From: an uncultured Pseudomonadota bacterium
Lineage (GTDB): Bacteria; Myxococcota_A; Polyangia; Fen-1088
Length of the DNA stretch: 64,000 nucleotides
Assembly: GCA_963847705.1 (NCBI GenBank)
Contig: CAWKBC010000027.1
Coordinates: 416,001-480,000 of the forward strand
Reading direction: 5' to 3'
The translations under genes and the position numbers were made by a program. The notes under the pieces are model-generated. The model was not told the DNA's origin, did no database searches, and saw only the letters and a program-made list of their open reading frames with translations. Numbering within the stretch: position 1 is the stretch's first letter; the number at the start of each line of letters is the position of its first letter. Shown piece by piece: positions 1-64,000 of the stretch.

Positions 1-929
1 ACGAGGCGATCGTCTGCGTGGCGGGGGCGTTCGGCGCGCGGATGGCCGACGTGGCGGAGCGTTACGGCGCGAGCGTGCACCTGGTGAGCGCCGAATGGGG
101 AGAGACGATCGCGCCTGGCGCGGTGGCGGCGGCGCTGGCGGCGCACCCGCGCGCAAAGCTGGTCGGGATCGTTCACGCCGAGACCTCGACGGGCGCGCAC
201 CAGCCGCTGGAAGAGATCTCCCGGATCGTCCACGCGGCGGGGGCGCTTTTTCTCGTGGACGCGGTCACCTCGCTCGCCGGACACGAGCTGCGCGTGGACG
301 ACTGGCGCATCGACGCCTGTTACAGCGGCACCCAGAAGTGCCTGTCGTGCCCGCCGGGGTTGGCGCCGGTGACCTTCAGCGCCGCGGCGCTCGAGGTGAT
401 GGACCGCCGCAAGACGAAGTGCCGCAGCTGGTACCTCGACCTGTCGCTCATCCGCAACTACTGGAGCGCCGATCGCGCTTACCACCACACGGCGCCGGTC
501 AACATGACCTACGCCCTGCGTGAGGCTCTCCGCGCGGTGCTGGAGGAGGGGTTGGAGGCCCGCATCGCCCGCCACCACCGGAACCACCTCGCGCTGCGGG
601 CCGGACTGGAGGCGATGGGGCTCGCTTATGTCGCGAAGGCCAGCCTCGCTTCGCTCAACGCCGTCTTCGTGCCGGCGGGCGTCGACGACGGGCGGGTGCG
701 GGCGCGCCTGCTGGCAGAGTTCGGGATCGAGATCGGCGGCGGCCTTGGACCGTTCAAGGGGAAGGCCTGGCGGATCGGTCTCATGGGCGCCTCCAGCACG
801 CGGCGCAACGTCACCCTGCTGCTGGGCGCGCTCGAGACGCTCCTGCGCGACGCCGGCGGAGGCCTCTCGCCCGGCACCGGGCTGGAGGCGGCCGCGGCCA
901 GCTACGCAGCCGCTGACAGCAACACCTGA
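1..929 (+). CDS. Alanine--glyoxylate/serine--pyruvate aminotransferase family (class V PLP enzyme), 5'-truncated
   Basis: Motifs [29 protein letters not shown] (PLP lysine), YHHT, WRIGLMG. The frame is open to the window edge. Confidence 0.9.
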
Positions 930-1092
930 GCGCCGGTCGCTCGGCCGCGCGCCTGAGCCGTGAAGGCGACGCGCGAGCGGCGTTCGTCACCACTGTCAGA
1001 CGGCGCCGCAATCTCTCCCAACGCTCTCCCGACGGCCGCGCGCTGCTTGTAGAGCGGGTGACGGTCCCTAGAGTTTCGGAGAAGGAGAAAAC

Positions 1093-2571
1093 ATGGCCAC
1101 AAAAAAGCCCAACATCTTGGTTCTCTTTGGCGACGACATTGGCATGTGGAACATCAGCTACTTCAGCCGCGGTCAGATGGGCTACCGAACGCCCAACATC
1201 GACCGCGTGGCCCACGAAGGCGTGGCCTTCACCGACTACTACGCGCAGCAGAGCTGCACCGCCGGCCGCGCCGCCTTCATCACCGGCCAGAATCCGGTTC
1301 GCGTCGGTCTGAGCAAGGTCGGGATGCCCGGCGCGACCGTGGGGCTCCAGGCGGAGGACCCGACCATCGCCGAGCTCCTCAAGCCGCTCGGGTACGCCAC
1401 CGGCCAGTTCGGCAAGAACCACCTCGGCGATCGAGACGAGTACCTGCCGACCGTGCATGGCTTCGACGAGTTCTTCGGGAACCTCTACCACCTCAACGCG
1501 GAGGAGGAGCCGGAGCTGCCCGACTATCCCAAGGATCCGGCGTTCCGGAAGAAGTTCGGACCCCGCGGTGTGCTCCACTGCCTCTCCGACGGCAAGGGGG
1601 GCCAAACGATCAAGGACACGGGCCCCTTGACCATGAAGCGGATGGAGACCATCGACGAGGAGATCACCGATCGCGCCATGGAGTGGATGGAGAAGCAGGT
1701 CAAGGACGAGAAGCCGTTCTTCCTCTGGTACAACTCGACCGCGATGCACTTCCGGACCCACCTGGCCGAGAAGAACCGCGGCAAGAGCGGACAGGACGAC
1801 TACAGCGACCGGATGGTCACCCACGACGAGCAGATCGGCCAGATGCTGGACAAGCTCGACGAGCTGGGGATCGCCGACAACACGATCGTCATGTACACGA
1901 CCGACAACGGCCCCGAGAACGACACCTGGCCGGACGGCGCCAACACCATCTTCCGCAGCCAGAAGGACACCAACTGGGAGGGGGGCTGGAGGGTCCCGGC
2001 GTTCATCCGTTGGCCGGGCAAGATCAAGCCGGGCACGGTCTTGAACGACATCGTCTCCCATCAGGACATGCTGCCGACCCTGCTGGCCATCGCGGGTGAT
2101 CCCGACGTCAAGGCGAAGCTGCTCAAGGGCTACAAGGTCGGCGACAAGACCTTCAAGGTCCACATCGACGGCTTCGACATGCTGCCCTACCTGACCGGTC
2201 AGGCGAAGGAGAGCCCCAGAAAGTTCTTCTTCTACATGAGCGATGACGGCGAGGTCATGGCGGTCCGGAACGGCGACTGGAAGTTCGTGCTCGGAGAGCA
2301 GCGCGCCATGCAGCTGAAGGTCTGGATGGAGCCGCTCAGCAAGCTGCGGCTCCCCCTGATCTTCAATCTACGGCGCGATCCGTTCGAGCGCGCGCAACAC
2401 AACTCCAACACCTACTATGACTGGCTGGCGTACCACGCCTTCATGATTTACGAGATGCAGGAGCTGGTGGCGGAGCAAGTGGAAGCCTTCGTCAAGTACC
2501 CGCCGCGGCAGAAGCCGGCCTCGTTCAACCTGGACGAGGTGATGCGACAGGTTCAGCCCCATCATCAATAG
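1093..2571 (+). CDS. Arylsulfatase (Cys-type formylglycine sulfatase), no obvious signal peptide
   Basis: KPNILVLFGDDIG, SCTAGRAAFITG (CxxxR), GKNHLG, TTDNG. AAGGAG RBS upstream. Confidence 0.92.
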   Translation: MATKKPNILVLFGDDIGMWNISYFSRGQMGYRTPNIDRVAHEGVAFTDYYAQQSCTAGRAAFITGQNPVRVGLSKVGMPGATVGLQAEDPTIAELLKPLGYATGQFGKNHLGDRDEYLPTVHGFDEFFGNLYHLNAEEEPELPDYPKDPAFRKKFGPRGVLHCLSDGKGGQTIKDTGPLTMKRMETIDEEITDRAMEWMEKQVKDEKPFFLWYNSTAMHFRTHLAEKNRGKSGQDDYSDRMVTHDEQIGQMLDKLDELGIADNTIVMYTTDNGPENDTWPDGANTIFRSQKDTNWEGGWRVPAFIRWPGKIKPGTVLNDIVSHQDMLPTLLAIAGDPDVKAKLLKGYKVGDKTFKVHIDGFDMLPYLTGQAKESPRKFFFYMSDDGEVMAVRNGDWKFVLGEQRAMQLKVWMEPLSKLRLPLIFNLRRDPFERAQHNSNTYYDWLAYHAFMIYEMQELVAEQVEAFVKYPPRQKPASFNLDEVMRQVQPHHQ

Positions 2572-2611
2572 GACGGGCAATAGCGCCGCTTCGGCCGCGG
2601 TCACGGAGGGG

Positions 2612-3826
2612 GTGCGGGCGTTCTACGAGCGCCACCCGTATCCCCCTCCCGTGGACAGCCTGGAGAAGTACCGGCGTGTCTGGCAGGACGGCCAGAGGCG
2701 CCGTGCGGACTACCATCTGTTTTGGCCCGGCCGGCCCTACCGCGAGGACCACACCATCCTGATTGCGGGCTGCGGAACCTCCCAGGCGGCGAAGCACGCT
2801 CTCCGCTGGCCGCGGGCGCGGGTGACCGGCATCGACTTCAGCGCCACCAGCGTCGGCAAGACCGAGGAGCTGAAGCAAAAGCACGCGCTCGACAATCTCC
2901 AGGTTCACCAGCTCTCTCTCACCGAGGTGGGCGAGCTGGGGACGACCTTCGATCAGATCGTCTGCACCGGGGTGCTCCACCATCTCCCCGAGCCCGACGC
3001 AGGCCTCCAGGCCCTGCGCGACGTGCTGGCGCCCGGCGGGGTCATGCACCTGATGCTGTACGCGCCCTACGGACGGGTCGGCGTCTACATGCTGCAGGAC
3101 TTCTGCCGTCGGCTGGGCATCGAGGCCGACGAGAGCGGAATCCGAGAGCTCGTCACCGCCCTCGGCGCGTTGCCGTCCGGACATCCGCTGGGAACGCTGC
3201 TGCGCGAGGCGCCCGACTTTCGGAGCGAGGCGGCGCTCGCCGATGCGCTGCTGCACCCGCAGGATCGCGCCTACTCGGTGCCGGAGCTGTTCGCGTTCCT
3301 CGAACGGTGCCGGCTCCGGTTCGGCCGCTGGGTGAAGCAAGCACCCTACAGCCCCCACTGCGGGTTGATGGCCCGTCTCCCACAGGCGGCGCGGCTCGCG
3401 CAGCTTCCAGCCATGGACCAGCACGCCGCCGCCGAGCTGTTTCGGGGGACGATCTCTCGCCACAGCGTCGTCGTGTACCGCGACGATGACCCGGGCGCCC
3501 CCCACGCGCTCAGCTTCAGCGGGGACGCCTGGCGGCGCTACGTGCCGATCCGGGCGCCCGACACCATCGCCGTCGAAGAGCGGTTGCCCGCCGGCGCGGC
3601 GGCGGTGCTCATCAACCGGGGCCACAGCCACACCGACATCTATCTGCCGATCGACGCGCAGGAGAAGCGGCTCTTCGACGCCGTCGACGGCGTGCGCACC
3701 CTCGGCGAGCTGGCCGAGGCGCACGGACGTCGGGAGACCGCCGCTCCGTTCTTTCAACGCCTCGGCTGGCACGACCAGGTCGTGTTCGACACCTCCGGGA
3801 GCCTACGTCGGTCGAAGGGGAGCTAA
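2612..3826 (+). CDS. Class I SAM-dependent methyltransferase with C-terminal extension
   Basis: ILIAGCGT motif I, VTGIDFS, FDQIVCTGVLHHL, LAPGG. N-terminal FYERHPYP. Confidence 0.85.
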   Translation: MRAFYERHPYPPPVDSLEKYRRVWQDGQRRRADYHLFWPGRPYREDHTILIAGCGTSQAAKHALRWPRARVTGIDFSATSVGKTEELKQKHALDNLQVHQLSLTEVGELGTTFDQIVCTGVLHHLPEPDAGLQALRDVLAPGGVMHLMLYAPYGRVGVYMLQDFCRRLGIEADESGIRELVTALGALPSGHPLGTLLREAPDFRSEAALADALLHPQDRAYSVPELFAFLERCRLRFGRWVKQAPYSPHCGLMARLPQAARLAQLPAMDQHAAAELFRGTISRHSVVVYRDDDPGAPHALSFSGDAWRRYVPIRAPDTIAVEERLPAGAAAVLINRGHSHTDIYLPIDAQEKRLFDAVDGVRTLGELAEAHGRRETAAPFFQRLGWHDQVVFDTSGSLRRSKGS

Positions 3827-4449
3827 CGGCCGGCGACCTGCTCCGGGCGAGACTGGCCGCGCACGCGGCGCTCGGCTTTTCGCTCTGCGAAAATGAGGGC
3901 GTGCGCCGCCTCCGGGCCGAGGAGATCGGCGATGGCCGCGCGGCGCGCCTGATCGGCGTTGGGGTCGAGCCCCGCGCTCCGGAGGTCGGCGCCGCGCGGG
4001 AGCTGCGCCATCGCCTGGACGGTGCGTGCGTAGGCGTCGTCGATGGCGCGGATCGCGGTGCGCTGCTCGTCCGACAGGTGCAGGATGCCGAAGACCTGCT
4101 CGTCGGCCGCCTGGAAGACCGCTCCGCGACGTTGCGGCGTCAGCCGCCGTCGGCGCTCGACCGCCGGGTCGGTCTGGAGGTCACTGACGGTCTCGGTGTC
4201 GGGCGGCGGGGCCGGGACGGCCGGGACGGCGGGCGGTGGAGGCGATGGGCGCTCGGCGGGCGCCGGAACGGCTGGCGTCGGGACGACCGGTGCCGCCACC
4301 ACCGGCGCCGCGATCAGCTCGCTCGGCCCCCTGAGCTCTGCGGGGCGGGCGCGGCGGTGGTGCGCGTGATAGAGCGCGTAGCTCTCGACTCCCAGAATGA
4401 GCGGCGCCAGCACGACGGAGCCGACGATGATGACGTTCGAGCGCCCCAT
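3823..4449 (-). CDS. Hypothetical protein with N-terminal membrane anchor and Pro-rich linker
   Basis: ATG at 4449 follows GAGGA. Hydrophobic N-terminus (VIIVGSVVLAPLILGV), then a Pro/Ala linker and a helical C-terminus. Confidence 0.6.
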   Translation of the reverse strand: MGRSNVIIVGSVVLAPLILGVESYALYHAHHRRARPAELRGPSELIAAPVVAAPVVPTPAVPAPAERPSPPPPAVPAVPAPPPDTETVSDLQTDPAVERRRRLTPQRRGAVFQAADEQVFGILHLSDEQRTAIRAIDDAYARTVQAMAQLPRGADLRSAGLDPNADQARRAAIADLLGPEAAHALIFAERKAERRVRGQSRPEQVAGR

Positions 4450-4521
4450 GGAGTCCTCAGTGCGAATTGGCGCTTGAACTGTAACGCCGACTTCGGCCGC
4501 CGGCGTGGCCAACGCGCGGAA

Positions 4522-7080
4522 CTAGTGATCGACGGCGGCGGTTTCCGCCGGATGCTGACGGCGGACGATCTCGTTGAGGATGTTCCCCAGGTTGTCCTCG
4601 GTCATCGACCAGGCCTGGGGAAACTCCTCCTTGGTGTAGACCTGCAGCGCGTTCCGGTAGGCTTCGACCGCCTGCGCCAGGAGGCGATTGCCAGACTCGT
4701 CCTCGCGGCGGCGTCCCTGATCCTCGAGCACGGTGCCGAGGTTGTTCTCGGTCATCGCCCAGTCGCGCGGGAGCGACTGTCGCGTGCAGACCTCGAGGGC
4801 GCTGTTGAAGGCGCGCACGGCCTGCGCGAGCAGCGCTTCACTCGCCGCCCCTTCGGCCCGGCGACCCTGATCGGCGAGGACGGTGCCGAGGTTGTTCTCG
4901 GCGATCGCCCAGTCGCGCGGCGCCTCCTCGCGCGTGAGAACCTCGATCGACATCTGGAAGGCCAGGGCCGACTCGGCGAGCAGCTTGTCTCCCGGCTCCC
5001 CTTCGGTGCGCACCCCCAGATCGTCGAGGGCGGTCCCCAGGTTCGCCTCGGTCGACGCCCAATCACGCGGGAGCCGCTCGGGCGTCCGGACCTGCAGCGA
5101 CTGCTTGTGAGCCTCGACCGCTTGCGCGAGCAGCGCCAGGCTCTTCTCGCCCTTGGCGCGCGTCCCCTGCTCGTCGAGCGCGCCGCCCAGGCTGTCCTCG
5201 GTAGTGGCCCACGCGTCGGGTGCGAGCTCGCGCGTGCGGACCTGCAGCGCCTGCTGAAAGGCATCGACGGACTGCGCCAGCAGCTCGTCCCCCTTGCCCT
5301 CGGGCGCCCGCTTGCCCTGCTCCTCGAGCACGTCGCCGAGCGTCGCCTCGGTGGCCGCCCACACCGGCGCCGCCCGTTCTCGGGTGGAGACCTTCAGCGC
5401 CGCGCGGAGCGCGTCCGCCCCCTGGGTCAAGAGCTCGTCCCCTTTCGTGCCGCTCGTCCGCTTGCCGCGCGCGGCGAGCGCCCGGCCGAGCGCGCTCTCG
5501 CCCGCGGCCCAGTCGGCCGGGACCTGTTCGCGGGTGCGAACCTTGAGCGCGAACCGGTACGCGTCGGCCGCGCGGGCGAGGTAGTCGTCGCTCTTGTCGT
5601 CGGGCAGGCGCTCCCCCTGCGCCTCCAGAATGGCTCCCAGCTCGATCTGCGTCGCCGCCCATTCGTTGGGAAAACGATCGGCCGTCCGCACCTCCAGCGT
5701 CGACTTCAGCGTGTCGGCCGCGCGCGCGAGCAGCTCGTCCCCCTTGGCGCCCGGCGTGAGCGTCGCCTGGTCGACCAGGACCCGACTGAGGTTGGCGGCG
5801 CTGGCCGCCCACGCCTCGGGGTGTTGCTCGCGGGTCGACACCTCCAGCGCCAGCTGGATGGCGGCGGCCGCCTGGCCGAAGAGCTCGCGGGCCTGTTTCC
5901 CGGTGGCCAGCTTCCCCTCGTCGTCGAGGATGGCTCCGAGGTCGCTCTGCGCGGAAGCCCACTCCTTGGGGAACTCCTCGCGCGTGTAGATCTGGAGCGC
6001 GTCACGGCAAGCGGCGGCGCCGCCTTGCAGGTGCGGGGTGGCCGCCGCGGCGGGCTTCCCGGCGGCGAGCTGCTGCTCCGCGCGGGCCACGTCGATCGAA
6101 GCCGCTGCCCAGCGGGTGGGATCGTCCTTCTTGTCGAGCTGGGCCAGCACCCGGCGGTACGCCGCCAGCGCCGGTTCGAACTGCAAGCTCAAGAAGTCGG
6201 CGTCCGCCTCCTTCTTCAAGAGCTCCCGCATGGCGTCTCCATGCGCGCGCTTCCTGGCCGTGAGCGCCTGCGCTTCCTTCTCGAAGCCGGTCTCCTCGGC
6301 GAGGGCCGCCGCGACCGCGGCGTGGGAAAAGCGGGCCGCGTCGGCCAGCTCGTGTCGGACGAACGCCGCCTGGCTCTTCTGGGCCGGCGTGCTCAGGTGG
6401 TTGTTCTTCACCTTGGCCGCCCAGCTGTCGACCGCGGCCTTCACCTCCTTGAACGAGAGGCCGTACCGCGTCGCCCAGTCGCGCAGGTAAGGGTCGAGGC
6501 GGAGCTGGCCAGGATGCGGATCGTGGCCGATCTGCTCCCGCGCGCGCGCCATCATTCCGCTGACGAGCGTCTCGAGCGCAGGCGGCGAGAGGAATCGCTT
6601 GGAGCCGATCGGCACCAGCTGCACCTCCAGCAGGTTCTTGTCGAGATCGGCCGGAACCCGCGCCGCGCCGCCCGACGGCGACCAGAGCCGGTAGCCCTCC
6701 TTGTCGGCATCGATCGTGAGCGCGTCGCCCGGTTTCATCTCGGGCGGGAGGATGAGCCAGAAGCGGCCGTCCTCATCGGTCGACGGCGCGTCCTTGGCGC
6801 CGCGAACATGCACCACGGCGTCCGCCAGCGGCCGTGGCTTGCCGGGGCGATCGGGAGGCGCCACCACGATCCCTTTGAGGTAGCGCGCATCGGCCGCCCG
6901 CGCCTGCTCGGCGGGGGCCACCATGGCGGCCAGAGCAACCGCGCCGGCGACCTTCAACGGGGACCAACAAACAGAGAGCCGCTGGCGTGTCACGCGTTTG
7001 AAACCTCGCTGGAAACTCTGGCGCACGCCTCGATGTTGTCCAGACCCAATACGCGACCGGTGATCGGAATCACCGGCCAA
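4522..7080 (-). CDS. TPR-like repeat protein, probably secreted; true start probably downstream of 7080
   Basis: About 10-11 repeats with a 50-aa period (TRE.xP..WA.t...LG.vL...G). Signal-like segment VALAAMVAPAEQARA, then a small beta domain. Confidence 0.8.
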   Translation of the reverse strand: MAGDSDHRSRIGSGQHRGVRQSFQRGFKRVTRQRLSVCWSPLKVAGAVALAAMVAPAEQARAADARYLKGIVVAPPDRPGKPRPLADAVVHVRGAKDAPSTDEDGRFWLILPPEMKPGDALTIDADKEGYRLWSPSGGAARVPADLDKNLLEVQLVPIGSKRFLSPPALETLVSGMMARAREQIGHDPHPGQLRLDPYLRDWATRYGLSFKEVKAAVDSWAAKVKNNHLSTPAQKSQAAFVRHELADAARFSHAAVAAALAEETGFEKEAQALTARKRAHGDAMRELLKKEADADFLSLQFEPALAAYRRVLAQLDKKDDPTRWAAASIDVARAEQQLAAGKPAAAATPHLQGGAAACRDALQIYTREEFPKEWASAQSDLGAILDDEGKLATGKQARELFGQAAAAIQLALEVSTREQHPEAWAASAANLSRVLVDQATLTPGAKGDELLARAADTLKSTLEVRTADRFPNEWAATQIELGAILEAQGERLPDDKSDDYLARAADAYRFALKVRTREQVPADWAAGESALGRALAARGKRTSGTKGDELLTQGADALRAALKVSTRERAAPVWAATEATLGDVLEEQGKRAPEGKGDELLAQSVDAFQQALQVRTRELAPDAWATTEDSLGGALDEQGTRAKGEKSLALLAQAVEAHKQSLQVRTPERLPRDWASTEANLGTALDDLGVRTEGEPGDKLLAESALAFQMSIEVLTREEAPRDWAIAENNLGTVLADQGRRAEGAASEALLAQAVRAFNSALEVCTRQSLPRDWAMTENNLGTVLEDQGRRREDESGNRLLAQAVEAYRNALQVYTKEEFPQAWSMTEDNLGNILNEIVRRQHPAETAAVDH

Positions 7081-7168
7081 CCGCTTCCAGGATCACGGAG
7101 GGATCGCCCATCGCGCGGCCCTGGCAGATCGCGCGTGTCACCCGTCACGGGCGCGGTATCGTCGGCCG

Positions 7169-9151
7169 ATGAAGCTCCGCCTGCCCGCCCGGGCTCTGGT
7201 GATCGCTCTGGCGACGGGCATGATGAGCCTGGCGATGGGCGGCTCAGCCGAGGCGCGGGGCCGGACGCGCAACGTCGTTCTCTTCATCGCCGACGGGTTG
7301 CGGCCGTCGTCGCTGAATCCCACCGACGCGCCGACCCTGGTTCGGCTGCAGAAGGAAGGCGTCTTCTTCGCCAACAGCCACTCGCTCTATCCGACGGTCA
7401 CCACCGCCAACGCCTCGGCGCTGGCCACGGGACATCAGCTGGGCGACACCGGCAACTTCGCCAACACCATTTACAACGGCGCCCGGGTCGTCAACAGCGG
7501 GACACCCTTCATCGAGGACGACGAGGTCCTGGCGGAGCTCGACGCTCAGACGGGCGGCAACTACCTGGGCGAAGCGACGCTGCTCGCCGTCGCGCGGGCC
7601 CGCGGGTTCAGCACCGCGGCGGTCGGGAAGGTCGGGCCGACCCTGATCCAGGACGTCACGCAGGGCGATCGTTCGGTGAAGATGCCGGCGACGATCTTCA
7701 TCGACGACCGAACGGGAACCGGGAAGGGGGTGCCGCTCGCTCCGGCGATCGCCACGGCGTTGACCGCCGCGCTCGGCAGCGCGACACCGCCGGCGCGGAA
7801 CAGCAAGCCGCCGACACCCGAGGACAACGGCTATTCGGGGAGCAGCCAGACGCCGGGGACACGCGTGGCCAACCTTCGCCAGCAGGAGTTCCTGGCCGAC
7901 GCCGTCACCAAGGTCATCCTGCCCGCCTTCAAGCAGCGGGGAAAGCCGTTCGTGCTGGTGTTCTGGTCACGAGATCCAGACGCCACGCAGCACAACCAGG
8001 GCGACAGCCTGGGGGACCTCGCCACCGGCATCAACGGACCGACCTCGCGCAGCGCGATCCACAACGCCGACCAGACCCTGCGCCGCATCCTGGCCGCAGT
8101 GGAGGGCGACCCGGCGCTCGCCGAGACGACCGATGTCGTCGTGACCTCGGACCATGGCTTTTCGACCATCAGCCGGCGTGACGTCGACGCCGAGGGGCAC
8201 CCGTCGCAGAGCCCGTCGACGAAGCGGCGCGCGCCCGACGTTCGCCCGGGTGATCTGCCGCCGGGGTTCGTGGCGATCGACGTCGCCGCGCACCTGGGGC
8301 TGAAGCTGTGCGATCCCGACAGAGTGGCGCTGGGAGTCGACGGCCAGTCGGGCTACGCGCCGGTTGGCCCCCAGGAGCACCCGTCGCTGGGGAACGGGCT
8401 CATCGGGCCGAGCTGCGTCGTCAAAAACCCGCACGACGGCAAGGTCATCGTCGCGGCGAATGGTGGGACGGACCTCATCTACGTGCCCGACGGCGACGCC
8501 GCCCGGATCGCGGAGGTGGCGACGTTCCTTCTCGGACAGGACTACGTCGACGCAATCTTCGTCGATGGCCCACCCAACCTGGTGCCGGGCGCGCTCAGTC
8601 TGCGCGACATCAACCTCGCGGGGAGCGCGCTCCTGCCGAAGCCCGCGATCGTCGTCGCGCTCAAGACCTTCAGCCGGGATCCCCGCGAGCCCCTCCGCAG
8701 CCAGGTCGACGTCTCCGACACGACGCTGCAACAGGGGCAGGGGGGACACGGCAGCTTCGGCCGCGCCGACGTCACCAACACGATGATCGCCTTCGGGCCC
8801 GGCTTCAAACGTGGGTTCGTCGATCGCTCGCCCGCCAGCAACGCCGATCTCCCCGTCACGCTCGCGCACCTCCTGGGCCTCGCCCTGCCGAGCCGCGGAC
8901 AGTTGCGCGGTCGCGTCCTTGCCGAGGCCCTCGCGGGCGGCCCGCCCGCCGTCAGGGCGACGTGTGGCGAGGCGGTCGCGACGCCGGGCACGGACGGGCT
9001 CCGGACGGCTTTGCATTTTCAGATGATGGCGGGCGTCCGTTACCTCGACGCCGCCAGGAAGTTCAGCGGCCCGAGCGTCTGGGGCGACGCCTTCGACGGT
9101 CTTCCGTGCAGCCTGCCGAGGCGCGATCTGAAGGCCACCACGAAGCACTGA
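7169..9151 (+). CDS. Secreted alkaline phosphatase superfamily protein (nucleotide pyrophosphatase/phosphodiesterase type)
   Basis: Signal peptide, LFIADGLR, PTVTTAN nucleophile region, DPDATQH, TSDHG, GGHG. Confidence 0.85.
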   Translation: MKLRLPARALVIALATGMMSLAMGGSAEARGRTRNVVLFIADGLRPSSLNPTDAPTLVRLQKEGVFFANSHSLYPTVTTANASALATGHQLGDTGNFANTIYNGARVVNSGTPFIEDDEVLAELDAQTGGNYLGEATLLAVARARGFSTAAVGKVGPTLIQDVTQGDRSVKMPATIFIDDRTGTGKGVPLAPAIATALTAALGSATPPARNSKPPTPEDNGYSGSSQTPGTRVANLRQQEFLADAVTKVILPAFKQRGKPFVLVFWSRDPDATQHNQGDSLGDLATGINGPTSRSAIHNADQTLRRILAAVEGDPALAETTDVVVTSDHGFSTISRRDVDAEGHPSQSPSTKRRAPDVRPGDLPPGFVAIDVAAHLGLKLCDPDRVALGVDGQSGYAPVGPQEHPSLGNGLIGPSCVVKNPHDGKVIVAANGGTDLIYVPDGDAARIAEVATFLLGQDYVDAIFVDGPPNLVPGALSLRDINLAGSALLPKPAIVVALKTFSRDPREPLRSQVDVSDTTLQQGQGGHGSFGRADVTNTMIAFGPGFKRGFVDRSPASNADLPVTLAHLLGLALPSRGQLRGRVLAEALAGGPPAVRATCGEAVATPGTDGLRTALHFQMMAGVRYLDAARKFSGPSVWGDAFDGLPCSLPRRDLKATTKH

Positions 9152-9160
9152 CGGCGGGGC

Positions 9161-9370
9161 TCACGGCGCGCTCACCTCGCTCGCCACGGACCCGGTGTCT
9201 GTTCCGGCGTCCTCCGGCGGTGCCTGGAAGTCCGCTCCCAGACTGGAGTCGAAGTTCTCATCGATGGGCGGCGTCTGGTCGCATCCGACAAACGCGACGA
9301 CGGCGCCGCCGAGCGTGAGCCCCAGGATGACGATGCTCACGCGAAGGGTCGACAGCTTCCGAGACATCAC
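9161..9370 (-). CDS. Small putative lipoprotein
   Basis: Hydrophobic leader ending in FVGC, followed by an acidic tail. Confidence 0.5.
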   Translation of the reverse strand: MMSRKLSTLRVSIVILGLTLGGAVVAFVGCDQTPPIDENFDSSLGADFQAPPEDAGTDTGSVASEVSAP

Positions 9371-9580
9371 GACTCTTCAGGATTGCGAGGGACGTGCCAG
9401 CCGGCAGACCCAGCTCCGGCCATCTCTACCCATCTCCTGGCCCCCAGATCTTCGGCGGCCGCGGCCGGGTCACCAGCGACCACCGCCGATCTGACACCAG
9501 ACGCGCCGGGGGTGGAGACGATCTGGCAGCGCGATCGGGCGTAAAATATGTTCTGCTGTCCCGGACGTGGTGCGAGGTCG

Positions 9581-11203
9581 ATGAGAGTACGTCGCATCGC
9601 GCTTCTGCTCGCAGCTCTGCCGTCGACACTGGTCCTCGCATGCGAGCGCCAGCCCGGCCCGCCGATCGCCACCGGCCGGGCGGTCCGGGAGGCGGGCGTC
9701 GACGGCGAGTGGGATCGCGGCCCGTCGCGCGCCGACGCGTCTGCCGTCGACCGGTCAGGACGGGACGCCGGCCGCCGCGATGCGCTTCTGGACGCGGCAC
9801 CGGCTGACGCGGCACCGGCTGACGTGGCCTCGGTCGACGCGGGGCCGGTCGACGCGGCAGCCCTCGACGCCGCGCGCGGGGACGCGGTCAGCGACGCGGG
9901 CTTCGTGTTGCTGGGCGCGCCTCTGGTGTTCGCGCCCACGCCGCGTGGGTTCGGGCTCAGCGTCGTGCTGCGCTCGGGCGATCCCACCTCGCTCGCGCTG
10001 CGGGTGCGCGACGAGGAGCTGGCGGCCTGGTCGGTCCTGGGACCGCCGCTGTCGCCGGCGGTCGACATCGCCCAATGGACGGTGGACGGTCTCGCGCCGG
10101 GCCGCCGCTACGTCTACGAAGTTTCCGCACCAGGCGCCGCCGGTCAAACGGGCCCGGCAGGCTCGTCGGTTCCGCTCGATCCCGCTCTCCTTCTTTACAG
10201 TGGGAGTGCCGTCACGGCGCCGGCCCCGGGGACGCCATTCAGCTTCGCCCTCATCGCCGACACGCACATCGAGCCGCGCGATCCGGTTCCGCCCGACGAC
10301 ACCGTGAGCGACGACTTCTACGGGACGATGGAGACCACGCTGCGCGCTGTCACGGCTGAGGTCGCCGCTGCCAAGCCGGACTTCGTGATCAACTTGGGCG
10401 ACATGCTCGACTACCACCTGTTCGGGTTCAATGCCCCGCCGCCCGACGCCTCCTGGGCGCGCCTCGGTTATCTCAACTACCGCCGGCTGCTGGGCGACAC
10501 CGTCGGGAACGCGGCGCACTTTCCGGTCATCGGCAACTGGGACGGCGAGAGCGGTTGCAACACGCCCGATGAGATCGCGCGCTCGATGAGCCAGCGCCTC
10601 CTCTATGCGCCGGGCCCGGGGCCCGACACCTATCCCGAAGGGGGGAGCGCCAACGGCGACTACTACGCGTTCACCTGGGGCGACGCCCTGTTCATCGTCC
10701 TCAATGTCATGACTTACACGCCGACCTGCCACCTCCTCGGCAGTGGTTCCGGGCAGGCCGACGACTGGACGCTGGGCGCCACCCAGCTGGCCTGGCTCGA
10801 TCAGACCCTGGCCCAGGCGAGCTCGAAATGGCGCTTTCTCTTCATTCACCACACGGTCGGCGGCGCCGCGGGCGACGCGGACGATGCGGCCTACGGACGG
10901 GGCGGGGGACAGGCCGCCTACGTCGGCGAGCAGGCGACGATCCACGCCATGATGTTGCAGTACGGCGTGCAGGTCTTCTTCTACGCCCACGACCACGTCT
11001 TCACCGACATGGTCGTCGACGGCATTCACTATCTGCTGCCGGGGAGCGCGGGCGCGCCCTGGAAGTTCGATTCATCCGAGACCGGTTACACCCACTACTG
11101 GCCGGACTCGGGATACGCCCGCGTCCAGGTGACGCCAGAGCGTACGGAGATCGATCTGGTCTCCATCGACGGCGACATGCTGGAGGGGCTGACCCTGCCG
11201 TAG
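9581..11203 (+). CDS. Metallophosphoesterase lipoprotein (calcineurin-like / purple acid phosphatase-like) with FN3-like domain
   Basis: Lipobox LVLAC. Motifs ADTH, NLGD, IGNWD, FIHH, AHDH. Confidence 0.85.
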   Translation: MRVRRIALLLAALPSTLVLACERQPGPPIATGRAVREAGVDGEWDRGPSRADASAVDRSGRDAGRRDALLDAAPADAAPADVASVDAGPVDAAALDAARGDAVSDAGFVLLGAPLVFAPTPRGFGLSVVLRSGDPTSLALRVRDEELAAWSVLGPPLSPAVDIAQWTVDGLAPGRRYVYEVSAPGAAGQTGPAGSSVPLDPALLLYSGSAVTAPAPGTPFSFALIADTHIEPRDPVPPDDTVSDDFYGTMETTLRAVTAEVAAAKPDFVINLGDMLDYHLFGFNAPPPDASWARLGYLNYRRLLGDTVGNAAHFPVIGNWDGESGCNTPDEIARSMSQRLLYAPGPGPDTYPEGGSANGDYYAFTWGDALFIVLNVMTYTPTCHLLGSGSGQADDWTLGATQLAWLDQTLAQASSKWRFLFIHHTVGGAAGDADDAAYGRGGGQAAYVGEQATIHAMMLQYGVQVFFYAHDHVFTDMVVDGIHYLLPGSAGAPWKFDSSETGYTHYWPDSGYARVQVTPERTEIDLVSIDGDMLEGLTLP

Positions 11204-11218
11204 GCAGCGGCCGCCAGC

Positions 11219-12733
11219 ATGAAGATGACGGTCACGATGAACAGGATTTCGCTCGCCCTGCTCTTCGGAGGTCCGCTCCTGGTTGCGGTCGGCTGTAGCT
11301 CGAGCGGCGGATCGGGGGGGCCAGCTGGAAACTGGGGCGCCGGCGGAAGCGCGAGCGGTGGGACGACCGGCACCGGGGGAGCCGTCGTCGTCCCCATGCC
11401 GATCGACGCCGGCACGGGCGGCTGCACCTTCACCGGGACCTACGCGGTGAGCCCGGTGATCTCCACCGTCGGGATCGTCACCTTCGCGACGTTGCTCCCC
11501 AACCCGACGGAGGCGCACATCGACTTCGGCCTCGACACCTCCTACGGCATGACGGCGCCGGTCGACCTCACGCAACCCGGCTATCGAACGTTGCTGCTCG
11601 GCATGAAGCCCTCGAAGACCTACCACTTCCAGCTCTCGGCGAGCTCGGCCACCGACGGCGGCGTCCTCACCTGCACCAGCGGCGACCTCACGCTCATGAC
11701 CGGCGCGGCGCCCAACGGGATGCAAAACCCGACGATCACCACGAACGACGCCAGCGCGCTGTTCGGCGGATTTCTCGTCACCGGCCAGTACAACCAGGTG
11801 ATCATCGGCGGAACTTCGGCGGGCGCCCCGGCGTTCATCCTCGACAAGGACGGCACCTACGTCTGGTGGTACACGGTCGTCGGCAGCGACGCCACCGGGG
11901 TCACCATGAGCTACGACGGCAACTACATGTGGATCAACAGCGTGAACGTGCCGAGCCACATCGCCAAGGTGCACCGGGTGTCGATGGACGGGTTGATTGA
12001 CGAGGACCACTCGGACGAGTTCGCGGGCCTCAGCCATCAGCTCACGGTGCTGCCGGACGAGACGGTGGCCTTCTACGCCTACGGCACGAACGGCTGTGAC
12101 GACATCAAGCTGCGCGCGCCGGACGGCACGGTCACCACCGTCGTCAACGCCCAGACCGCGCACGGCGGGACCGACGCCTGCCACGTCAACGCGATCTTCT
12201 ACTCTCGCCCGGACGACACGCTGGTCTTCGGCGACCTCGACAACAACTGCCTCACCAAGATCACGCGAACCGGGACCACCGTCTGGGTCTTGAACGGCGG
12301 CGTCGACACCGGGCCCACCAGCTCGTTCAACGGCGGGGGCCTGGTCTGGCGCGGCGGCGAGCATGGCTTCCACATTCTCGGCCTCGACGACTTCGTCATC
12401 TTCAACAACAACGCGATTGCGCCGGCGGCGAGCAAGGTCAGCTGGGGCGCGGCCGCGGGAGACGGCACCGGCTCGTTCGGGATCGAGATCAAGCTCGACC
12501 TCACGGCGATGACGGCGACGCGGACCTGGGCCTACCAGGCGGTCGGGCTCGACGACAGCGTCCTCGGCGACGCCCAGCGCCTCCCCAACGGCAACACCAT
12601 GATCGACTTCTCGACGAAGGGATCGATCCAGGAGGTCGACGCCAGCGGCAACCTCCTGCAGGAGATCAAGACGACCACGAATTTCGGCTACCTGCAGAAG
12701 CGCGCCACGCTGTATGGTCCACCTCCCAGGTAG
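11219..12733 (+). CDS. Arylsulfate sulfotransferase (ASST)-like lipoprotein 1
   Basis: Lipobox AVGC, Gly/Thr linker, Ig-like domain. Propeller motifs SHQL, CHVNAI (HxN), GEHG and GDAQRLPNGNTMI. Confidence 0.7.
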   Translation: MKMTVTMNRISLALLFGGPLLVAVGCSSSGGSGGPAGNWGAGGSASGGTTGTGGAVVVPMPIDAGTGGCTFTGTYAVSPVISTVGIVTFATLLPNPTEAHIDFGLDTSYGMTAPVDLTQPGYRTLLLGMKPSKTYHFQLSASSATDGGVLTCTSGDLTLMTGAAPNGMQNPTITTNDASALFGGFLVTGQYNQVIIGGTSAGAPAFILDKDGTYVWWYTVVGSDATGVTMSYDGNYMWINSVNVPSHIAKVHRVSMDGLIDEDHSDEFAGLSHQLTVLPDETVAFYAYGTNGCDDIKLRAPDGTVTTVVNAQTAHGGTDACHVNAIFYSRPDDTLVFGDLDNNCLTKITRTGTTVWVLNGGVDTGPTSSFNGGGLVWRGGEHGFHILGLDDFVIFNNNAIAPAASKVSWGAAAGDGTGSFGIEIKLDLTAMTATRTWAYQAVGLDDSVLGDAQRLPNGNTMIDFSTKGSIQEVDASGNLLQEIKTTTNFGYLQKRATLYGPPPR

Positions 12734-12736
12734 CGC

Positions 12737-12765
12737 CGGAGCGTCCGCGGCCGCGCTCCGTTTTT
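12737..12765 (+). terminator. Probable intrinsic terminator
   Basis: Stem CGGAGCG/CGCTCCG followed by TTTTT, directly after the stop at 12733. Confidence 0.6.
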
Positions 12766-12824
12766 GACAGAGCTCTTACCGGAAGACTGGAAACGACCAC
12801 CTCGCCGCAGCGTGGCGGTGTCCC

Positions 12825-12853
12825 TGTCTACCGACACAGGACACGTGTCTACC
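12825..12853 (+). promoter_or_regulatory. Direct repeat TGTCTACC with 21-bp period, candidate regulator site
   Basis: TGTCTACC at 12825 and 12846, upstream of the ASST-like gene 2. The same hexamer and spacing occur at 21478-21504 on the minus strand. Confidence 0.4.
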
Positions 12854-12946
12854 AATACCGGGAAAAGTGACGGTTTTCGAGCCGGTTTCCGTAAAGGCCG
12901 TCACTGCTTCCCATATCCAATGATGAATTGGGAAAGGGGTTCGTCT

Positions 12947-14599
12947 ATGCGCGTGTCTCCGCCGGTCCTCTTATTCGGTTGTCTTCTCTCGGTCGGCATC
13001 GGCTGTGCCAAGGGCGAATTCATCGTGACGGGCGTTTACGGCGACACGGGCGGCTCCAGCGCGACCGGCGGCTCCTCGAGCGGAGGGAGCAACGGCGATA
13101 CGGGCGGCAGCCCCGGCACCGGCGGCAACCGCAGCGGCACGGGCGGCAACGTCAGCACCGGAGGCGCGACGGGGACTGGCGGCAGGGCAACGGGCGGCAG
13201 CAATGGGACCGGCGGCAGCTCGTCGACGGGCGGCAGCATCGGGACCGGCGGCAGCATCGGGACCGGGGGCAGCCCCGGGACGGGCGGCAGCGGCACCGGG
13301 ACCGGCGGCACCACCACCAGCTGCACCATCACCCCGAGCGCCTCGCCCAGCAGCAAGATCCCGACGGTCGGCATCGTGACCTTCACGACCACGCTGGCCA
13401 GCCCGACCTCCGCGAGCATCAAGTTCGGGCTCGACACGAACTACGGCATGACCGCCCCGGTCGACCTCACGCAGACGAACTACCGGACGCTGCTGCTCGG
13501 CATGAAGGCCTCGAAGACCTACCACTACCAGGTCACCGTCACCAACAGCAGCGGCAGCTGTACCAGCGCTGACCAGATGATCACCACGGGTGCCAAGCCG
13601 AACGGCGGTGGACTCCCCACTTTGACCATCACCACCAACAACAAGGCCGCGCTCTGGGGTGGCTTTCTGGTGATTGGCTCGTACCAGGGCGCGACGAATC
13701 AGTCGTTCATCCTCGACGCCGACGGCGACTTCGTCTGGTGGTACTCCGACGGCAGCGACGGCTGCGGGACCCGGATGAGCTACGACGGCAACTACATGTG
13801 GATCAACAACGGCAACGTTCCGGCAATGACCGGCACCACCCACGTGCACCGGGTGACGATGGACGGGTTGACCGACACGGACCTTTCGACACCGTTCAAC
13901 AACATGAGCCATCAGCTGACGCCGCTCCCGGACGGCAGCGTGGCCTTTTACGCCTCCGGATCGAACGGCTGCGACGACATCAAGATCTTCCCCGCCAACG
14001 GCACCGCGAGCAGCACGGCGACCACGGTGACGAACGCGCGGACGGCGCACGGCGGAACCGGCGCCTGCCACGTCAACAACATCGAGTACTCGCAGTCGGA
14101 TGACACGCTGGTCTTCTCGGACCTCGACAACGATTGTCTGACCAAGGTCTCGAAGACCACCGGCGCGATGGTCTGGGTCCTCAACGGGAACACCATGGGG
14201 ATCACCAGCACCTTCACCGGCGACCTGTGGAGCGGCGGCGAGCACGGATTTCACATGCTCTCTCCGACCGACATTCTGCTCTTCAACAACAATGACAGCG
14301 GCAGCAGCTCACAGGCCCTCGAGCTGACGCTCGATCTCACCGGGAAGAAGTCGACCAAGAAGTGGTCGTATGCCCCCAACCCCGGGATCCAGGTGCAGGT
14401 GCTGGGCGACGTGCAGCGGATGACCACCGCGGGGCCGAGCGGGGCCGGCAACGGCAACACCATCGTCGACTTCGGAACGGGAGACACGCTTCAAGAGGTC
14501 GACTCGAGCGGAACCCTGCTCCAGCAGATCAAGAGCCAGTATCCATTCGGATTTATGGAAAAGCGCGCCTCGCTTTACGGACCACCGACGAGGCAATGA
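12947..14599 (+). CDS. ASST-like lipoprotein 2, paralog of 11219-12733
   Basis: Lipobox GIGC and a long TGG linker. Shares YGMTAPVDLTQ..YRTLLLGMK, SHQL, CHVNNI, GEHG, GDVQR...NGNT with paralog 1. Confidence 0.7.
   Translation: MRVSPPVLLFGCLLSVGIGCAKGEFIVTGVYGDTGGSSATGGSSSGGSNGDTGGSPGTGGNRSGTGGNVSTGGATGTGGRATGGSNGTGGSSSTGGSIGTGGSIGTGGSPGTGGSGTGTGGTTTSCTITPSASPSSKIPTVGIVTFTTTLASPTSASIKFGLDTNYGMTAPVDLTQTNYRTLLLGMKASKTYHYQVTVTNSSGSCTSADQMITTGAKPNGGGLPTLTITTNNKAALWGGFLVIGSYQGATNQSFILDADGDFVWWYSDGSDGCGTRMSYDGNYMWINNGNVPAMTGTTHVHRVTMDGLTDTDLSTPFNNMSHQLTPLPDGSVAFYASGSNGCDDIKIFPANGTASSTATTVTNARTAHGGTGACHVNNIEYSQSDDTLVFSDLDNDCLTKVSKTTGAMVWVLNGNTMGITSTFTGDLWSGGEHGFHMLSPTDILLFNNNDSGSSSQALELTLDLTGKKSTKKWSYAPNPGIQVQVLGDVQRMTTAGPSGAGNGNTIVDFGTGDTLQEVDSSGTLLQQIKSQYPFGFMEKRASLYGPPTRQ
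13047..13320 (+). repeat. Low-complexity Gly/Thr/Ser linker repeats (TGG units)
   Basis: Repeated ACCGGCGGC/ACGGGCGGC codons within the CDS. Confidence 0.8.
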
Positions 14600-14647
14600 C
14601 GAGGTAGAGTGGCGCCTGTTCCCTTCTCTTTCCGCGAGGTCTTCTCG

Positions 14648-15712
14648 ATGAGCCGAGCCCGATCGTTCCTTTGCGCCGCCGTCGCCTTGTTGTCCTCGAT
14701 GACGTTCTCCTGTGGGAGCAGCAGCAGCAGCAGCAGCTCCCAGAGCGTGACCTGCACCGACGGGACGATCATCGCGAACCCAGCCAACGACTACAGCTTC
14801 TCGAGCTCGCTGATGCTCCACCCGGTCAGCGTCAAGCCGTTGTCGGACCTGACGTTCAACTGGGGCAGCGTCACCAAGGACTTTCTCGGGCAGCCGGTCA
14901 ACGCCCAGACCGACCTGAACGCGATCTTCCTGTTGCTGGTGAACCTGCCGGCGGCGACGTTCGAGAAGCAGCTGAACAACGATTCGTTCTCCACCTCGTC
15001 GATTGTGATCCCGGGGCCCCCGCCCAGCTTTCTGCCGACCGGCGGCGTGACCACGACGACCCTCTACGACAACTTCATCAGCGCCAACGGGCCGGTCGAC
15101 TCGACCATGGCTGCGATGTACCTCGACGCCACGACCTACACGCCGAGCAACTCCACCTTCGTGATCGCGGCGCAGACCGGAACGAGCATGATCGGGACCG
15201 GGATCCGGATGTTGCAGTCCTTCGAGCTCGATCCTTCGTCGACCAACACCACGGTCAACCTGACCAACACCTCGACGACGCTCACCTACTCGGCGGATCT
15301 GCACAGCCTTCACCCGACCGGGGTTCCCGCGGGAACGGCCGCCCTCTCCCTCGACTGGACCACGCTGTCGACCAACGGGCTCGGCGAGACCCTCTCCGAC
15401 GACGGCAGTCCCGGAACCGTCCCCAGGACGAACATCGGGAACGCGATCGTCGGCCACTACACCCAGACGCCCTCGCAGCTGGAGAGCCAGTTCCTCGACC
15501 TGCAGACCATCGCGACCGACCTCTACAAGGCCGACATCCCCTCCGGGACGGTGCTCGATTTCACGACGCTGAAAGACGGCTCGGGCAACAGCTTTCCGGG
15601 CGTCGACGCGTCGGGGACCTGGCTGGTCGCCCTCATCTGCACCAACTGCCGCAACCCGGCGCCGTACTACCTGACGATCCTCGAGCCGGCCGCGCAGCCC
15701 TGCGCGAAGTAA
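14648..15712 (+). CDS. Uncharacterised lipoprotein with internal two-fold repeat and C-terminal CxxC; paralog of 20307-21281
   Basis: Leader ending in TFSC, then poly-Ser. Motifs DLTFNWGSVTKDFLG, LSLDWTTLSTNGLG and WLVALICTNCRNPAP. Confidence 0.75.
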   Translation: MSRARSFLCAAVALLSSMTFSCGSSSSSSSSQSVTCTDGTIIANPANDYSFSSSLMLHPVSVKPLSDLTFNWGSVTKDFLGQPVNAQTDLNAIFLLLVNLPAATFEKQLNNDSFSTSSIVIPGPPPSFLPTGGVTTTTLYDNFISANGPVDSTMAAMYLDATTYTPSNSTFVIAAQTGTSMIGTGIRMLQSFELDPSSTNTTVNLTNTSTTLTYSADLHSLHPTGVPAGTAALSLDWTTLSTNGLGETLSDDGSPGTVPRTNIGNAIVGHYTQTPSQLESQFLDLQTIATDLYKADIPSGTVLDFTTLKDGSGNSFPGVDASGTWLVALICTNCRNPAPYYLTILEPAAQPCAK

Positions 15713-15764
15713 CGGCCACCGCCGCCGCCCGGAGCTCCGCAGGCGTGGTGCCGCCGCCGGGAGC

Positions 15765-18146
15765 TCAGGCGACGTTGCGGCTCGCCGCCGGCTCCGCCAG
15801 GGCGGGCGCCTTCTGACGCCGCAGGAAGCGCGGTGTGACCATCAGGATCACCGCCGGTAGAAACGCCACCGTCGCGGCGCTGCTGGTCACCATGGTGAGC
15901 GCGACCAGCACGCCGAGGAGGACGTGGACCTTGAAGAAGGAGAGCGTCAGGCAGAGATAGCCGCCCGCCACGGCGCTGGCCACGTAGGCGATGGCCTTGC
16001 CCGAGGTGGTCAGCGCGGTGGCGGTCGCTTCGCGCAGATCGCCGGTGCGCTGGAACTCCTCGCGGACCCGGAAGATGAAGTAGACGGCGTAGTCGGCGCC
16101 GATGCCGACGGCCATGGCCGAGATGGCAGCCGTCCCCATCGACAGCAAGATGCCGGTCCAGCCCATGAGGCCCAGGTTGACCAGCGCCGCGGTGGCCAGC
16201 GGCAGCAGCACCAGGAAGCCGCCTGCCAGCGAGCGCAGAAGGATCGAGGTGATGACCACGACCAGGATCGAGATCTGGATCAGATTGATCGTCTTGCCGT
16301 GCACCATCGTCTCGTTGAGCGCGATGGCGTTGGTGACGCCGCCGCCGACGCGCGCGGTGACCGGCAGGCCGGAGAAGAGGCGGTCGGCCTCGGCCTGGGT
16401 GGCCACGGTCATCCGCTTCATGGCCCGGAAGTCGTCGGTCTTCAGATAGGCGGTGATGACCGCGTGCTCGAACGGCCGGTCGACGAAGTGGGAGAGATCT
16501 TCCTCGTCGCCCCCCATGGCGTAGAGCAACAGGTACTGGGCGACGCCCTGGGTGGTGTCGGGAAGCTTGCCGCCGCCGCTGCCGTCGACGGCCAGGCTGA
16601 TCTGCTTCAGCAGATCGACGATCGACACCACCTTGCCGACGGGGAGTGGCTGGTGCGCGATGAAGACGCCGAGTTGGTCCATCCGCCTCAGAACCTCGGG
16701 GTTCTTGATGACGTCGGGCGTCTCGCCCGACACCAGCACCTGGATGACGCGCGTCCCCGCCAGGCGCTCGTCCGCCATGCGGAAGCCGTGGACCGGCGCG
16801 TTGCGCTCGAAGAACTGCGCCGCCAGGTTGTTGCCAGCCTCGAGGCGGGTGACGCCGATGAGCGCCACGATGATCAGACCGCAGAAGACCCAGACGATGG
16901 GCCGCTCCTTCCCGGTCCGCACCAGCGTCGCCAGCTTTTCGAGGATCGGGTCGAAGTACTCCTCGCGCTTCTCGCGTTCGGTCTGGTGCGCCGACGGCGG
17001 AGACATCAGGACGCGGATGGCCGGGATGAAGGTCATCTCGACGGTCAAGGCCGCGATGATCCCGAACGCCGTGCAGAGGCCGAAGTTCTTGATGGTGGGG
17101 AGCCCGAACGTCGCCAGCGAGCCGAAGCTGAGCGCCGCGATGGTCCCGGCCGCCAGCATGACCAGGCCGACCTTGGTGGTCGCCTCGATGACCGCCAGCC
17201 GGTTGTGCTCCTGCGGCGACAGATCGGCCCGCGCGCCCTGCAGACGGTTGTACTCCTCGTAGTAGCGCTTGAGGATCTGCACCGAGTGGCCGGCGCCAAT
17301 CGCCAGCAGCAGGATCGGCGTCATGATGTTCCAGGGGTCCATCGGCGCGTGGATGAGCCCCATCAGGCCGAGCGCCCAGACGACGCCCATGATCGCGGTG
17401 ACGAGGGGGATGATCATCCCCTGCAGCGTGCGGAAGGCGCGGTAGTGCAGGTAGCCGATCATCGCCAGCGCCAAGACGAAGAGGAGGGCGACGCGCCGGG
17501 TGTAGACCAGCAGCCAGTGAAGGACGGTCGGCGCGCCGGCGGCGACGATCTCCAGCCCCGGCACCCGCTCGGGCGCCAGAATCTCCTCCAGGCGGTCGTA
17601 GAGGAAGCGCGAGCCGCCGGCCTTCTCGAAGTCGCTGAAGTCAGCCAGCACCGAGGTCGCGCGGCCGTCGTCGCTGACGAAGAGGCTGGTCAGAAAGCCA
17701 TTCGCCTTGACCCGCTCCCGGAAGGCCGCCACCTCGGCGTCGGTCTGGGGGACCTTGTCGGCGAGCGGCGTGATCTCCAGCGAGTCGGTCGAGCTGTGGA
17801 TGTCCTTCACCCGTGACGACATGAGCGACAGGACACTGCCGGTCTTGATGCCAGGGAGCTTCTCCAGCTTCTCGGTGACCCGCTTCACCCTGCCGAGGAT
17901 GTCGGGCGTGTAGACCGTTCCCGACTCCGGATAAAAGCCGATCACCGTCATGTACTTTCCGCCGAAAAGCTTCTCGATCCGCTTGCCGGTGATCACCAGC
18001 GGATGTCCGGGCGGGATCTGGGCGTCGACGTCCAGGAGGACGTGTAGCCGGGTCATGGAGAAGCCGAGCGCCAACGTCACCAGCGCGACCAGCGCGATGA
18101 CGAGCTTGGGCCGGCCGACGATCGCGGTCACATAGCGGCGCAGCAT
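15765..18146 (-). CDS. MMPL/RND-family lipid exporter
   Basis: Two repeats of 1 TM + periplasmic loop + 5 TM, 793 aa. GIGADYAVY motif. Confidence 0.88.
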   Translation of the reverse strand: MLRRYVTAIVGRPKLVIALVALVTLALGFSMTRLHVLLDVDAQIPPGHPLVITGKRIEKLFGGKYMTVIGFYPESGTVYTPDILGRVKRVTEKLEKLPGIKTGSVLSLMSSRVKDIHSSTDSLEITPLADKVPQTDAEVAAFRERVKANGFLTSLFVSDDGRATSVLADFSDFEKAGGSRFLYDRLEEILAPERVPGLEIVAAGAPTVLHWLLVYTRRVALLFVLALAMIGYLHYRAFRTLQGMIIPLVTAIMGVVWALGLMGLIHAPMDPWNIMTPILLLAIGAGHSVQILKRYYEEYNRLQGARADLSPQEHNRLAVIEATTKVGLVMLAAGTIAALSFGSLATFGLPTIKNFGLCTAFGIIAALTVEMTFIPAIRVLMSPPSAHQTEREKREEYFDPILEKLATLVRTGKERPIVWVFCGLIIVALIGVTRLEAGNNLAAQFFERNAPVHGFRMADERLAGTRVIQVLVSGETPDVIKNPEVLRRMDQLGVFIAHQPLPVGKVVSIVDLLKQISLAVDGSGGGKLPDTTQGVAQYLLLYAMGGDEEDLSHFVDRPFEHAVITAYLKTDDFRAMKRMTVATQAEADRLFSGLPVTARVGGGVTNAIALNETMVHGKTINLIQISILVVVITSILLRSLAGGFLVLLPLATAALVNLGLMGWTGILLSMGTAAISAMAVGIGADYAVYFIFRVREEFQRTGDLREATATALTTSGKAIAYVASAVAGGYLCLTLSFFKVHVLLGVLVALTMVTSSAATVAFLPAVILMVTPRFLRRQKAPALAEPAASRNVA

Positions 18147-18148
18147 GG

Positions 18149-18814
18149 TCAGCGCTTCTCCAGCAGCGAGCGGATCAACGGCTCCCGCGTGTCGCTCTTG
18201 GGGGCGAAGTAGCTGGCCATGACCACCCGCCGCGCCCCGGCCTCGCGCTCGGTGAGGTCGAGCAGCACCTGCCCACCCGCCGAGAGGACGACGGTTCGAA
18301 GGGCGTCGGGGCTGACGGCGTAGATGAGGCGGTCACCTTTTTGATACCCGCGCTCCTGAAGCGGGGCGAACCACTGAGGGATTCCGTTGCTGACCCGCTG
18401 CTCGATGTCGCGGCCGATGAGCCCGGCCTCGCGCGCCAGCTCCAGGTTGTCGCGCACGACACCGATCCAGCGGTTGAGCGGGACGTCGCGCACGAACTGC
18501 ATCTGCACGATGGCGTGCGGGGCGGCGATGGCCGCCGCGGCGAGCTGGGCGTCGAGCGGATAGGAGTACGCCTGTCCCCGCGCCAGCTCGGCGAAGTGGG
18601 CCTGGGTCGGCTTGTCGACGCGCACGTCGACGGTGGCGACGTCGATCTTGAGCACCGTCTTCTGCAACAGCATGTGCATCGATGAGTACGGACCTTGCGC
18701 CAGCTCCGGCGAATCGAGCGAGGGGAGGGCACCCCCCGCCATCAAGGCGGGGGCCAACAGCACGGCCGCCAATCCAGTGGCGGCAGCGAAGGACCTGTGC
18801 GGGATGCGTGACAT
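18149..18814 (-). CDS. Secreted protein, possibly chalcone-isomerase-like (lipid-binding) fold
   Basis: Signal peptide. The pattern MQFVRDV...KGDRLIY...SYF...LIRSLL resembles bacterial CHI-like proteins by eye. Confidence 0.45.
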   Translation of the reverse strand: MSRIPHRSFAAATGLAAVLLAPALMAGGALPSLDSPELAQGPYSSMHMLLQKTVLKIDVATVDVRVDKPTQAHFAELARGQAYSYPLDAQLAAAAIAAPHAIVQMQFVRDVPLNRWIGVVRDNLELAREAGLIGRDIEQRVSNGIPQWFAPLQERGYQKGDRLIYAVSPDALRTVVLSAGGQVLLDLTEREAGARRVVMASYFAPKSDTREPLIRSLLEKR

Positions 18815-18833
18815 GTCTTCTCCTTACCTGTCC

Positions 18834-20300
18834 TTACTTGCCAAACCTGCAGATGAGGGCCAGCGAAACGAGGTGAGAGGTGGCGGCGAAGGTGCCGGCG
18901 TTGACGTTACAGGCGTTCGGATCGGAAGCGGGGGCGGTGCAGGCGCCGCCAGGGGTCTGCTGGTAGACGCGGGCGTCCGCCTCGGCGACGGTGACGCTCG
19001 GTTGATAGCGCAGCTGGTAGGTGAGGGCCACCTCGGCGCGCCCCAGCAGCAGCGAGGCGCCCAGTGCGGCGCCAAGCTGCGCCCCGGCCGGAAAGTCGAC
19101 GTTGGAGTACGCCGCCGGTGACGCTGCCGTCTCGTAATAGACGCCGGCGCGCAGCGTCCAGCGCTCGGGCACCAGGTTGAAGTCGCCGCCCAGCTTGACG
19201 CTGAAGACGTCGTTCCACTGCTTGGGGACGGTGATCGTCCCGATCGGCACGTGCTGGCTTCCAGCGGTGGCGACCAGCCCGTTGCTGTCCACGGTGAAGG
19301 CATTGGCGCGCGACCAGGTCTCGTACTCGACGTCCAGCTCGAGGTCGAACAGCTCGCGTCCGCCGGTTTGGTGTCGGTAGCGTCCCCCGGCGCGCACCAT
19401 GAGCGGCAGCGGCAGCTTGACGGTCACATCTCTCGCCGAATCCGGGGCGCCCCCGTTCCGCGCCGTGGTGATGCTGGGGAGCACCTTCGTACCGTCAGCG
19501 TTGAAGGCCAGACCGGTGAGGTCGAGCGTGCTGTGGGTGACGATGCTTGCTGGAAGAATCTGCCCGGCCAGCCCAAATTCCAGCGACGGCGTCGGGCGGA
19601 GCCAGGCGCCCACGATCGCGTTGAAGGTGGCCCAGTCCGAGCCGCTCGTCTGCGCCAGTATGTCTTCCGTGCTCGACACGGGGTTGGCGGCGCCCGGGGC
19701 CGGATTGGCGTTGATCACCAGCGAGTAGTCGAGCCGCGGGACGGTGATCCACTCCAGCGTCACCCCGACACCGAACAGATCGTGGTACTTCCAGGCGGCG
19801 CTGGCGGCGACATCGAGGATGATCGCCTGGCGGTTCACCATCATGTAGCGCTGGCCGCCGTCCTGCGGAAACTGCTCCCGGCTGATCCCAGGCGGCGCGA
19901 AGGCGGCCAGCGCAAAGGCCCAGTCCCGCAGGCCGAGGCGCGATGAGCCGCCGATGAAAGGGAGGGCCGCCTGCCAGGGGGTCCCGTTGTGGACCTTGGC
20001 GAAGGTGGTGGGCTGCGTGGGGGTGGGGCTCTGTCCGTAGTCGATCGTCGGCGCGCGCGTGTAGTCGTAGCTGTTGTAGGAGAACTGGTTGCCGATCTGA
20101 ATGGTCGACTCGTCGAGATCGGCCAGCCCGGCGGGGTTGATGCTGACCGCCGTGACGTCGTCAGCCCGGGCCACGAAGGCCCCGCCGCGGCCGGCGGCGC
20201 GAGGGCCGAGCGCGCCCTGATAATAGCCGCCGTCGGCGAGCGCCGGTGAGGCGACCGCCGCCGTCAAGAGCAGCGTCGAGAGTCCTGCGCGAGACTTCAA
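18834..20300 (-). CDS. FadL/OmpP1/TodX-family outer membrane transporter for hydrophobic compounds
   Basis: After the signal peptide: GGYY...GPRAAGRGGAFVARADDVTAVSINPAGL. Also YETWS, WNDVFSVKLGG, LRAGVYYE. Confidence 0.85.
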   Translation of the reverse strand: MKSRAGLSTLLLTAAVASPALADGGYYQGALGPRAAGRGGAFVARADDVTAVSINPAGLADLDESTIQIGNQFSYNSYDYTRAPTIDYGQSPTPTQPTTFAKVHNGTPWQAALPFIGGSSRLGLRDWAFALAAFAPPGISREQFPQDGGQRYMMVNRQAIILDVAASAAWKYHDLFGVGVTLEWITVPRLDYSLVINANPAPGAANPVSSTEDILAQTSGSDWATFNAIVGAWLRPTPSLEFGLAGQILPASIVTHSTLDLTGLAFNADGTKVLPSITTARNGGAPDSARDVTVKLPLPLMVRAGGRYRHQTGGRELFDLELDVEYETWSRANAFTVDSNGLVATAGSQHVPIGTITVPKQWNDVFSVKLGGDFNLVPERWTLRAGVYYETAASPAAYSNVDFPAGAQLGAALGASLLLGRAEVALTYQLRYQPSVTVAEADARVYQQTPGGACTAPASDPNACNVNAGTFAATSHLVSLALICRFGK

Positions 20301-20306
20301 AGCCCT

Positions 20307-21281
20307 CTACTGGGGCTGGAGAATGGAGAACACCACCGGCGCCGGGACCGAGCAGGTGCTGCAGAGGACCGCGACGGCGTAGGTGCCGCTGGTGTCGGTG
20401 AAGCCCGGGAACGTCCCGCCGCTCACCGGGGTGCTCATGAGGTCGATGTACTCCTGACCGGGCGGAACGGCGTAGGTGTAGAGCGCGGTCGCGTCCTGCT
20501 CGATGTTCAGGAAGTCCGCCTGAATGTCGGCGGGCTGCTTCCCCTGGAAAAATCCAACCTCGACCTTGTCGAGCGTGGTCACCGAGAAGTCGAGTGGCTG
20601 GCCAAAATTGTCCTTGGTGACCTGGCTCCAGTCGATCTTCCAGGGTCCGGCGGCGGGGATCGCGACAGGCGTGTTCAGCGTGGGGGTGAAGGAGAGGAAG
20701 TTGCTGGTGCCGCAGGGGTTGGGCGCGGTGACCGTCGTGTTGACGGAGGTCGCCGAGGGCGAAAGGAAGACCATCGACTGAGCGCCGACCCCGATCACCG
20801 TTCCGCTGGTGAAGAGCATGAGGTACTGGGTACCGGCCGAGACCACGTAATCGGTCGCCGGCACCAACTTCGGTTGCCCGTAGGAGAAATCCGAGAGCAT
20901 CGCGGAGGTGGCGCCCTTGGTGTGGAACTCACGGTAGGTGGTGACCTCCGTCGACGTCAGCTGTCCCTTGGCCAGCTTGTCCTCGACCGCGCTCTGGGTC
21001 ATGTTGCCGATCCGCAGGAACGCGACGTTGTCGATCGGCAGCGCCGTGTGGCAGAGCAGATCCTGGGTGATGCCGTCCCAGGAGATCGACAGATCGACGC
21101 CGGCCGTCGTCTCCACGGTCGGGATCGTCAGAGTGCTGGTCGACGAATAATTATTCGCGTCCTTGATGATCACATTGCCGACGGGGCCCGTCGTCCCGGC
21201 GGGGCTGCTGGAGCCGCAGGAGGCGGCCAGCGCCAGGGTGAGGAGAGCGGCGACAGGGTGGCAGGAGGTGCTCGATTTCAT
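20307..21281 (-). CDS. Uncharacterised lipoprotein, paralog of 14648-15712
   Basis: Lipobox LAASC. Motifs DANNYS, DLSISWDGITQD, IDWSQVTKDNFG, YAVAVLCSTCSVPAP. Confidence 0.75.
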   Translation of the reverse strand: MKSSTSCHPVAALLTLALAASCGSSSPAGTTGPVGNVIIKDANNYSSTSTLTIPTVETTAGVDLSISWDGITQDLLCHTALPIDNVAFLRIGNMTQSAVEDKLAKGQLTSTEVTTYREFHTKGATSAMLSDFSYGQPKLVPATDYVVSAGTQYLMLFTSGTVIGVGAQSMVFLSPSATSVNTTVTAPNPCGTSNFLSFTPTLNTPVAIPAAGPWKIDWSQVTKDNFGQPLDFSVTTLDKVEVGFFQGKQPADIQADFLNIEQDATALYTYAVPPGQEYIDLMSTPVSGGTFPGFTDTSGTYAVAVLCSTCSVPAPVVFSILQPQ

Positions 21282-21467
21282 CCGGCGGATTAAAACGTAA
21301 AGCGGCTCCGCCGTCGACCCGATCGACATCCGCGAGACACAATTCACGCTTTTGAAGATCGGCTCACGCAATCGACCGGTGCACGCTGATTCCATTTCCG
21401 TGAAGGGCGATGGAATCTCCTGTCGCGTCAGCGGAATTACCGTCGGTGCGCTCCGCAAACGATCGCC

Positions 21468-21509
21468 GGCAATTGAATAGACAAACGCGGCAATCGAATA
21501 GACAGATGC
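21468..21509. promoter_or_regulatory. 21-bp direct repeat in the divergent promoter region
   Basis: GGCAATTGAATAGACAAACGC and GGCAATCGAATAGACAGATGC, in an AT-richer intergenic region. Confidence 0.55.
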
Positions 21510-21621
21510 CGCGGATTTTTTTGGCGCGCCACTCAACGAGCGTTGTTTGATCTCGAAGCGGGCGACGCCTGTGTGCTACCGTGACGTTCCTCTCTCCCCT
21601 TCTGGATCCCGGTAGCTGTTC

Positions 21622-22695
21622 TTGAGCCTGCCTGAATTGCATCTGTCGAAGCCGGGCGTGGCGTTGCCCGCGACGGCCGTCGACAACGCCGAAATCATCC
21701 GACGCGTCCGCGCGCGCTTCAAAGGGAGCGAAGCGGAGTTCTCGGTGATTGCCTCGGCCATCGAGCACGTCTTCGGCCTCTGCAAGACGCGGGTGCGCTA
21801 CCTCGAGCCCGACGAGCGGCAGGGAATCGTGGCCGACTATGCGGTGCGGGCGGCGCAGGACTGCCTGGCGGTCAACGGCGTCTCGCTCGAGGAGGTCGAC
21901 CTGGTGATCTGCGGCGGGATCGCCCGTCAGTACTTCGAGCCAGCGACGGCCATGGAGGTCGCCGCCAAGCTCGGCCTCAAGAAGACGCACGCCTTCGACG
22001 TCACCGCGGCCTGCGTCGGCCACCTGGAAGCCATCCAGACGGCGGCCGGGTACCTGGCGCTTCATCCCAATTACCGAACCGCGTTGGTCTGCACGGCAGA
22101 GCTCTCGGGCCCGTTCCTGAGCTACGACATTCAGACTGTCCGCGACCTGCAGATGAAGACCGCGGGGTTGACGATCGGCAACGCGGCGGCCTGCATGCTG
22201 GTGCGCCGGATTCCATTTCCGGAAGGCGGAGTCCGGTTGATGGCCATCAACACCTTCACGGCGCCCGACCATTGGCACCTTTGTCAGGTGCCGATCGGGG
22301 GCACGTTGGTCTCTTCTTCGGTTGAGCTGATGAGGCTCGGCAAGTACATTCCCCCCTGGGTCACGGAGCGTCTGGGCGCGCTCGGTCTGAAGCCCGACGA
22401 CATCGCCCACTACGTCTTTCATCAACCGAGCGAGATCATGGTGCGCAAGATCTTCGACGACATCGGTGTCGATCAGACAAAGGGCGTCTACACGCACGCG
22501 CGCTACGGCAACACCGCCAGCGCCAGCGTCGGGGTGACCTATCGGACCCTTCTGGAAGAGCGGGCGTTGAAGCGCGGCGAGAAGATCGTCCTCGGCAGCG
22601 CGGCGGCCGGCTACTCGATGGTCATGGCCACAGGCGAGTGGACCGGGTCGGCTGGCAAAAACGCTGACAAGATCGCCGGCAAGATCGCGCAATAG
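21622..22695 (+). CDS. 3-oxoacyl-ACP synthase III family condensing enzyme, OleA-like
   Basis: Triad motifs FDVTAAC (Cys), FHQPS (His), YGNTAS (Asn). RQYFEPATA resembles OleA RDYLEPSTA. Also AGLTIGNAAA. Confidence 0.82.
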   Translation: MSLPELHLSKPGVALPATAVDNAEIIRRVRARFKGSEAEFSVIASAIEHVFGLCKTRVRYLEPDERQGIVADYAVRAAQDCLAVNGVSLEEVDLVICGGIARQYFEPATAMEVAAKLGLKKTHAFDVTAACVGHLEAIQTAAGYLALHPNYRTALVCTAELSGPFLSYDIQTVRDLQMKTAGLTIGNAAACMLVRRIPFPEGGVRLMAINTFTAPDHWHLCQVPIGGTLVSSSVELMRLGKYIPPWVTERLGALGLKPDDIAHYVFHQPSEIMVRKIFDDIGVDQTKGVYTHARYGNTASASVGVTYRTLLEERALKRGEKIVLGSAAAGYSMVMATGEWTGSAGKNADKIAGKIAQ

Positions 22696-22702
22696 ACCGG
22701 CG

Positions 22703-24247
22703 ATGAAACTCTCCGTCAGCGTCGCGTTGCTGATCTGCTGCGCAGGGGCGCGCGTCGCGCGAGCGGACAGCGACGGCGGCGCGCCGCCCAGCGAGGCGAC
22801 GCCACCGCCGGCAGCGCCCGCGGGTGAACAACCGACCGTCGAGCCGACCGCCGACCCGGGTGGGGGGCTCTTCGAGCAGAGCAACGCCGCCGCTGCGGCG
22901 GCGCCGGGTGCGGGCGCGGCGCCGGCCCCCACGGCCGTCGGACCGTTCACCCTCACGGGGTACGTGCGTGGCGACATGTTCGCCGGCAAGGTCTCGGGGC
23001 AGGACGCCGCCGAGCTGAAGGCCGGCTACGGCGAGCTGGATCTGACGCTGCGAACTGCGAAGGAGACCTACGGCGACGGCTTTGCCGAGGCGCGCATCCG
23101 GTATGGTCTGCAGGCCGACGGCCTCCAGGCGACGGTCGTCGACCTGCGCGAGGCCTACGTCAACACCTACCTCGGCCCGCTCGACCTGCGCATCGGCCAG
23201 CAGATCATCGTCTGGGGGCGCGCCGACGCGCTCAATCCGACCAACAACCTGACCCCGCTCGACTTCCGCATTCACTCGCCGATCGAGGACGATATTCGGA
23301 TCGGCAACGCCGGCGCGCGCGCGTTCCTGCGCTTCGCCCCCTTCCGCCTGGAGGGGGTCTGGATGCCGCTCTACCTGCCGACCGAGCTGCCGGCGGTGCA
23401 GCTCCCGCAGTACGTCTCGTACGGGGCGCCGCTCTTCCCGTCGCTCAATCTGAAGGACGGGACGGAGGCGGTCCGTCTCCACCTCGAGCTGCCCGCCATC
23501 GAGATGTCCGTCTCGTACCTCCACGGCTTCGCGCCGCTTCCCGGGCTTTCGCCGACGCCGAACGGGATCACGTTGACGGCCGCCGACGACGGAACGCCGA
23601 GCACCACGACTCCGCCGTCGATCCTGGTCTCGCGCACGGCCTACGAGCAGCAGGTGCTGGGCTTCGACTTCTCGACCTCGCTGGGTGAGGTCGCCACCCT
23701 CCGCGGCGAGGCGGCCTACCGGCGCCCCTACAACTGGGCGGTGCCCGCCGACCATCACATCGCCTACCCCGACGTCCAGTACACCGTCGGCGCCGACCAC
23801 ACCTTCGGCTCGCTGAGCGTCATCGTGCAGTACATGGGTCGCTACGTCTTCGACTGGCAGAAGCAGAGCGGGCCGGCGATGGTGCTCGATCCTGCGGTCC
23901 TCCCGATGGAGGCGATGGCGAACCTGAAGTTCGTGAGCGACATCGTCAACGCCACCCTGGCCAAGCAGAACCAGATCCTCTTCTCGCAGACCGCGCAGCT
24001 CCAGCACCTGGGGACGCTGCGCTTCGAGTGGCTGGCGCTGCACGAGACGTTGTCGATCTCGTCGCTCTGCCTCTACAACTTCACCACGCGCGAGTGGCTC
24101 ATCACCCCGCGCATCGGCTACCGTCTGTCCGACGCAATCACCATGTATGCCGGCGCGCAGGTCTTCCACGGGCCGGCCGACACGCTGTTTGGCATCATCG
24201 ACGCCCAGCTCTCCGCCGGCTACGCCGAGCTGCGCTACACCTTCTGA
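22703..24247 (+). CDS. Outer membrane beta-barrel (DUF1302-like)
   Basis: Signal peptide, LREAYV...DLRIGQQIIVWGRAD..NPT motif, C-terminal ELRYTF beta-signal. Confidence 0.75.
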   Translation: MKLSVSVALLICCAGARVARADSDGGAPPSEATPPPAAPAGEQPTVEPTADPGGGLFEQSNAAAAAAPGAGAAPAPTAVGPFTLTGYVRGDMFAGKVSGQDAAELKAGYGELDLTLRTAKETYGDGFAEARIRYGLQADGLQATVVDLREAYVNTYLGPLDLRIGQQIIVWGRADALNPTNNLTPLDFRIHSPIEDDIRIGNAGARAFLRFAPFRLEGVWMPLYLPTELPAVQLPQYVSYGAPLFPSLNLKDGTEAVRLHLELPAIEMSVSYLHGFAPLPGLSPTPNGITLTAADDGTPSTTTPPSILVSRTAYEQQVLGFDFSTSLGEVATLRGEAAYRRPYNWAVPADHHIAYPDVQYTVGADHTFGSLSVIVQYMGRYVFDWQKQSGPAMVLDPAVLPMEAMANLKFVSDIVNATLAKQNQILFSQTAQLQHLGTLRFEWLALHETLSISSLCLYNFTTREWLITPRIGYRLSDAITMYAGAQVFHGPADTLFGIIDAQLSAGYAELRYTF

Positions 24248-24267
24248 CCACCAACGAGGACGCCACC

Positions 24268-25065
24268 ATGCACACCCGCCGCTTCCTGTTCGCCCTGTTC
24301 GCCTTGCTGCTCTCCGGGACGGCGCAGGCGGACAAGGGCCCCTCGGCCCGCGAGATCATGGACAAGGTGACCACCACCCGGAAGCTCGACGGCTCGGAGG
24401 CGGTCATCAAGATGACCGTCTTCGGTGAAGGCGGGCAGGCGCGCGAGCGCGAGATCTCGATGGCCACCAAGCTCTACGACGGCGGCAAGACCGAGAAGCG
24501 CATCTACCGCTTCCTGTCGCCGGCCGACGTCCAGGGGACGGGGATCCTGGTCTACGACTACGAAGCCAAGCCGGACGACGTCTGGATCTACCTGCCCGCA
24601 TTGCGCAAGACGCGACGGGTGGTCAGCACGCAGCGCGCGCAGAGCTTCATGGGGAGCGAGTTCTCGTACGGCGATCTGAACATCCCCTCGCTCGACGACT
24701 TCAACTACACGCTGGTGAAGGAAGAGGAGTCGGGGGGCGAGCCCTGCTACGTCATCGACCTGGCGCCGAAGACCAAGGAGATCGCAGAGGCCGAGGGCTA
24801 TTCGAAGAAGACCTACTGGGTGAGCAAGGCGAAGATGGCGGTCGTGCGGGGGCTCTACTACGACAAGGACGGCAAGCTGCTGAAGGAGCTCATCGCCCAG
24901 GACATCAAGCTGCTCGACCCCAAGAACAAGCGGTACCGGGCGATGCACATGGAGATGGTCAACAAGCAGAACGGCCGCAAGTCCGTCTTCGAAACCAAGA
25001 AGGTCACCTTCTCCCCCAGCACCAAGGACGACTACTTCACCACCGCCTACCTCGAGCGCAGCTGA
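24268..25065 (+). CDS. Outer membrane lipoprotein-sorting protein (LolA-like)
   Basis: Signal peptide. F.SPADV.GTG.L, DDVWIYLPALRKTRR, SFMGSEFSYGDL, YDKDGKLLK. Confidence 0.88.
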   Translation: MHTRRFLFALFALLLSGTAQADKGPSAREIMDKVTTTRKLDGSEAVIKMTVFGEGGQAREREISMATKLYDGGKTEKRIYRFLSPADVQGTGILVYDYEAKPDDVWIYLPALRKTRRVVSTQRAQSFMGSEFSYGDLNIPSLDDFNYTLVKEEESGGEPCYVIDLAPKTKEIAEAEGYSKKTYWVSKAKMAVVRGLYYDKDGKLLKELIAQDIKLLDPKNKRYRAMHMEMVNKQNGRKSVFETKKVTFSPSTKDDYFTTAYLERS

Positions 25066-25142
25066 CCGCCCCACCCGAACTCGCATCAGCTCCGCCTCGC
25101 TCGCTCGCTCGCGGATTTCGTTCCGCTCGGTTTTACTTGGGG

Positions 25143-25257
25143 GCGGCGGGGGCCGGGTGACTCCTCGGCCTGCGCACCTGAAAGGTTGGAATCGTCGGGC
25201 GGAACAACAGAGCCGCCCTCCTCAGCTCCGGCCGAGGAGTCACCCGGCCCCCGCCGC
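25143..25257 (+). repeat. Structured element copy A: perfect 28-bp inverted repeat enclosing a 59-nt core
   Basis: Arms 25143-25170 and 25230-25257 are exact reverse complements. Core is 25171-25229. Confidence 0.85.
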
Positions 25258-25295
25258 GCGCGCGTTCGACCTCGGCTCCACTGCGCCAGCCTCCA

Positions 25296-25461
25296 CCCGC
25301 CGGTCTTGCCGTCCGTCTGGCCGTCGTTTGTCCCGTCGGTCTTGCCGTCCGTCTGGCCGTCGTTTGTCCCGCCGGTCTTGCCGTCCGTCTGGCCGTCGTT
25401 TGTCCCGCCGGTCTTGCCGTCCGTCTGGCCGTCGTTTGTCCCGTCGGTCTTCCCGTCCGTC
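25296..25461. repeat. 36-bp tandem repeat (about 4.6 copies) built from three 12-bp subunits
   Basis: CCCGYCGGTCTTGCCGTCCGTCTGGCCGTCGTTTGT repeated head to tail from 25296, with no spacers. Confidence 0.9.
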
Positions 25462-25503
25462 GTCGCGGGCCTCCGGGCGGAGAGGAGCGTTGTTCCGAGG
25501 CAA

Positions 25504-25616
25504 GCGGGAGGGACGGGGATTCGGTCGGCCGGAGCTGAGTCGGGCGGCTCTGTCGTTCCGCCCGACGATTCCAACCTTTTAGGTGCGGAGGCCGACCGAA
25601 TCCCCGTCCCTCCCGC
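25504..25616 (-). repeat. Structured element copy B: perfect 27-bp inverted repeat enclosing the reverse complement of the copy A core
   Basis: Arms 25504-25530 and 25590-25616. The reverse complement of core 25531-25589 matches core A at 54/59. Confidence 0.85.
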
Positions 25617-25629
25617 CCCCGCCGAAGAG

Positions 25630-25690
25630 TTGAGCGGAGCGGAGTGGAGCGGAGCTGAGCGGAGCGGAGTCCAGCGGAATTGAACGGAGC
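25630..25690. repeat. (GAGCG)n microsatellite-like tract
   Basis: GAGCGGAGCGGAGTGGAGCGGAGCTGAGCGGAGCGGAG, mirrored by a (TCGC)n tract at about 25095-25112. Confidence 0.7.
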
Positions 25691-25704
25691 CCCGCGAGGC
25701 TGGG

Positions 25705-26847
25705 TCAGCGGGCGGAGGCGGGGGCGGGTGCCGGGGCCGAGGCGGGGAGGTTCAGCGGGGGAAGGAAGGTGTCGTAGAAGAAGGCGCAGTCGCGCCGGAT
25801 CTGTTCCTCGGTGAGGCCGAACTTCTCGAGGTCGTACTTGTGCTCCGACTCGTACTGGCGCTGCTTCTCGCCGCGCTTGGCGATGGTGGCGCGCAGCTTG
25901 GGCGTCATCTCGTGGCCGAGGAACTCGCACATCTCGTCCATCATCCCCTCGAAGTCGGCCATCATCCGGTCGTAGCGGACGATGAAGACGCGCTTCTTGT
26001 CGATGAGGCCGCCGGTCCAGTCCTCGTGGAACTTCTGCAGCAGGAGAACCCAGGCCTTGTACATCCGGTCGAGCCAGCGCTTGCGCACCGGCTCGGGCAG
26101 CGACCAGAACCCCACCGCGCGATCGAGCACCCCGATGACCAGGCTCATCGAGCTGGGGATCACCGACAGCGGATCGCGCGCCATGTAGAGGATCTGTGCC
26201 TCGGGGACGTTCTGGAGGAACTGCGGCAGCCGGACCGCCAGCGAGAACAGCTTGGCGATGTTGCGCTCCGACTTGTGCAGCACCAGGCTGCGGCGCCAAA
26301 GCGCGTCCAGCCAGGCGGCGTCGCGCGCCGAGGTGTCGCGCACGCGCGGGTCGAACCACGGCAGAAGATCTTCGTCGTCGAACGACAGAAAGAACCCGTA
26401 GAGGAAGAAGCCGTCGAGGTAGCGGAACAGCACGCCGACGTCGTCGGTCTCGACCGAGCTGAGGCTGGTCTGGTGGGCGTCGGTCGAGTGATACTTGGCC
26501 GGGCTGATCTTCTCGAGCAGCGGCAGAATCGGCCGCAACAGCTTCTGCAACGTGAGCGACGGGTAGAGCATCAAGAACAGCTCCATCCCCGAGCCGAAGC
26601 CCTCGTCGGCCAGGAAGCGCTGCAGGAAGGTGGTCCCGGTGCGCGGGTTGCCGACCAGCACGATGGGGCGGTTGGCCCGCGTCTTCCGCAGGCGCGGGAA
26701 GAAGACGTTGTCCAGCGCCATGGCCACCGCGACGAACGTCCGCACGCATCCAAAGAGCACCGCGATGAAGAGCGGCGCGACCTTGACGCCGAAGGTTCGC
26801 CGCAGCACGCGGTAGACCCGACCCATTCGAGAGAAGATGCTGTTCAT
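25705..26847 (-). CDS. PAPS-dependent sulfotransferase with N-terminal hydrophobic segment
   Basis: 5'-PSB loop VGNPRTGTT, 3'-PB motif YMARDPLSVIPS, VRYDRM, C-terminal H.Y.LE.FGL. Confidence 0.88.
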   Translation of the reverse strand: MNSIFSRMGRVYRVLRRTFGVKVAPLFIAVLFGCVRTFVAVAMALDNVFFPRLRKTRANRPIVLVGNPRTGTTFLQRFLADEGFGSGMELFLMLYPSLTLQKLLRPILPLLEKISPAKYHSTDAHQTSLSSVETDDVGVLFRYLDGFFLYGFFLSFDDEDLLPWFDPRVRDTSARDAAWLDALWRRSLVLHKSERNIAKLFSLAVRLPQFLQNVPEAQILYMARDPLSVIPSSMSLVIGVLDRAVGFWSLPEPVRKRWLDRMYKAWVLLLQKFHEDWTGGLIDKKRVFIVRYDRMMADFEGMMDEMCEFLGHEMTPKLRATIAKRGEKQRQYESEHKYDLEKFGLTEEQIRRDCAFFYDTFLPPLNLPASAPAPAPASAR

Positions 26848-27002
26848 GTCGCGTCCGAGCCTCGAGCTTTCTCTGCCCTGTGTGACCCTGCCTCCCCGAT
26901 GACCTGGAGGCCAGTCTCACGCAGTAGCAGCGGCGGCCTGAAAAGGGTCACGTTACCGCTTCAACGTCACGACTCCGCGGTGACTCTATCAGTGGCGCGA
27001 GG

Positions 27003-27974
27003 TCAGGCCGCGCCGAACTGCGTCTCGAACGCTTCGGTGAATTTGTGGAGATCCTCGTTTGGCAGGTGGTTGATGCCGGCCGCCGTGCGGCGTCCGCCAC
27101 CCGTCGGGAAGGTGCGGCAGAACGCCTCCGCCGAGACGGATGAGTCGCGCGGCACGCGCACCGAGACCAGGTAGCCGCCGCTGGTCTTCGGCGAGACGAT
27201 CGCGACGGCGTCGCCGGCGTACGCGCGGGCGAGGTCATTGGCCAGCGTCCCGCTGGCTCGCCGCGCCCAGGCGGCGTCGGGGAGCGTGAAGCAGACGGCG
27301 CCCTTGGTCCGGCGCGCCGGCTCGAGGCGGCGCGCCAGCTCCATGTCATGGCGAAACCCCTCGGCCAGGCGGCGGCAGGCGGCCGACTGTTCGGCAAACG
27401 CGAGCGGATCGGCAAACGGCGCCATCTCGGCCGCCAGATCGGCGGGCAGGACGTGCAAGTCCTCGAGCGTCTCGCCGTAGGCGTTGTAGTTGATGGCGAC
27501 GCCGAGCTCCTTCAGGCGCTCGGTGGCCGCGGCGTCGAGCCCGGGGTCTGCCGCTGCCAATGCTCGGGCCTCGTCGCCCAGGCTGTCGCCGAAGAGGCCG
27601 ACGATCGCCCAGCGCCGAAACCTCCCCGTGAGGGCGCGGTCGACGAGGAGGCTGGTGCAGACGTTGGGGCTGAGGTCGAGGTGTGCCTCCAGCCCCGGGT
27701 GCTTGGGGACCTCGCCGGTGAAGTGATGGTCGAAGTAGCGGACCTGCACCCCCGCCTCGAGGAGCGCGACGAGCGCGGCCCGGTTCACGTCGAGCGAGAT
27801 GTCGAGGACGGTGCAACGATCCCCCGGCTGCGCGGCGCCGGTCACCCGCGCCAGCAGCGCGATGTCACGCTTGACGCCGGTGACCAGTGTTCCGGGGGGC
27901 GCCCCGTCGAGACGCAGCTGCTGAAGCGCGCAGAGACCGTCGGCGTCACCGTTGAAGACGTAGCTGTGATTCAA
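27003..27974 (-). CDS. DHH-family phosphoesterase, candidate 3'-phosphoadenosine-5'-phosphate phosphatase
   Basis: [23 protein letters not shown]. Overlaps the stop of the upstream cysC fusion (ATGA-type coupling). Confidence 0.8.
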
Positions 27975-30073
27975 GACAGAACCCCTCTCGTTTGTAGAAA
28001 CGCCACGATCGCCACGGCCGCCTCCTCGGGTGAAGTGACGGTGGTGTCGATCCTCAACTCCGGATTCTCCGGCCCCTCGTAAGGGGAGTCGATGCCGGTG
28101 AAGTTCTTGAGGTCGCCGCGCCGCGCCTTCTTGTAGAGGCCCTTCGGGTCCCGCTGCTCGGCCACGGCGAGCGGCGCGTCGATGAAGATCTCGATGAACT
28201 CCCCCTCACCGACCAGCGCGCGCGCCATCATCCGCTCCGCGCGAAACGGGGAGATGAACGCCGTCCCGACGATCAGGCCGGCGTCGACCATCAACCTGGC
28301 CACCTCGCCGATCCGCCGGATGTTCTCCACCCGATCGACGTCGGTGAACCCCAGGTCCTTGTTGAGCCCGTGTCGGACGTTGTCACCGTCGAGCAGGTAG
28401 GTGTGCCGCTTCAGGCTGTGCAGCTTCTTGTCGACCAGGTTGGCGATGGTCGACTTTCCGGCCCCCGAAAGGCCGGTGTACCAGAGGACGCAGGCCCGCT
28501 GCTGCTTGAGCGCCGCCCGGGCGTTCTTGTTCACCTCCAGCGCCTGCCAGTGGACGTTCTGGGCGCGCCGCAGGGCGAAGTGCAGCATCCCGGCGCCCAC
28601 CGTCTCGTTGGAGAGTCGGTCGATGATGAGGAAGCCGCCGGTGTCGTGGTTCACCTCGTACGGATCGAACGCCACGTCGCGGTCGACGTGGACGTTGCAG
28701 ACGCCGATCTCGTTCATCCCCAGGGTCGTGCCGGCCAGCCGCCCCAGCGTGTCCACGTCGAGCTTGTGCTTGAGGGGGGCGAGCGAGCCGGTGACCAGCT
28801 GGGCGCCGACCTTCACGAAGTAGTCGCGGCCGCGCAAGAGCGGGGAGGGGTTCATCCAGACCACGGTCGCCTCGAACTGATCGGAGCTCTCGGCGGGCTC
28901 GGCGGACGCCACCAGGAGATCGCCCCGCGCAAGCTCGACCGCGTCGGCCAGCGCGACTGTGACCGACTGCCCGGCGGAGGCCTCGGGCAGATCTCCCTGC
29001 GGGGTGGCCAGCCGGGTGACGCGGCTGAGCTGTCCCGAGGGCTGAACACGAACGGCGTCGCCCACCCGGACCCGACCGGCGACGATCGTCCCGGCGAACC
29101 CATGGAGCTGGGCGCGCGGCCCGAGCACCCATTGCACTGGCAGACGCAGCGGCCGGGCGATGAGGTCTGCGTCGCCGGTCTCGGCGGCCTCGAGCAGACC
29201 GAGCAGCGTCGCTCCCGCATACCAAGGGGTGGCGCCGCCGCGCGCGAGGACATTGTCTCCGGTGGCCGCCGAGACCGGCACACAGGCGACCGGCGGCAGC
29301 TTCAACCCGGCGGAGAACTCTCGGTACTCGTCGACGACGCGCGCGAACGCCGCCTCGCTCTGGCCGGCGAGGTCGATCTTGTTGACCGCCAGGACCAGCT
29401 GACGGACGCCCAGCACGGAGAGGAGCACCAGGTCGCGCCGGACCGTCGTCGACAGCCCCTGGTGAACGTCGACCACCACGACGCTGAGATCGGCGCTGGC
29501 GGCGGCGGTCAGCACGCCGCGTGGATCGCGATCCTGACCGGGCACGTCGTCGACGATGAAGTCGTGCCTGGCGGGCCCGCTGGCCGCCCGCGCACGGGCC
29601 AGCGGTGCGCCCGCCGCAGGCGAGAGCAGCGCGGCCAGGGCGCTCTTGCCGCTGCCGGTGCCACCGCAGAGGTGAAAGCGCAGGGCAGATCGCCCAGCGA
29701 CGCCGGCGAGGCAGTCGCGGAGGTCGGCCTCGGTCCAGCCGGCGAACGGGAAGAGGCGCACGGTCTCGCCCCGGCGTTTGATGGCATGCCCGAGGCGCCA
29801 GATGGGGGCCGGCTGGTTCGGGGCGCCCGTCGGGCGCGCGCCGTCGATCACGAGATCGAAACCCCGCTTGGCCGACGCCGCGGCCAGCGCCTCACGGGCC
29901 ACGATGGGGAAGGGCGGCTCGAGCGGGTAGAACGCGCGACCCGCCAGCCGCCCGAGCGCCGTGCTCTCCGCATCGTCGGCGCGGACCATCACCGGCCGCT
30001 TGGCCTCGGCGACCGCTTCCCATAGCAGCCGAATCGCGGCGCCTTCCAAGCGCTCTGGACGGGAGGTGCTCAT
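27971..30073 (-). CDS. cysC: Adenylyl-sulfate kinase fused to eroded CysD and CysN domains
   Basis: The C-terminal kinase is canonical: [50 protein letters not shown]. The N-terminus has CysD-like and CysN-like remnants. Confidence 0.9.
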
Positions 30074-30225
30074 CGTCGACGCAGGCGCCAGGCTCGAAAC
30101 GAGCGAAGCGGCTCGATGCTAGCGCGCGGCGCTGCGCCGGATCAATGGGCGATCGCGGGCATTCGTCGACGGGAACGCACGAACGCCCGGTTTTATTTCT
30201 GGAAGGCTGCTCAGCTTCTGGATCG

Positions 30226-30813
30226 CTACCAGCCGCCGCCCGCGGGCTTGGCGGGCGCAGCAGGGGCAGCCGCCGGAGCAGGGGCGGCCGCCGCGGCTCC
30301 CTCCGAGGTGTGACAGCCGTAGCAGCCGAACCCCTTCGGGTTGGTGGGCGTCCACTCGTCGACGTTCAGGAGGTTCGCCATGGCGGGCTTCACCTGCGTG
30401 CCCATGAACTTCGCGGCTTCGGGCTTCTTCTGCATCAGCGCCATGAACCCCTGGCGATCGGTCGGCGCCGGCAGCTTGGGGAGCTCGGCGTTCGGCATCT
30501 TGAACTTGTTCTCGACGGCCTTCTCACCGTGGCAGGTCAGGCAGGTCATGCTCTTGTACTTCTTGTCGAAGCCGACGAAGAGCTTCTTCATCTCGGGGAG
30601 CACGGTGGCCTTCATGTATTTCTTGCGCTGGCCCTCGTTCATCTTCTCCCAGTCGATCTTGGCGCGGGCGGGGAGCTTGGGCGCCGTGGTGGCGTCGATG
30701 GCCGGCTTGCCGGGCGCGGCGGCCGGCTGATCGGCGGCGGCACCCACGCCGACGAAGGAGAAGAGTCCCAAAGAAAGACCGAGGAGCGGAGCGAGCATCG
30801 TCTTCGTCGTCAT
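30226..30813 (-). CDS. Secreted diheme c-type cytochrome
   Basis: Signal peptide and two CxxCH motifs (CLTCH, CYGCH). Confidence 0.75.
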   Translation of the reverse strand: MTTKTMLAPLLGLSLGLFSFVGVGAAADQPAAAPGKPAIDATTAPKLPARAKIDWEKMNEGQRKKYMKATVLPEMKKLFVGFDKKYKSMTCLTCHGEKAVENKFKMPNAELPKLPAPTDRQGFMALMQKKPEAAKFMGTQVKPAMANLLNVDEWTPTNPKGFGCYGCHTSEGAAAAAPAPAAAPAAPAKPAGGGW

Positions 30814-30904
30814 GGCAGTCCTTTCCGGTTGAGCTGCTAGTGATGCGCCCGATCTCGGTCAGTTACAAGTTTCCCGTCGGCCTCGCCGGCCACCCCTGCC
30901 GGCT

Positions 30905-32062
30905 TCAGCGCGACCTCACATCAAGGAAACTGGGGGCCTCGCGCTTCGCACCGAAGTCCACGCTCTGCAGCTCGACGGTCACCCGGGTGATGCGCTTCAA
31001 GGGATAGATGATGCGGCCCTTGGCGAGATCGAGCCCCACCGACGGGAGCGGCGGCATTCGGAAGGCGCTGACGGCGACCCGATAGCAGGCCAGCGCCGGC
31101 TGAACGTCGGGCGTCACCGGCCGCGCATCCCCCGCCGACTTGAACGCCTCGACCGCCAGACGATCGAGCGCGGCGTTCCCCGACGATCGGCGCAGCGTCG
31201 CCACCACGGCATGATTTGGCGCGACGCCCAGGCAAATTTCAGCGGACCGTTGCTCGGCGCCTGATTCCGCCTGATGGGCCGCCTCGTTGTACCCTCCGAG
31301 CACATCGGGGCGAGGGCTCCCCGGCGTTTCTTCCGGCGTTTCTCCCGTCGTTTCTTGGGGCCCCGGCGGCGGCGCGAACCGGCCGCTGTGTGCTTCTTCG
31401 ACGCCCCGCAGGTATCCGCGTGCCCATCCTTTCGTCGTCTCGGCAGCGCCGAGCGGGAGCGACTCGGCAATGTGCGTCGCCTCGGGCGTCAGACGATCGC
31501 GCGCGTCGCGGAGAACGTCGAAGAGCAGGGGGTGTGCGCGGCCCGCCCGGACGTTCGCCACCGCTTCGGCGCGGCGGTCGGCCTCGGCGCGCAGCTCGGC
31601 GAGAGGCTTGCGTCTCGCGGGCAGCGCCGGGCCCTCGGGCGCTGGAGCGAGAAGTTTCTCCAGGGCCTCCTCGTCGGCGGGTCTGGCGGTGGCGCGCCGC
31701 TTGGCGTTGTCGCCGAGCGCGTCGAACGACAAATCGACCGGGCGGTCGGGTAACGAAGGACCCTCGACCGGTTTCGGGGAGGTCGCTGGTGGCGCCACCG
31801 GTTCAGCCCTCTCGATGGGCCGCTTGCCCGGCGCACGCCGTCGCAGCGGCGGCGACGGCCATACCTCGGCGCGAGCCAGCGGCGAGCAATCCTGGTGCGC
31901 CGTCTCCACGAGGGAGAGCTCGATCGGCGTCGGCGGGCGCTCGACGCGGCGCTCGGGGCGACCTCCGGTCACGCCGCGGAGCACGATCAGCGCCACCAGG
32001 AGGTGCAGCCCGGCCGACGTCGCCAGCGCCGCCGCGGTTTTCCGTCGACGTTTCTCGGACAC
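30905..32062 (-). CDS. TonB-like protein (TM anchor, Pro-rich linker, TonB C-terminal-like domain)
   Basis: SAGLHLLV (SxxxH) TM motif, Pro-rich segment, RRSSGNAALDRLAVEA. Confidence 0.6.
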   Translation of the reverse strand: MSEKRRRKTAAALATSAGLHLLVALIVLRGVTGGRPERRVERPPTPIELSLVETAHQDCSPLARAEVWPSPPLRRRAPGKRPIERAEPVAPPATSPKPVEGPSLPDRPVDLSFDALGDNAKRRATARPADEEALEKLLAPAPEGPALPARRKPLAELRAEADRRAEAVANVRAGRAHPLLFDVLRDARDRLTPEATHIAESLPLGAAETTKGWARGYLRGVEEAHSGRFAPPPGPQETTGETPEETPGSPRPDVLGGYNEAAHQAESGAEQRSAEICLGVAPNHAVVATLRRSSGNAALDRLAVEAFKSAGDARPVTPDVQPALACYRVAVSAFRMPPLPSVGLDLAKGRIIYPLKRITRVTVELQSVDFGAKREAPSFLDVRSR

Positions 32063-32132
32063 CTGCCACCCGTTCGTCTGGTCCGACCAACGAGGGGTGG
32101 CGTCAGGTTGCTCGGCCTCGGATCGCTCGGCC

Positions 32133-32945
32133 TCAGAGCGCTTGGCGGGTCAGTTCCTCGATCAGTGAGGGCAGGATCGCCGAGGCGCTTCCGCGAAGAA
32201 ACTGGCCCCGCGCGGTCTGCTCGGCCAGCGCCGAGAAGACCGTTGGCTCGGGATCGACGACGACCAAGGGGACCCCGCGCGCCGCGACCATCTCGCACAT
32301 ACGCGTGGGGAGCGTCGTCGCGCCGCTGGTTCCCACCACGATCAGCGCTGCCGCCGTCTCGGCCGCGCGCAGCGCCGAGACGTAGCGATAGCGTGGCTCG
32401 TCGTACGACTCGTCGAACCACAGGACATGCGGGCGCAGCCAGTCGCCGCAGTCGCAGCGGAGCGCGGCCAGCTCGGCGTCGGCCAGCGACCTCTCCTTGG
32501 GCCAGTCGACGGCGAGCGCGGCCGGCAGCGGCCGAATGGCCGGCGGACAGCCGTGGCTGCAGCGGCAGAAGTCGAGGTTGCCGTGAATTTGAAAGGTCCG
32601 CTCGGGCGAGTTGCCGGCCCGCAGGTGCAGGCCATCGACGTTCTGGGTGACCAGCAGGAACCGTTCGCCGAGGCGCTGTTCGAGGGCGACCAGCGCCAGG
32701 TGCCCGACGTTGGGCGCCGCGGCCCGACAGACCCCGCGGCGAAACAGATACCAGCGCCAGACCTCCTCGGGCATGGAGGCGAACGCCGTCGCGGTGGCCA
32801 TCTCCGTGGGCTGATAGTTGCGCGAGCCGACCCGCCAGTAGCCCTCGGCGCCGCGAAAGGTGGGGATGCCGCTCTCGGCGGAGATCCCGGCGCCGGTCAG
32901 AACGACGACCGGGCCTTGGCCGGCAATCTCCCGGGAGGCCAGCAT
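32133..32945 (-). CDS. cobB: Sir2-family NAD-dependent protein deacylase
   Basis: LTGAGISAESGIPTFRG, TQNVDGLH, IHGN, LRPHVLWFDE, VGTSG. Confidence 0.9.
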   Translation of the reverse strand: MLASREIAGQGPVVVLTGAGISAESGIPTFRGAEGYWRVGSRNYQPTEMATATAFASMPEEVWRWYLFRRGVCRAAAPNVGHLALVALEQRLGERFLLVTQNVDGLHLRAGNSPERTFQIHGNLDFCRCSHGCPPAIRPLPAALAVDWPKERSLADAELAALRCDCGDWLRPHVLWFDESYDEPRYRYVSALRAAETAAALIVVGTSGATTLPTRMCEMVAARGVPLVVVDPEPTVFSALAEQTARGQFLRGSASAILPSLIEELTRQAL

Positions 32946-34225
32946 CAGCCGCCACCTTCGGGCCGCGACGACCGTCCCGAGATGATGCGCGCGCTGTGGC
33001 TCGAGACGACGTAGGCCCAGATCCAGTCCAGGAAGACCACCAGGCGGTTGCGAAAGCCGACCAGGTACCAGAGGTGGACGACGACCCAGGAGAGCCAGGC
33101 GAGGAAGCCCGTCATCCGCAGGCGACCGAGCTGGGCGACGGCGCGCGCCTTGCCGATGGTCGCCATGAACCCCTTGTCGAAGTAACGAAACGGCTGGGGT
33201 GGCATGCCTGATTTCGCGCGCAGGATGTTGCGGGCGGCGGCGTGCCCCTCTTGAATGGCGACCGGGCTGATGCCGGGGAGAGGCGCCGAGGCGCCCGCCG
33301 GGGTGAGCGCCGCCATGTCCCCGATGACGAAGACCTCGCGGTGGTCGGGGACGGTGCAGTCGGGCTCGACGACAACGCGCCCCGCGCGATCGCGCGCGGC
33401 TCCCAGCGCCGCGGCGAGCGGATTGGGACGTACACCGGCGGCCCAGAGGACGGTCCGGCAGTGGATCACCTCGCCGCCCACCAGGACGCCGTCGTTGTCG
33501 ATGCGCTCGACGCGCACACCGAGGCGGACGTCGACCTTCAGCTCTTCGAGTTGCAGGCGTGCGCTCTCCGACAGCTTGGGCGAGAAGGGCGTCAGGATGC
33601 GATCGGCCATCTCTACCAGCACCACGCGGGTCTCGGAGGGCTTCACCCGACGAAAGTCCTGGTGCAGGATCTCGCGCGTGAGATCGGCGATCGCGCCGGC
33701 CAGCTCGACCCCGGTCGGGCCGCCGCCCACCACCACGAAGGTGAGCAGGCGCCGCTTCTCCTCGGGATCGTCGGTGCGCTCGGCGGCCTCCAGCGCCGAC
33801 AGCACACGCCGCCGCACCTCGAACGCGTCCTCGAGATCCTTGAGACCCGGGGCCACCGGGGCCCAGTCGTCGTGTCCGAAGTAGCTGGTCTCGGCGCCGG
33901 CGGCGACGATCAGATAGTCGTAGGCCAGCTCGATGCCGTCGGCGAGGCGAACCCGTCGCCGAGGCAGATCGATCTGGCGGACCTCGTCCAGCAGCACCTC
34001 GATGTTGGTGTGATGGCGGAGGATCCGGCGAATCGGGTAGGCCACGTCGGTCGCCGACAGCGCCGCCAGCGCGACCTGATACAGCAGCGGCTGGAACAGG
34101 TGATAGTTCAGCCGATCCACCACCGTCACCGCCAGGTCGGTCCCCCCCAGCGCCTGCGCAGCGGCCAGGCCGCCGAACCCGGCGCCGATGATCACCACCT
34201 TCGGTCTGCCTGCCGCGTCGCCCAT
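32945..34225 (-). CDS. ndh: Type II NADH dehydrogenase
   Basis: IIGAGFGG, HLFQPLLYQVA, VVGGGPTGVELAG, WAAGV, FVIGD, Y.DKG.MATIG. Confidence 0.92.
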   Translation of the reverse strand: MGDAAGRPKVVIIGAGFGGLAAAQALGGTDLAVTVVDRLNYHLFQPLLYQVALAALSATDVAYPIRRILRHHTNIEVLLDEVRQIDLPRRRVRLADGIELAYDYLIVAAGAETSYFGHDDWAPVAPGLKDLEDAFEVRRRVLSALEAAERTDDPEEKRRLLTFVVVGGGPTGVELAGAIADLTREILHQDFRRVKPSETRVVLVEMADRILTPFSPKLSESARLQLEELKVDVRLGVRVERIDNDGVLVGGEVIHCRTVLWAAGVRPNPLAAALGAARDRAGRVVVEPDCTVPDHREVFVIGDMAALTPAGASAPLPGISPVAIQEGHAAARNILRAKSGMPPQPFRYFDKGFMATIGKARAVAQLGRLRMTGFLAWLSWVVVHLWYLVGFRNRLVVFLDWIWAYVVSSHSARIISGRSSRPEGGG

Positions 34226-34290
34226 GTTCGTGACCCTAGCAGGCGCGGGACGAGGGATCGAACATCGCCCGAACGCGGTAACATCGAGCG

Positions 34291-35028
34291 GTGACGATGG
34301 TCGTGACCGCCGCCGCGCCCCCCTTGGCCCCGCGTCCGTTTCGGCTTCGCGCCATCGACGCGGTGAGCGTGTTCCTGCTGCTGTTCGGCGGCATCTGGGC
34401 GGTCGTCGACGTCCCGGTGGTCATCGGTCTCAGTGTCGCGGGGGGGCCGTTCTGGAACGATCTGCTCCTCGACCGGCGCGGTATCGTTGTCGTCGCGACG
34501 CTCGATTCGGTCCAGCGGACGCAGACCCGGGTCAACGGCCGTTACGTCAATCGCGTCGCCTGCACGTTCTCCGACGCCGCCGGAAGGACGCATTCGACCT
34601 CGGCGCTCACCACCGACGGCGCGGTCATCGGGGCGCGGCCGACGACGCCAATCCTGATCGAGTACGACCCGCAATCTCCGGCCCGCGCGCGGATCCAGGG
34701 AGAGCGCGCCTCCGTGCTCGGCGCCCTCATCTTCATTCCCCTCGGGATGGGCCTCTCGGGGGTGGTCCTGTTTGCGCTCGGCCTCCGTCGGGTCCGAGCG
34801 CTTCGCGAGATCTACGTGCACGGTCAGGCGGTGCAGGCGACCGTCACTGCGGTGGCGACGACGCTGATGCGGGTCAACGGCCAGCGGGTGATGCGCGTCG
34901 ACTACAGCTTCGACACGATCACGGGGACGATGCGCGGGCGCACCTCGACGCGCCGGCCACCTCCCGTCGGCGCGTCGCTCTGGGTCCTCTACGACGCCTC
35001 CGATCCCCGGCGCAGCGTCGCCGCGTAG
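34291..35028 (+). CDS. Membrane protein with two DUF3592-like OB domains
   Basis: Two TM + beta units, ending in IEYDPQSP and VLYDASDP. Confidence 0.6.
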   Translation: MTMVVTAAAPPLAPRPFRLRAIDAVSVFLLLFGGIWAVVDVPVVIGLSVAGGPFWNDLLLDRRGIVVVATLDSVQRTQTRVNGRYVNRVACTFSDAAGRTHSTSALTTDGAVIGARPTTPILIEYDPQSPARARIQGERASVLGALIFIPLGMGLSGVVLFALGLRRVRALREIYVHGQAVQATVTAVATTLMRVNGQRVMRVDYSFDTITGTMRGRTSTRRPPPVGASLWVLYDASDPRRSVAA

Positions 35029-35117
35029 CTCGGCCTCGCCGCGCAGAGAGTGCGCCGCTTCCCGATTGACCTGGCAATCCCTTGCCCGCCCGTGCGCGGG
35101 CGCCAGCTTGGGATAAG

Positions 35118-35846
35118 ATGAAGGTCTGGCTCGTCGGTCTGGTCTGGTTGTGCCTCTCGGTGGTGGCTGGACGAGCGCATGCCGATCCGGGTGATGTCGG
35201 GTACGACGGGTCGACCTCATCCGCCGCCACCGTCACCGTTGCACCGCCCGCTCCGCCGGAGGTGCGAAGGATGGGCTGGTTCGGGATCGGCGCCCGCGTC
35301 GGGATCACCCAGCTGCGGCTGACGGCCCCGGCCAGCGTCGTCAACGACCTCAACGAGATCAGCGGGACCTCGACCGGTGTCGACCAGTTCGCGCTGCGGT
35401 CGAACGTCACCACCGTCACCCCGACGCTTCACCTGGGCGGCAACGGATACTTCTTCAAGCTGGACCTCCCCATCAGCTTCGGGTCGAGCTTCACGATGAT
35501 CGGTCTTGGCATCTACCCCATCAACTACGGGATCTATGTCGCTCAGCTGGCGATGTTTCCGTATCTGTCGTTGGGCGCCGTGGGCAGCGAATTGACCTCA
35601 CACGAGACCTCGGACCCGGGAACCTCCCACAAGCTGATCGGCGGCGTGTTCCAGGCACGCCTGGCGGCGGGATTGAAGTTCTTCCCGCTGCACGGCCTCG
35701 CCCTCTCCGGCGAATTTGGTTACTCGCCCTGGACGGCGGGCGTCGCCGCGCTGCCGCCGGACTCCGGCTCGGGCTCCAGCGCCACGCACTTCGAAGGGGG
35801 CTTCGGCTCCGTCCTCGACTTCAGCTTCGGCGCCGAGTGGCTGTGA
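35118..35846 (+). CDS. Putative small outer membrane beta-barrel protein
   Basis: Signal peptide (AHA), amphipathic strands, C-terminal FSFGAEWL. Confidence 0.55.
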   Translation: MKVWLVGLVWLCLSVVAGRAHADPGDVGYDGSTSSAATVTVAPPAPPEVRRMGWFGIGARVGITQLRLTAPASVVNDLNEISGTSTGVDQFALRSNVTTVTPTLHLGGNGYFFKLDLPISFGSSFTMIGLGIYPINYGIYVAQLAMFPYLSLGAVGSELTSHETSDPGTSHKLIGGVFQARLAAGLKFFPLHGLALSGEFGYSPWTAGVAALPPDSGSGSSATHFEGGFGSVLDFSFGAEWL

Positions 35847-35955
35847 GTCGGTGCTCGCGTTCGCACCGGCTCGCCCTTGGTCGAGGATCGCCGAGCCCGC
35901 CGCCAGGTGGTTGCGCCGGGAGCGCTCGGGCTTAGCTTTCCGCAGGGGATCGCGG

Positions 35956-37389
35956 GTGGCCGATGAGCGCTGGATCGAGACCGACGTCCCCGCCCGACTC
36001 GATCGTCTCCCCTGGAGCGGCTGGCACACCCTGGTCGTCACGGCGCTCGGGATCACCTGGCTGCTCGACGGCCTGGAGAGCAACCTCGCCGGGACGCTGG
36101 CGGGCGTGCTCAAACGCCCGGACACACTCGGCCTCTCCGATGCCCAGCTCGGCCTCTCCGGAAGCATCTACCTCTTCGGATCGGTGGCCGGCGCCCTGGT
36201 GTTCGGCTACGCGACCGATCGGCTCGGTCGGAAGCGCCTTTTCAGCATCACGCTCCTGCTCTACCTCACCGCGACGGCGGCCACCGCCTTCTCCTGGAGC
36301 TTCGCCAGCTTCAGCCTCTTCCGCGCGCTGACCGGCGCCGGGATCGGCGGCGAATACGCCGCCATCAATTCGGCGGTCGACGAGCTGATCCCGGGACGGG
36401 TGCGCGGTCACGTCGATCTCGGCATCAACGCCAGCTTCTGGCTGGGAGCGGCCCTCGGTGCGGGCGTTTCGGTGCTGCTGTTGAACACGACCTGGATTCC
36501 GCAGACGTATTCCTGGCGCTTCGCCTTCGGCCTCGGCGCCGCCATCGGCGCCGCGGTGCTGGTCCTGCGGCGCCATGTCCCCGAGAGCCCGCGGTGGCTC
36601 ATGGTCCATGGCGATCCGGCCGAGGCGGAGCGGATCGTGGCCGGCGTCGAGCGCGCCGTCGCCGGCGATCCGGCCCGGCTGCCGCCCGCCCTGGGGAAGC
36701 TCCGGATCCGGCGCCGCTCCCACGTCCCGTTCCGCGAGATCTGGCAGGCGATGGTGCATCAGCATCGCCGACGTTCCGTGCTCGGCTTCGTGCTGATGGT
36801 GACCCAGGCGTTCTTCTACAACGCCGTCCTCTTCACCTACGGGCTCGTGCTGCTGCGCTATTACCAGGTGCCGGCGGAGCACCTCGGCCTCTACCTGGTG
36901 CCCCTGGCACTGGGAAATTTCCTGGGACCGTTGCTGATGGGGAGGCTGTTCGACAGCGTGGGCCGGCGCCCGATGATCGCCGGAACGTACATCCTGTCGG
37001 GGCTCCTGCTGGCGATCACCAGCTGGCTGTTTCAGCGCGGGCTGCTCACCACCTTCACCCAGGCGCTCTCCTGGAGCGTGATCTTCTTCGTCGCCTCCTC
37101 CGCGGCCAGCTCCGCCTATCTCACGGTGAGCGAGATCTTTCCGCTCGAGATCCGCGCCCTCGCCATCGCGCTCTTCTACACCTGCGGAACGTTCGCCGGC
37201 GGCGTGCTCGGACCGGCGCTCTTCGGCTACCTGGTGGGAACGGGCGATCGCGTTCTCCTGGCGCGCGGCTACCTGGCCGGGGCCGCGGCCATGGTGGCGG
37301 GAGGCCTGGTGGAGGCGTTCATCGGCGTCGACGCCGCGCGGAAGCCGCTGGAGTCGATCGCCAACCCGCTCGGCAGCCAGGGCGACTGA
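35956..37389 (+). CDS. MFS transporter (sugar/aromatic acid type)
   Basis: DRLGRK, GIGGEY, ELIP...RG, PESPRW, DSVGRR, SEIFP. About 12 TM segments. Confidence 0.9.
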   Translation: MADERWIETDVPARLDRLPWSGWHTLVVTALGITWLLDGLESNLAGTLAGVLKRPDTLGLSDAQLGLSGSIYLFGSVAGALVFGYATDRLGRKRLFSITLLLYLTATAATAFSWSFASFSLFRALTGAGIGGEYAAINSAVDELIPGRVRGHVDLGINASFWLGAALGAGVSVLLLNTTWIPQTYSWRFAFGLGAAIGAAVLVLRRHVPESPRWLMVHGDPAEAERIVAGVERAVAGDPARLPPALGKLRIRRRSHVPFREIWQAMVHQHRRRSVLGFVLMVTQAFFYNAVLFTYGLVLLRYYQVPAEHLGLYLVPLALGNFLGPLLMGRLFDSVGRRPMIAGTYILSGLLLAITSWLFQRGLLTTFTQALSWSVIFFVASSAASSAYLTVSEIFPLEIRALAIALFYTCGTFAGGVLGPALFGYLVGTGDRVLLARGYLAGAAAMVAGGLVEAFIGVDAARKPLESIANPLGSQGD

Positions 37390-37544
37390 ACGGGCGCGCC
37401 ATGGGGCTTTCGGACCGCCAGACCCCGATCTGGTCGCCTCTTTGAAAGCGCTTTGGCCGGGGGGCGTGGGGTCCGATAACGGTGATTCGCGCCCGCGCTT
37501 CGGGCGATCCCCTCGACCAGAGAGCGTGAATGACCCTGCGGTCT

Positions 37545-37576
37545 GTGCGGACTTCCGTGCGGACTTCCGTGCGGAC
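37545..37576. repeat. 12-bp tandem repeat, about 2.7 copies of GTGCGGACTTCC
   Basis: Directly visible between convergent genes. Confidence 0.7.
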
Positions 37577-37580
37577 CGAA

Positions 37581-37913
37581 CTAGCGCGACGGTGCGCGGA
37601 CGGTCGCGCTCTTTTTCTTGGGCGCGGCGCCGAGCAGCGGGACGCCGTTCTTTTCCTTGATGATCAGGTCGCCGCCGTCCTTGCAGACGCCGCTGATCGT
37701 CTTGCCTTCGTCGCTCCGCCCCTGGACTTTCCCCGGCGCGATCGTGGTGGTCGCGCGGGCGCCGACCTTCTGGTTCGGGACGTTGCCCGAGGCGACCGCA
37801 AAGGTGTACCCGGTCTCGTTCTTGATCCGACAGCTCGCGGACGCCGATCGATCGAACAGCAGAAGGAGCTGACCAACGACGAGACAACCCACGAAAGCGC
37901 TGGTGGACTGCAT
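37581..37913 (-). CDS. Small secreted hypothetical protein
   Basis: Signal-like leader (ASA), small beta domain with two Cys, plausible codon usage. Confidence 0.5.
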   Translation of the reverse strand: MQSTSAFVGCLVVGQLLLLFDRSASASCRIKNETGYTFAVASGNVPNQKVGARATTTIAPGKVQGRSDEGKTISGVCKDGGDLIIKEKNGVPLLGAAPKKKSATVRAPSR

Positions 37914-38014
37914 ACCAGGGTTAGGGGCAGGTCAGGTTGATTTCGTCAGATCAGAATCCGCGGCTCCTCGCGGCTGCCGTGATCGCTGCCACGGTGTGGC
38001 AGCAGCCCCGCGGT

Positions 38015-39058
38015 TCAGCTCCGGGCGCTGTAAAGGGCGACCAGCGCGGCGCCGATCGCCTGCGACAGCTCGCCCAGCGTCGACGGCAGGATCCGCAGGC
38101 GCTCGCGCTGGACCGGCCAGAGGTGCGGCCGCGCGGTGTCGCCGACGATCTTGAGGTAGCGCTCGCGGAAGGCCTCGGTGGTGCTCTCCGGATCCATGAG
38201 GCCGCCGCCGATCACCACGAACTCGGGATCGAGCGCCAGCACCAGGTTGGCGATGTGGTAGCCCATCGCCCGCGCCTGGAAGTCGAACAGCTCCACCGCC
38301 AGGGCGTCGCCCGACTGCGCCAGGCCCCGCAGCGCGAGCGCCTTCTTCTTCGGCGCGTCGGTCGAGCGCGCCAGCGGATGGTCGGAATAGTTGGCCCCGG
38401 CCAGCTTCTCCTCGAGCAAATAGGGCAGGCCGGCCAGCGTGGTGTAGAGCTCGGCGCAGCCCCAGCTGCGGCCGCAGCCGCACTTGTAGGGCTTGGCGCC
38501 GAGCAGGTGCAGCGGCACCGCCATGTGCGCGGTCTCCATCCCGGCCAGCGTGTCGCCCGACAGCGGCAGCCCGCGCGCATCGATGTAGGCCGAGCCGAGG
38601 CCCGAGCCGGGCGCCAGCATCACCACGCCGCCGGTCCCGGAGCCGCGCACCCGGTGTGCCTCGCCGACGCCGCCGAACGCGCCGTCGTTTCCGACGGTGA
38701 GGGGCACCGCGCGCCCCGCCTTGCTGGCCAGCGCCTGCGCGTAGTCGTTGTAGAAGTCCCACCCCTCGAACTGGGCCGGCATGTTGGCGGAGTGCCCCAG
38801 CACCCCGTAGCGCTGGTAGGGGCCGGGGATGGCCAGGCCGACGCCACTCACCTGATCCCAGACCAGGCCGTTCTGCCCCAGATATTTGCCGACCGCCTCG
38901 ATCCAGCCGGCGACCACCGCGGCGCTCCCCGCCTCGGAGCTGGTGGGGTGCTGGTAAAGCTTGGTGGAGACGGTGGTGCCGTCGGACCAGACGCCGCCCA
39001 CCTTGGACATGGTGGCGCCGCAGTCGGTGCCGATGAAGACCTGCCGGTTGTCGCTCAT
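38015..39058 (-). CDS. ROK-family sugar kinase
   Basis: IGTDCGAT, GLAIPG, GNDG, GSGLG, ETAH...CGCG..GCAE, VIGGG. Confidence 0.88.
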   Translation of the reverse strand: MSDNRQVFIGTDCGATMSKVGGVWSDGTTVSTKLYQHPTSSEAGSAAVVAGWIEAVGKYLGQNGLVWDQVSGVGLAIPGPYQRYGVLGHSANMPAQFEGWDFYNDYAQALASKAGRAVPLTVGNDGAFGGVGEAHRVRGSGTGGVVMLAPGSGLGSAYIDARGLPLSGDTLAGMETAHMAVPLHLLGAKPYKCGCGRSWGCAELYTTLAGLPYLLEEKLAGANYSDHPLARSTDAPKKKALALRGLAQSGDALAVELFDFQARAMGYHIANLVLALDPEFVVIGGGLMDPESTTEAFRERYLKIVGDTARPHLWPVQRERLRILPSTLGELSQAIGAALVALYSARS

Positions 39059-39104
39059 GCCGCGCAGTGTAGCGGGAGACGCCCGGTGCTGCACGGCCGG
39101 TTCG

Positions 39105-41507
39105 TCAGTGGTGGCCGAGCGCGCGCCGCAGCCGATCTTCGGGCGCCACCAAGTGATCGTGATCATTGTCGCCGAGGTCGATGCGCACCCAGGCGATCTC
39201 GCCGGTCCAGGCATTCCCGGTCGGCTCGTACTCGGGCGACGCGGGTGAGCCGCTGTCTTCCCCCACGTCGCAGGCCTCGTCGGCCGAGAAGCCCATCGGG
39301 ATGGTCCGCTCGACCCGCCCCTTGCCGACCGGCTTGCCGTCGACGGTGAGGGTGACGCTGCCGCCGCGGGCCAGGCCGCCGCCGTCGTAGGCGAACTCCA
39401 TGCGGACCTCGTGGCGGCCGGGCGGAATGGTGGTGGTCGACCCGACGATGAAGTGCTGGAGGCCGAAGAAGTTGTAGCAGTAGCGGAGCTTCCCGTCCCT
39501 GGCGTAGAGGCTCCATCCGCCGACCCGCCCGCCCTGCGTGATGATGACGCCGTCGGCGCCGGCGGCCGGGACCGTCACCTCGGCGCTGACCGAGTGGGAC
39601 TTGTTCTTGACGTTGAGGACCGACGCCTCGGTGACGTGCATTCCGGCGAACAGCATCTGGCTGTTGCCGGTGGCCAGCTGCGGCCGTCCGGCCAGATCGG
39701 GGTTGATGCGCTCGTACCGGCGATCGTCGAGCGGAAGCACGTTGTACTTGGTCGCCTCGATCAGCCAGAGGCGCTGGAGCTCGGCCAGCTTGGCGCCGTT
39801 TGCGGCGACGACGTCCTTCGCCTGCGTCCAGTCGCCCGGTTCGTAGAGCTCCCAGACGTCCTGGTCGAACGGGGGCGGCGGATCGGTGAGCCAGGGGGTG
39901 CTGTGCCGGGTCACCGCCGTCCACCCCTGGTGGTAGAGGCCCCGGTTGCCGAACATCTCGAAGTACTGCAGCTGGTGCCGGTCGGGCGCCTGGGCGTCGC
40001 CGAAGCTGTAGGCCATGCTGACCCCTTCGAACGGCGCCTGGGCGATCCCGTTGACCATCTCGGGCGCGGGGAGGCCGGCGACCTCGAGGATGGTCTGCGC
40101 CACGTCGACGACGTGGTGGAACTGCGAACGGACCTCGCCCTTGGCGTCGAACCCGTTCGGCCAGTGCACGATGGTGCCATTGCGGGTCCCGCCCCAGTGG
40201 GAGGCGACCTGCTTGGTCCACTGGTAGGGGGTGCACATCGCGTGCGCCCAGCCGACCGCATAGTGGTTGTAGGCGTTCTCGGTCCCGAATTCGGCGATCT
40301 TCTGCCGCATCAGCTCCGGGGTCTCGAGCCCGGGCATTCCGTTCAACGTCGTCATTTCGTTGAAGCACCCCTTGAGCGTCCCCTCGGCCGACGCGCCGTT
40401 GTCGCCGATGATGTAGTAGACGAGCGTGTCCTCGAGGACGTCGAGCTCGCGGAGGGTGTCGAGGACGCGGCCGACGTGGTGGTCGGTCTGCTCCAGGAAC
40501 CCGGCGTAGATCTCCATCTCGCGCGCCAGCACGGGCTTGAGCTCGGCCGGCATCTCGTCCCAGGCGGGGATCTCCTTCGGCCGTTCGGTCAGCTCCGCGT
40601 CGGCCGGCGCCACCCCCAGCTTCTTCTGTCGCGCGAAGGTCTCCTCGCGCAGCCTGTCCCAACCCTGATCGAACTTGCCCCTGTACTTGGCCGACCAGGC
40701 CGCCGGGACGTGGTGGGGCGCGTGCGTCGCGCCGGGCGCGTAGTACATGAAGAAGGGCTTGTCGGGCACCAGCGCCTTCTGCTGACGGACCCAGTTGATG
40801 GCGCGGTCGGCGAGATCCTCGTTCAGCGTGTAGCCCTCCTCGGGCGTGCGGGGCGGCTTTACGGCGGCCGTCCCTTCGAAGAGGCCCGGGTAGTACTGGT
40901 TCGCCTCGCCGCCCACGAAACCGTAGAAGTATTCGAAGCCCGACCCGGTCGGCCAGTGGTCGAAGGGGCCCATCGGGCTGGTCTCCCACATCGGGACCTC
41001 GTGGCACTTGCCGAACTGCGCGGTGGAGTAACCGTTCAGCTTCAGGATCTCGGCGAGCGGGGCCTTGTTGAGGGGGCGCACGCTGTTGTTGCCGGGCGCG
41101 GAGGTGGCCATCTCGGTGATCGCCCCCATGCCGACCGAGTGGTGGTTGCGGCCGGTCAGCAGCGAGGCGCGCGTCGGCGCGCAGAGCGCGGTGGTGTGAA
41201 AGCGCGTGTACTTGAGGCCGGTCCCCGCCAGCCGCTCGGCGTTGGGCGTGTGGCAGGGTCCGCCGAAGGCGCTGGAGGCGCCGAACCCGACGTCGTCGAG
41301 CAGGATGAGGAGGACGTTGGGCGCGCCGGCGGGCGGACGCAGCCGGCGGATCGGCGGGTAGTGGGTCGCCGGGTCCTTGGCGTCGAAGGTGGTGAGGCCG
41401 ACGTGTTGTCGATCGGGGATCGGGAGAACCGAACGTGGAAGGTCATCTTCGGTGGGCTCCGCCGTGGCGCTCGGGGGCTGGGTGGGCGCGCCGTTGGTCT
41501 TCTTCAT
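39105..41507 (-). CDS. Large arylsulfatase (Cys-type) with C-terminal LamG-like beta domain
   Basis: PNVLLILLDDVG, LCAPTRASLLTGRNHH, GKCH, GATHAPH, GDNGAS. GGAGG RBS before the ATG at 41507. Confidence 0.92.
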   Translation of the reverse strand: MKKTNGAPTQPPSATAEPTEDDLPRSVLPIPDRQHVGLTTFDAKDPATHYPPIRRLRPPAGAPNVLLILLDDVGFGASSAFGGPCHTPNAERLAGTGLKYTRFHTTALCAPTRASLLTGRNHHSVGMGAITEMATSAPGNNSVRPLNKAPLAEILKLNGYSTAQFGKCHEVPMWETSPMGPFDHWPTGSGFEYFYGFVGGEANQYYPGLFEGTAAVKPPRTPEEGYTLNEDLADRAINWVRQQKALVPDKPFFMYYAPGATHAPHHVPAAWSAKYRGKFDQGWDRLREETFARQKKLGVAPADAELTERPKEIPAWDEMPAELKPVLAREMEIYAGFLEQTDHHVGRVLDTLRELDVLEDTLVYYIIGDNGASAEGTLKGCFNEMTTLNGMPGLETPELMRQKIAEFGTENAYNHYAVGWAHAMCTPYQWTKQVASHWGGTRNGTIVHWPNGFDAKGEVRSQFHHVVDVAQTILEVAGLPAPEMVNGIAQAPFEGVSMAYSFGDAQAPDRHQLQYFEMFGNRGLYHQGWTAVTRHSTPWLTDPPPPFDQDVWELYEPGDWTQAKDVVAANGAKLAELQRLWLIEATKYNVLPLDDRRYERINPDLAGRPQLATGNSQMLFAGMHVTEASVLNVKNKSHSVSAEVTVPAAGADGVIITQGGRVGGWSLYARDGKLRYCYNFFGLQHFIVGSTTTIPPGRHEVRMEFAYDGGGLARGGSVTLTVDGKPVGKGRVERTIPMGFSADEACDVGEDSGSPASPEYEPTGNAWTGEIAWVRIDLGDNDHDHLVAPEDRLRRALGHH

Positions 41508-41847
41508 CGAATCCTCCGCCCGAGCGAAGGTGGGAACCGGAGCCCCCGAGACAACGTCGCGCCCGCGGAATGCGGCGCGGGCCGACGTCGACGCGCGGTC
41601 GAGCTCGAGAGGCACCGCCGGCGCCCGAGGCCACTCCGAGGCCTCTGCGTTCCGTCGTCGCTGTCCGAGCACGGACCCGCCCTGGGTGCGCAGGCAGGCG
41701 AGGCACGCCTCCGCAGCGTGGTGAGCGAAGGGGGCTTCACCCGTTTCCGCCGGGCGACCGAGACGCCGTTCAACCTGGTGCTGGAAGCTCGGCCGTGACG
41801 CCCGGCACGCGCGCCGGCGCTTCCCCGCCTCGGCTCGGCGTTGAATT

Positions 41848-42150
41848 GTGATGGTTCGCGGTCCTCGTGACGGTGGGCGTCAGACGCCGGGGGGCGGTCT
41901 TAAGGATGTCGGTCAATTCCGCCGATGGTGCTGCTCGAGGGAACTGGAGACGCTTGTGGTGAGGGACCGGGCGACGAATGACGAGTGGCGCGTCTACTAC
42001 GAGCGCGCCGCCGAGCTCCGTGCAGCGGTGGGGGATCCCTTCAAGCGGCACATCAAGCGCCAGGCCCTTCGCGAGCGAATCTTCATGATCGGCGCCGTGC
42101 TGTTCGTCCTGGGAACGATCGGCGCCTTCTGCCTGTTCGCCATGTGGTGA
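41848..42150 (+). CDS. Small hypothetical protein with C-terminal TM helix; start uncertain
   Basis: Hydrophobic C-terminus; fills the gap between two genes. Confidence 0.4.
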   Translation: MMVRGPRDGGRQTPGGGLKDVGQFRRWCCSRELETLVVRDRATNDEWRVYYERAAELRAAVGDPFKRHIKRQALRERIFMIGAVLFVLGTIGAFCLFAMW

Positions 42151-42189
42151 CCGGCCCCCAGGCCGCCCGACAGGCGGTCTAGGAGACTC

Positions 42190-42639
42190 CTAGGAGCGGG
42201 CGCGGGTGGCGGCGGTCCGGAGCCAGCCGCGCAGGGCGGCACGGGGAAGGGTGTCGGCCGGGCGGAGCTTGAGGTGCTTGCCGGTCTTGCCGTCGCCTTC
42301 CAGGAGGCCGTGGGGATCGGCGTAGGTGCCGGGCGGCCCGGGGAGGATCAGGTTGACGTGCGCCTTGAAGGCGGCCAGCGCGCAGATCATGTTGGCACCG
42401 ACCGAGTAGATAGGCATTCCCCACTTCGTGGCCGCCGTCGCCTCCGGGGCGGCCTCGGCGATCAGCGCGCGGAGCTGGTCGAGGATGGAAAGCAGCTGCG
42501 GCGGTTGCTTGGCGAAGAAGCCTTCGACCGGCGCGCCGAGATCCTTGCGCGGGCCGAACTTCGCCTGCGGGGCTTTCGTCGCGACCGGCTTCTTTGCGGG
42601 GCGCCCGGCTTTCGGCTTGGCCTTCACGACCTTTGGCAC
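42190..42639 (-). CDS. DUF1801 (YdhG-like) protein
   Basis: LRALIAEAAP, KWGMPIY, FKAHVNL, LLEGDGK..KHLK. Confidence 0.8.
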   Translation of the reverse strand: MPKVVKAKPKAGRPAKKPVATKAPQAKFGPRKDLGAPVEGFFAKQPPQLLSILDQLRALIAEAAPEATAATKWGMPIYSVGANMICALAAFKAHVNLILPGPPGTYADPHGLLEGDGKTGKHLKLRPADTLPRAALRGWLRTAATRARS

Positions 42640-42709
42640 CGGCCGATGATGCCAAAAAAACTCCCTCGCGCCGACCGGAAAACCCGGTCGGCGCGAGGCG
42701 ACGCTCTCG

Positions 42710-45517
42710 CTACGGCGCGGCGGCCAGGGCGTCGGCGCTGTTGAGCAGCGTCTGCGCCTGGCTCACCCAGCCGGCCGCGGTCACGCTGTCGATCGACTGG
42801 CCGGCGAACTCCGCCAGGTCGAGCGCCTCGCGGATCTGCATGGCCAGTGCGTCGCGCGTGGTGGTGAGGTTGGCGATCGACGTCTCCTTCGAGGTGTAGA
42901 TCGTGTCCCCCGGGTCGGCGCCCTGCAGGGCCTTCGTCGAGGTGAGCAGCATGTCCTGCGCGAACTCGCCGAACGGGGCGTTGATCGCCTTGTAGGCCGC
43001 GCCGAGACCCTCGATCGTGCTCTGATCGGCCGTCAGCGCTGCCGGCACCGCGCCGGGCACCAGGGCCTGCGTGATGACGCGGCCATCGTCCTCATACGTG
43101 TCGGGCAGCCCGGTCAGCGCGTTGATGGTCGGGCGCACGTCGGTGTGGTCGGTGAAGACCGTCTGGTCCGGCAGGTTGGCGACGCCCGGGCCGACCAGGC
43201 CGATCCAGGTCTGTCCGATCTCCTTCTGCACGTCGCCGTGGTTCCAGGCGAAGCCGGGGTTGACGCAGGTGGCGCAGGTCGAGGTCGGGAAGTCGGTGAT
43301 GAAGTAGTCGGCATCCCCGAAGAACACGAACGTCCCGTTGCGGCCCGGATCGCCGGTGGTGAACATGTGCAGCGACTTCATGCCGGTCTGGTCCGCGTAG
43401 AGGTCGAGCACCTTGTCGGTGTTCCCGGTGAATGGGTTGACCGCGGTCAGCCCGGCGATGGTGCGCTCGAAGGTGCGGGTGTCGGGATCGGTCTGGCCGA
43501 GCGGCCCGGCCCCCTTGCGCGCCAGGTAGAACGGCGGCGCGTCGTCGCCGTGCACCGTGAAGGTGTCGGGGCCGGTGGAGGCCAGGAAGGTGTTGTAGAG
43601 CGAGGGGAACTGGTTCTGCACCGCCGTGTCGATGTTGAGATCGATCTCGCCGATCTGCCCGGTCCAGTTGCAGGTGTTGCCGGGCGTGCCGTCGCAGGTG
43701 GGCGGGGTGGGCGTGCCGCCCACGAAGTGATCGCCCTCGTCGACGGTGATGATGAACAGCGTGTTGGTCTTGTCGATCCCGTGCGCCGCCAGCTCGGTGA
43801 AGAAGTTGGCGAAGGCCTGGTCGTAGGCGGCCAGCTGCGCCACGTACTCCGGCTGGCCGGGGCCCATGGCCTGGGCGGTGCTGTGGTTGTCATGCGCGTC
43901 GGAGAGGTAGGCGTAGGTCACCGGGATGCCGGCCTCCTGCATCGAGGCGACGTAGCGCAGCGACACCTCGGCCTCCATGCCGTCGAAGCCCGGGAAGCCC
44001 GGCTGGCCGAACGGATCGACGATCGGGTTGCCGAGCATGCTGACGAGCGGAACGCTGGCGGGCTGGCCGGTCAGCAGCGGGTCGACCGTCTGCGCGCCGA
44101 AGAGGCCGGAAAAGCCGGTGTAGCCGCCGGGCTCGCCGGGCAGCTTGTCGGCCACGCCGTTGGCGCAGCGAGGGGAGCCCTGGGCGCAGTGGACGGCGAT
44201 GCCGACAAAGTCGGTCTGGGCCTTCAAGGCGGCCGCCGTGCCCGAGGCCGCTTTGCCCGACGCCACCGCCTCGGCGAACTGGGGCGAGTTGGTCCCGAAC
44301 ACCGTGGCGACGTCGCTGAAGGTCGAGGACGACGCGGTCTCGAGCTCGATGTTGGCGGTGCCCACACCGCCGACGTCGCAGCCGGCGCGGGTGTAGGCGA
44401 CCCAGGGTGCCGGCATGTTCTGGCCGGTGGGGGTGACCATGTTGAAGACGCCTGCCGCGGCCGTGTCGGTCCAGTACTCGAACGAGCTGGGGAACGAGAA
44501 GGCGCCGGTGGCGCTGGTGCGCACGTAGCTGTTGGTCACCGTCTGGCCGTGGCGGTCGGGGTAGACGCCGGTCAGCGACGACAGGATGCCGCCCGCGGTG
44601 TGCGAGATGAGGATGGTGTGGTCGTTGGCCATCATCGTGCCGTTGCCGCGGATGAAGTTCAGCAGGTGCGGCATCTGCTCCAGATCCGAGGCGACGTTCG
44701 ACTTGTCGCGCATGAGGTGCGTGTTGTCGAACTGCAGATAGATGACGTGCTTGATCGCGCCCGAGCCGTTGCCGAGCTGGCAAGCGCTGGCCGCGGTGCG
44801 GGCCGTGCAGGTCACGGTGACGCTGCTGGCGGCCGGGCAACCGGCGGCGGCGTCGCCGTCGGAGACCGTGAGGGTGAGCGTCGCCGTTCCCGGGGAGGTG
44901 CAGACGAAGCGCGTGTCGAGCGCAGCGGCGTTGGTGAAGACACCGGACGTCGACGTCCACTGCGCGCCGAGCGGCGAGGGCCCGTTGTCCGCGTCGTGCG
45001 CGGTCGCGTTCAGGCTGACCGATCCGCCGACCAGAACCTCCGCGGGGGTGGCGTCGAGGCCGTCGATCTGCGGGCAGACATTCAAGCTGCCGTTGACCGC
45101 CACGCTGCCGGTGTGCGGCGCCTGATGGCAGGTGATCGGGACATTCACCGTGGTGGTCTGTCCGGCCGTGACCGCGAAGGGGGCCGCGCCGGCGCAGCTC
45201 TCGGAGCCGTCGGTCGAGACCGCGGTCAGCGCGATGTTGTAGCCACCGCCGACCGCGAACGGCCCGAGGACCGCCGAGACGGTGTTGCTGTGGCTGACGT
45301 CGATCGTGCCGTTCTGGGTGAAGGAGGCCGGGCCGGTGATCGTGTAGCTCACGGTGGCGATCGAGGCGCCGCCGGCCTGAAGTGCGATCTCGACCGAGCC
45401 TGTCGCCTGTTTGCCGGCCGAGGAGCCGCCGCCGCTGCCCATGCATCCACCCGCGAGCAGGCCGCCCGCGAGCATCGTGACAGTCAGGAAAACAAACGGT
45501 GTCGATCGGTTTTGCAC
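42710..45517 (-). CDS. Large lipoprotein: Ig-like domains plus alkaline-phosphatase-superfamily-like domain
   Basis: Lipobox AGGC and Cys-containing Ig-like N-terminus. Motifs IYLQFDN, ISHTA...LTGVYPDRHG, SDAHD, TVDEGD, WNHG. Confidence 0.7.
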   Translation of the reverse strand: MQNRSTPFVFLTVTMLAGGLLAGGCMGSGGGSSAGKQATGSVEIALQAGGASIATVSYTITGPASFTQNGTIDVSHSNTVSAVLGPFAVGGGYNIALTAVSTDGSESCAGAAPFAVTAGQTTTVNVPITCHQAPHTGSVAVNGSLNVCPQIDGLDATPAEVLVGGSVSLNATAHDADNGPSPLGAQWTSTSGVFTNAAALDTRFVCTSPGTATLTLTVSDGDAAAGCPAASSVTVTCTARTAASACQLGNGSGAIKHVIYLQFDNTHLMRDKSNVASDLEQMPHLLNFIRGNGTMMANDHTILISHTAGGILSSLTGVYPDRHGQTVTNSYVRTSATGAFSFPSSFEYWTDTAAAGVFNMVTPTGQNMPAPWVAYTRAGCDVGGVGTANIELETASSSTFSDVATVFGTNSPQFAEAVASGKAASGTAAALKAQTDFVGIAVHCAQGSPRCANGVADKLPGEPGGYTGFSGLFGAQTVDPLLTGQPASVPLVSMLGNPIVDPFGQPGFPGFDGMEAEVSLRYVASMQEAGIPVTYAYLSDAHDNHSTAQAMGPGQPEYVAQLAAYDQAFANFFTELAAHGIDKTNTLFIITVDEGDHFVGGTPTPPTCDGTPGNTCNWTGQIGEIDLNIDTAVQNQFPSLYNTFLASTGPDTFTVHGDDAPPFYLARKGAGPLGQTDPDTRTFERTIAGLTAVNPFTGNTDKVLDLYADQTGMKSLHMFTTGDPGRNGTFVFFGDADYFITDFPTSTCATCVNPGFAWNHGDVQKEIGQTWIGLVGPGVANLPDQTVFTDHTDVRPTINALTGLPDTYEDDGRVITQALVPGAVPAALTADQSTIEGLGAAYKAINAPFGEFAQDMLLTSTKALQGADPGDTIYTSKETSIANLTTTRDALAMQIREALDLAEFAGQSIDSVTAAGWVSQAQTLLNSADALAAAP

Positions 45518-45682
45518 GTGGTGTCTTCTTTCTTGCAGGAGTACTGGAGAGAGAAACCGCTGTTGGCGTTTGCAAGGAAAGCTCCAGTTGGTCCGCATGT
45601 GGCAAGCCCGCAAGACTCCGACCGTTCGCTCGATGGCGCCGCAGATCGGGGTGGGCCGGCCATCCTGTTTTCGAATTTCGGC

Positions 45683-45695
45683 TCCGAATTTCGGA
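45683..45695. promoter_or_regulatory. Palindrome TCCGAA-T-TTCGGA in the divergent intergenic region
   Basis: Perfect 6-1-6 palindrome, with a partial second copy CGAATTTCGG at 45672. Confidence 0.35.
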
Positions 45696-45701
45696 ACGAG
45701 G

Positions 45702-46907
45702 GTGGCAGCGGCGATCGTTGCCAGAGTCTTTGCCAGAGCTTTGGCCGGAGCCTTGGCCGGAGCCTCCGCGCACGCCGCCGCTTCCACGCAGGTCAGCTCG
45801 CCTTCCGCGCCGTCGCCGGCCGAGCTGGTGGCGCTGGGCCGGCAGATCTTCGCCGATCCGAAGCTCTCCGATCCGCCGGGGACGAGCTGCGCGAGCTGCC
45901 ACGATCCGGCCACCGCCTATTCGAGCCAGAACGGTTCGACGAACGGGCTGCCGCGTGGAAGCCGGCGCGGGCACTTCGCGCGCCGCACGGCCCCGTCGCT
46001 CCTCTACCTCCGTTACATCCCGAGCTTTCGCCATCACCAGGAAGGGGACGAGCCCCAGCTGCAGCCGTTTGGCGGCCTGTTCTGGGACGGGCGGGTCGAC
46101 ACCGTTCGCGAGCTCGGGCGCCAGCCGCTGCTCAACCCGGACGAGATGAACAATCGTGACGGCCGGCGGGTGGCCGTGGCGATCGCCAAGGGGAGCTACG
46201 GGGCGCTGTTCGCCCGCGTCTTCCCGGCGGCGCTCGACGATCCGGAGGCGACGCTGGCGGCGGTCGGCAAGGCGCTGGAGGCGTTCTTGGTCGCCGACGA
46301 CATGGCCCCGTTTTCATCCAAGTACGACGACTTCATCCGGGGACGCGCCACGCTCACCGCTCGGGAGGCGGCAGGGATGCGCCTCTTCAAGGACCCGGCG
46401 AAGGGGGGCTGCCTCGGCTGCCACGTCTTCAACGAATCGGTGCCCGATCCCGTCGCCTCGATGTTCACCGACTACGGCTACGACGCGGTGGCCATTCCCC
46501 GCAACTCTCGGGCGCCAGGCCCCCGCAAACCCGACCTGGGGCTCTGCGAACGCACCGACAGATCCACGCCATCGGACGACGCCGGCTCCTGTCTCTCCTT
46601 TCGAACCCCGTCGCTCCGGAACGTCGCGGTGCGGAGCTCGTTCATGCACAACGGCGCGTTCCGGAGCCTCCGCGATGTCGTCGCCTTCTATGCGACGCGC
46701 GCCTCCGATCCCAGGCGCTGGTACCGTTCGGGCGTTCCGTTCGCGAGCGTTCCGGCCAAGTACCGCGGCCGCGTCAACGTCACGTCTCCGCCGTACAATC
46801 GGAAGGCAGGGGATCCGCCGGCCCTCGACGACCGCGAGATCGACGCGGTCGTCGCGTTTCTCCGGACCTTGACGGACGCGCCCTACCGGGCGGCCCCTGG
46901 CCTGTAG
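45702..46907 (+). CDS. Diheme cytochrome c peroxidase (bCcP/MauG superfamily); start approximate
   Basis: LGRQIFADPKLS, CASCH, FWDGR, PLLNPDEM, CLGCH, FRTPSLRNVA, FMHNG. Confidence 0.88.
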   Translation: MAAAIVARVFARALAGALAGASAHAAASTQVSSPSAPSPAELVALGRQIFADPKLSDPPGTSCASCHDPATAYSSQNGSTNGLPRGSRRGHFARRTAPSLLYLRYIPSFRHHQEGDEPQLQPFGGLFWDGRVDTVRELGRQPLLNPDEMNNRDGRRVAVAIAKGSYGALFARVFPAALDDPEATLAAVGKALEAFLVADDMAPFSSKYDDFIRGRATLTAREAAGMRLFKDPAKGGCLGCHVFNESVPDPVASMFTDYGYDAVAIPRNSRAPGPRKPDLGLCERTDRSTPSDDAGSCLSFRTPSLRNVAVRSSFMHNGAFRSLRDVVAFYATRASDPRRWYRSGVPFASVPAKYRGRVNVTSPPYNRKAGDPPALDDREIDAVVAFLRTLTDAPYRAAPGL

Positions 46908-47011
46908 GTCCCTCGGCGACCTGACCCGACATGATTCGCGCGCCCCGCGGATGAGTTTGTTTTCAATCCTGTCGCAAAGCAGGTCGGTGAGGGCGCGTAC
47001 GATGAACCGTC

Positions 47012-48876
47012 TTGGGTCTCCTTGAACGTCCCATCTTGGCCGCGGAGCTGGCCGCCCCGGAGGAGAGTGCCGGGTACGCCGGCGCGATCGCCGAGATCGT
47101 GGAGCGTCAGCTCGTCACGTCGCACTTCCAACCGATCCTGGATCTGCACCACGGCACTGTGATGGCCTGGGAGGTCCTCTCGCGGGGCCCGGAGCCGTTC
47201 TCGGCGCCGACCGAGCTGTTCGCCGCGGCGGAGCAAAAGGGGCTCGGGCCCCAGCTCGAGTACGCCTGTCGCCACGTGGCGCTCCGGACCATCGCGGGAT
47301 TCCCGCCGCCGCTCCGGTCGCGCTCGTTCTTCATCAACGTCAGCCCGAACGCCATCGGCGATCCGCGCCTGTTGAATGGACACATGCAGGCGGAGCTGAC
47401 GGAGCTCGGCCTCGACCAGCGGAACTTCGTCATCGAGATCACCGAGCGCGAGTCGATCGGCGACTACGGGGCGTTCGAGCGCCAGATTCGCCACTACGTC
47501 GAGCACGGGTTCCGGATCGCGCTCGACGACCTGGGGGCCGGCCATTCGGGCCTCGTCACGCTGGTCACCTGCTCGCCGCACTTCATGAAGCTGGACATGA
47601 CGCTGTCCCGCGACATTCACCGACATTCTTACAAACAGCACCTGGTGAAGTCGCTCATCGCCTTCGCGGCCAGCGTCGACGCGGCGCTGATCGCGGAGGG
47701 GGTCGAGACCTGGGAGGAGCTGGAGACGCTGGCGCGCCTCGGCGTCCGCTGGGCGCAGGGCTACCTGTTGGCCCGGCCGTCGAAGCTGCCTGGGGAGCCG
47801 CCCGCAGAGACGCTGGCGGAGCTGCGCCGGATCATGCGGCAGTTCAACTACCGCGAGTCTGACCTGAACGAGACGGTCGGCCCGCTGGTGATCCGCTGCG
47901 CGACGATCCACGAGCGGATGAAGCGCGGCGAGGACGTCGACTGGATCTTCCGCCGGGAGCCCTCCGTCGACCACCTGACGATCGTGCGCGGCGAACAGCC
48001 GGTGGGCCTGCTGACCCGGCAGCAGTACTACACGAAGACGGGTGGCCCGGTCGGCTACCACCTGTTCCAGTGGCGCCCGGCGGAGGAGCTGGCGCGCCCG
48101 GCGCCGCTCATCGTCGAGGACTCGATCAACGTCACGGCGCTGGCCAAGCTGGCCATGGAGCGGCCGCCGGACGAGCTGTACGACCCGGTGATCGTCACCG
48201 ACGCCGGCGGGCGCCTGATCGGCACCGTGACCATCCGCCAGCTCATCATGCGGTCGACCGCGCTGGAGGTGCAGTCGGCGCAGGGATCGAGCCCGCTGAC
48301 CGGATTGCCGGGCAACCGGAGCATCGAGCGCTGGATCCTGAACGCGCTCGACCAGCCGCGGGGATGCGTGCTCTACGCCGATCTCGATCGCTTCAAGGAA
48401 TACAACGACTGCTACGGCTTCCTGCGGGGGGACGAGATGATCCGCTGCGTGGCGCGTGTTCTGTCGCGGGCGCTCTCCGGCCTCGGCGGAGAGGCGCGTC
48501 TCGGACACATCGGCGGTGACGACTTCGTGATCGTCGTGCCCGAGGCGTCGATCCGGTGGCGGTACGCGCCATCTGCACGCAGTTCGACGCCGCCAAGGTG
48601 GAGCTGTTCGAGTCGGAGGACGTCAGACAGGGGAGCTTCCGCGCGGTCGACCGTCGCGGCCAGGAGGTCTCGGTCCCGCTCGTCACGCTGAGCGTGGCCG
48701 TGGTTCCGGTGGAGGCGGTGCAGAGCGCCGAGCACCCGGGGGCGCTGGTCCAGATGGCCGCCTCGCTCAAACGGAAGGTCAAGGAGATGACCACCTCCAG
48801 CCGAGCGAGCGGCTTCCTGTTCGAGCGCCGGGGCGTGCGTCCAGCTGGGGAGCGGTCGGATCGCTCTCGTCTCTAG
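47012..48876 (+). pseudogene. EAL-CBS-GGDEF c-di-GMP enzyme, frameshifted near 48545
   Basis: FQPI, EVL, EITE, ALDDLG, AEGVE, QGY; a CBS pair; PLTGLPGN, DLDRFK, GGDDF. The C-terminus continues in the 48556-48876 frame (LVTLSVAVV). Confidence 0.8.
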
Positions 48877-49103
48877 CGCTCGGCCTCCTTGCTGCCGACC
48901 ACGGTCAGGTTCAGCCCGATCTGGACGGAGAGCGGTTTGCCGTCGACGGTGATGGTGGTCTTGCCGTTGTGGTACCAGCCGAACGAGCCGGTGGAGAACT
49001 CGCGTTTGTCGGCGATGATCTCGACGTTGCCGATGGTGATCTTGACGGCTTCGGCCTTTTCGAGGAACTGCGTCTTGGAGATGGGGCAGGGTGATTTCGC
49101 CAT
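48873..49103 (-). CDS. Small hypothetical beta-rich protein (76 aa)
   Basis: Strong GC3 codon bias and protein-like composition (REFSTGSFGW). Confidence 0.7.
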   Translation of the reverse strand: MAKSPCPISKTQFLEKAEAVKITIGNVEIIADKREFSTGSFGWYHNGKTTITVDGKPLSVQIGLNLTVVGSKEAER

Positions 49104-49142
49104 GAGCGGACGGTATCACGCCGCCCGCGGTACCATCTGGCC

Positions 49143-50630
49143 GTGAGCGCCGAATCTCCCAACGTCCCAGATCAGGCGACCGACGACGTCGCGCTGCTGG
49201 GGCGCATGGGCTACGCGCAGGAGCTGCGCAGGCGGATGGGCGCGTTCTCGAACTTCGCCATCGCCTTCTCGACGATCTGCATCCTGGCGGGCGGCATCAC
49301 CTCGCTGCAGCTCGGGGTGAGCGCGGTTGGCGGCGCCGCGGCCGGCGTCGTGTGGCCGCTGGGCGTCGCGTTCTCGCTGGTCGTGGCGCTGGCGATGGCG
49401 CAGGTCGCCTCGGCGTTCCCCACCGCCGGCGGCCTCTACCACTGGAGCGCGATCCTGGGCGGCAAGGGATGGGGGTGGGCCACCGCCTGGTTCAACCTGG
49501 CGGGGCTGGTGTTCGTGACGGCGGCGGTGAACGTCGGCGCCTACGGCCTGTTCGTCGGCTTCATCGGGCCGATGCTGGGGCTCGATCCGACCAAGCTGGG
49601 GGTGGGGCATCAGATCGCCGGCGTGGCGCTCATCTCGGCGTCGCATGGGCTGCTCAACCACTTCGGCATCCGGCTGACCACGCTGCTGACCGATTTCAGC
49701 GGCTACCTGATCCTCGCCGTGGCGGCTCTGCTGACGCTGGCGATGTTTTCGCACACCCCTCACCCCGACTTCGGCCGCCTCCTCCGGTTCGAGAACCTGA
49801 GCGGCGCCGCGGGCGGCGACGTCTGGCCGGCGCACCCGGGCCTGCTGGCGATGACGCTGCTCGGGGTCATGTGGCCCGTCTACACGATCACCGGCTTCGA
49901 CGCCTCGGCCCACACCTCGGAGGAGACGGTCAACGCGGCGGTGAACGTCCCCCGGGGGATGCTCCGCTCGGTGGCGGTCTCCGGGATCTTCGGGTGGGTG
50001 ATGGTGGCGGCGTTCGTCCTGGCGCTCCCCAGCGTCGCCGACGGCGCCAGGCAGGGGGCGAACGTCTTCCCCTGGCTGATGACGTCGGTGCTGCCGGGCG
50101 CGGCGGGGAACGCGCTGTGGGTGGGGATCGTGACGGCGAACTACCTCTGCGGCCTGGCCTGCGTGACCTCGACCTCGCGGATGATGTACGCCTTCGCGCG
50201 CGACGGCGGGCTGCCCGGCTCGCGCGCGCTCAAGCGCGTCTCACCCAGGTGGAAGACGCCCGTCGCCGCCATCTGGACCACGGTGGCGCTGGCGTTCGCC
50301 TCGACGTTGTACACGCCGGCCTACACGACCCTCACCACGGCCTGCGTGATCTTTCTGTATCTGTCGTACGTGATGCCGGCGGCCGCCGGGCTTCGCGCGT
50401 ATGGCCGGAGCTGGAAGCGGATGGGCCCCTTCGATCTCGGCGGCCGGCTCTATCGCCTGGTGGCCGCTGTCTCGCTGGCGGGCGTCGTGCTGCTGGTCTG
50501 GATCGGCGTGCAACCGCCCAACGAGAAGGCGCTCACCGCGACGCTGGCGGCGGTGGCCCTGCTCGCCGCCGCCTGGTGGCTGGGCGTCCGAGGGCGGTTC
50601 GAGGGACCGCCCTCGATGCCGGTCGACTGA
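49143..50630 (+). CDS. APC-family amino acid permease
   Basis: MGYAQELRR, FSNFAI, PTAGGLYHW, GFDASAHTSEET, SRMMYAFARD. Confidence 0.9.
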   Translation: MSAESPNVPDQATDDVALLGRMGYAQELRRRMGAFSNFAIAFSTICILAGGITSLQLGVSAVGGAAAGVVWPLGVAFSLVVALAMAQVASAFPTAGGLYHWSAILGGKGWGWATAWFNLAGLVFVTAAVNVGAYGLFVGFIGPMLGLDPTKLGVGHQIAGVALISASHGLLNHFGIRLTTLLTDFSGYLILAVAALLTLAMFSHTPHPDFGRLLRFENLSGAAGGDVWPAHPGLLAMTLLGVMWPVYTITGFDASAHTSEETVNAAVNVPRGMLRSVAVSGIFGWVMVAAFVLALPSVADGARQGANVFPWLMTSVLPGAAGNALWVGIVTANYLCGLACVTSTSRMMYAFARDGGLPGSRALKRVSPRWKTPVAAIWTTVALAFASTLYTPAYTTLTTACVIFLYLSYVMPAAAGLRAYGRSWKRMGPFDLGGRLYRLVAAVSLAGVVLLVWIGVQPPNEKALTATLAAVALLAAAWWLGVRGRFEGPPSMPVD

Positions 50631-50640
50631 CCGCGCGCGG

Positions 50641-52876
50641 TCAGATCTGGAGACCCAGCAGAAAGCCGGGGTAGAGCCGCACGGTCGTCGCGCCGTCGTG
50701 GTAGCTGCTCCCCCAGCCAGCGCCGAGGCCGTCGAAGTCGCGGCCATCGGTTCCCACCATCACGTTGACCCCGGCACCGATGAGGACCGAGACCTGCGGC
50801 AACACCGCCAGCGCCAGCGTGGCCCGCAGGGTGTCGAGCATGACGCCGCCGCCGGTCGACAGGTCAGGCACGAGGTTGCTGGTGACCGCCTCGATGTCGA
50901 GGTGATGCAGCGGTCCGTACCCGATCGGTTGCCGCCAGCCGAGGCCGCCGCCATAGCCCCAGCGCTGGCTGCCCCGCGCGAGCTGGATCGGCCCCGCGGC
51001 GATCGCGTCGCCCGGCTGGAACGAGAACGAGAACGTGGTGTAGAGGTGCCGGCCGCCCAGCTGGAGCGCGACGTTCGAGAAGAGGGCGTCGGTCCCGTAG
51101 ACCGACAGGCCATGAATTCCGTTGCCGATCAGGTTCAAGATGGCGAACGACTCGCCGTCGTCGTGGGCGGCGACGTTGATGACGCCGAACTGGAAGCCGT
51201 GCGCCTCGTGCGCCACGTTCACGACGCCCAGGCGAAAACCGTCGGCGGCGCTGGCCACGTTGACGACGCCGATCTGCGCTCCGTGAAACGTGCGCGCCAC
51301 GTTGGCGCCACCCGTGAGCTGCAGCCCCGACCCCTCGTCGGCCAGGTTGAGCCCGCCGGCCGTCTGCAGGCCGTGAAATCGTCCCGTCGTGACGTTCACC
51401 CCCCCGGCGGTCTGCCAGCCGTGGAAATCACCGTCGACGACGTTGGCGCCGGCCGCGACCTGCACGCCATGGCCGTCGCGGCCGGCGACGTTGGCGCCGG
51501 CCGCGATCTGCGCCCCCGAGGTGAGGCTTCCGGCGACGTTCACCCCGGCCGTGGTCTGGAGGCCGCGAAAGGCGCCGTCGATCTGGTTGTAGCCGAGCGA
51601 GAGCTGCGTGCCGCGCAGGCTGGCGGCGCGATCGGCGATGAACCCATAGGAGAATCCGACCACGTCGGTCCGGCCGTCGATGGAGCTGGGGATGAACCCC
51701 ATCTTGAAGCTGGTGGTCTCGTGGGGTTGTTCCGACGCCGTGACCTGGACGGTGGGCGCGCCGGAGGCCGTCGCGGTCGGGGCGTCGTTGTCGCCCCGCG
51801 CGACCGCCACCTCGAGCGGCGCCCCGGGATGAAACGCCGCGCCGGCCAGCGCGAGGTGTTCGCCCGCCGCCAGCGTCAGCTGCGCCTCCTTCACCGCGCC
51901 GCCGCTCTCGACGGCCACGACGTACGAGCCGGCCTCGAGACCGAGCTCCACGCTGCTGCCGGCCGGTTTGCGCAGCTCCGCGATGAGCGCGCCGCCCGCC
52001 TCGCGCACGCTGATGCGACCGCTGAGCTCGGGCGCCAGCACCAGACCGGCTTGCGTGGTGCGCACGTCGGTCACCACCATGTCGCCGGTCCCCGTCAGAT
52101 CGAATTCGTAGGCGGCGTGCTGGGGGCCGCCCTGCGTGCGCTCGGTGCGGGCCAGCGTCTCTTGCGCGGCGAACTGAAACGCCTCTTGCAAGGTGACCCG
52201 CCGGTCGCGGTTGGAATCGGCGGCGCCGCGCAGGCCGGAGACGAGGTAGTAGGTGAAGAACGAGGCCGCGATCCGGTCGGATTCCTGGGCCACCTCGTTG
52301 GCCGCGCTGGAGGTGAGGAACGCGTGCCCATGCGTGTCGATCGAGGCGTCGAGCAGGAAGGGCGCCCGGCGGGCGCCCCCCTTGTGGCGGGTGAAGGCGC
52401 CGGATTCGCAGGAGTCCAGGATGGCCAGGCTCAGGTCGGCGGGGGCCTCGTGAATGAAGGCGCGCAGCTCCTGGTAGGAGATTCGTTCGTCCCCGAGCAA
52501 GAGGCCCTCCTCGTCGGAGTGACCCGAATAGTAGAAGACGAGCTCGCGGCGGACGCCGCGGCTCTGCTCGGCGCGCAGCATGCGCTCGACCGCCGCGAAG
52601 CCGTCCTGTAGCGCGCGGCGGCTCCCGTCGGCGACGAAGATCGAGATCGCCGGGCGCCACGCCGCCCAGGCTCTCCAGCACGCGCGCCATCGCGTGCGCG
52701 TCGCTGGCTGCATAGCGCAGGCGCGCGCGGGCCGGGCCGCCGTCGTTGACGCCGACGAGCAGCGCGAAGCGGCGCAGGCGGACCGAGCCCGTCGGTTCGC
52801 CCGCCCGCGCCCGGGGCGCCGCCGCCAGCAGCGACAGGCCGAAAGCCAGCAGCGCCATCGAGGCACGGATCTTCAT
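50641..52876 (-). pseudogene. Secreted caspase-family (peptidase C14) protein with Gly-rich repeats and barrel-like C-terminus, frameshifted near 52644
   Basis: ATG at 52876 reads MKIRASMALL...RFALLVGVNDGG...LRYA..DA. After the shift come YYSGHS (His) and LDSCES (Cys), then G.Q.AxG.N repeats. Confidence 0.82.
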
Positions 52877-53679
52877 CGGGTCTTCTCCAGGGCCAGGGAA
52901 ACCTGGCTGAAATGCGGGGGGAGCGGCAGCGGCGCGCGGCGCGCGGCCCGCGTCGACAGCGCGCGCGCCGCCTCGAGAACCGGCGCGACGTCGAAGGAGG
53001 CGTCGGCGCGCACCAGGAAGAAGCGTTCGAAGGCCGGGGCGCTGTCGAGCTCGTAGGCCGAAGGGAGCCGCACCTCGCCGCCGACGCGCAAGGGGACCGC
53101 GCGGGTGCGGCCCGGCTCGGGCCAGTGCTGGGTGACGGTTCCGGCGCCGTCGATCGAGAGCAGCACGCCGAACCCCTCCGCGGTGGTCGCGTAGGCGAGC
53201 TGCAGCAGATCTCCCGGGGCAGCCCGCTCCCCGTCGGCCAGCCGCTCGTCGCCCGCGCTCGCGTGCCGGTAGACGTAGAGGCGCGCGCCGGCGGTCGGGA
53301 CTGTCCCCTTGATCGTCGTCGGCTCGGAGACCGGCAGGGGCGCGGCCGGCGGCGCCGTCAGCGGATGGCGCGCCGCCAGGACGACGGCCAGCGCGCCGGC
53401 CGTGGCCAAGGTCGCGCCTGCGAAGCTCGCCCGGACCATGCCCGACCTCCGGCGCGCGGGCGGTGCCGCGCGCCGCCGCACCTCGGCCGCGACCGACGCC
53501 GGGGGGTGCGCCGCCAGCGTCTCCCGATCGGCCAGCAGCAGCGCCGCGATCACGTCGTCGGGCGAGCGCCCCTCGGCCTCGAGCCGCGCCCGCACCGCGG
53601 CGGCTTCCTGGCCCTCGAGCTCGCCCTGGGCCAGCCGCTCGAGCAACCAAACAGGCGTCCTGGGCTCACGCGCGGTCAT
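52873..53679 (-). CDS. Anti-sigma-like membrane protein with C-terminal DUF4384-like domain
   Basis: WLLERLAQGEL N-terminus, one TM, IKG, GDLLQLAY, LSIDGAG, AYELD.AP.FERF. Translationally coupled to both neighbours. Confidence 0.7.
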   Translation of the reverse strand: MTAREPRTPVWLLERLAQGELEGQEAAAVRARLEAEGRSPDDVIAALLLADRETLAAHPPASVAAEVRRRAAPPARRRSGMVRASFAGATLATAGALAVVLAARHPLTAPPAAPLPVSEPTTIKGTVPTAGARLYVYRHASAGDERLADGERAAPGDLLQLAYATTAEGFGVLLSIDGAGTVTQHWPEPGRTRAVPLRVGGEVRLPSAYELDSAPAFERFFLVRADASFDVAPVLEAARALSTRAARRAPLPLPPHFSQVSLALEKTR

Positions 53680-54172
53680 CGCTCACTCCTTCCAGAGCGG
53701 CCAGCCGCTCCCGCAGTCGTCGCAGGCGCTTGCGCACGCCCGACACCGACAGCCGCGCCTCGCGCGCCGTCTCCTCGAGCGTGAGCCCATCGCAAAGGTG
53801 CATGACCGCCAGGGTGGCGGTCGACGCTGCCAGCGGATCGTCGGCGCCGAACAGCCTTCCCAGCAGGTTGCGCGCGGAGGCCCGCGTCTCGTCGGTCTCC
53901 GCCGTGGTGGCGATCCGGCCGAGCAGGTCGTCGCTGGCCTCCTCGGGATGCCGTCGTATGGCGCGCAACCGGTTCAGGCAGACGTTGGTGGCGACGCGCA
54001 GCAGCAGCCCGGCGGGCGCCTCCTCGCGCAGCCGATCCTCCGCGCGCAAGACGGCAACGAAGACGTCGTGCATGGCGTCCTCGGCCTGCGCGTCGTCGCG
54101 CAGCAGCCTCCGGCAGCGACGCAGGACCATCGGTCCGAAACGCCGGTAATGCTCTTCGATGTCGAGCGCCAA
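53666..54172 (-). CDS. ECF sigma factor
   Basis: AEDAMHDVF, ATNVCLNRLR (region 2) and DGLTLEETA...SVSGVRKRL (region 4). Confidence 0.88.
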   Translation of the reverse strand: MALDIEEHYRRFGPMVLRRCRRLLRDDAQAEDAMHDVFVAVLRAEDRLREEAPAGLLLRVATNVCLNRLRAIRRHPEEASDDLLGRIATTAETDETRASARNLLGRLFGADDPLAASTATLAVMHLCDGLTLEETAREARLSVSGVRKRLRRLRERLAALEGVSDDRA

Positions 54173-54284
54173 GGTCGGATGCCTCCCTCATGCACCCGAG
54201 AACACCGGGCGCTGGCGGAAGTGTCACCGCTTGGCCCAAGAAAATCAGCCTGAACCGCCGCTCGGCGGCGGGCCGATGGGGGGG

Positions 54285-56270
54285 TTACCCCGGGCCGGTG
54301 AGGAAGTACTTCGCCCACTGGGCGATGTGGTTCGAGGTCGTGATGTCCTGGAACGGGAGGCAGAAGGCCGTGTAGCTCGGATCGCCCCCGCCGACGCTGG
54401 GGATGATCCCGACCATCCAGACCAGCGTTCCGATCTTGGTCTCGTCGCTGCTGGCCGACGAGGCGGGCGGCGCGCGCAGGCCGTATTGCCGCGTCGAGGA
54501 GAAGGTCAACCAGACCAGCTGCTGCTGCTCGGTGAGCTGTTCGACGAAGGGGGACCACTTGGGGAACGAGTTGGTGAGCGCGGTCGCCCCCATGTCGGCG
54601 ACGCCGGGGCTGTTGGCGTTGCTGAGCGGGATCGGCGCGCTGCCGCCGCTGGAGATCGAGGTCAGGAACATGGTCGCTGTCGCGTCGGTGTCGGCGTCGC
54701 ACGACTTGTCCGGCGCCAGGCCCGCCGCCGCCGGGACGGTGGTGCAGGTCGATTCGTCGTAGACCACCAGATCCCCGTCGGGCGCCAGCGCCGGGTAGTA
54801 GCGGTTCTTCCCCAGCACCGAGGGGACCAGCGTCTGCGGCGCCCCCCAGGCGGTGCCGTCGTACTGCACGTAGTCGATGCCGCCGGTGGCGGGGCGCTGA
54901 TCGCTGGTGGCGGCGGTGGGGTCGGCCGAGGTGAACACGATCGTGTTCGGCGCGTCGGTGCTCTTCGACCAATCGGGGTGATCACCGCGCAGGCCTCCGA
55001 GCGCGATCGTCGAGGTGACCATGCCGGTCATCCCGTCGAAGAGCGTCAGGTCGACCGGACCGGCCTTGGCGTACCGTGTGGTGCTCGGGTTGTCGCCGTA
55101 CACGCCGACGAACTGGCTCCCGTCGCTGTTCCAGGACTCGAACTGGCTGCGCTGGGTGAGCGGGTAGGGCTGCAGCGCCTTGTTGTTGGCGATGTCCCAC
55201 AGGAGGAGGCGCCCGTCGCCCTGGCCGTTGGCGCTGACCACCATCTTGCTGCCGTCGGGCGCCAGCGCGTGGCAGCCGATGCACGAGGTGACGCCGGTGT
55301 TGGCCGGGGTCAGGTAGGCCTGCGCCGACTGCGTGCTGCCGGAGAAGTCCCAGCGCATGATCGCGCTCGAGCCGCTGGTGGTCCAGTAGTAGAGCGCGCC
55401 GTCGATGTTGTCCTTGGAGAACTGCAGGTGGAAGGGGGTGCTGTCGCCGACGGAAGAGCCGGCGTCGTCGGTCCCCCGCACGACGAGCGAGACCGCACCC
55501 TGCCCGGCGTTGGCGGAGGAGATCGCCGTCCAGAGCCCGGGGTCGGGCTGGTAGAGGCAGCCGGTTCCCAGCGCCACACAGCGCACGAACGCGTTGACGG
55601 TGGCGTACTGGCCCGAGAGGCTCACCTCGAACAGCGTGTTGTTGGCGCCCGGGTTGAAGTGGATCTCGATGCCCGTGATGTTGGGCGGGAACAGCACGCC
55701 GTCATTCGGGTAGACGAGCGAGGGCGAGCGCGTGGTGTCGTTGTCGGTGGTGCTGAAAATCGACGACGGATCGTTGGTGATGCTGCCGGTCATCCCCGGG
55801 TCGGTTCCGGTGAAGGTGTAATAGACGGTCAGCGTCGCGGACGTGCTCACGGCGCCCGAGCTGGCGGTCACCGTCACCACGCCGCCTCTGGTCCCCGTGC
55901 TGGTCGCCAGGCCGTTCTTGTCGATCGTGACGACGCCGGTCGGTGAGACCTCGTAGAGGACCTCGGTCGTCAAATCCACCGTCTGGCCGTTGACCTGACC
56001 GGAGACGGAGTATTGCTGCGTCTGGGCCGGGGCGCTGTTGGTGACCGTCATCGTGGCGGTGGTGGGCGTGATGGTCAGCGAGGACGCTCCCGTCCTCGGC
56101 GACCCGCCGGTCCCGCCTCCGGTCCCGAGGCCGCCGTCGAGCGAGGTCGTGCCTCCGGTGCCCGTGGTCGGCTGGGCAGGCGACGGTTTGAACCCGCAGC
56201 CAACCGCGGCCGAGGCCGCGATCGCCACGAGCGCCACACGAAGAACGTTGCGGAGGAGGTCGTTGCGCAT
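54285..56270 (-). CDS. Lipoprotein with Ig-like and TolB-like beta-propeller domains
   Basis: Lipobox AVGC. LYYWTTS, CIGCH, HPDWS, YYPALAPDG, SFPKWSP, LTFSSTR.YG. Confidence 0.75.
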   Translation of the reverse strand: MRNDLLRNVLRVALVAIAASAAVGCGFKPSPAQPTTGTGGTTSLDGGLGTGGGTGGSPRTGASSLTITPTTATMTVTNSAPAQTQQYSVSGQVNGQTVDLTTEVLYEVSPTGVVTIDKNGLATSTGTRGGVVTVTASSGAVSTSATLTVYYTFTGTDPGMTGSITNDPSSIFSTTDNDTTRSPSLVYPNDGVLFPPNITGIEIHFNPGANNTLFEVSLSGQYATVNAFVRCVALGTGCLYQPDPGLWTAISSANAGQGAVSLVVRGTDDAGSSVGDSTPFHLQFSKDNIDGALYYWTTSGSSAIMRWDFSGSTQSAQAYLTPANTGVTSCIGCHALAPDGSKMVVSANGQGDGRLLLWDIANNKALQPYPLTQRSQFESWNSDGSQFVGVYGDNPSTTRYAKAGPVDLTLFDGMTGMVTSTIALGGLRGDHPDWSKSTDAPNTIVFTSADPTAATSDQRPATGGIDYVQYDGTAWGAPQTLVPSVLGKNRYYPALAPDGDLVVYDESTCTTVPAAAGLAPDKSCDADTDATATMFLTSISSGGSAPIPLSNANSPGVADMGATALTNSFPKWSPFVEQLTEQQQLVWLTFSSTRQYGLRAPPASSASSDETKIGTLVWMVGIIPSVGGGDPSYTAFCLPFQDITTSNHIAQWAKYFLTGPG

Positions 56271-56331
56271 CGGGGGGCCTCGCATTTCTAGGCTTACGGG
56301 AGATCTTATTCCCGGTGGCGCCCCCGGTGGA

Positions 56332-57543
56332 TCAGTTTCGCGCGGGGCGCGCGTCCGATCGGGGGGGGCGTCCCGCGAACGGATGGTTTTCTACCACCTG
56401 GACGGGGGTTCGCGTAAGGCGCTCGATGGCCCGCAGGGAGCCGCGCTCCTCCGCGTCACAGAAGGAGAGGGCGATCCCGGAGGCGCCGGCCCGCGCCGTC
56501 CGGCCGATCCGGTGCACGTAGCTCTCTGGCTCGTTCGGCAGCTCGAAGTTGATGACGTGCGTGATCCCGTCGATGTCGACGCCGCGGGCGGCGATGTCGG
56601 TGGCGACCAGCACCCGCACCTGCCCCTGCTTGAAAGCCCCCAGCGCCCGTTGACGCGCCGCCTGGGACTTGTTTCCATGAATCGCGGCGGCGGTGACGCC
56701 CGAACGGTCGAGCTGCTCGGCGACCCGGTTGGCCCCGTGCTTGGTCCGGGTGAAGACCAGGACGCGTTTCATCGCCGGGTCGCGCAAGACCTCGGAGAGC
56801 AGCGCGCGCTTCTGGCTGCGGTCGACGTGCATGACCCACTGCGTGATGCCGTCAGCGGTGCTGGCCACCGGCGCCACCGAGAGCTGCACCGGGTCGACCA
56901 GGATCGAATTCGCCAGCTTCAGGATCTCGGTCGGCATGGTCGCCGAGAACATCAGGGTCTGACGCTTGCGCGGCAGCACCGCGATGATGCGCCGGATCGG
57001 ATCGATGAAGCCCATGTCCAGCATCCGGTCGGCCTCGTCGAGCACCAGCGTCTCGAGCGCGTCGAAGCGGGCGTGTCCCTGGCCCATGAGATCGATGAGT
57101 CGCCCGGGGGTGGCCACGATGACGTCGGTGTTGCGGCGGAACGCCTCGACCTGCGGGCCCTGGCCGACGCCACCGAAGACGACGGCGGTGCTGATCGACA
57201 GGTGGCGGCCGTAGGTCTGGAAGCTCTCGGCGATCTGGAGCGCCAGCTCGCGGGTGGGGGCGAGGATCAGCGCGCGCGGGCCGCGCCGCTCGGCGGCGCG
57301 CTTGGTGCGGGCCAGCCGGTCGAGGATCGGCAGCGCGAACGCGGCGGTCTTGCCGGTGCCGGTCTGCGCGCAGCCGAGCGCGTCACGCCCGGCCAGGAGG
57401 TGCGGGATGGCCTTCGACTGGATGGGGGTGGGCGTTTGGTAGCCGGCGCCGAGGATGGCGCGGCGCAGGGGATCGATGAGCCCGAGGGAATCGAATGATG
57501 CGACGACGGGAGCGGAAACGGGATCGGTCAACGTAGCGGTCAT
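56332..57543 (-). CDS. rhlE: DEAD-box RNA helicase (RhlE-like)
   Basis: [38 protein letters not shown]. Confidence 0.92.
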
Positions 57544-57780
57544 AGAGATGTGGCGTTTTCTTCGAAGCAGCCGCCGCCGGATATGCGCCTCCGTCGAGAT
57601 CGACGGGACCAAGCGGGGTCTTCGGTTTTGAGTGCGTGCTGTCCGTGCGAACCCGTTCAGACAGCGACGCCGCCTACCGGTCCCTGGCGCGCTCCGCAGA
57701 GATTCGCGGAGGCAGGACAAAACTTATTGTTGAGGAAGGTGACCGACGGGACCATAAAAGTCAAGCAATGCGGCCGAGCC

Positions 57781-58437
57781 GTGGCTGAGCGCAAAGACGA
57801 TCCGCGCCTGTTGGCGACCCTGGCGCTGCTGACGTTCGCCACCGGGCTCATCGACGCGGCCAGCGTGCTCGGGCTGCGGCACGTGTTCACCGCGAACATG
57901 ACGGGCAACGTCGTGTTTCTGGGGTTCGCGCTGGTCCACGCGGGGAGCGCGACCGCGGCCGACTGCCTGCTGGCGCTGGCCGCCTTTCTGGTCGGTGCGA
58001 CGTTGGGCGGGCGGCTGGCGGCGAAGGGCCTCTCGTTCACCGCCGCGCTGGTGGTCGAGGTGGCGATCCTGGCCGTGGCGGCGGCGCTGGGATGGGCGCC
58101 CGCCGGCGTTCCACGGCCCGCGCTGGTGGAGATCGCGCTGCTGGCCCTGGCCATGGGGCTTCACAACGCCTCGGTGCGCAAGCTCGCCGTCCCCGACATG
58201 ACCACGACTGTGCTCACGCTCACCATCACCGGCCTGGCTGCCGACTCGTCGCTGGCCGGGGGCCAAAACCCGCGCCTGCCGCGCCGCCTCCTGGGCGTCG
58301 CGCTCATGTTGCTCGGCGCGCTCACCGGGGCGCTGCTGCTTCGGTGCGGGCTGAGGTGGCCGATCACGGCGGCAACCGTGGTCGTCGCAGGCGCGTGTGC
58401 GGTGTCGGCGACACAGGGAGTCACTCGGAAAAACTGA
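57781..58437 (+). CDS. YoaK/DUF1275 family membrane protein
   Basis: TGLIDA, VFTANMTGN, LAMGLHN, TTTVLT. Confidence 0.85.
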   Translation: MAERKDDPRLLATLALLTFATGLIDAASVLGLRHVFTANMTGNVVFLGFALVHAGSATAADCLLALAAFLVGATLGGRLAAKGLSFTAALVVEVAILAVAAALGWAPAGVPRPALVEIALLALAMGLHNASVRKLAVPDMTTTVLTLTITGLAADSSLAGGQNPRLPRRLLGVALMLLGALTGALLLRCGLRWPITAATVVVAGACAVSATQGVTRKN

Positions 58438-58593
58438 CGGTGGCGCTCGCGCCTGTCGTAAATTGATTGGACCGTTGGAACCGTTGGACCGCTTGCGGAG
58501 CGGGCAGCGGCTCAGTTCCCAGGCGCCACAAATGAGAGCGGGGCGCCACTGATGCAAAGACCTGGGCGCTGGTGGGGTGCATCGTGGCGGCAT

Positions 58594-59733
58594 ATGGGAT
58601 TTCGCTTATCGGCCGGTGAGATCGCCTGCGTCGTCTGCTGTCTCGTCGGCGGACCGGGCTGCGGGAGCTCCGGGAGCGCCGCCGGGACCGGAGGCAGCGG
58701 CGGCTCGGTCACCGGAACAGGCGGCGGCAGCGGGGGCGCCCCGTCGGACGGCGGCATCACCCGGGCGCCCTCCGGTCTGCCCGAGCCGGCGACGACCGGC
58801 GTCGCCAAACCGTCCGGCACGGCCGGCAACCTGACGGTCGTCAACTGGGCCGGCTTCAAGGCCGCCGTCTCCTGGACGTTCGACGACTCGCAGCCGTCGC
58901 AGATCGCGCACTACGCCGAGCTGCAGGCGGTCGGCATCCCGATGACCTTCTACATCAGCACCGGCAACAGCACCGAGTCCGGCTACGACGCCACCTGGAC
59001 CCAGGCGGTCGCCGACGGCAACGAGATCGGCAACCACACCGTCCATCACTGCCACGCCGATCTCAGCGGCTGCAGCTTCGGCACCGCCGACGCCACGCTG
59101 ACGCAGGAGATCGACGACTGCACCAGCTACATCGCGGCCCACTACGCACCGCAGACGACGGCCTGGACGGCGGCCTCGCCGTTCGGCGACACCGGCTACG
59201 ACAGCGACGACATGTCGCGCTTCCTGGTGAACCGCGGCGTCGCCGGCGGGACGATCGGCGCCAATGACACCACCGATCCGTTCAATCTTCCCATCTACCT
59301 GGCGCAGATGGCCGACACGGCGGTGAACTTCGCGGCGCAGATCGACGCCGCGCACATGGCGGGGAAGTGGCTGATCCTGTTGGTCCACTCGATCTTGCCC
59401 ACCAGCGACACCTGGTACAACCCGGTCGCCATCACCGACGTGACCGGCGGGATGAGAGCCGGCAAGTCGCTCCCCGACGTCTGGAACGACTCGGTCGTCG
59501 ACGTGGCCGCCTACTGGCGCGCGCAGAAGATGTTCTCCGCGCTCACGCCGACCACGGCCGGCGGCAGCAGCACCTGGACCTGGACGCTGCCGGCGAACTT
59601 CCCGCCCGGCAAGTACCTGCGCGTGACCGTCGCCGGCGGAACGCTGACCCAAGGTTCGACCACGCTGGCGTGGGACACGCACGGCTTCTACGAAGTCGCG
59701 CTCGACGCCGGAACGCTCACGCTTTCACCCTGA
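58594..59733 (+). CDS. Polysaccharide deacetylase (CE4/NodB) lipoprotein
   Basis: SWTFDD, EIGNHTVHH, SPFG, LLVH. Cys followed by a Gly-rich linker. Confidence 0.82.
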   Translation: MGFRLSAGEIACVVCCLVGGPGCGSSGSAAGTGGSGGSVTGTGGGSGGAPSDGGITRAPSGLPEPATTGVAKPSGTAGNLTVVNWAGFKAAVSWTFDDSQPSQIAHYAELQAVGIPMTFYISTGNSTESGYDATWTQAVADGNEIGNHTVHHCHADLSGCSFGTADATLTQEIDDCTSYIAAHYAPQTTAWTAASPFGDTGYDSDDMSRFLVNRGVAGGTIGANDTTDPFNLPIYLAQMADTAVNFAAQIDAAHMAGKWLILLVHSILPTSDTWYNPVAITDVTGGMRAGKSLPDVWNDSVVDVAAYWRAQKMFSALTPTTAGGSSTWTWTLPANFPPGKYLRVTVAGGTLTQGSTTLAWDTHGFYEVALDAGTLTLSP

Positions 59734-59756
59734 CGAAACAAACTGGAGGCCCCGCT

Positions 59757-61133
59757 ATGACCCGATCTCGAAATTACCTTGTTGGTCTGCTGGCGACTGC
59801 CATTGGACTGCTCACGGCTTCGCCCGCATTCGCGGGGTCGTGGCAGAACAACTTCGCCTTCGGGGCCACCCTTCAGGGGGACCTCTACACCCCCACCACG
59901 GTGGCCGCCTCGCCGGCGATCCTGGTGGTGATCCACATGTGCACCGGCCACTCGACGACCGTGCACGGGTGGTTCGACTCCTACGCCGACGCGCAAGGGT
60001 TTTACCTGATCGCGCCCGACGCGGGAAAGCAGTGCTTCGATGCGAGCGCCGCCCGCAGCGGCGACAAGGCCGCCGTCGTGACGATGGTCAATTACCTGAT
60101 CACCAACAAACACGCCGACAAGACCAGGGTCTTCGCCGCCGGAATGTCTTCGGGCGGCTGCATGACCAACACGCTCCTCGCCGTCTATCCGGACGTCTTC
60201 GCGGGCGGTTCGGCGATGCCCGGTTTTCCGGCCGGAATCTGGCCCGCGGGCGACATCACCTGCACCAAGTGCGGTTCGACGCCGCCCACGATGACCGCGG
60301 CCCAGTGGGCAGCGATGGCGACCAATGTGTTCAAGTGGAGCGGTCAGTACGGGTGCTCCCAGCAGTGGGCCGGCGGCGGCGACCAGTACAACTTCAACCT
60401 CTATCTCCCCGACGTGGCGTTGCAGTGGCAAGGTCTGGCGGGTCTGGGCGCCGGCATGTCGGAGGCCAGCTGGAGCGACCACACGGGCTGGACGCGGACC
60501 GTCTACAAGGACAGCTCCGGGAACGTGCGGATGGAAACGAACCTCGGTCCGTCGAGCCAGAAGCACGATCTGGAAACGGTTAGCCCCACGCTCTACAAGG
60601 ACGTCATCAGCTTCCTCGGCCTCGACAAGGCCACGGGCGCTTGTGGCCTGACCACCACCAGCACCACCGGCGGAGGCGGTGCCAGCGGTGGGACCACCGG
60701 CACCGGCGCAGCCGGCGCGACGGGGACTGGCGGGGTGACGGGCACCGGCGGCGTGACGGCGACCGGCGGGGTGACGGGCACTGGCGGCGTGACGGCGACC
60801 GGCGGCGTGACCGGCACTGGTGGTGTGACGGCAACCGGCGGCGTGACCGGGACCGGCGGCGTGAGGGGCACCGGTGGCGTGACGGGCGGTACGGGCGGGG
60901 TGACGAGCACCGGTGGCGAGACCGGCACCGGCGGCTCTGAGACCGGCGGCGCCAACGGCGAAGGGGGCGCGACGGGTACAGGCGGAACGGAGACCGGCGG
61001 CATGACCGGTGACTCTGGCAGCTCCGGGTGCAGCTGCGCCGTCGACGCGGGTCGCGGCCACCGCGGATCGCTCGTGGTCCTGCTCGGCATCGCCGTCGCG
61101 CTCGCAGCGCGACGGCGCCGCTCGCGCAAGTAG
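59757..61133 (+). CDS. PHB-depolymerase/CE1-type esterase with Gly/Thr linker and MYXO-CTERM tail
   Basis: Signal peptide, IHMCTG, CFD, GMSSGG nucleophile. Tail is GCSCAV...hydrophobic...RRRR. Confidence 0.85.
   Translation: MTRSRNYLVGLLATAIGLLTASPAFAGSWQNNFAFGATLQGDLYTPTTVAASPAILVVIHMCTGHSTTVHGWFDSYADAQGFYLIAPDAGKQCFDASAARSGDKAAVVTMVNYLITNKHADKTRVFAAGMSSGGCMTNTLLAVYPDVFAGGSAMPGFPAGIWPAGDITCTKCGSTPPTMTAAQWAAMATNVFKWSGQYGCSQQWAGGGDQYNFNLYLPDVALQWQGLAGLGAGMSEASWSDHTGWTRTVYKDSSGNVRMETNLGPSSQKHDLETVSPTLYKDVISFLGLDKATGACGLTTTSTTGGGGASGGTTGTGAAGATGTGGVTGTGGVTATGGVTGTGGVTATGGVTGTGGVTATGGVTGTGGVRGTGGVTGGTGGVTSTGGETGTGGSETGGANGEGGATGTGGTETGGMTGDSGSSGCSCAVDAGRGHRGSLVVLLGIAVALAARRRRSRK
60660..61010 (+). 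repeat. 18-bp-period (TGGVTG/TGGVTA) linker repeats
   Basis: Visible tandem codon repeats within the CDS. Confidence 0.8.
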
Positions 61134-61295
61134 CACGCCGGACGATTGGCGACGCCCATCTCGGCGTCTGGGCCAACCTTCTCCAACCGCGGCCGTCGAC
61201 TCCCGACGGCCGCGGTCGTCCGTTCTGGCTTCAGAAAATGTGCGCCCTGTTCCTGGGGGTGAGCTGTTCGGAACGTGCTCCGGACACCCACAGAC

Positions 61296-62225
61296 ATGCG
61301 ACGCATTTCATTCTCGGCGGTGGCCCTCGTGTTGCTCGGTGCCCTCGGCACGATGATCGGCTGCCAGAGCGGCGACACCGTCTCCACGGGGACGGGCGGC
61401 TCGAATCAAAAGGGGAGCGGGGGCTCGTCGAGCACCGGCGGGATCACCGGCACCGGCGGAACGCCGAGCACGGGCGGAACACCCGGCACCGGCGGGACGC
61501 CAGCCACGGGCGGCGTGACCGGTGCGGGCGGCGTTGTCGGCACCGGCGGAACGACCGGCACCGGCGGAACGACCGGCACCGGCGGAACGACGGGCACCGG
61601 CGGAACGCCGAGCACGGGCGGGACGACGGGCACCGGCGGAACGACCACCGGCGGGACGACGGGAACCGGCGGGACGCCGAGCACGGGCGGGACGACGGGC
61701 ACCGGCGGAACTCCGAGCACGGGCGGGACAACGGGCACCGGCGGAACGAGCACGGGCGGAACGACCGGCACCGCCGGGAGCAACGGCTTCGGCCAGCCGG
61801 CTTGCGGCAACAACGGCGCCGGCACCGCGATCGCCAAGAACGTCGCCTGCACCGCCTCCGATCCGCAGCTCTGCTACAAGCTCTGCGGCCCGGCCAGCAT
61901 CGGGGTCAAGTCCGAGACCTGCACGACCGGCGCATACATGGAGATGTCGGGGTGCAACTTCGACCCCGGGATGGACTACTCCTGTTACATGGTTCCCGCC
62001 GCGGCGAGCACGACCTGTCCGGCGACGGCGCCGCAAGCCTCCACGGCTTGCACCGTCAGCACCTGTGTCGTCTGCGGAGGGCCGAGCGCCAGCAGCGCCG
62101 CCGGCACGGGTTACCTCGACTCGACGGGGGCCGCCAAGGTCGGCTACTGTGTCTGCCAGGCCAGCGGGAAGTGGACCTGCGCCGCGACGAACGCCTGGCC
62201 CTGTCCGGGTGGAACCGGCTGCTGA
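61296..62225 (+). CDS. Lipoprotein with long TGG linker and Cys-rich C-terminal domain
   Basis: Lipobox MIGC, about 120 aa of TGG repeats, many Cys in the C-terminal 140 aa. Confidence 0.75.
   Translation: MRRISFSAVALVLLGALGTMIGCQSGDTVSTGTGGSNQKGSGGSSSTGGITGTGGTPSTGGTPGTGGTPATGGVTGAGGVVGTGGTTGTGGTTGTGGTTGTGGTPSTGGTTGTGGTTTGGTTGTGGTPSTGGTTGTGGTPSTGGTTGTGGTSTGGTTGTAGSNGFGQPACGNNGAGTAIAKNVACTASDPQLCYKLCGPASIGVKSETCTTGAYMEMSGCNFDPGMDYSCYMVPAAASTTCPATAPQASTACTVSTCVVCGGPSASSAAGTGYLDSTGAAKVGYCVCQASGKWTCAATNAWPCPGGTGC
61430..61772 (+). repeat. Gly/Thr (TGGT..) tandem linker repeats
   Basis: ACCGGCGGAACG-type units repeated. Confidence 0.8.
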
Positions 62226-62243
62226 GCGCCAGCTCCGCAGTAG

Positions 62244-62259
62244 GGCGCCTTCGGGCGCC
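62244..62259. terminator. Small hairpin with C(UUCG)G tetraloop between convergent genes
   Basis: GGCGCC-TTCG-GGCGCC. No U-tract. Confidence 0.35.
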
Positions 62260-62311
62260 ACATTGTCGGCATGGTTCGCTGCGCTCACCGTCCTCTCCGG
62301 CGACGCCACTC

Positions 62312-62899
62312 CTACCGCCGCTCCTGGCGGCGGTATCGTTCGGCGCCGAGCCGGTAGAGCACGTGGCGACGCATCGGACTCTGCGGCGGGAGGTTGGGGT
62401 GATCGAAGTCGTCCGCGGGGTCGCGGGACATCCCGAGCTTCTCCATTACATGGCGTGACCGCGCGTTGTCCGGGGTGGTCATCGAGATGATCTCGGCGAG
62501 GCGCAGCGTCTCGAAGCCGAACGCCAGCGCGGCCCGCGCCCCCTCGGTGGCGTAGCCGCGCCCCCAGGCGTCGTGCGCCAGGCGCCAGCCGATCTCGACG
62601 CAGGGGGTGAAGTGCGCCGAGAAGTTCGGCACGGCCAGGCCGATGAAGCCAATGAAGGCAGCCGGCGCGGCGCCGGTGAGCTCCACGGCCCACAGCCCGT
62701 GGCCGAGCTGCTCGAAGCCCTCGCGAATTCTCCGGGCGGAGCCGTCGCTCTCGGCGCGTGACAGGCAGGAGGGGAAATGCGCGCGGACCCGCGGATCGGC
62801 GTTGAGCGCGGCGAACGGCGCCAGGTCGTCGTCCCGCCAGGGACGCAAGATGAGGCGCTCGGTCCGCAACACGATGGGCTCGCCCACGGGGGGCAGCAT
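62312..62899 (-). CDS. GNAT N-acetyltransferase (RimJ/RimL family)
   Basis: LRTERLILRPW, EIGWRL...WGRGYATEGA, N.RS..VMEKLGM. Confidence 0.9.
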   Translation of the reverse strand: MLPPVGEPIVLRTERLILRPWRDDDLAPFAALNADPRVRAHFPSCLSRAESDGSARRIREGFEQLGHGLWAVELTGAAPAAFIGFIGLAVPNFSAHFTPCVEIGWRLAHDAWGRGYATEGARAALAFGFETLRLAEIISMTTPDNARSRHVMEKLGMSRDPADDFDHPNLPPQSPMRRHVLYRLGAERYRRQERR

Positions 62900-62901
62900 A
62901 G

Positions 62902-63942
62902 CTAACCGGACATCGACGCGGCGGCGCGGACGACCCGGTTTCGCCCCTCGGCCTTGCCGGCGTAGAGCGCCTCGTCGGCCTTCTTGAGGCAAGCGTCGAT
63001 GCGCATCGGGCGATCGAACACCGCGACGCCGAAGGTGAGCGTGACGCTCTCACCGAGGCCGGCGATCTCGGGCAAGCGCGCCTCGACCGCGATGCGCAGC
63101 CGGTCGGCGACCTCGCAGGCGGTGACGAGATCCGTTTCGGGGAGCAGCAGAAGAAACTCCTCGCCGCCCCAGCGGGCGACCGCGTCGTGGCCGCGCAGCC
63201 GCTCGCCGAACAGCCCCGCCACGGCGTGGAGCACGCGGTCACCGGCGGCGTGGCCGTGGGCGTCGTTGATCCGTTTGAAGCGATCCACGTCGGCCATGAC
63301 GACGCTGAACGCGCGGCCGGTGCGCTGGAATTCCTGCGCCGCCTCGCGCAGACGCTGCTCCATCGAGCGCCGGTTGAGGAGGCCCGTCAGCGGATCGGTG
63401 TGCGCCATCGACTCCATCCGGCGCTCGGCGGTGGTCGACGCGCGCCGAAAGTAGAAGGTGACCAGCGCCAGGGCCAGGAGGGGTATTGCCAGGTTCGCGT
63501 AGCGCCAGATCGAGGTCAGATAGCCGGGGAGGACGGCGCCGGTGACCGTCCCCTCGGGGGCCAGGGCGCGCAAGGCGATCAGCGCCACGAAGATGCCCGC
63601 CGAGATGATCGCCACGGTGCGGCTGGCCAGGCGATCGTTGAACATCACGAACGGGATGAGCGGGACCAGGTAGTACTGAAACCCGCTCGCCCAGCCGAGC
63701 GCGGCAACGGCCAGGAGTGCGTGCGCCACCACCTCCATGGTGATGAGCCCCATGGCGAGCGTGCTGCGTCCGCGGCGGTTGACGATCGCCGCCGCCAGCC
63801 AGAGCGCCACGCTCAGCACGTTGAAGGCCGCCAGGCGCAGGTGGCCGCCGAGGGCGAACATCGGAACGAAGCTGGCGTGGGCGACGATGCCGACCCAGGC
63901 CACGTGACGGACGACGGCGGCGATCCGCGGCGGGGGCGCCAC
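62902..63942 (-). CDS. Membrane-bound diguanylate cyclase; may start beyond the window edge
   Basis: About 6 TM segments, TDPLTGLLNRR, DVDRFK.IND..GH..GD, RWGGEEF. The frame is open to 64000. Confidence 0.9.
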   Translation of the reverse strand: MAPPPRIAAVVRHVAWVGIVAHASFVPMFALGGHLRLAAFNVLSVALWLAAAIVNRRGRSTLAMGLITMEVVAHALLAVAALGWASGFQYYLVPLIPFVMFNDRLASRTVAIISAGIFVALIALRALAPEGTVTGAVLPGYLTSIWRYANLAIPLLALALVTFYFRRASTTAERRMESMAHTDPLTGLLNRRSMEQRLREAAQEFQRTGRAFSVVMADVDRFKRINDAHGHAAGDRVLHAVAGLFGERLRGHDAVARWGGEEFLLLLPETDLVTACEVADRLRIAVEARLPEIAGLGESVTLTFGVAVFDRPMRIDACLKKADEALYAGKAEGRNRVVRAAASMSG

Positions 63943-64000
63943 CGCCGGGATGCCGGCGGTTACGCGACGAACCGGTCCCGTGGCGTGTGTGCCGGTGTCT

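Follow-up and report, generated by a model that had tools for sequence, protein, structure and literature searches.

A myxobacterial gene block that may encode a lipid-borne sulfate relay to envelope ASST-like lipoproteins

Exported ASSTs cannot reach PAPS, which raises the question of where their sulfate comes from, and PMC13426309 describes the natural donors, acceptors and roles of most ASSTs as undefined. A conserved gene block of uncultured soil myxobacteria, seen here in a 64,000-nucleotide stretch of DNA (the window), offers a testable candidate donor pathway for exported ASSTs and gives a biosynthetic context for MMPL/LolA-like/DUF1302 cassettes. Judging from gene content and conserved residues, we regard it as an evenly balanced proposition that an enol or phenolic lipid made by the condensing enzyme (KAS) is sulfated from PAPS, exported and then used as donor by envelope ASSTs. 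The sequence-only reading had listed the genes as one 19-kb block (11219-30073); all those it named are present, but they are arranged in four runs of opposing orientation and form no single operon. The HMM and structure-prediction checks that it had called for supported the named families, the CHI fold by AlphaFold and Foldseek only. All 14 genes below (14/14) are real, those named within 11219-30073 by open frame and coding-type GC3; the list includes a metallophosphoesterase that lies outside the limits first drawn, 15 bp before ASST1, and accompanies the block in 13/80 loci:

9548..11203, + strand: accessory calcineurin-like metallophosphoesterase with lipobox (Pfam Metallophos, E 5e-9); the true start may lie later
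11219..12733, + strand: ASST1 lipoprotein with Gly/Thr linker, FN3-like domain and ASST beta-propeller (PF05935, residue alignment)
12923..14599, + strand: ASST2, a paralogue of ASST1 with a longer linker (PF05935; 54% identity)
14648..15712, + strand: CxxC lipoprotein 1, with two beta-sandwich domains and a C-terminal CxxC-xx-PAP in the predicted model
15765..18146, - strand: MMPL/HAE3-type RND transporter with 12 predicted TM segments (MMPL, E 8e-39)
18149..18814, - strand: exported chalcone-isomerase-fold (CHI-fold) protein, likely lipid binding (AlphaFold and Foldseek)
18834..20300, - strand: FadL-family outer-membrane channel (Pfam, E 7e-23)
20307..21281, - strand: CxxC lipoprotein 2, a paralogue of CxxC lipoprotein 1
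21622..22695, + strand: OleA/PpyS-type KAS III with Glu106, Cys131, His267 and Asn297 (PRK09258 as best model, site alignment)
22703..24247, + strand: DUF1302-family outer-membrane barrel (37.2 bits; cut-off 23.2)
24268..25065, + strand: LolA-like periplasmic carrier, PF17131 (LolA_like, E 4e-55)
25705..26847, - strand: PAPS-dependent sulfotransferase (ST) with N-terminal hydrophobic helix (Sulfotransfer_3, E 1e-19; PF13469, 71.7 bits)
27003..27974, - strand: DHH/DHHA1 phosphoesterase, likely PAP phosphatase (Pfam; DHHA1 23.7 bits, cut-off 25.9)
27971..30073, - strand: CysD'-CysN'-CysC fusion of 700 aa (APS_kinase, E 7e-68)

No sigma-70 promoter-like site was found in the block, terminator-like sites occur there at chance level (9 observed versus 8.9 expected) and no RNA holder was listed for it.

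The KAS matches ACP_syn_III and Thiolase_N only in Pfam, with no match to the chalcone-synthase family; its best model is the PRK09258 equivalog (137 bits, below the cut-off of 285), and the DpgA model gives 42.6 of 425 bits. Its four site residues are invariant in 38/38 rows and align with the catalytic Glu117-Cys143-His285-Asn315 of OleA (numbering of PMC9486936). Family matches and active site together identify a KAS III of the OleA/PpyS kind, which upholds the OleA/FabH-like assignment made at first and sets the enzyme apart from Cpz6, the type III PKS of the accompanying comparison. The Glu-Cys-His-Asn site for non-decarboxylative head-to-head condensation is common to OleA (Xanthomonas), PpyS/PyrS, NocG and the window KAS; the catalytic Glu, being shared with the pyrone synthases PpyS/PyrS, cannot discriminate a beta-keto acid from a pyrone product. 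Unlike OleA, the window KAS scores under the PRK09258 cut-off, is paired with an ST and has no conserved oleBCD: Pfam detected no OleD (reductase) or OleC (ligase) neighbour in the block, and home-made profiles run across 120 loci gave only scattered, unconserved matches. The KAS represents a new condensing-enzyme clade; the KAS tree, a quick tree with long-branch warnings, served only to split Glu from non-Glu clades. Members of this clade also occur in cultured environmental Mycolicibacterium; searches for the genomic context of that KAS gave plasmid matches below 30% identity and none in viral contigs.

Among solved structures, the closest relatives of the KAS are those of OleA, which share its four catalytic residues. 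The beta-keto acid that OleA releases has no hydroxyl, a point against the relay. In CurM/Ols chemistry, sulfation is followed by decarboxylative elimination to an olefin. Sulfate might likewise be a leaving group here, with an OleA-type beta-keto acid undergoing reduction, then sulfation, and finally a decarboxylative elimination that leaves a long-chain olefin, in place of OleBC, a course that a lipid-directed ST would fit. We rate this as highly improbable, as the 120 loci hold no conserved reductase or ligase by the same profiles, no hydrolase is among the recurrent families, non-Glu KAS IIIs substitute for the window type and the ASSTs would be left unexplained. Returning to the relay, since the block encodes no reductase, the predicted KAS product would most likely bear a hydroxyl of the enol type, for example as a dialkyl 4-hydroxy-2-pyrone, at about even odds. 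Also favouring a relay, two genomes of one genus (L124 and L125) carry a KS-AT-(decayed KR)-ACP module between KAS and ST, which would provide the beta-ketoacyl partner for pyrone closure.

The ST has the motifs of a PAPS-dependent enzyme (GNPRTGTT at 66-73 and RDP..S at 224-232), of which the core G66-T73 and the residues R224 and S232 do not vary across 28 rows, and is the sole PF13469 gene found in its genome (G000). The gene first called an APS kinase does contain an intact CysC domain, but as part of a fusion with degenerate sulfurylase parts, namely a CysD remnant and a CysN from which the greater part of the first 90 residues is missing, both internally deleted; intact CysD/CysNC genes lie 13 kb upstream of the block. 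Four unrelated sulfate/sulfite transporter types adjoin the block in different lineages, which also speaks for the relay. In the DHH protein, DADG, D58 and DHH are invariant in 9 rows, and no PDB match was found. It is likely a PAP phosphatase, a reading for which we cite PMC1935014 (YtqI/NrnA pAp phosphatase). DHH occurs in 20/80 loci and CysQ in 7/80, never together, which again speaks for the relay; G000 has three IMPase-family genes elsewhere in its genome.

Genetic linkage of a thiolase-fold condensing enzyme, a PAPS-dependent ST and a PAPS-independent ASST in one cluster, as known for Cpz6/Cpz8/Cpz4 of caprazamycin (Streptomyces sp. MK730-62F2), is present here. According to PMC6731281, the substrate that Cpz8 sulfates is a triketide pyrone, and Cpz4 then transfers this sulfate onward, the pyrone sulfate being an intermediate donor; cpz is classed as T3PKS+ST in PMC12135136. 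The window block differs in its OleA/PpyS-type KAS III, its ST of mycobacterial lipid-ST type and its ASSTs, which are tethered lipoproteins in several copies, and it adds genes for lipid transport and for PAPS/PAP but none for an acceptor pathway. By this analogy, the relay could be a caprazamycin-like sulfation in two steps that spans a Gram-negative envelope, a view whose chances of being right or wrong we consider equal. Among the literature listings searched, chiefly of journals open without subscription, no myxobacterial system with this set of genes appeared.

The same KAS, ST and dedicated PAPS genes also resemble the adp cluster of Streptomyces davaonensis, where a lipid-forming condensing enzyme, an ST and a PAPS cassette yield sulfated alkylresorcinols (adipostatins) as end products (PMC12135136); adp relies on a type III PKS, and its five genes include neither an ASST nor an exporter. 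It is possible, though we doubt it, that here too the pathway ends with the sulfated lipid, as a sulfolipid of the outer membrane or a secreted metabolite. The ASST-like and CxxC lipoproteins would then serve to bind, position or turn over this lipid and would not use it as donor. In line with this, relatives of the ST bear the JGI name of lipid (menaquinone) sulfotransferase, and KAS-ST pairs without an ASST in the fetched flank occur at seven loci (L102, L104, L109, L110, L112, L119 and L120).

The ASSTs bear on both readings. The two window proteins score 55.6 and 46.8 bits against PF05935 (cut-off 24.2) and share the N-terminal beta-sandwich and propeller with E. coli AssT (3ELQ) and PDB 9KF4/9KF6. 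They have equivalents of AssT His252, His356, Asn358 and His436 (profile E 5e-24 and 7e-33): ASST1 keeps His273, His322, Asn324 and His382, with Leu340 at the Arg374 site, and ASST2 has the identical His-His-Asn-Leu-His set. Arg374 of AssT coordinates the sulfuryl group and is kept in characterised ASSTs. The ASST-like identity proposed earlier therefore holds for family, fold, the three histidines and Asn358, but not for this arginine, for which alignment columns of the window ASSTs revealed no compensating Arg or basic residue. Its replacement by Leu in both window proteins, when 4/4 unlinked G000 paralogues have Arg, argues against the relay and for an end product, as do the full set with Arg/Lys in only 21/90 distinct ASST rows, in the first respect, and the loss of His356 from a second cluster-linked clade, some members of which may be non-catalytic for that reason, in both. 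The clade that holds the window ASSTs, on the other hand, keeps the three histidines in 32/32 rows, which favours the relay over an end product, while the residue at its Arg site varies (Leu in 21 rows, Arg in 7 and another residue in 4). The window ASSTs further differ from known ones in a lipid anchor on long Gly/Thr linkers and in being encoded alongside a candidate endogenous donor pathway and a CxxC lipoprotein of no known family.

We then followed the block across Myxococcota, the neighbourhood comparison that had been proposed. With reshuffling, it is kept across Polyangia (80 loci). A KAS orthologue is found in 21/24 same-genus genomes, and the remaining genes turn up again less than 10 kb away from it, in variable order, which is more than chance. 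A metagenome scan added 80 further loci at 69-97% identity. The most persistent core in 300 phylum genomes is ST, ASST-like lipoprotein and CxxC lipoprotein. The ASST family occurs in 31/33 genomes with a close ST (at least 400 bits; 33 of 300 genomes) versus 36/267 without, and the CxxC family in 32/300 genomes, 30/32 of them with an ST at 230 bits or more and 32/32 on the ASST list, co-occurrences that are overstated because ST-linked loci supplied the sequences for both profiles and related genomes do not count as independent cases. At least three ASST copies are seen in 27/33 ST genomes versus 12/267 others (up to five scored per genome), a multiplication and dispersal that exceeds the need for placing one lipid. 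The ST tree shows several exchanges of the partner KAS. Among 20 ST-seeded loci lacking the Glu-KAS, an unrelated KAS III of non-Glu type lies within 450 bp at 8, and an ASST lies within 2.3 kb at 9, the distance being no more than about 150 bp at 7 of these. The swapped parts comprise KAS III (three clades), DHH or CysQ, CHI or START lipid carrier, and exporter. ST-ASST linkage thus outlasts replacement of KAS and transport genes, which favours a shuttle over a chance cluster, and even the absence of any KAS, which tells against an end product. Lineages far apart have minimal ASST-KAS-ST runs, and in several of these (L105, L107, L111 and L113) the His-His-Asn-Arg-His set is complete, which adds to the case for the relay; the 12/20 ST-seeded loci without any KAS and the 36 genomes with ASSTs but no close ST count against it. 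No conserved acceptor gene was found at the loci, which also weighs against the relay. Of 39 membrane candidates, 26 scanned together and several others separately, membrane glycosyltransferases were dismissed as conserved partners, being single cases only (TMEM260-like at L113, GT87 at L139).

The transport genes had been read as an MMPL/LolA-like/barrel export route with possible FadL recycling. The MMPL protein scores 198.9 bits against HAE3, its best NCBIfam model (cut-off 351.9), and the block shares the HAE3-like RND, LolA-superfamily carrier and DUF1302 barrel with AmeABCD (Castellaniella) and DUF1302/DUF1329/BNR/RND cassettes, without a BNR/COG4447 (AmeC) subunit detected by Pfam. The CHI-fold protein has no Pfam match; its AlphaFold model matches CHIL/CHI/FAP (Foldseek E 2.6e-7, TM about 0.6), so that it likely binds lipid. 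Single-protein queries found close FadL relatives in 89/300 genomes yet only 7/33 ST genomes, and close LolA-like relatives in 5/33. Both counts weigh against the relay and make this export machinery lineage-specific: its genes are present but tied to ST in part of the phylum only, and FadL recycling gained no specific support. DUF1302/LolA/RND cassettes are elsewhere linked to hydrocarbon uptake, tolerance or catabolism, here to biosynthetic and sulfation genes; the link to uptake or tolerance is a further point against the relay. It is improbable, in our estimate, that the block is a detoxifying uptake unit in which FadL, the barrel and the LolA-like, CHI-fold and MMPL proteins bring in lipids or phenolics from outside, the ST sulfating them, the ASSTs shuffling sulfate among environmental aryl compounds and the KAS being a separate passenger. 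In favour of such a unit, FadL proteins work as importers, genes of the MMPL-LolA and DUF1302/DUF1329/RND kinds react to alkanes and fatty esters, and at 3 to 5 of the 80 loci TRAP-T transporter genes stand beside the block; however, three unrelated KAS III clades were recruited right beside the ST, conserved catabolic genes are absent and the characterised relative AmeABCD is an exporter.

The CxxC lipoproteins 1 and 2 (27% identity) form a new lipoprotein family and a marker of the system, with the CxxC-xx-PAP motif in 36/37 aligned rows and no match in Pfam, among PDB sequences or in the Atlas. The model of the first (pLDDT 90.7) found no Foldseek match at E<=0.001 and a best VIA Z of 5.3. 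As predicted it is all-beta, and a thioredoxin-like DsbL role is unsupported. Gene adjacency suggests that these proteins are probably partners of the ASST lipoproteins.

In the relay, the CysC domain would phosphorylate APS from CysD/CysNC, for which the genes are present, to PAPS, and the KAS, through its Glu-type site, would join two acyl thioesters head to head. A membrane-associated ST would sulfate the lipid hydroxyl from PAPS, the DHH protein clearing inhibitory PAP. MMPL would bring the sulfated lipid to the periplasm, from where LolA-like, CHI-fold and barrel proteins may take it outward, and tethered ASSTs, probably with their CxxC partner, would load sulfate onto His382 and hand it to an envelope or extracellular acceptor encoded outside the block; the stripped lipid might return via FadL, for which we found no support. 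Such a relay would point to a natural donor, which is known for hardly any ASST-family enzyme, and under the end-product reading, too, these abundant soil myxobacteria would be expected to make a sulfated lipid that has not been described before. More tentatively, and with failure the likelier outcome, a dedicated lipid sulfate may serve Myxococcota as an extracytoplasmic PAPS substitute, with one ST charging a KAS-made carrier, interchangeable exporters, at least five tethered ASST-CxxC units genome-wide sulfating surface or secreted targets, and return by FadL; if true, an endogenous donor circuit would be described for the first time for envelope ASSTs of a Gram-negative bacterium. Consistent with the relay, G000 encodes one PF13469 ST versus six ASST-like genes.

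All 14 genes that the sequence-only reading had gathered into one block are present within 11219-30073, and profile searches upheld its family assignments, with structure prediction needed for the chalcone-isomerase (CHI) fold. The genes are laid out in four runs:

Run 1, (+) strand: ASST1-ASST2-CxxC1, two ASST-like lipoproteins and the first of two paralogous CxxC lipoproteins
Run 2, (-) strand: CxxC2-FadL-CHI-MMPL
Run 3, (+) strand: KAS-barrel-LolA, starting with an OleA/PpyS-type KAS III with catalytic Glu (Glu-KAS, 21622-22695) and including a DUF1302-family barrel
Run 4, (-) strand: cysD'N'C (27971-30073), DHH (candidate PAP phosphatase, 27003-27974) and ST (PAPS-dependent sulfotransferase, 25705-26847)

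Searching the source genome (6.1 Mb, 85% complete) turned up no close paralogue of MMPL, LolA-like, barrel, FadL, CHI, ST, DHH or either CxxC gene beyond the block; six ASST-like genes are present, and nothing but the ST matches PF13469. Where LolA-like and ST converge (25066-25704) lies a repeat element that looks to be of MITE/REP type: its inverted arms are 71 nt long (93%), and it contains nested hairpins and four tandem units of 36 bp. Similar arms are found on contigs C14, C7, C34 and C8. Only in this genome and close relatives is the block followed by an exported dihaem c-type cytochrome gene (30226-30813). On its flanks this genome has two genes of the sulfatase family and one phosphodiesterase/sulfatase-like gene (1093-2571, 7169-9151, 39105-41672); at the related locus L135, a membrane sulfatase abuts the ST.

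The block is a real, conserved and undescribed sulfation module: it had been put forward as having no described myxobacterial counterpart, and our literature search likewise found none of this kind. A KAS orthologue occurs in 21 of 24 same-genus genomes (76-95% identity) and in none of 16 genomes from elsewhere in the class, and the relatives with names are Polyangia/Myxococcota metagenome genomes. Among the best 80 of 111 KAS-related loci, scored with neighbour profiles derived from these same loci, the genes found within 10 kb of KAS were LolA-like (55), barrel (54), ASST (51), CxxC (50), FadL (50), ST (48), MMPL (42), CHI (37), CysC (31) and DHH (20), and the 39 loci of at least 20 kb gave ASST 33, LolA 31, barrel 30, FadL 30, ST 29, CxxC 28 and MMPL 27. 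Gene order and strand differ among KAS loci, and what is left of the unit in the most distant ones is KAS-ST, in many cases with an ASST immediately upstream. Four more Cys-rich lipoprotein families without a Pfam match accompany the block elsewhere (18, 10, 5 and 3 of 80 loci; for example L044:135-1097, L097:11057-11857, L100:11949-12983, L078:13621-14412 and L065:390-1058). Some lineages carry TRAP-T (TAtT/DctP/DctQ/DctM) transporter genes within the block (L103:997-5751, L082, L065, L066, L084), and at L128:7217-8275 and L129:10607-11617 a LuxE-like acyl-protein synthetase immediately precedes a distant Glu-KAS, the ST being on another contig.

A single draw of 300 phylum genomes contained Glu-KAS in 16, a close ST (at least 400 bits) in 33, the ASST family in 67 and the CxxC family in 32. 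ASSTs were present in 31/33 close-ST genomes versus 36/267 others, three or more copies in 27/33 versus 12/267, and the 32 CxxC genomes had a close ST in 25 cases and an ST at 230 bits or more in 30, associations that are strong but inflated, since related genomes are not independent and the profiles are biased to ST lineages. Of 74 CxxC genes, at least 33 have an ASST no more than 400 bp away among the matches listed. The transport genes do not follow the ST across the phylum: FadL relatives occur in 89/300 genomes but in 7/33 ST genomes, and close LolA-like relatives in 5/33.

We examined 20 ST loci without Glu-KAS, from 18 of the 21 ST genomes that have no Glu-KAS and two where it sits elsewhere, and found another KAS III within 450 bp of the ST in 8 and an ASST within 2.3 kb in 9. 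These substitute KAS IIIs lack the Glu and form two clades distinct from Glu-KAS, and the ST tree (41 rows) requires repeated changes of KAS partner. The putative PAP-phosphatase slot is filled by DHH (20) or CysQ (7) in 80 loci, never by both; a START-domain protein follows the ST in L148 (with weaker cases in L145 and L146), the position of the CHI-fold protein in Polyangia; MMPL falls into two clades, at more than 60% identity in 24 loci and less than 35% in 17, with a third in L120; and sulfate/sulfite transporters of four types occur at L063, L056/L109, L072/L096 and L096. The strongest argument that the ST would sulfate a KAS III-derived lipid that exits the cytoplasm is that, around one ST, unrelated proteins doing the same task have been recruited again and again.

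From the genes, motifs, localisation signals, linkage and replacements observed here, we infer a lipid product, its sulfation, a transport direction, sulfuryl transfer and an acceptor: the sulfated lipid would be exported and then act as sulfate donor for the envelope ASSTs, a relay to which we give about even odds and which, if true, would be a two-step sulfation variant reaching across the envelope. That a sulfolipid is the end product is possible though somewhat unlikely, and that the block instead serves uptake and detoxification is improbable. Among HAE3 cassettes the one that has been characterised, AmeABCD, works as an exporter (PMC6394551), whereas cassettes related to it are responsive to alkanes and esters (PMC6304351, bioRxiv 2020.07.04.188060), so family membership does not fix the direction of transport. 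The relay would work like the Cpz6/Cpz8/Cpz4 sulfation of caprazamycin (PMC6731281), in which Cpz4, like LipB, sulfates sugars (PMC11576661), and the block resembles the sulfated adipostatin cluster (PMC12135136), but it has no type III PKS and so belongs to neither.

The ST carries both PAPS motifs, and its relatives bear the JGI label menaquinone sulfotransferase. Among solved structures, 2Z6V and 2ZQ5, presumably of mycobacterial origin, come closest to it. With regard to the DHH gene, we take YtqI to be a DHH protein. YtqI complements cysQ (PMC1935014). At 27971-30073, CysD', CysN' and CysC are fused in a single frame. The fusion has internal deletions and still includes CysN domains 2-3; it is conserved as an open frame in several genus members and is predicted to be a streamlined APS kinase. 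Other lineages have intact cysD and cysNC inside the block, and the source genome has an intact cysD/cysNC pair 13 kb upstream of ASST1.

The solved structures nearest to KAS (PDB 3ROW/3FK5/5VXH) are, we assume, Xanthomonas OleA. Glu106-Cys131-His267-Asn297 are retained in 38/38 KAS rows, with a spacing that agrees with E117/C143/H285/N315 of OleA (PMC9486936). Olefin formation is a very unlikely role. The catalytic Glu is common to OleA, PpyS and NocG, whose products differ, and MxnB/CorB form pyrones without it (PMC4578411, PMC9486936). No conserved reductase or ligase was found near KAS among 120 loci, so the hydroxyl must derive from enolisation or a hydroxyacyl substrate. A 4-hydroxy-2-pyrone would fit as the product, because non-Glu KAS IIIs can replace KAS and, in two genomes of one genus, a KS-AT-ACP module with a decayed KR is inserted between KAS and ST. 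This insert is a single-module type I PKS with a decayed reductive loop (L124:10513-15468 and L125:4585-9492). The Glu-KAS clade also has members in cultured environmental Mycolicibacterium (42% identity), with protein entries P0220, P0258, P0276, P0297 and P0315 from palauense, chubuense NBB4, chlorophenolicum, obuense and sphagni.

The ASST profile matches comprised 9KF6 (E 7e-33), E. coli AssT (E 5e-24) and an N-terminal FN3-like domain. ASST1 and ASST2 each carry a lipobox and a long Gly/Thr linker and keep the three histidines and the Asn, with Leu in place of Arg374. In EcAST, St_ASST_5 and Dh_ASST_6 this Arg binds the sulfuryl group (PMC13426309; bioRxiv 2026.10.08.757629,.757636). Of 90 distinct ASST rows, 65 have His-His-Asn-His, 21 of them with Arg/Lys; one Arg-bearing paralogue of the source genome lies at C40:30374-32089. 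In a tree of 70 of these 90 rows, with short rows and a random share of near-genus rows left out, ASST1 and ASST2 fall with three unlinked paralogues of the source genome in a starred clade of 32, in which the histidines are present in 32/32 and the Arg site is variable. Judged by these residues, the window ASSTs look more like tuned than dead enzymes, with putative activity. Their clade may be covered by a 22-clade phylogeny that the bioRxiv ASST papers cite as in preparation. Polyangiaceae have a separate ASST clade beside CxxC2/FadL, in which His356 is lost.
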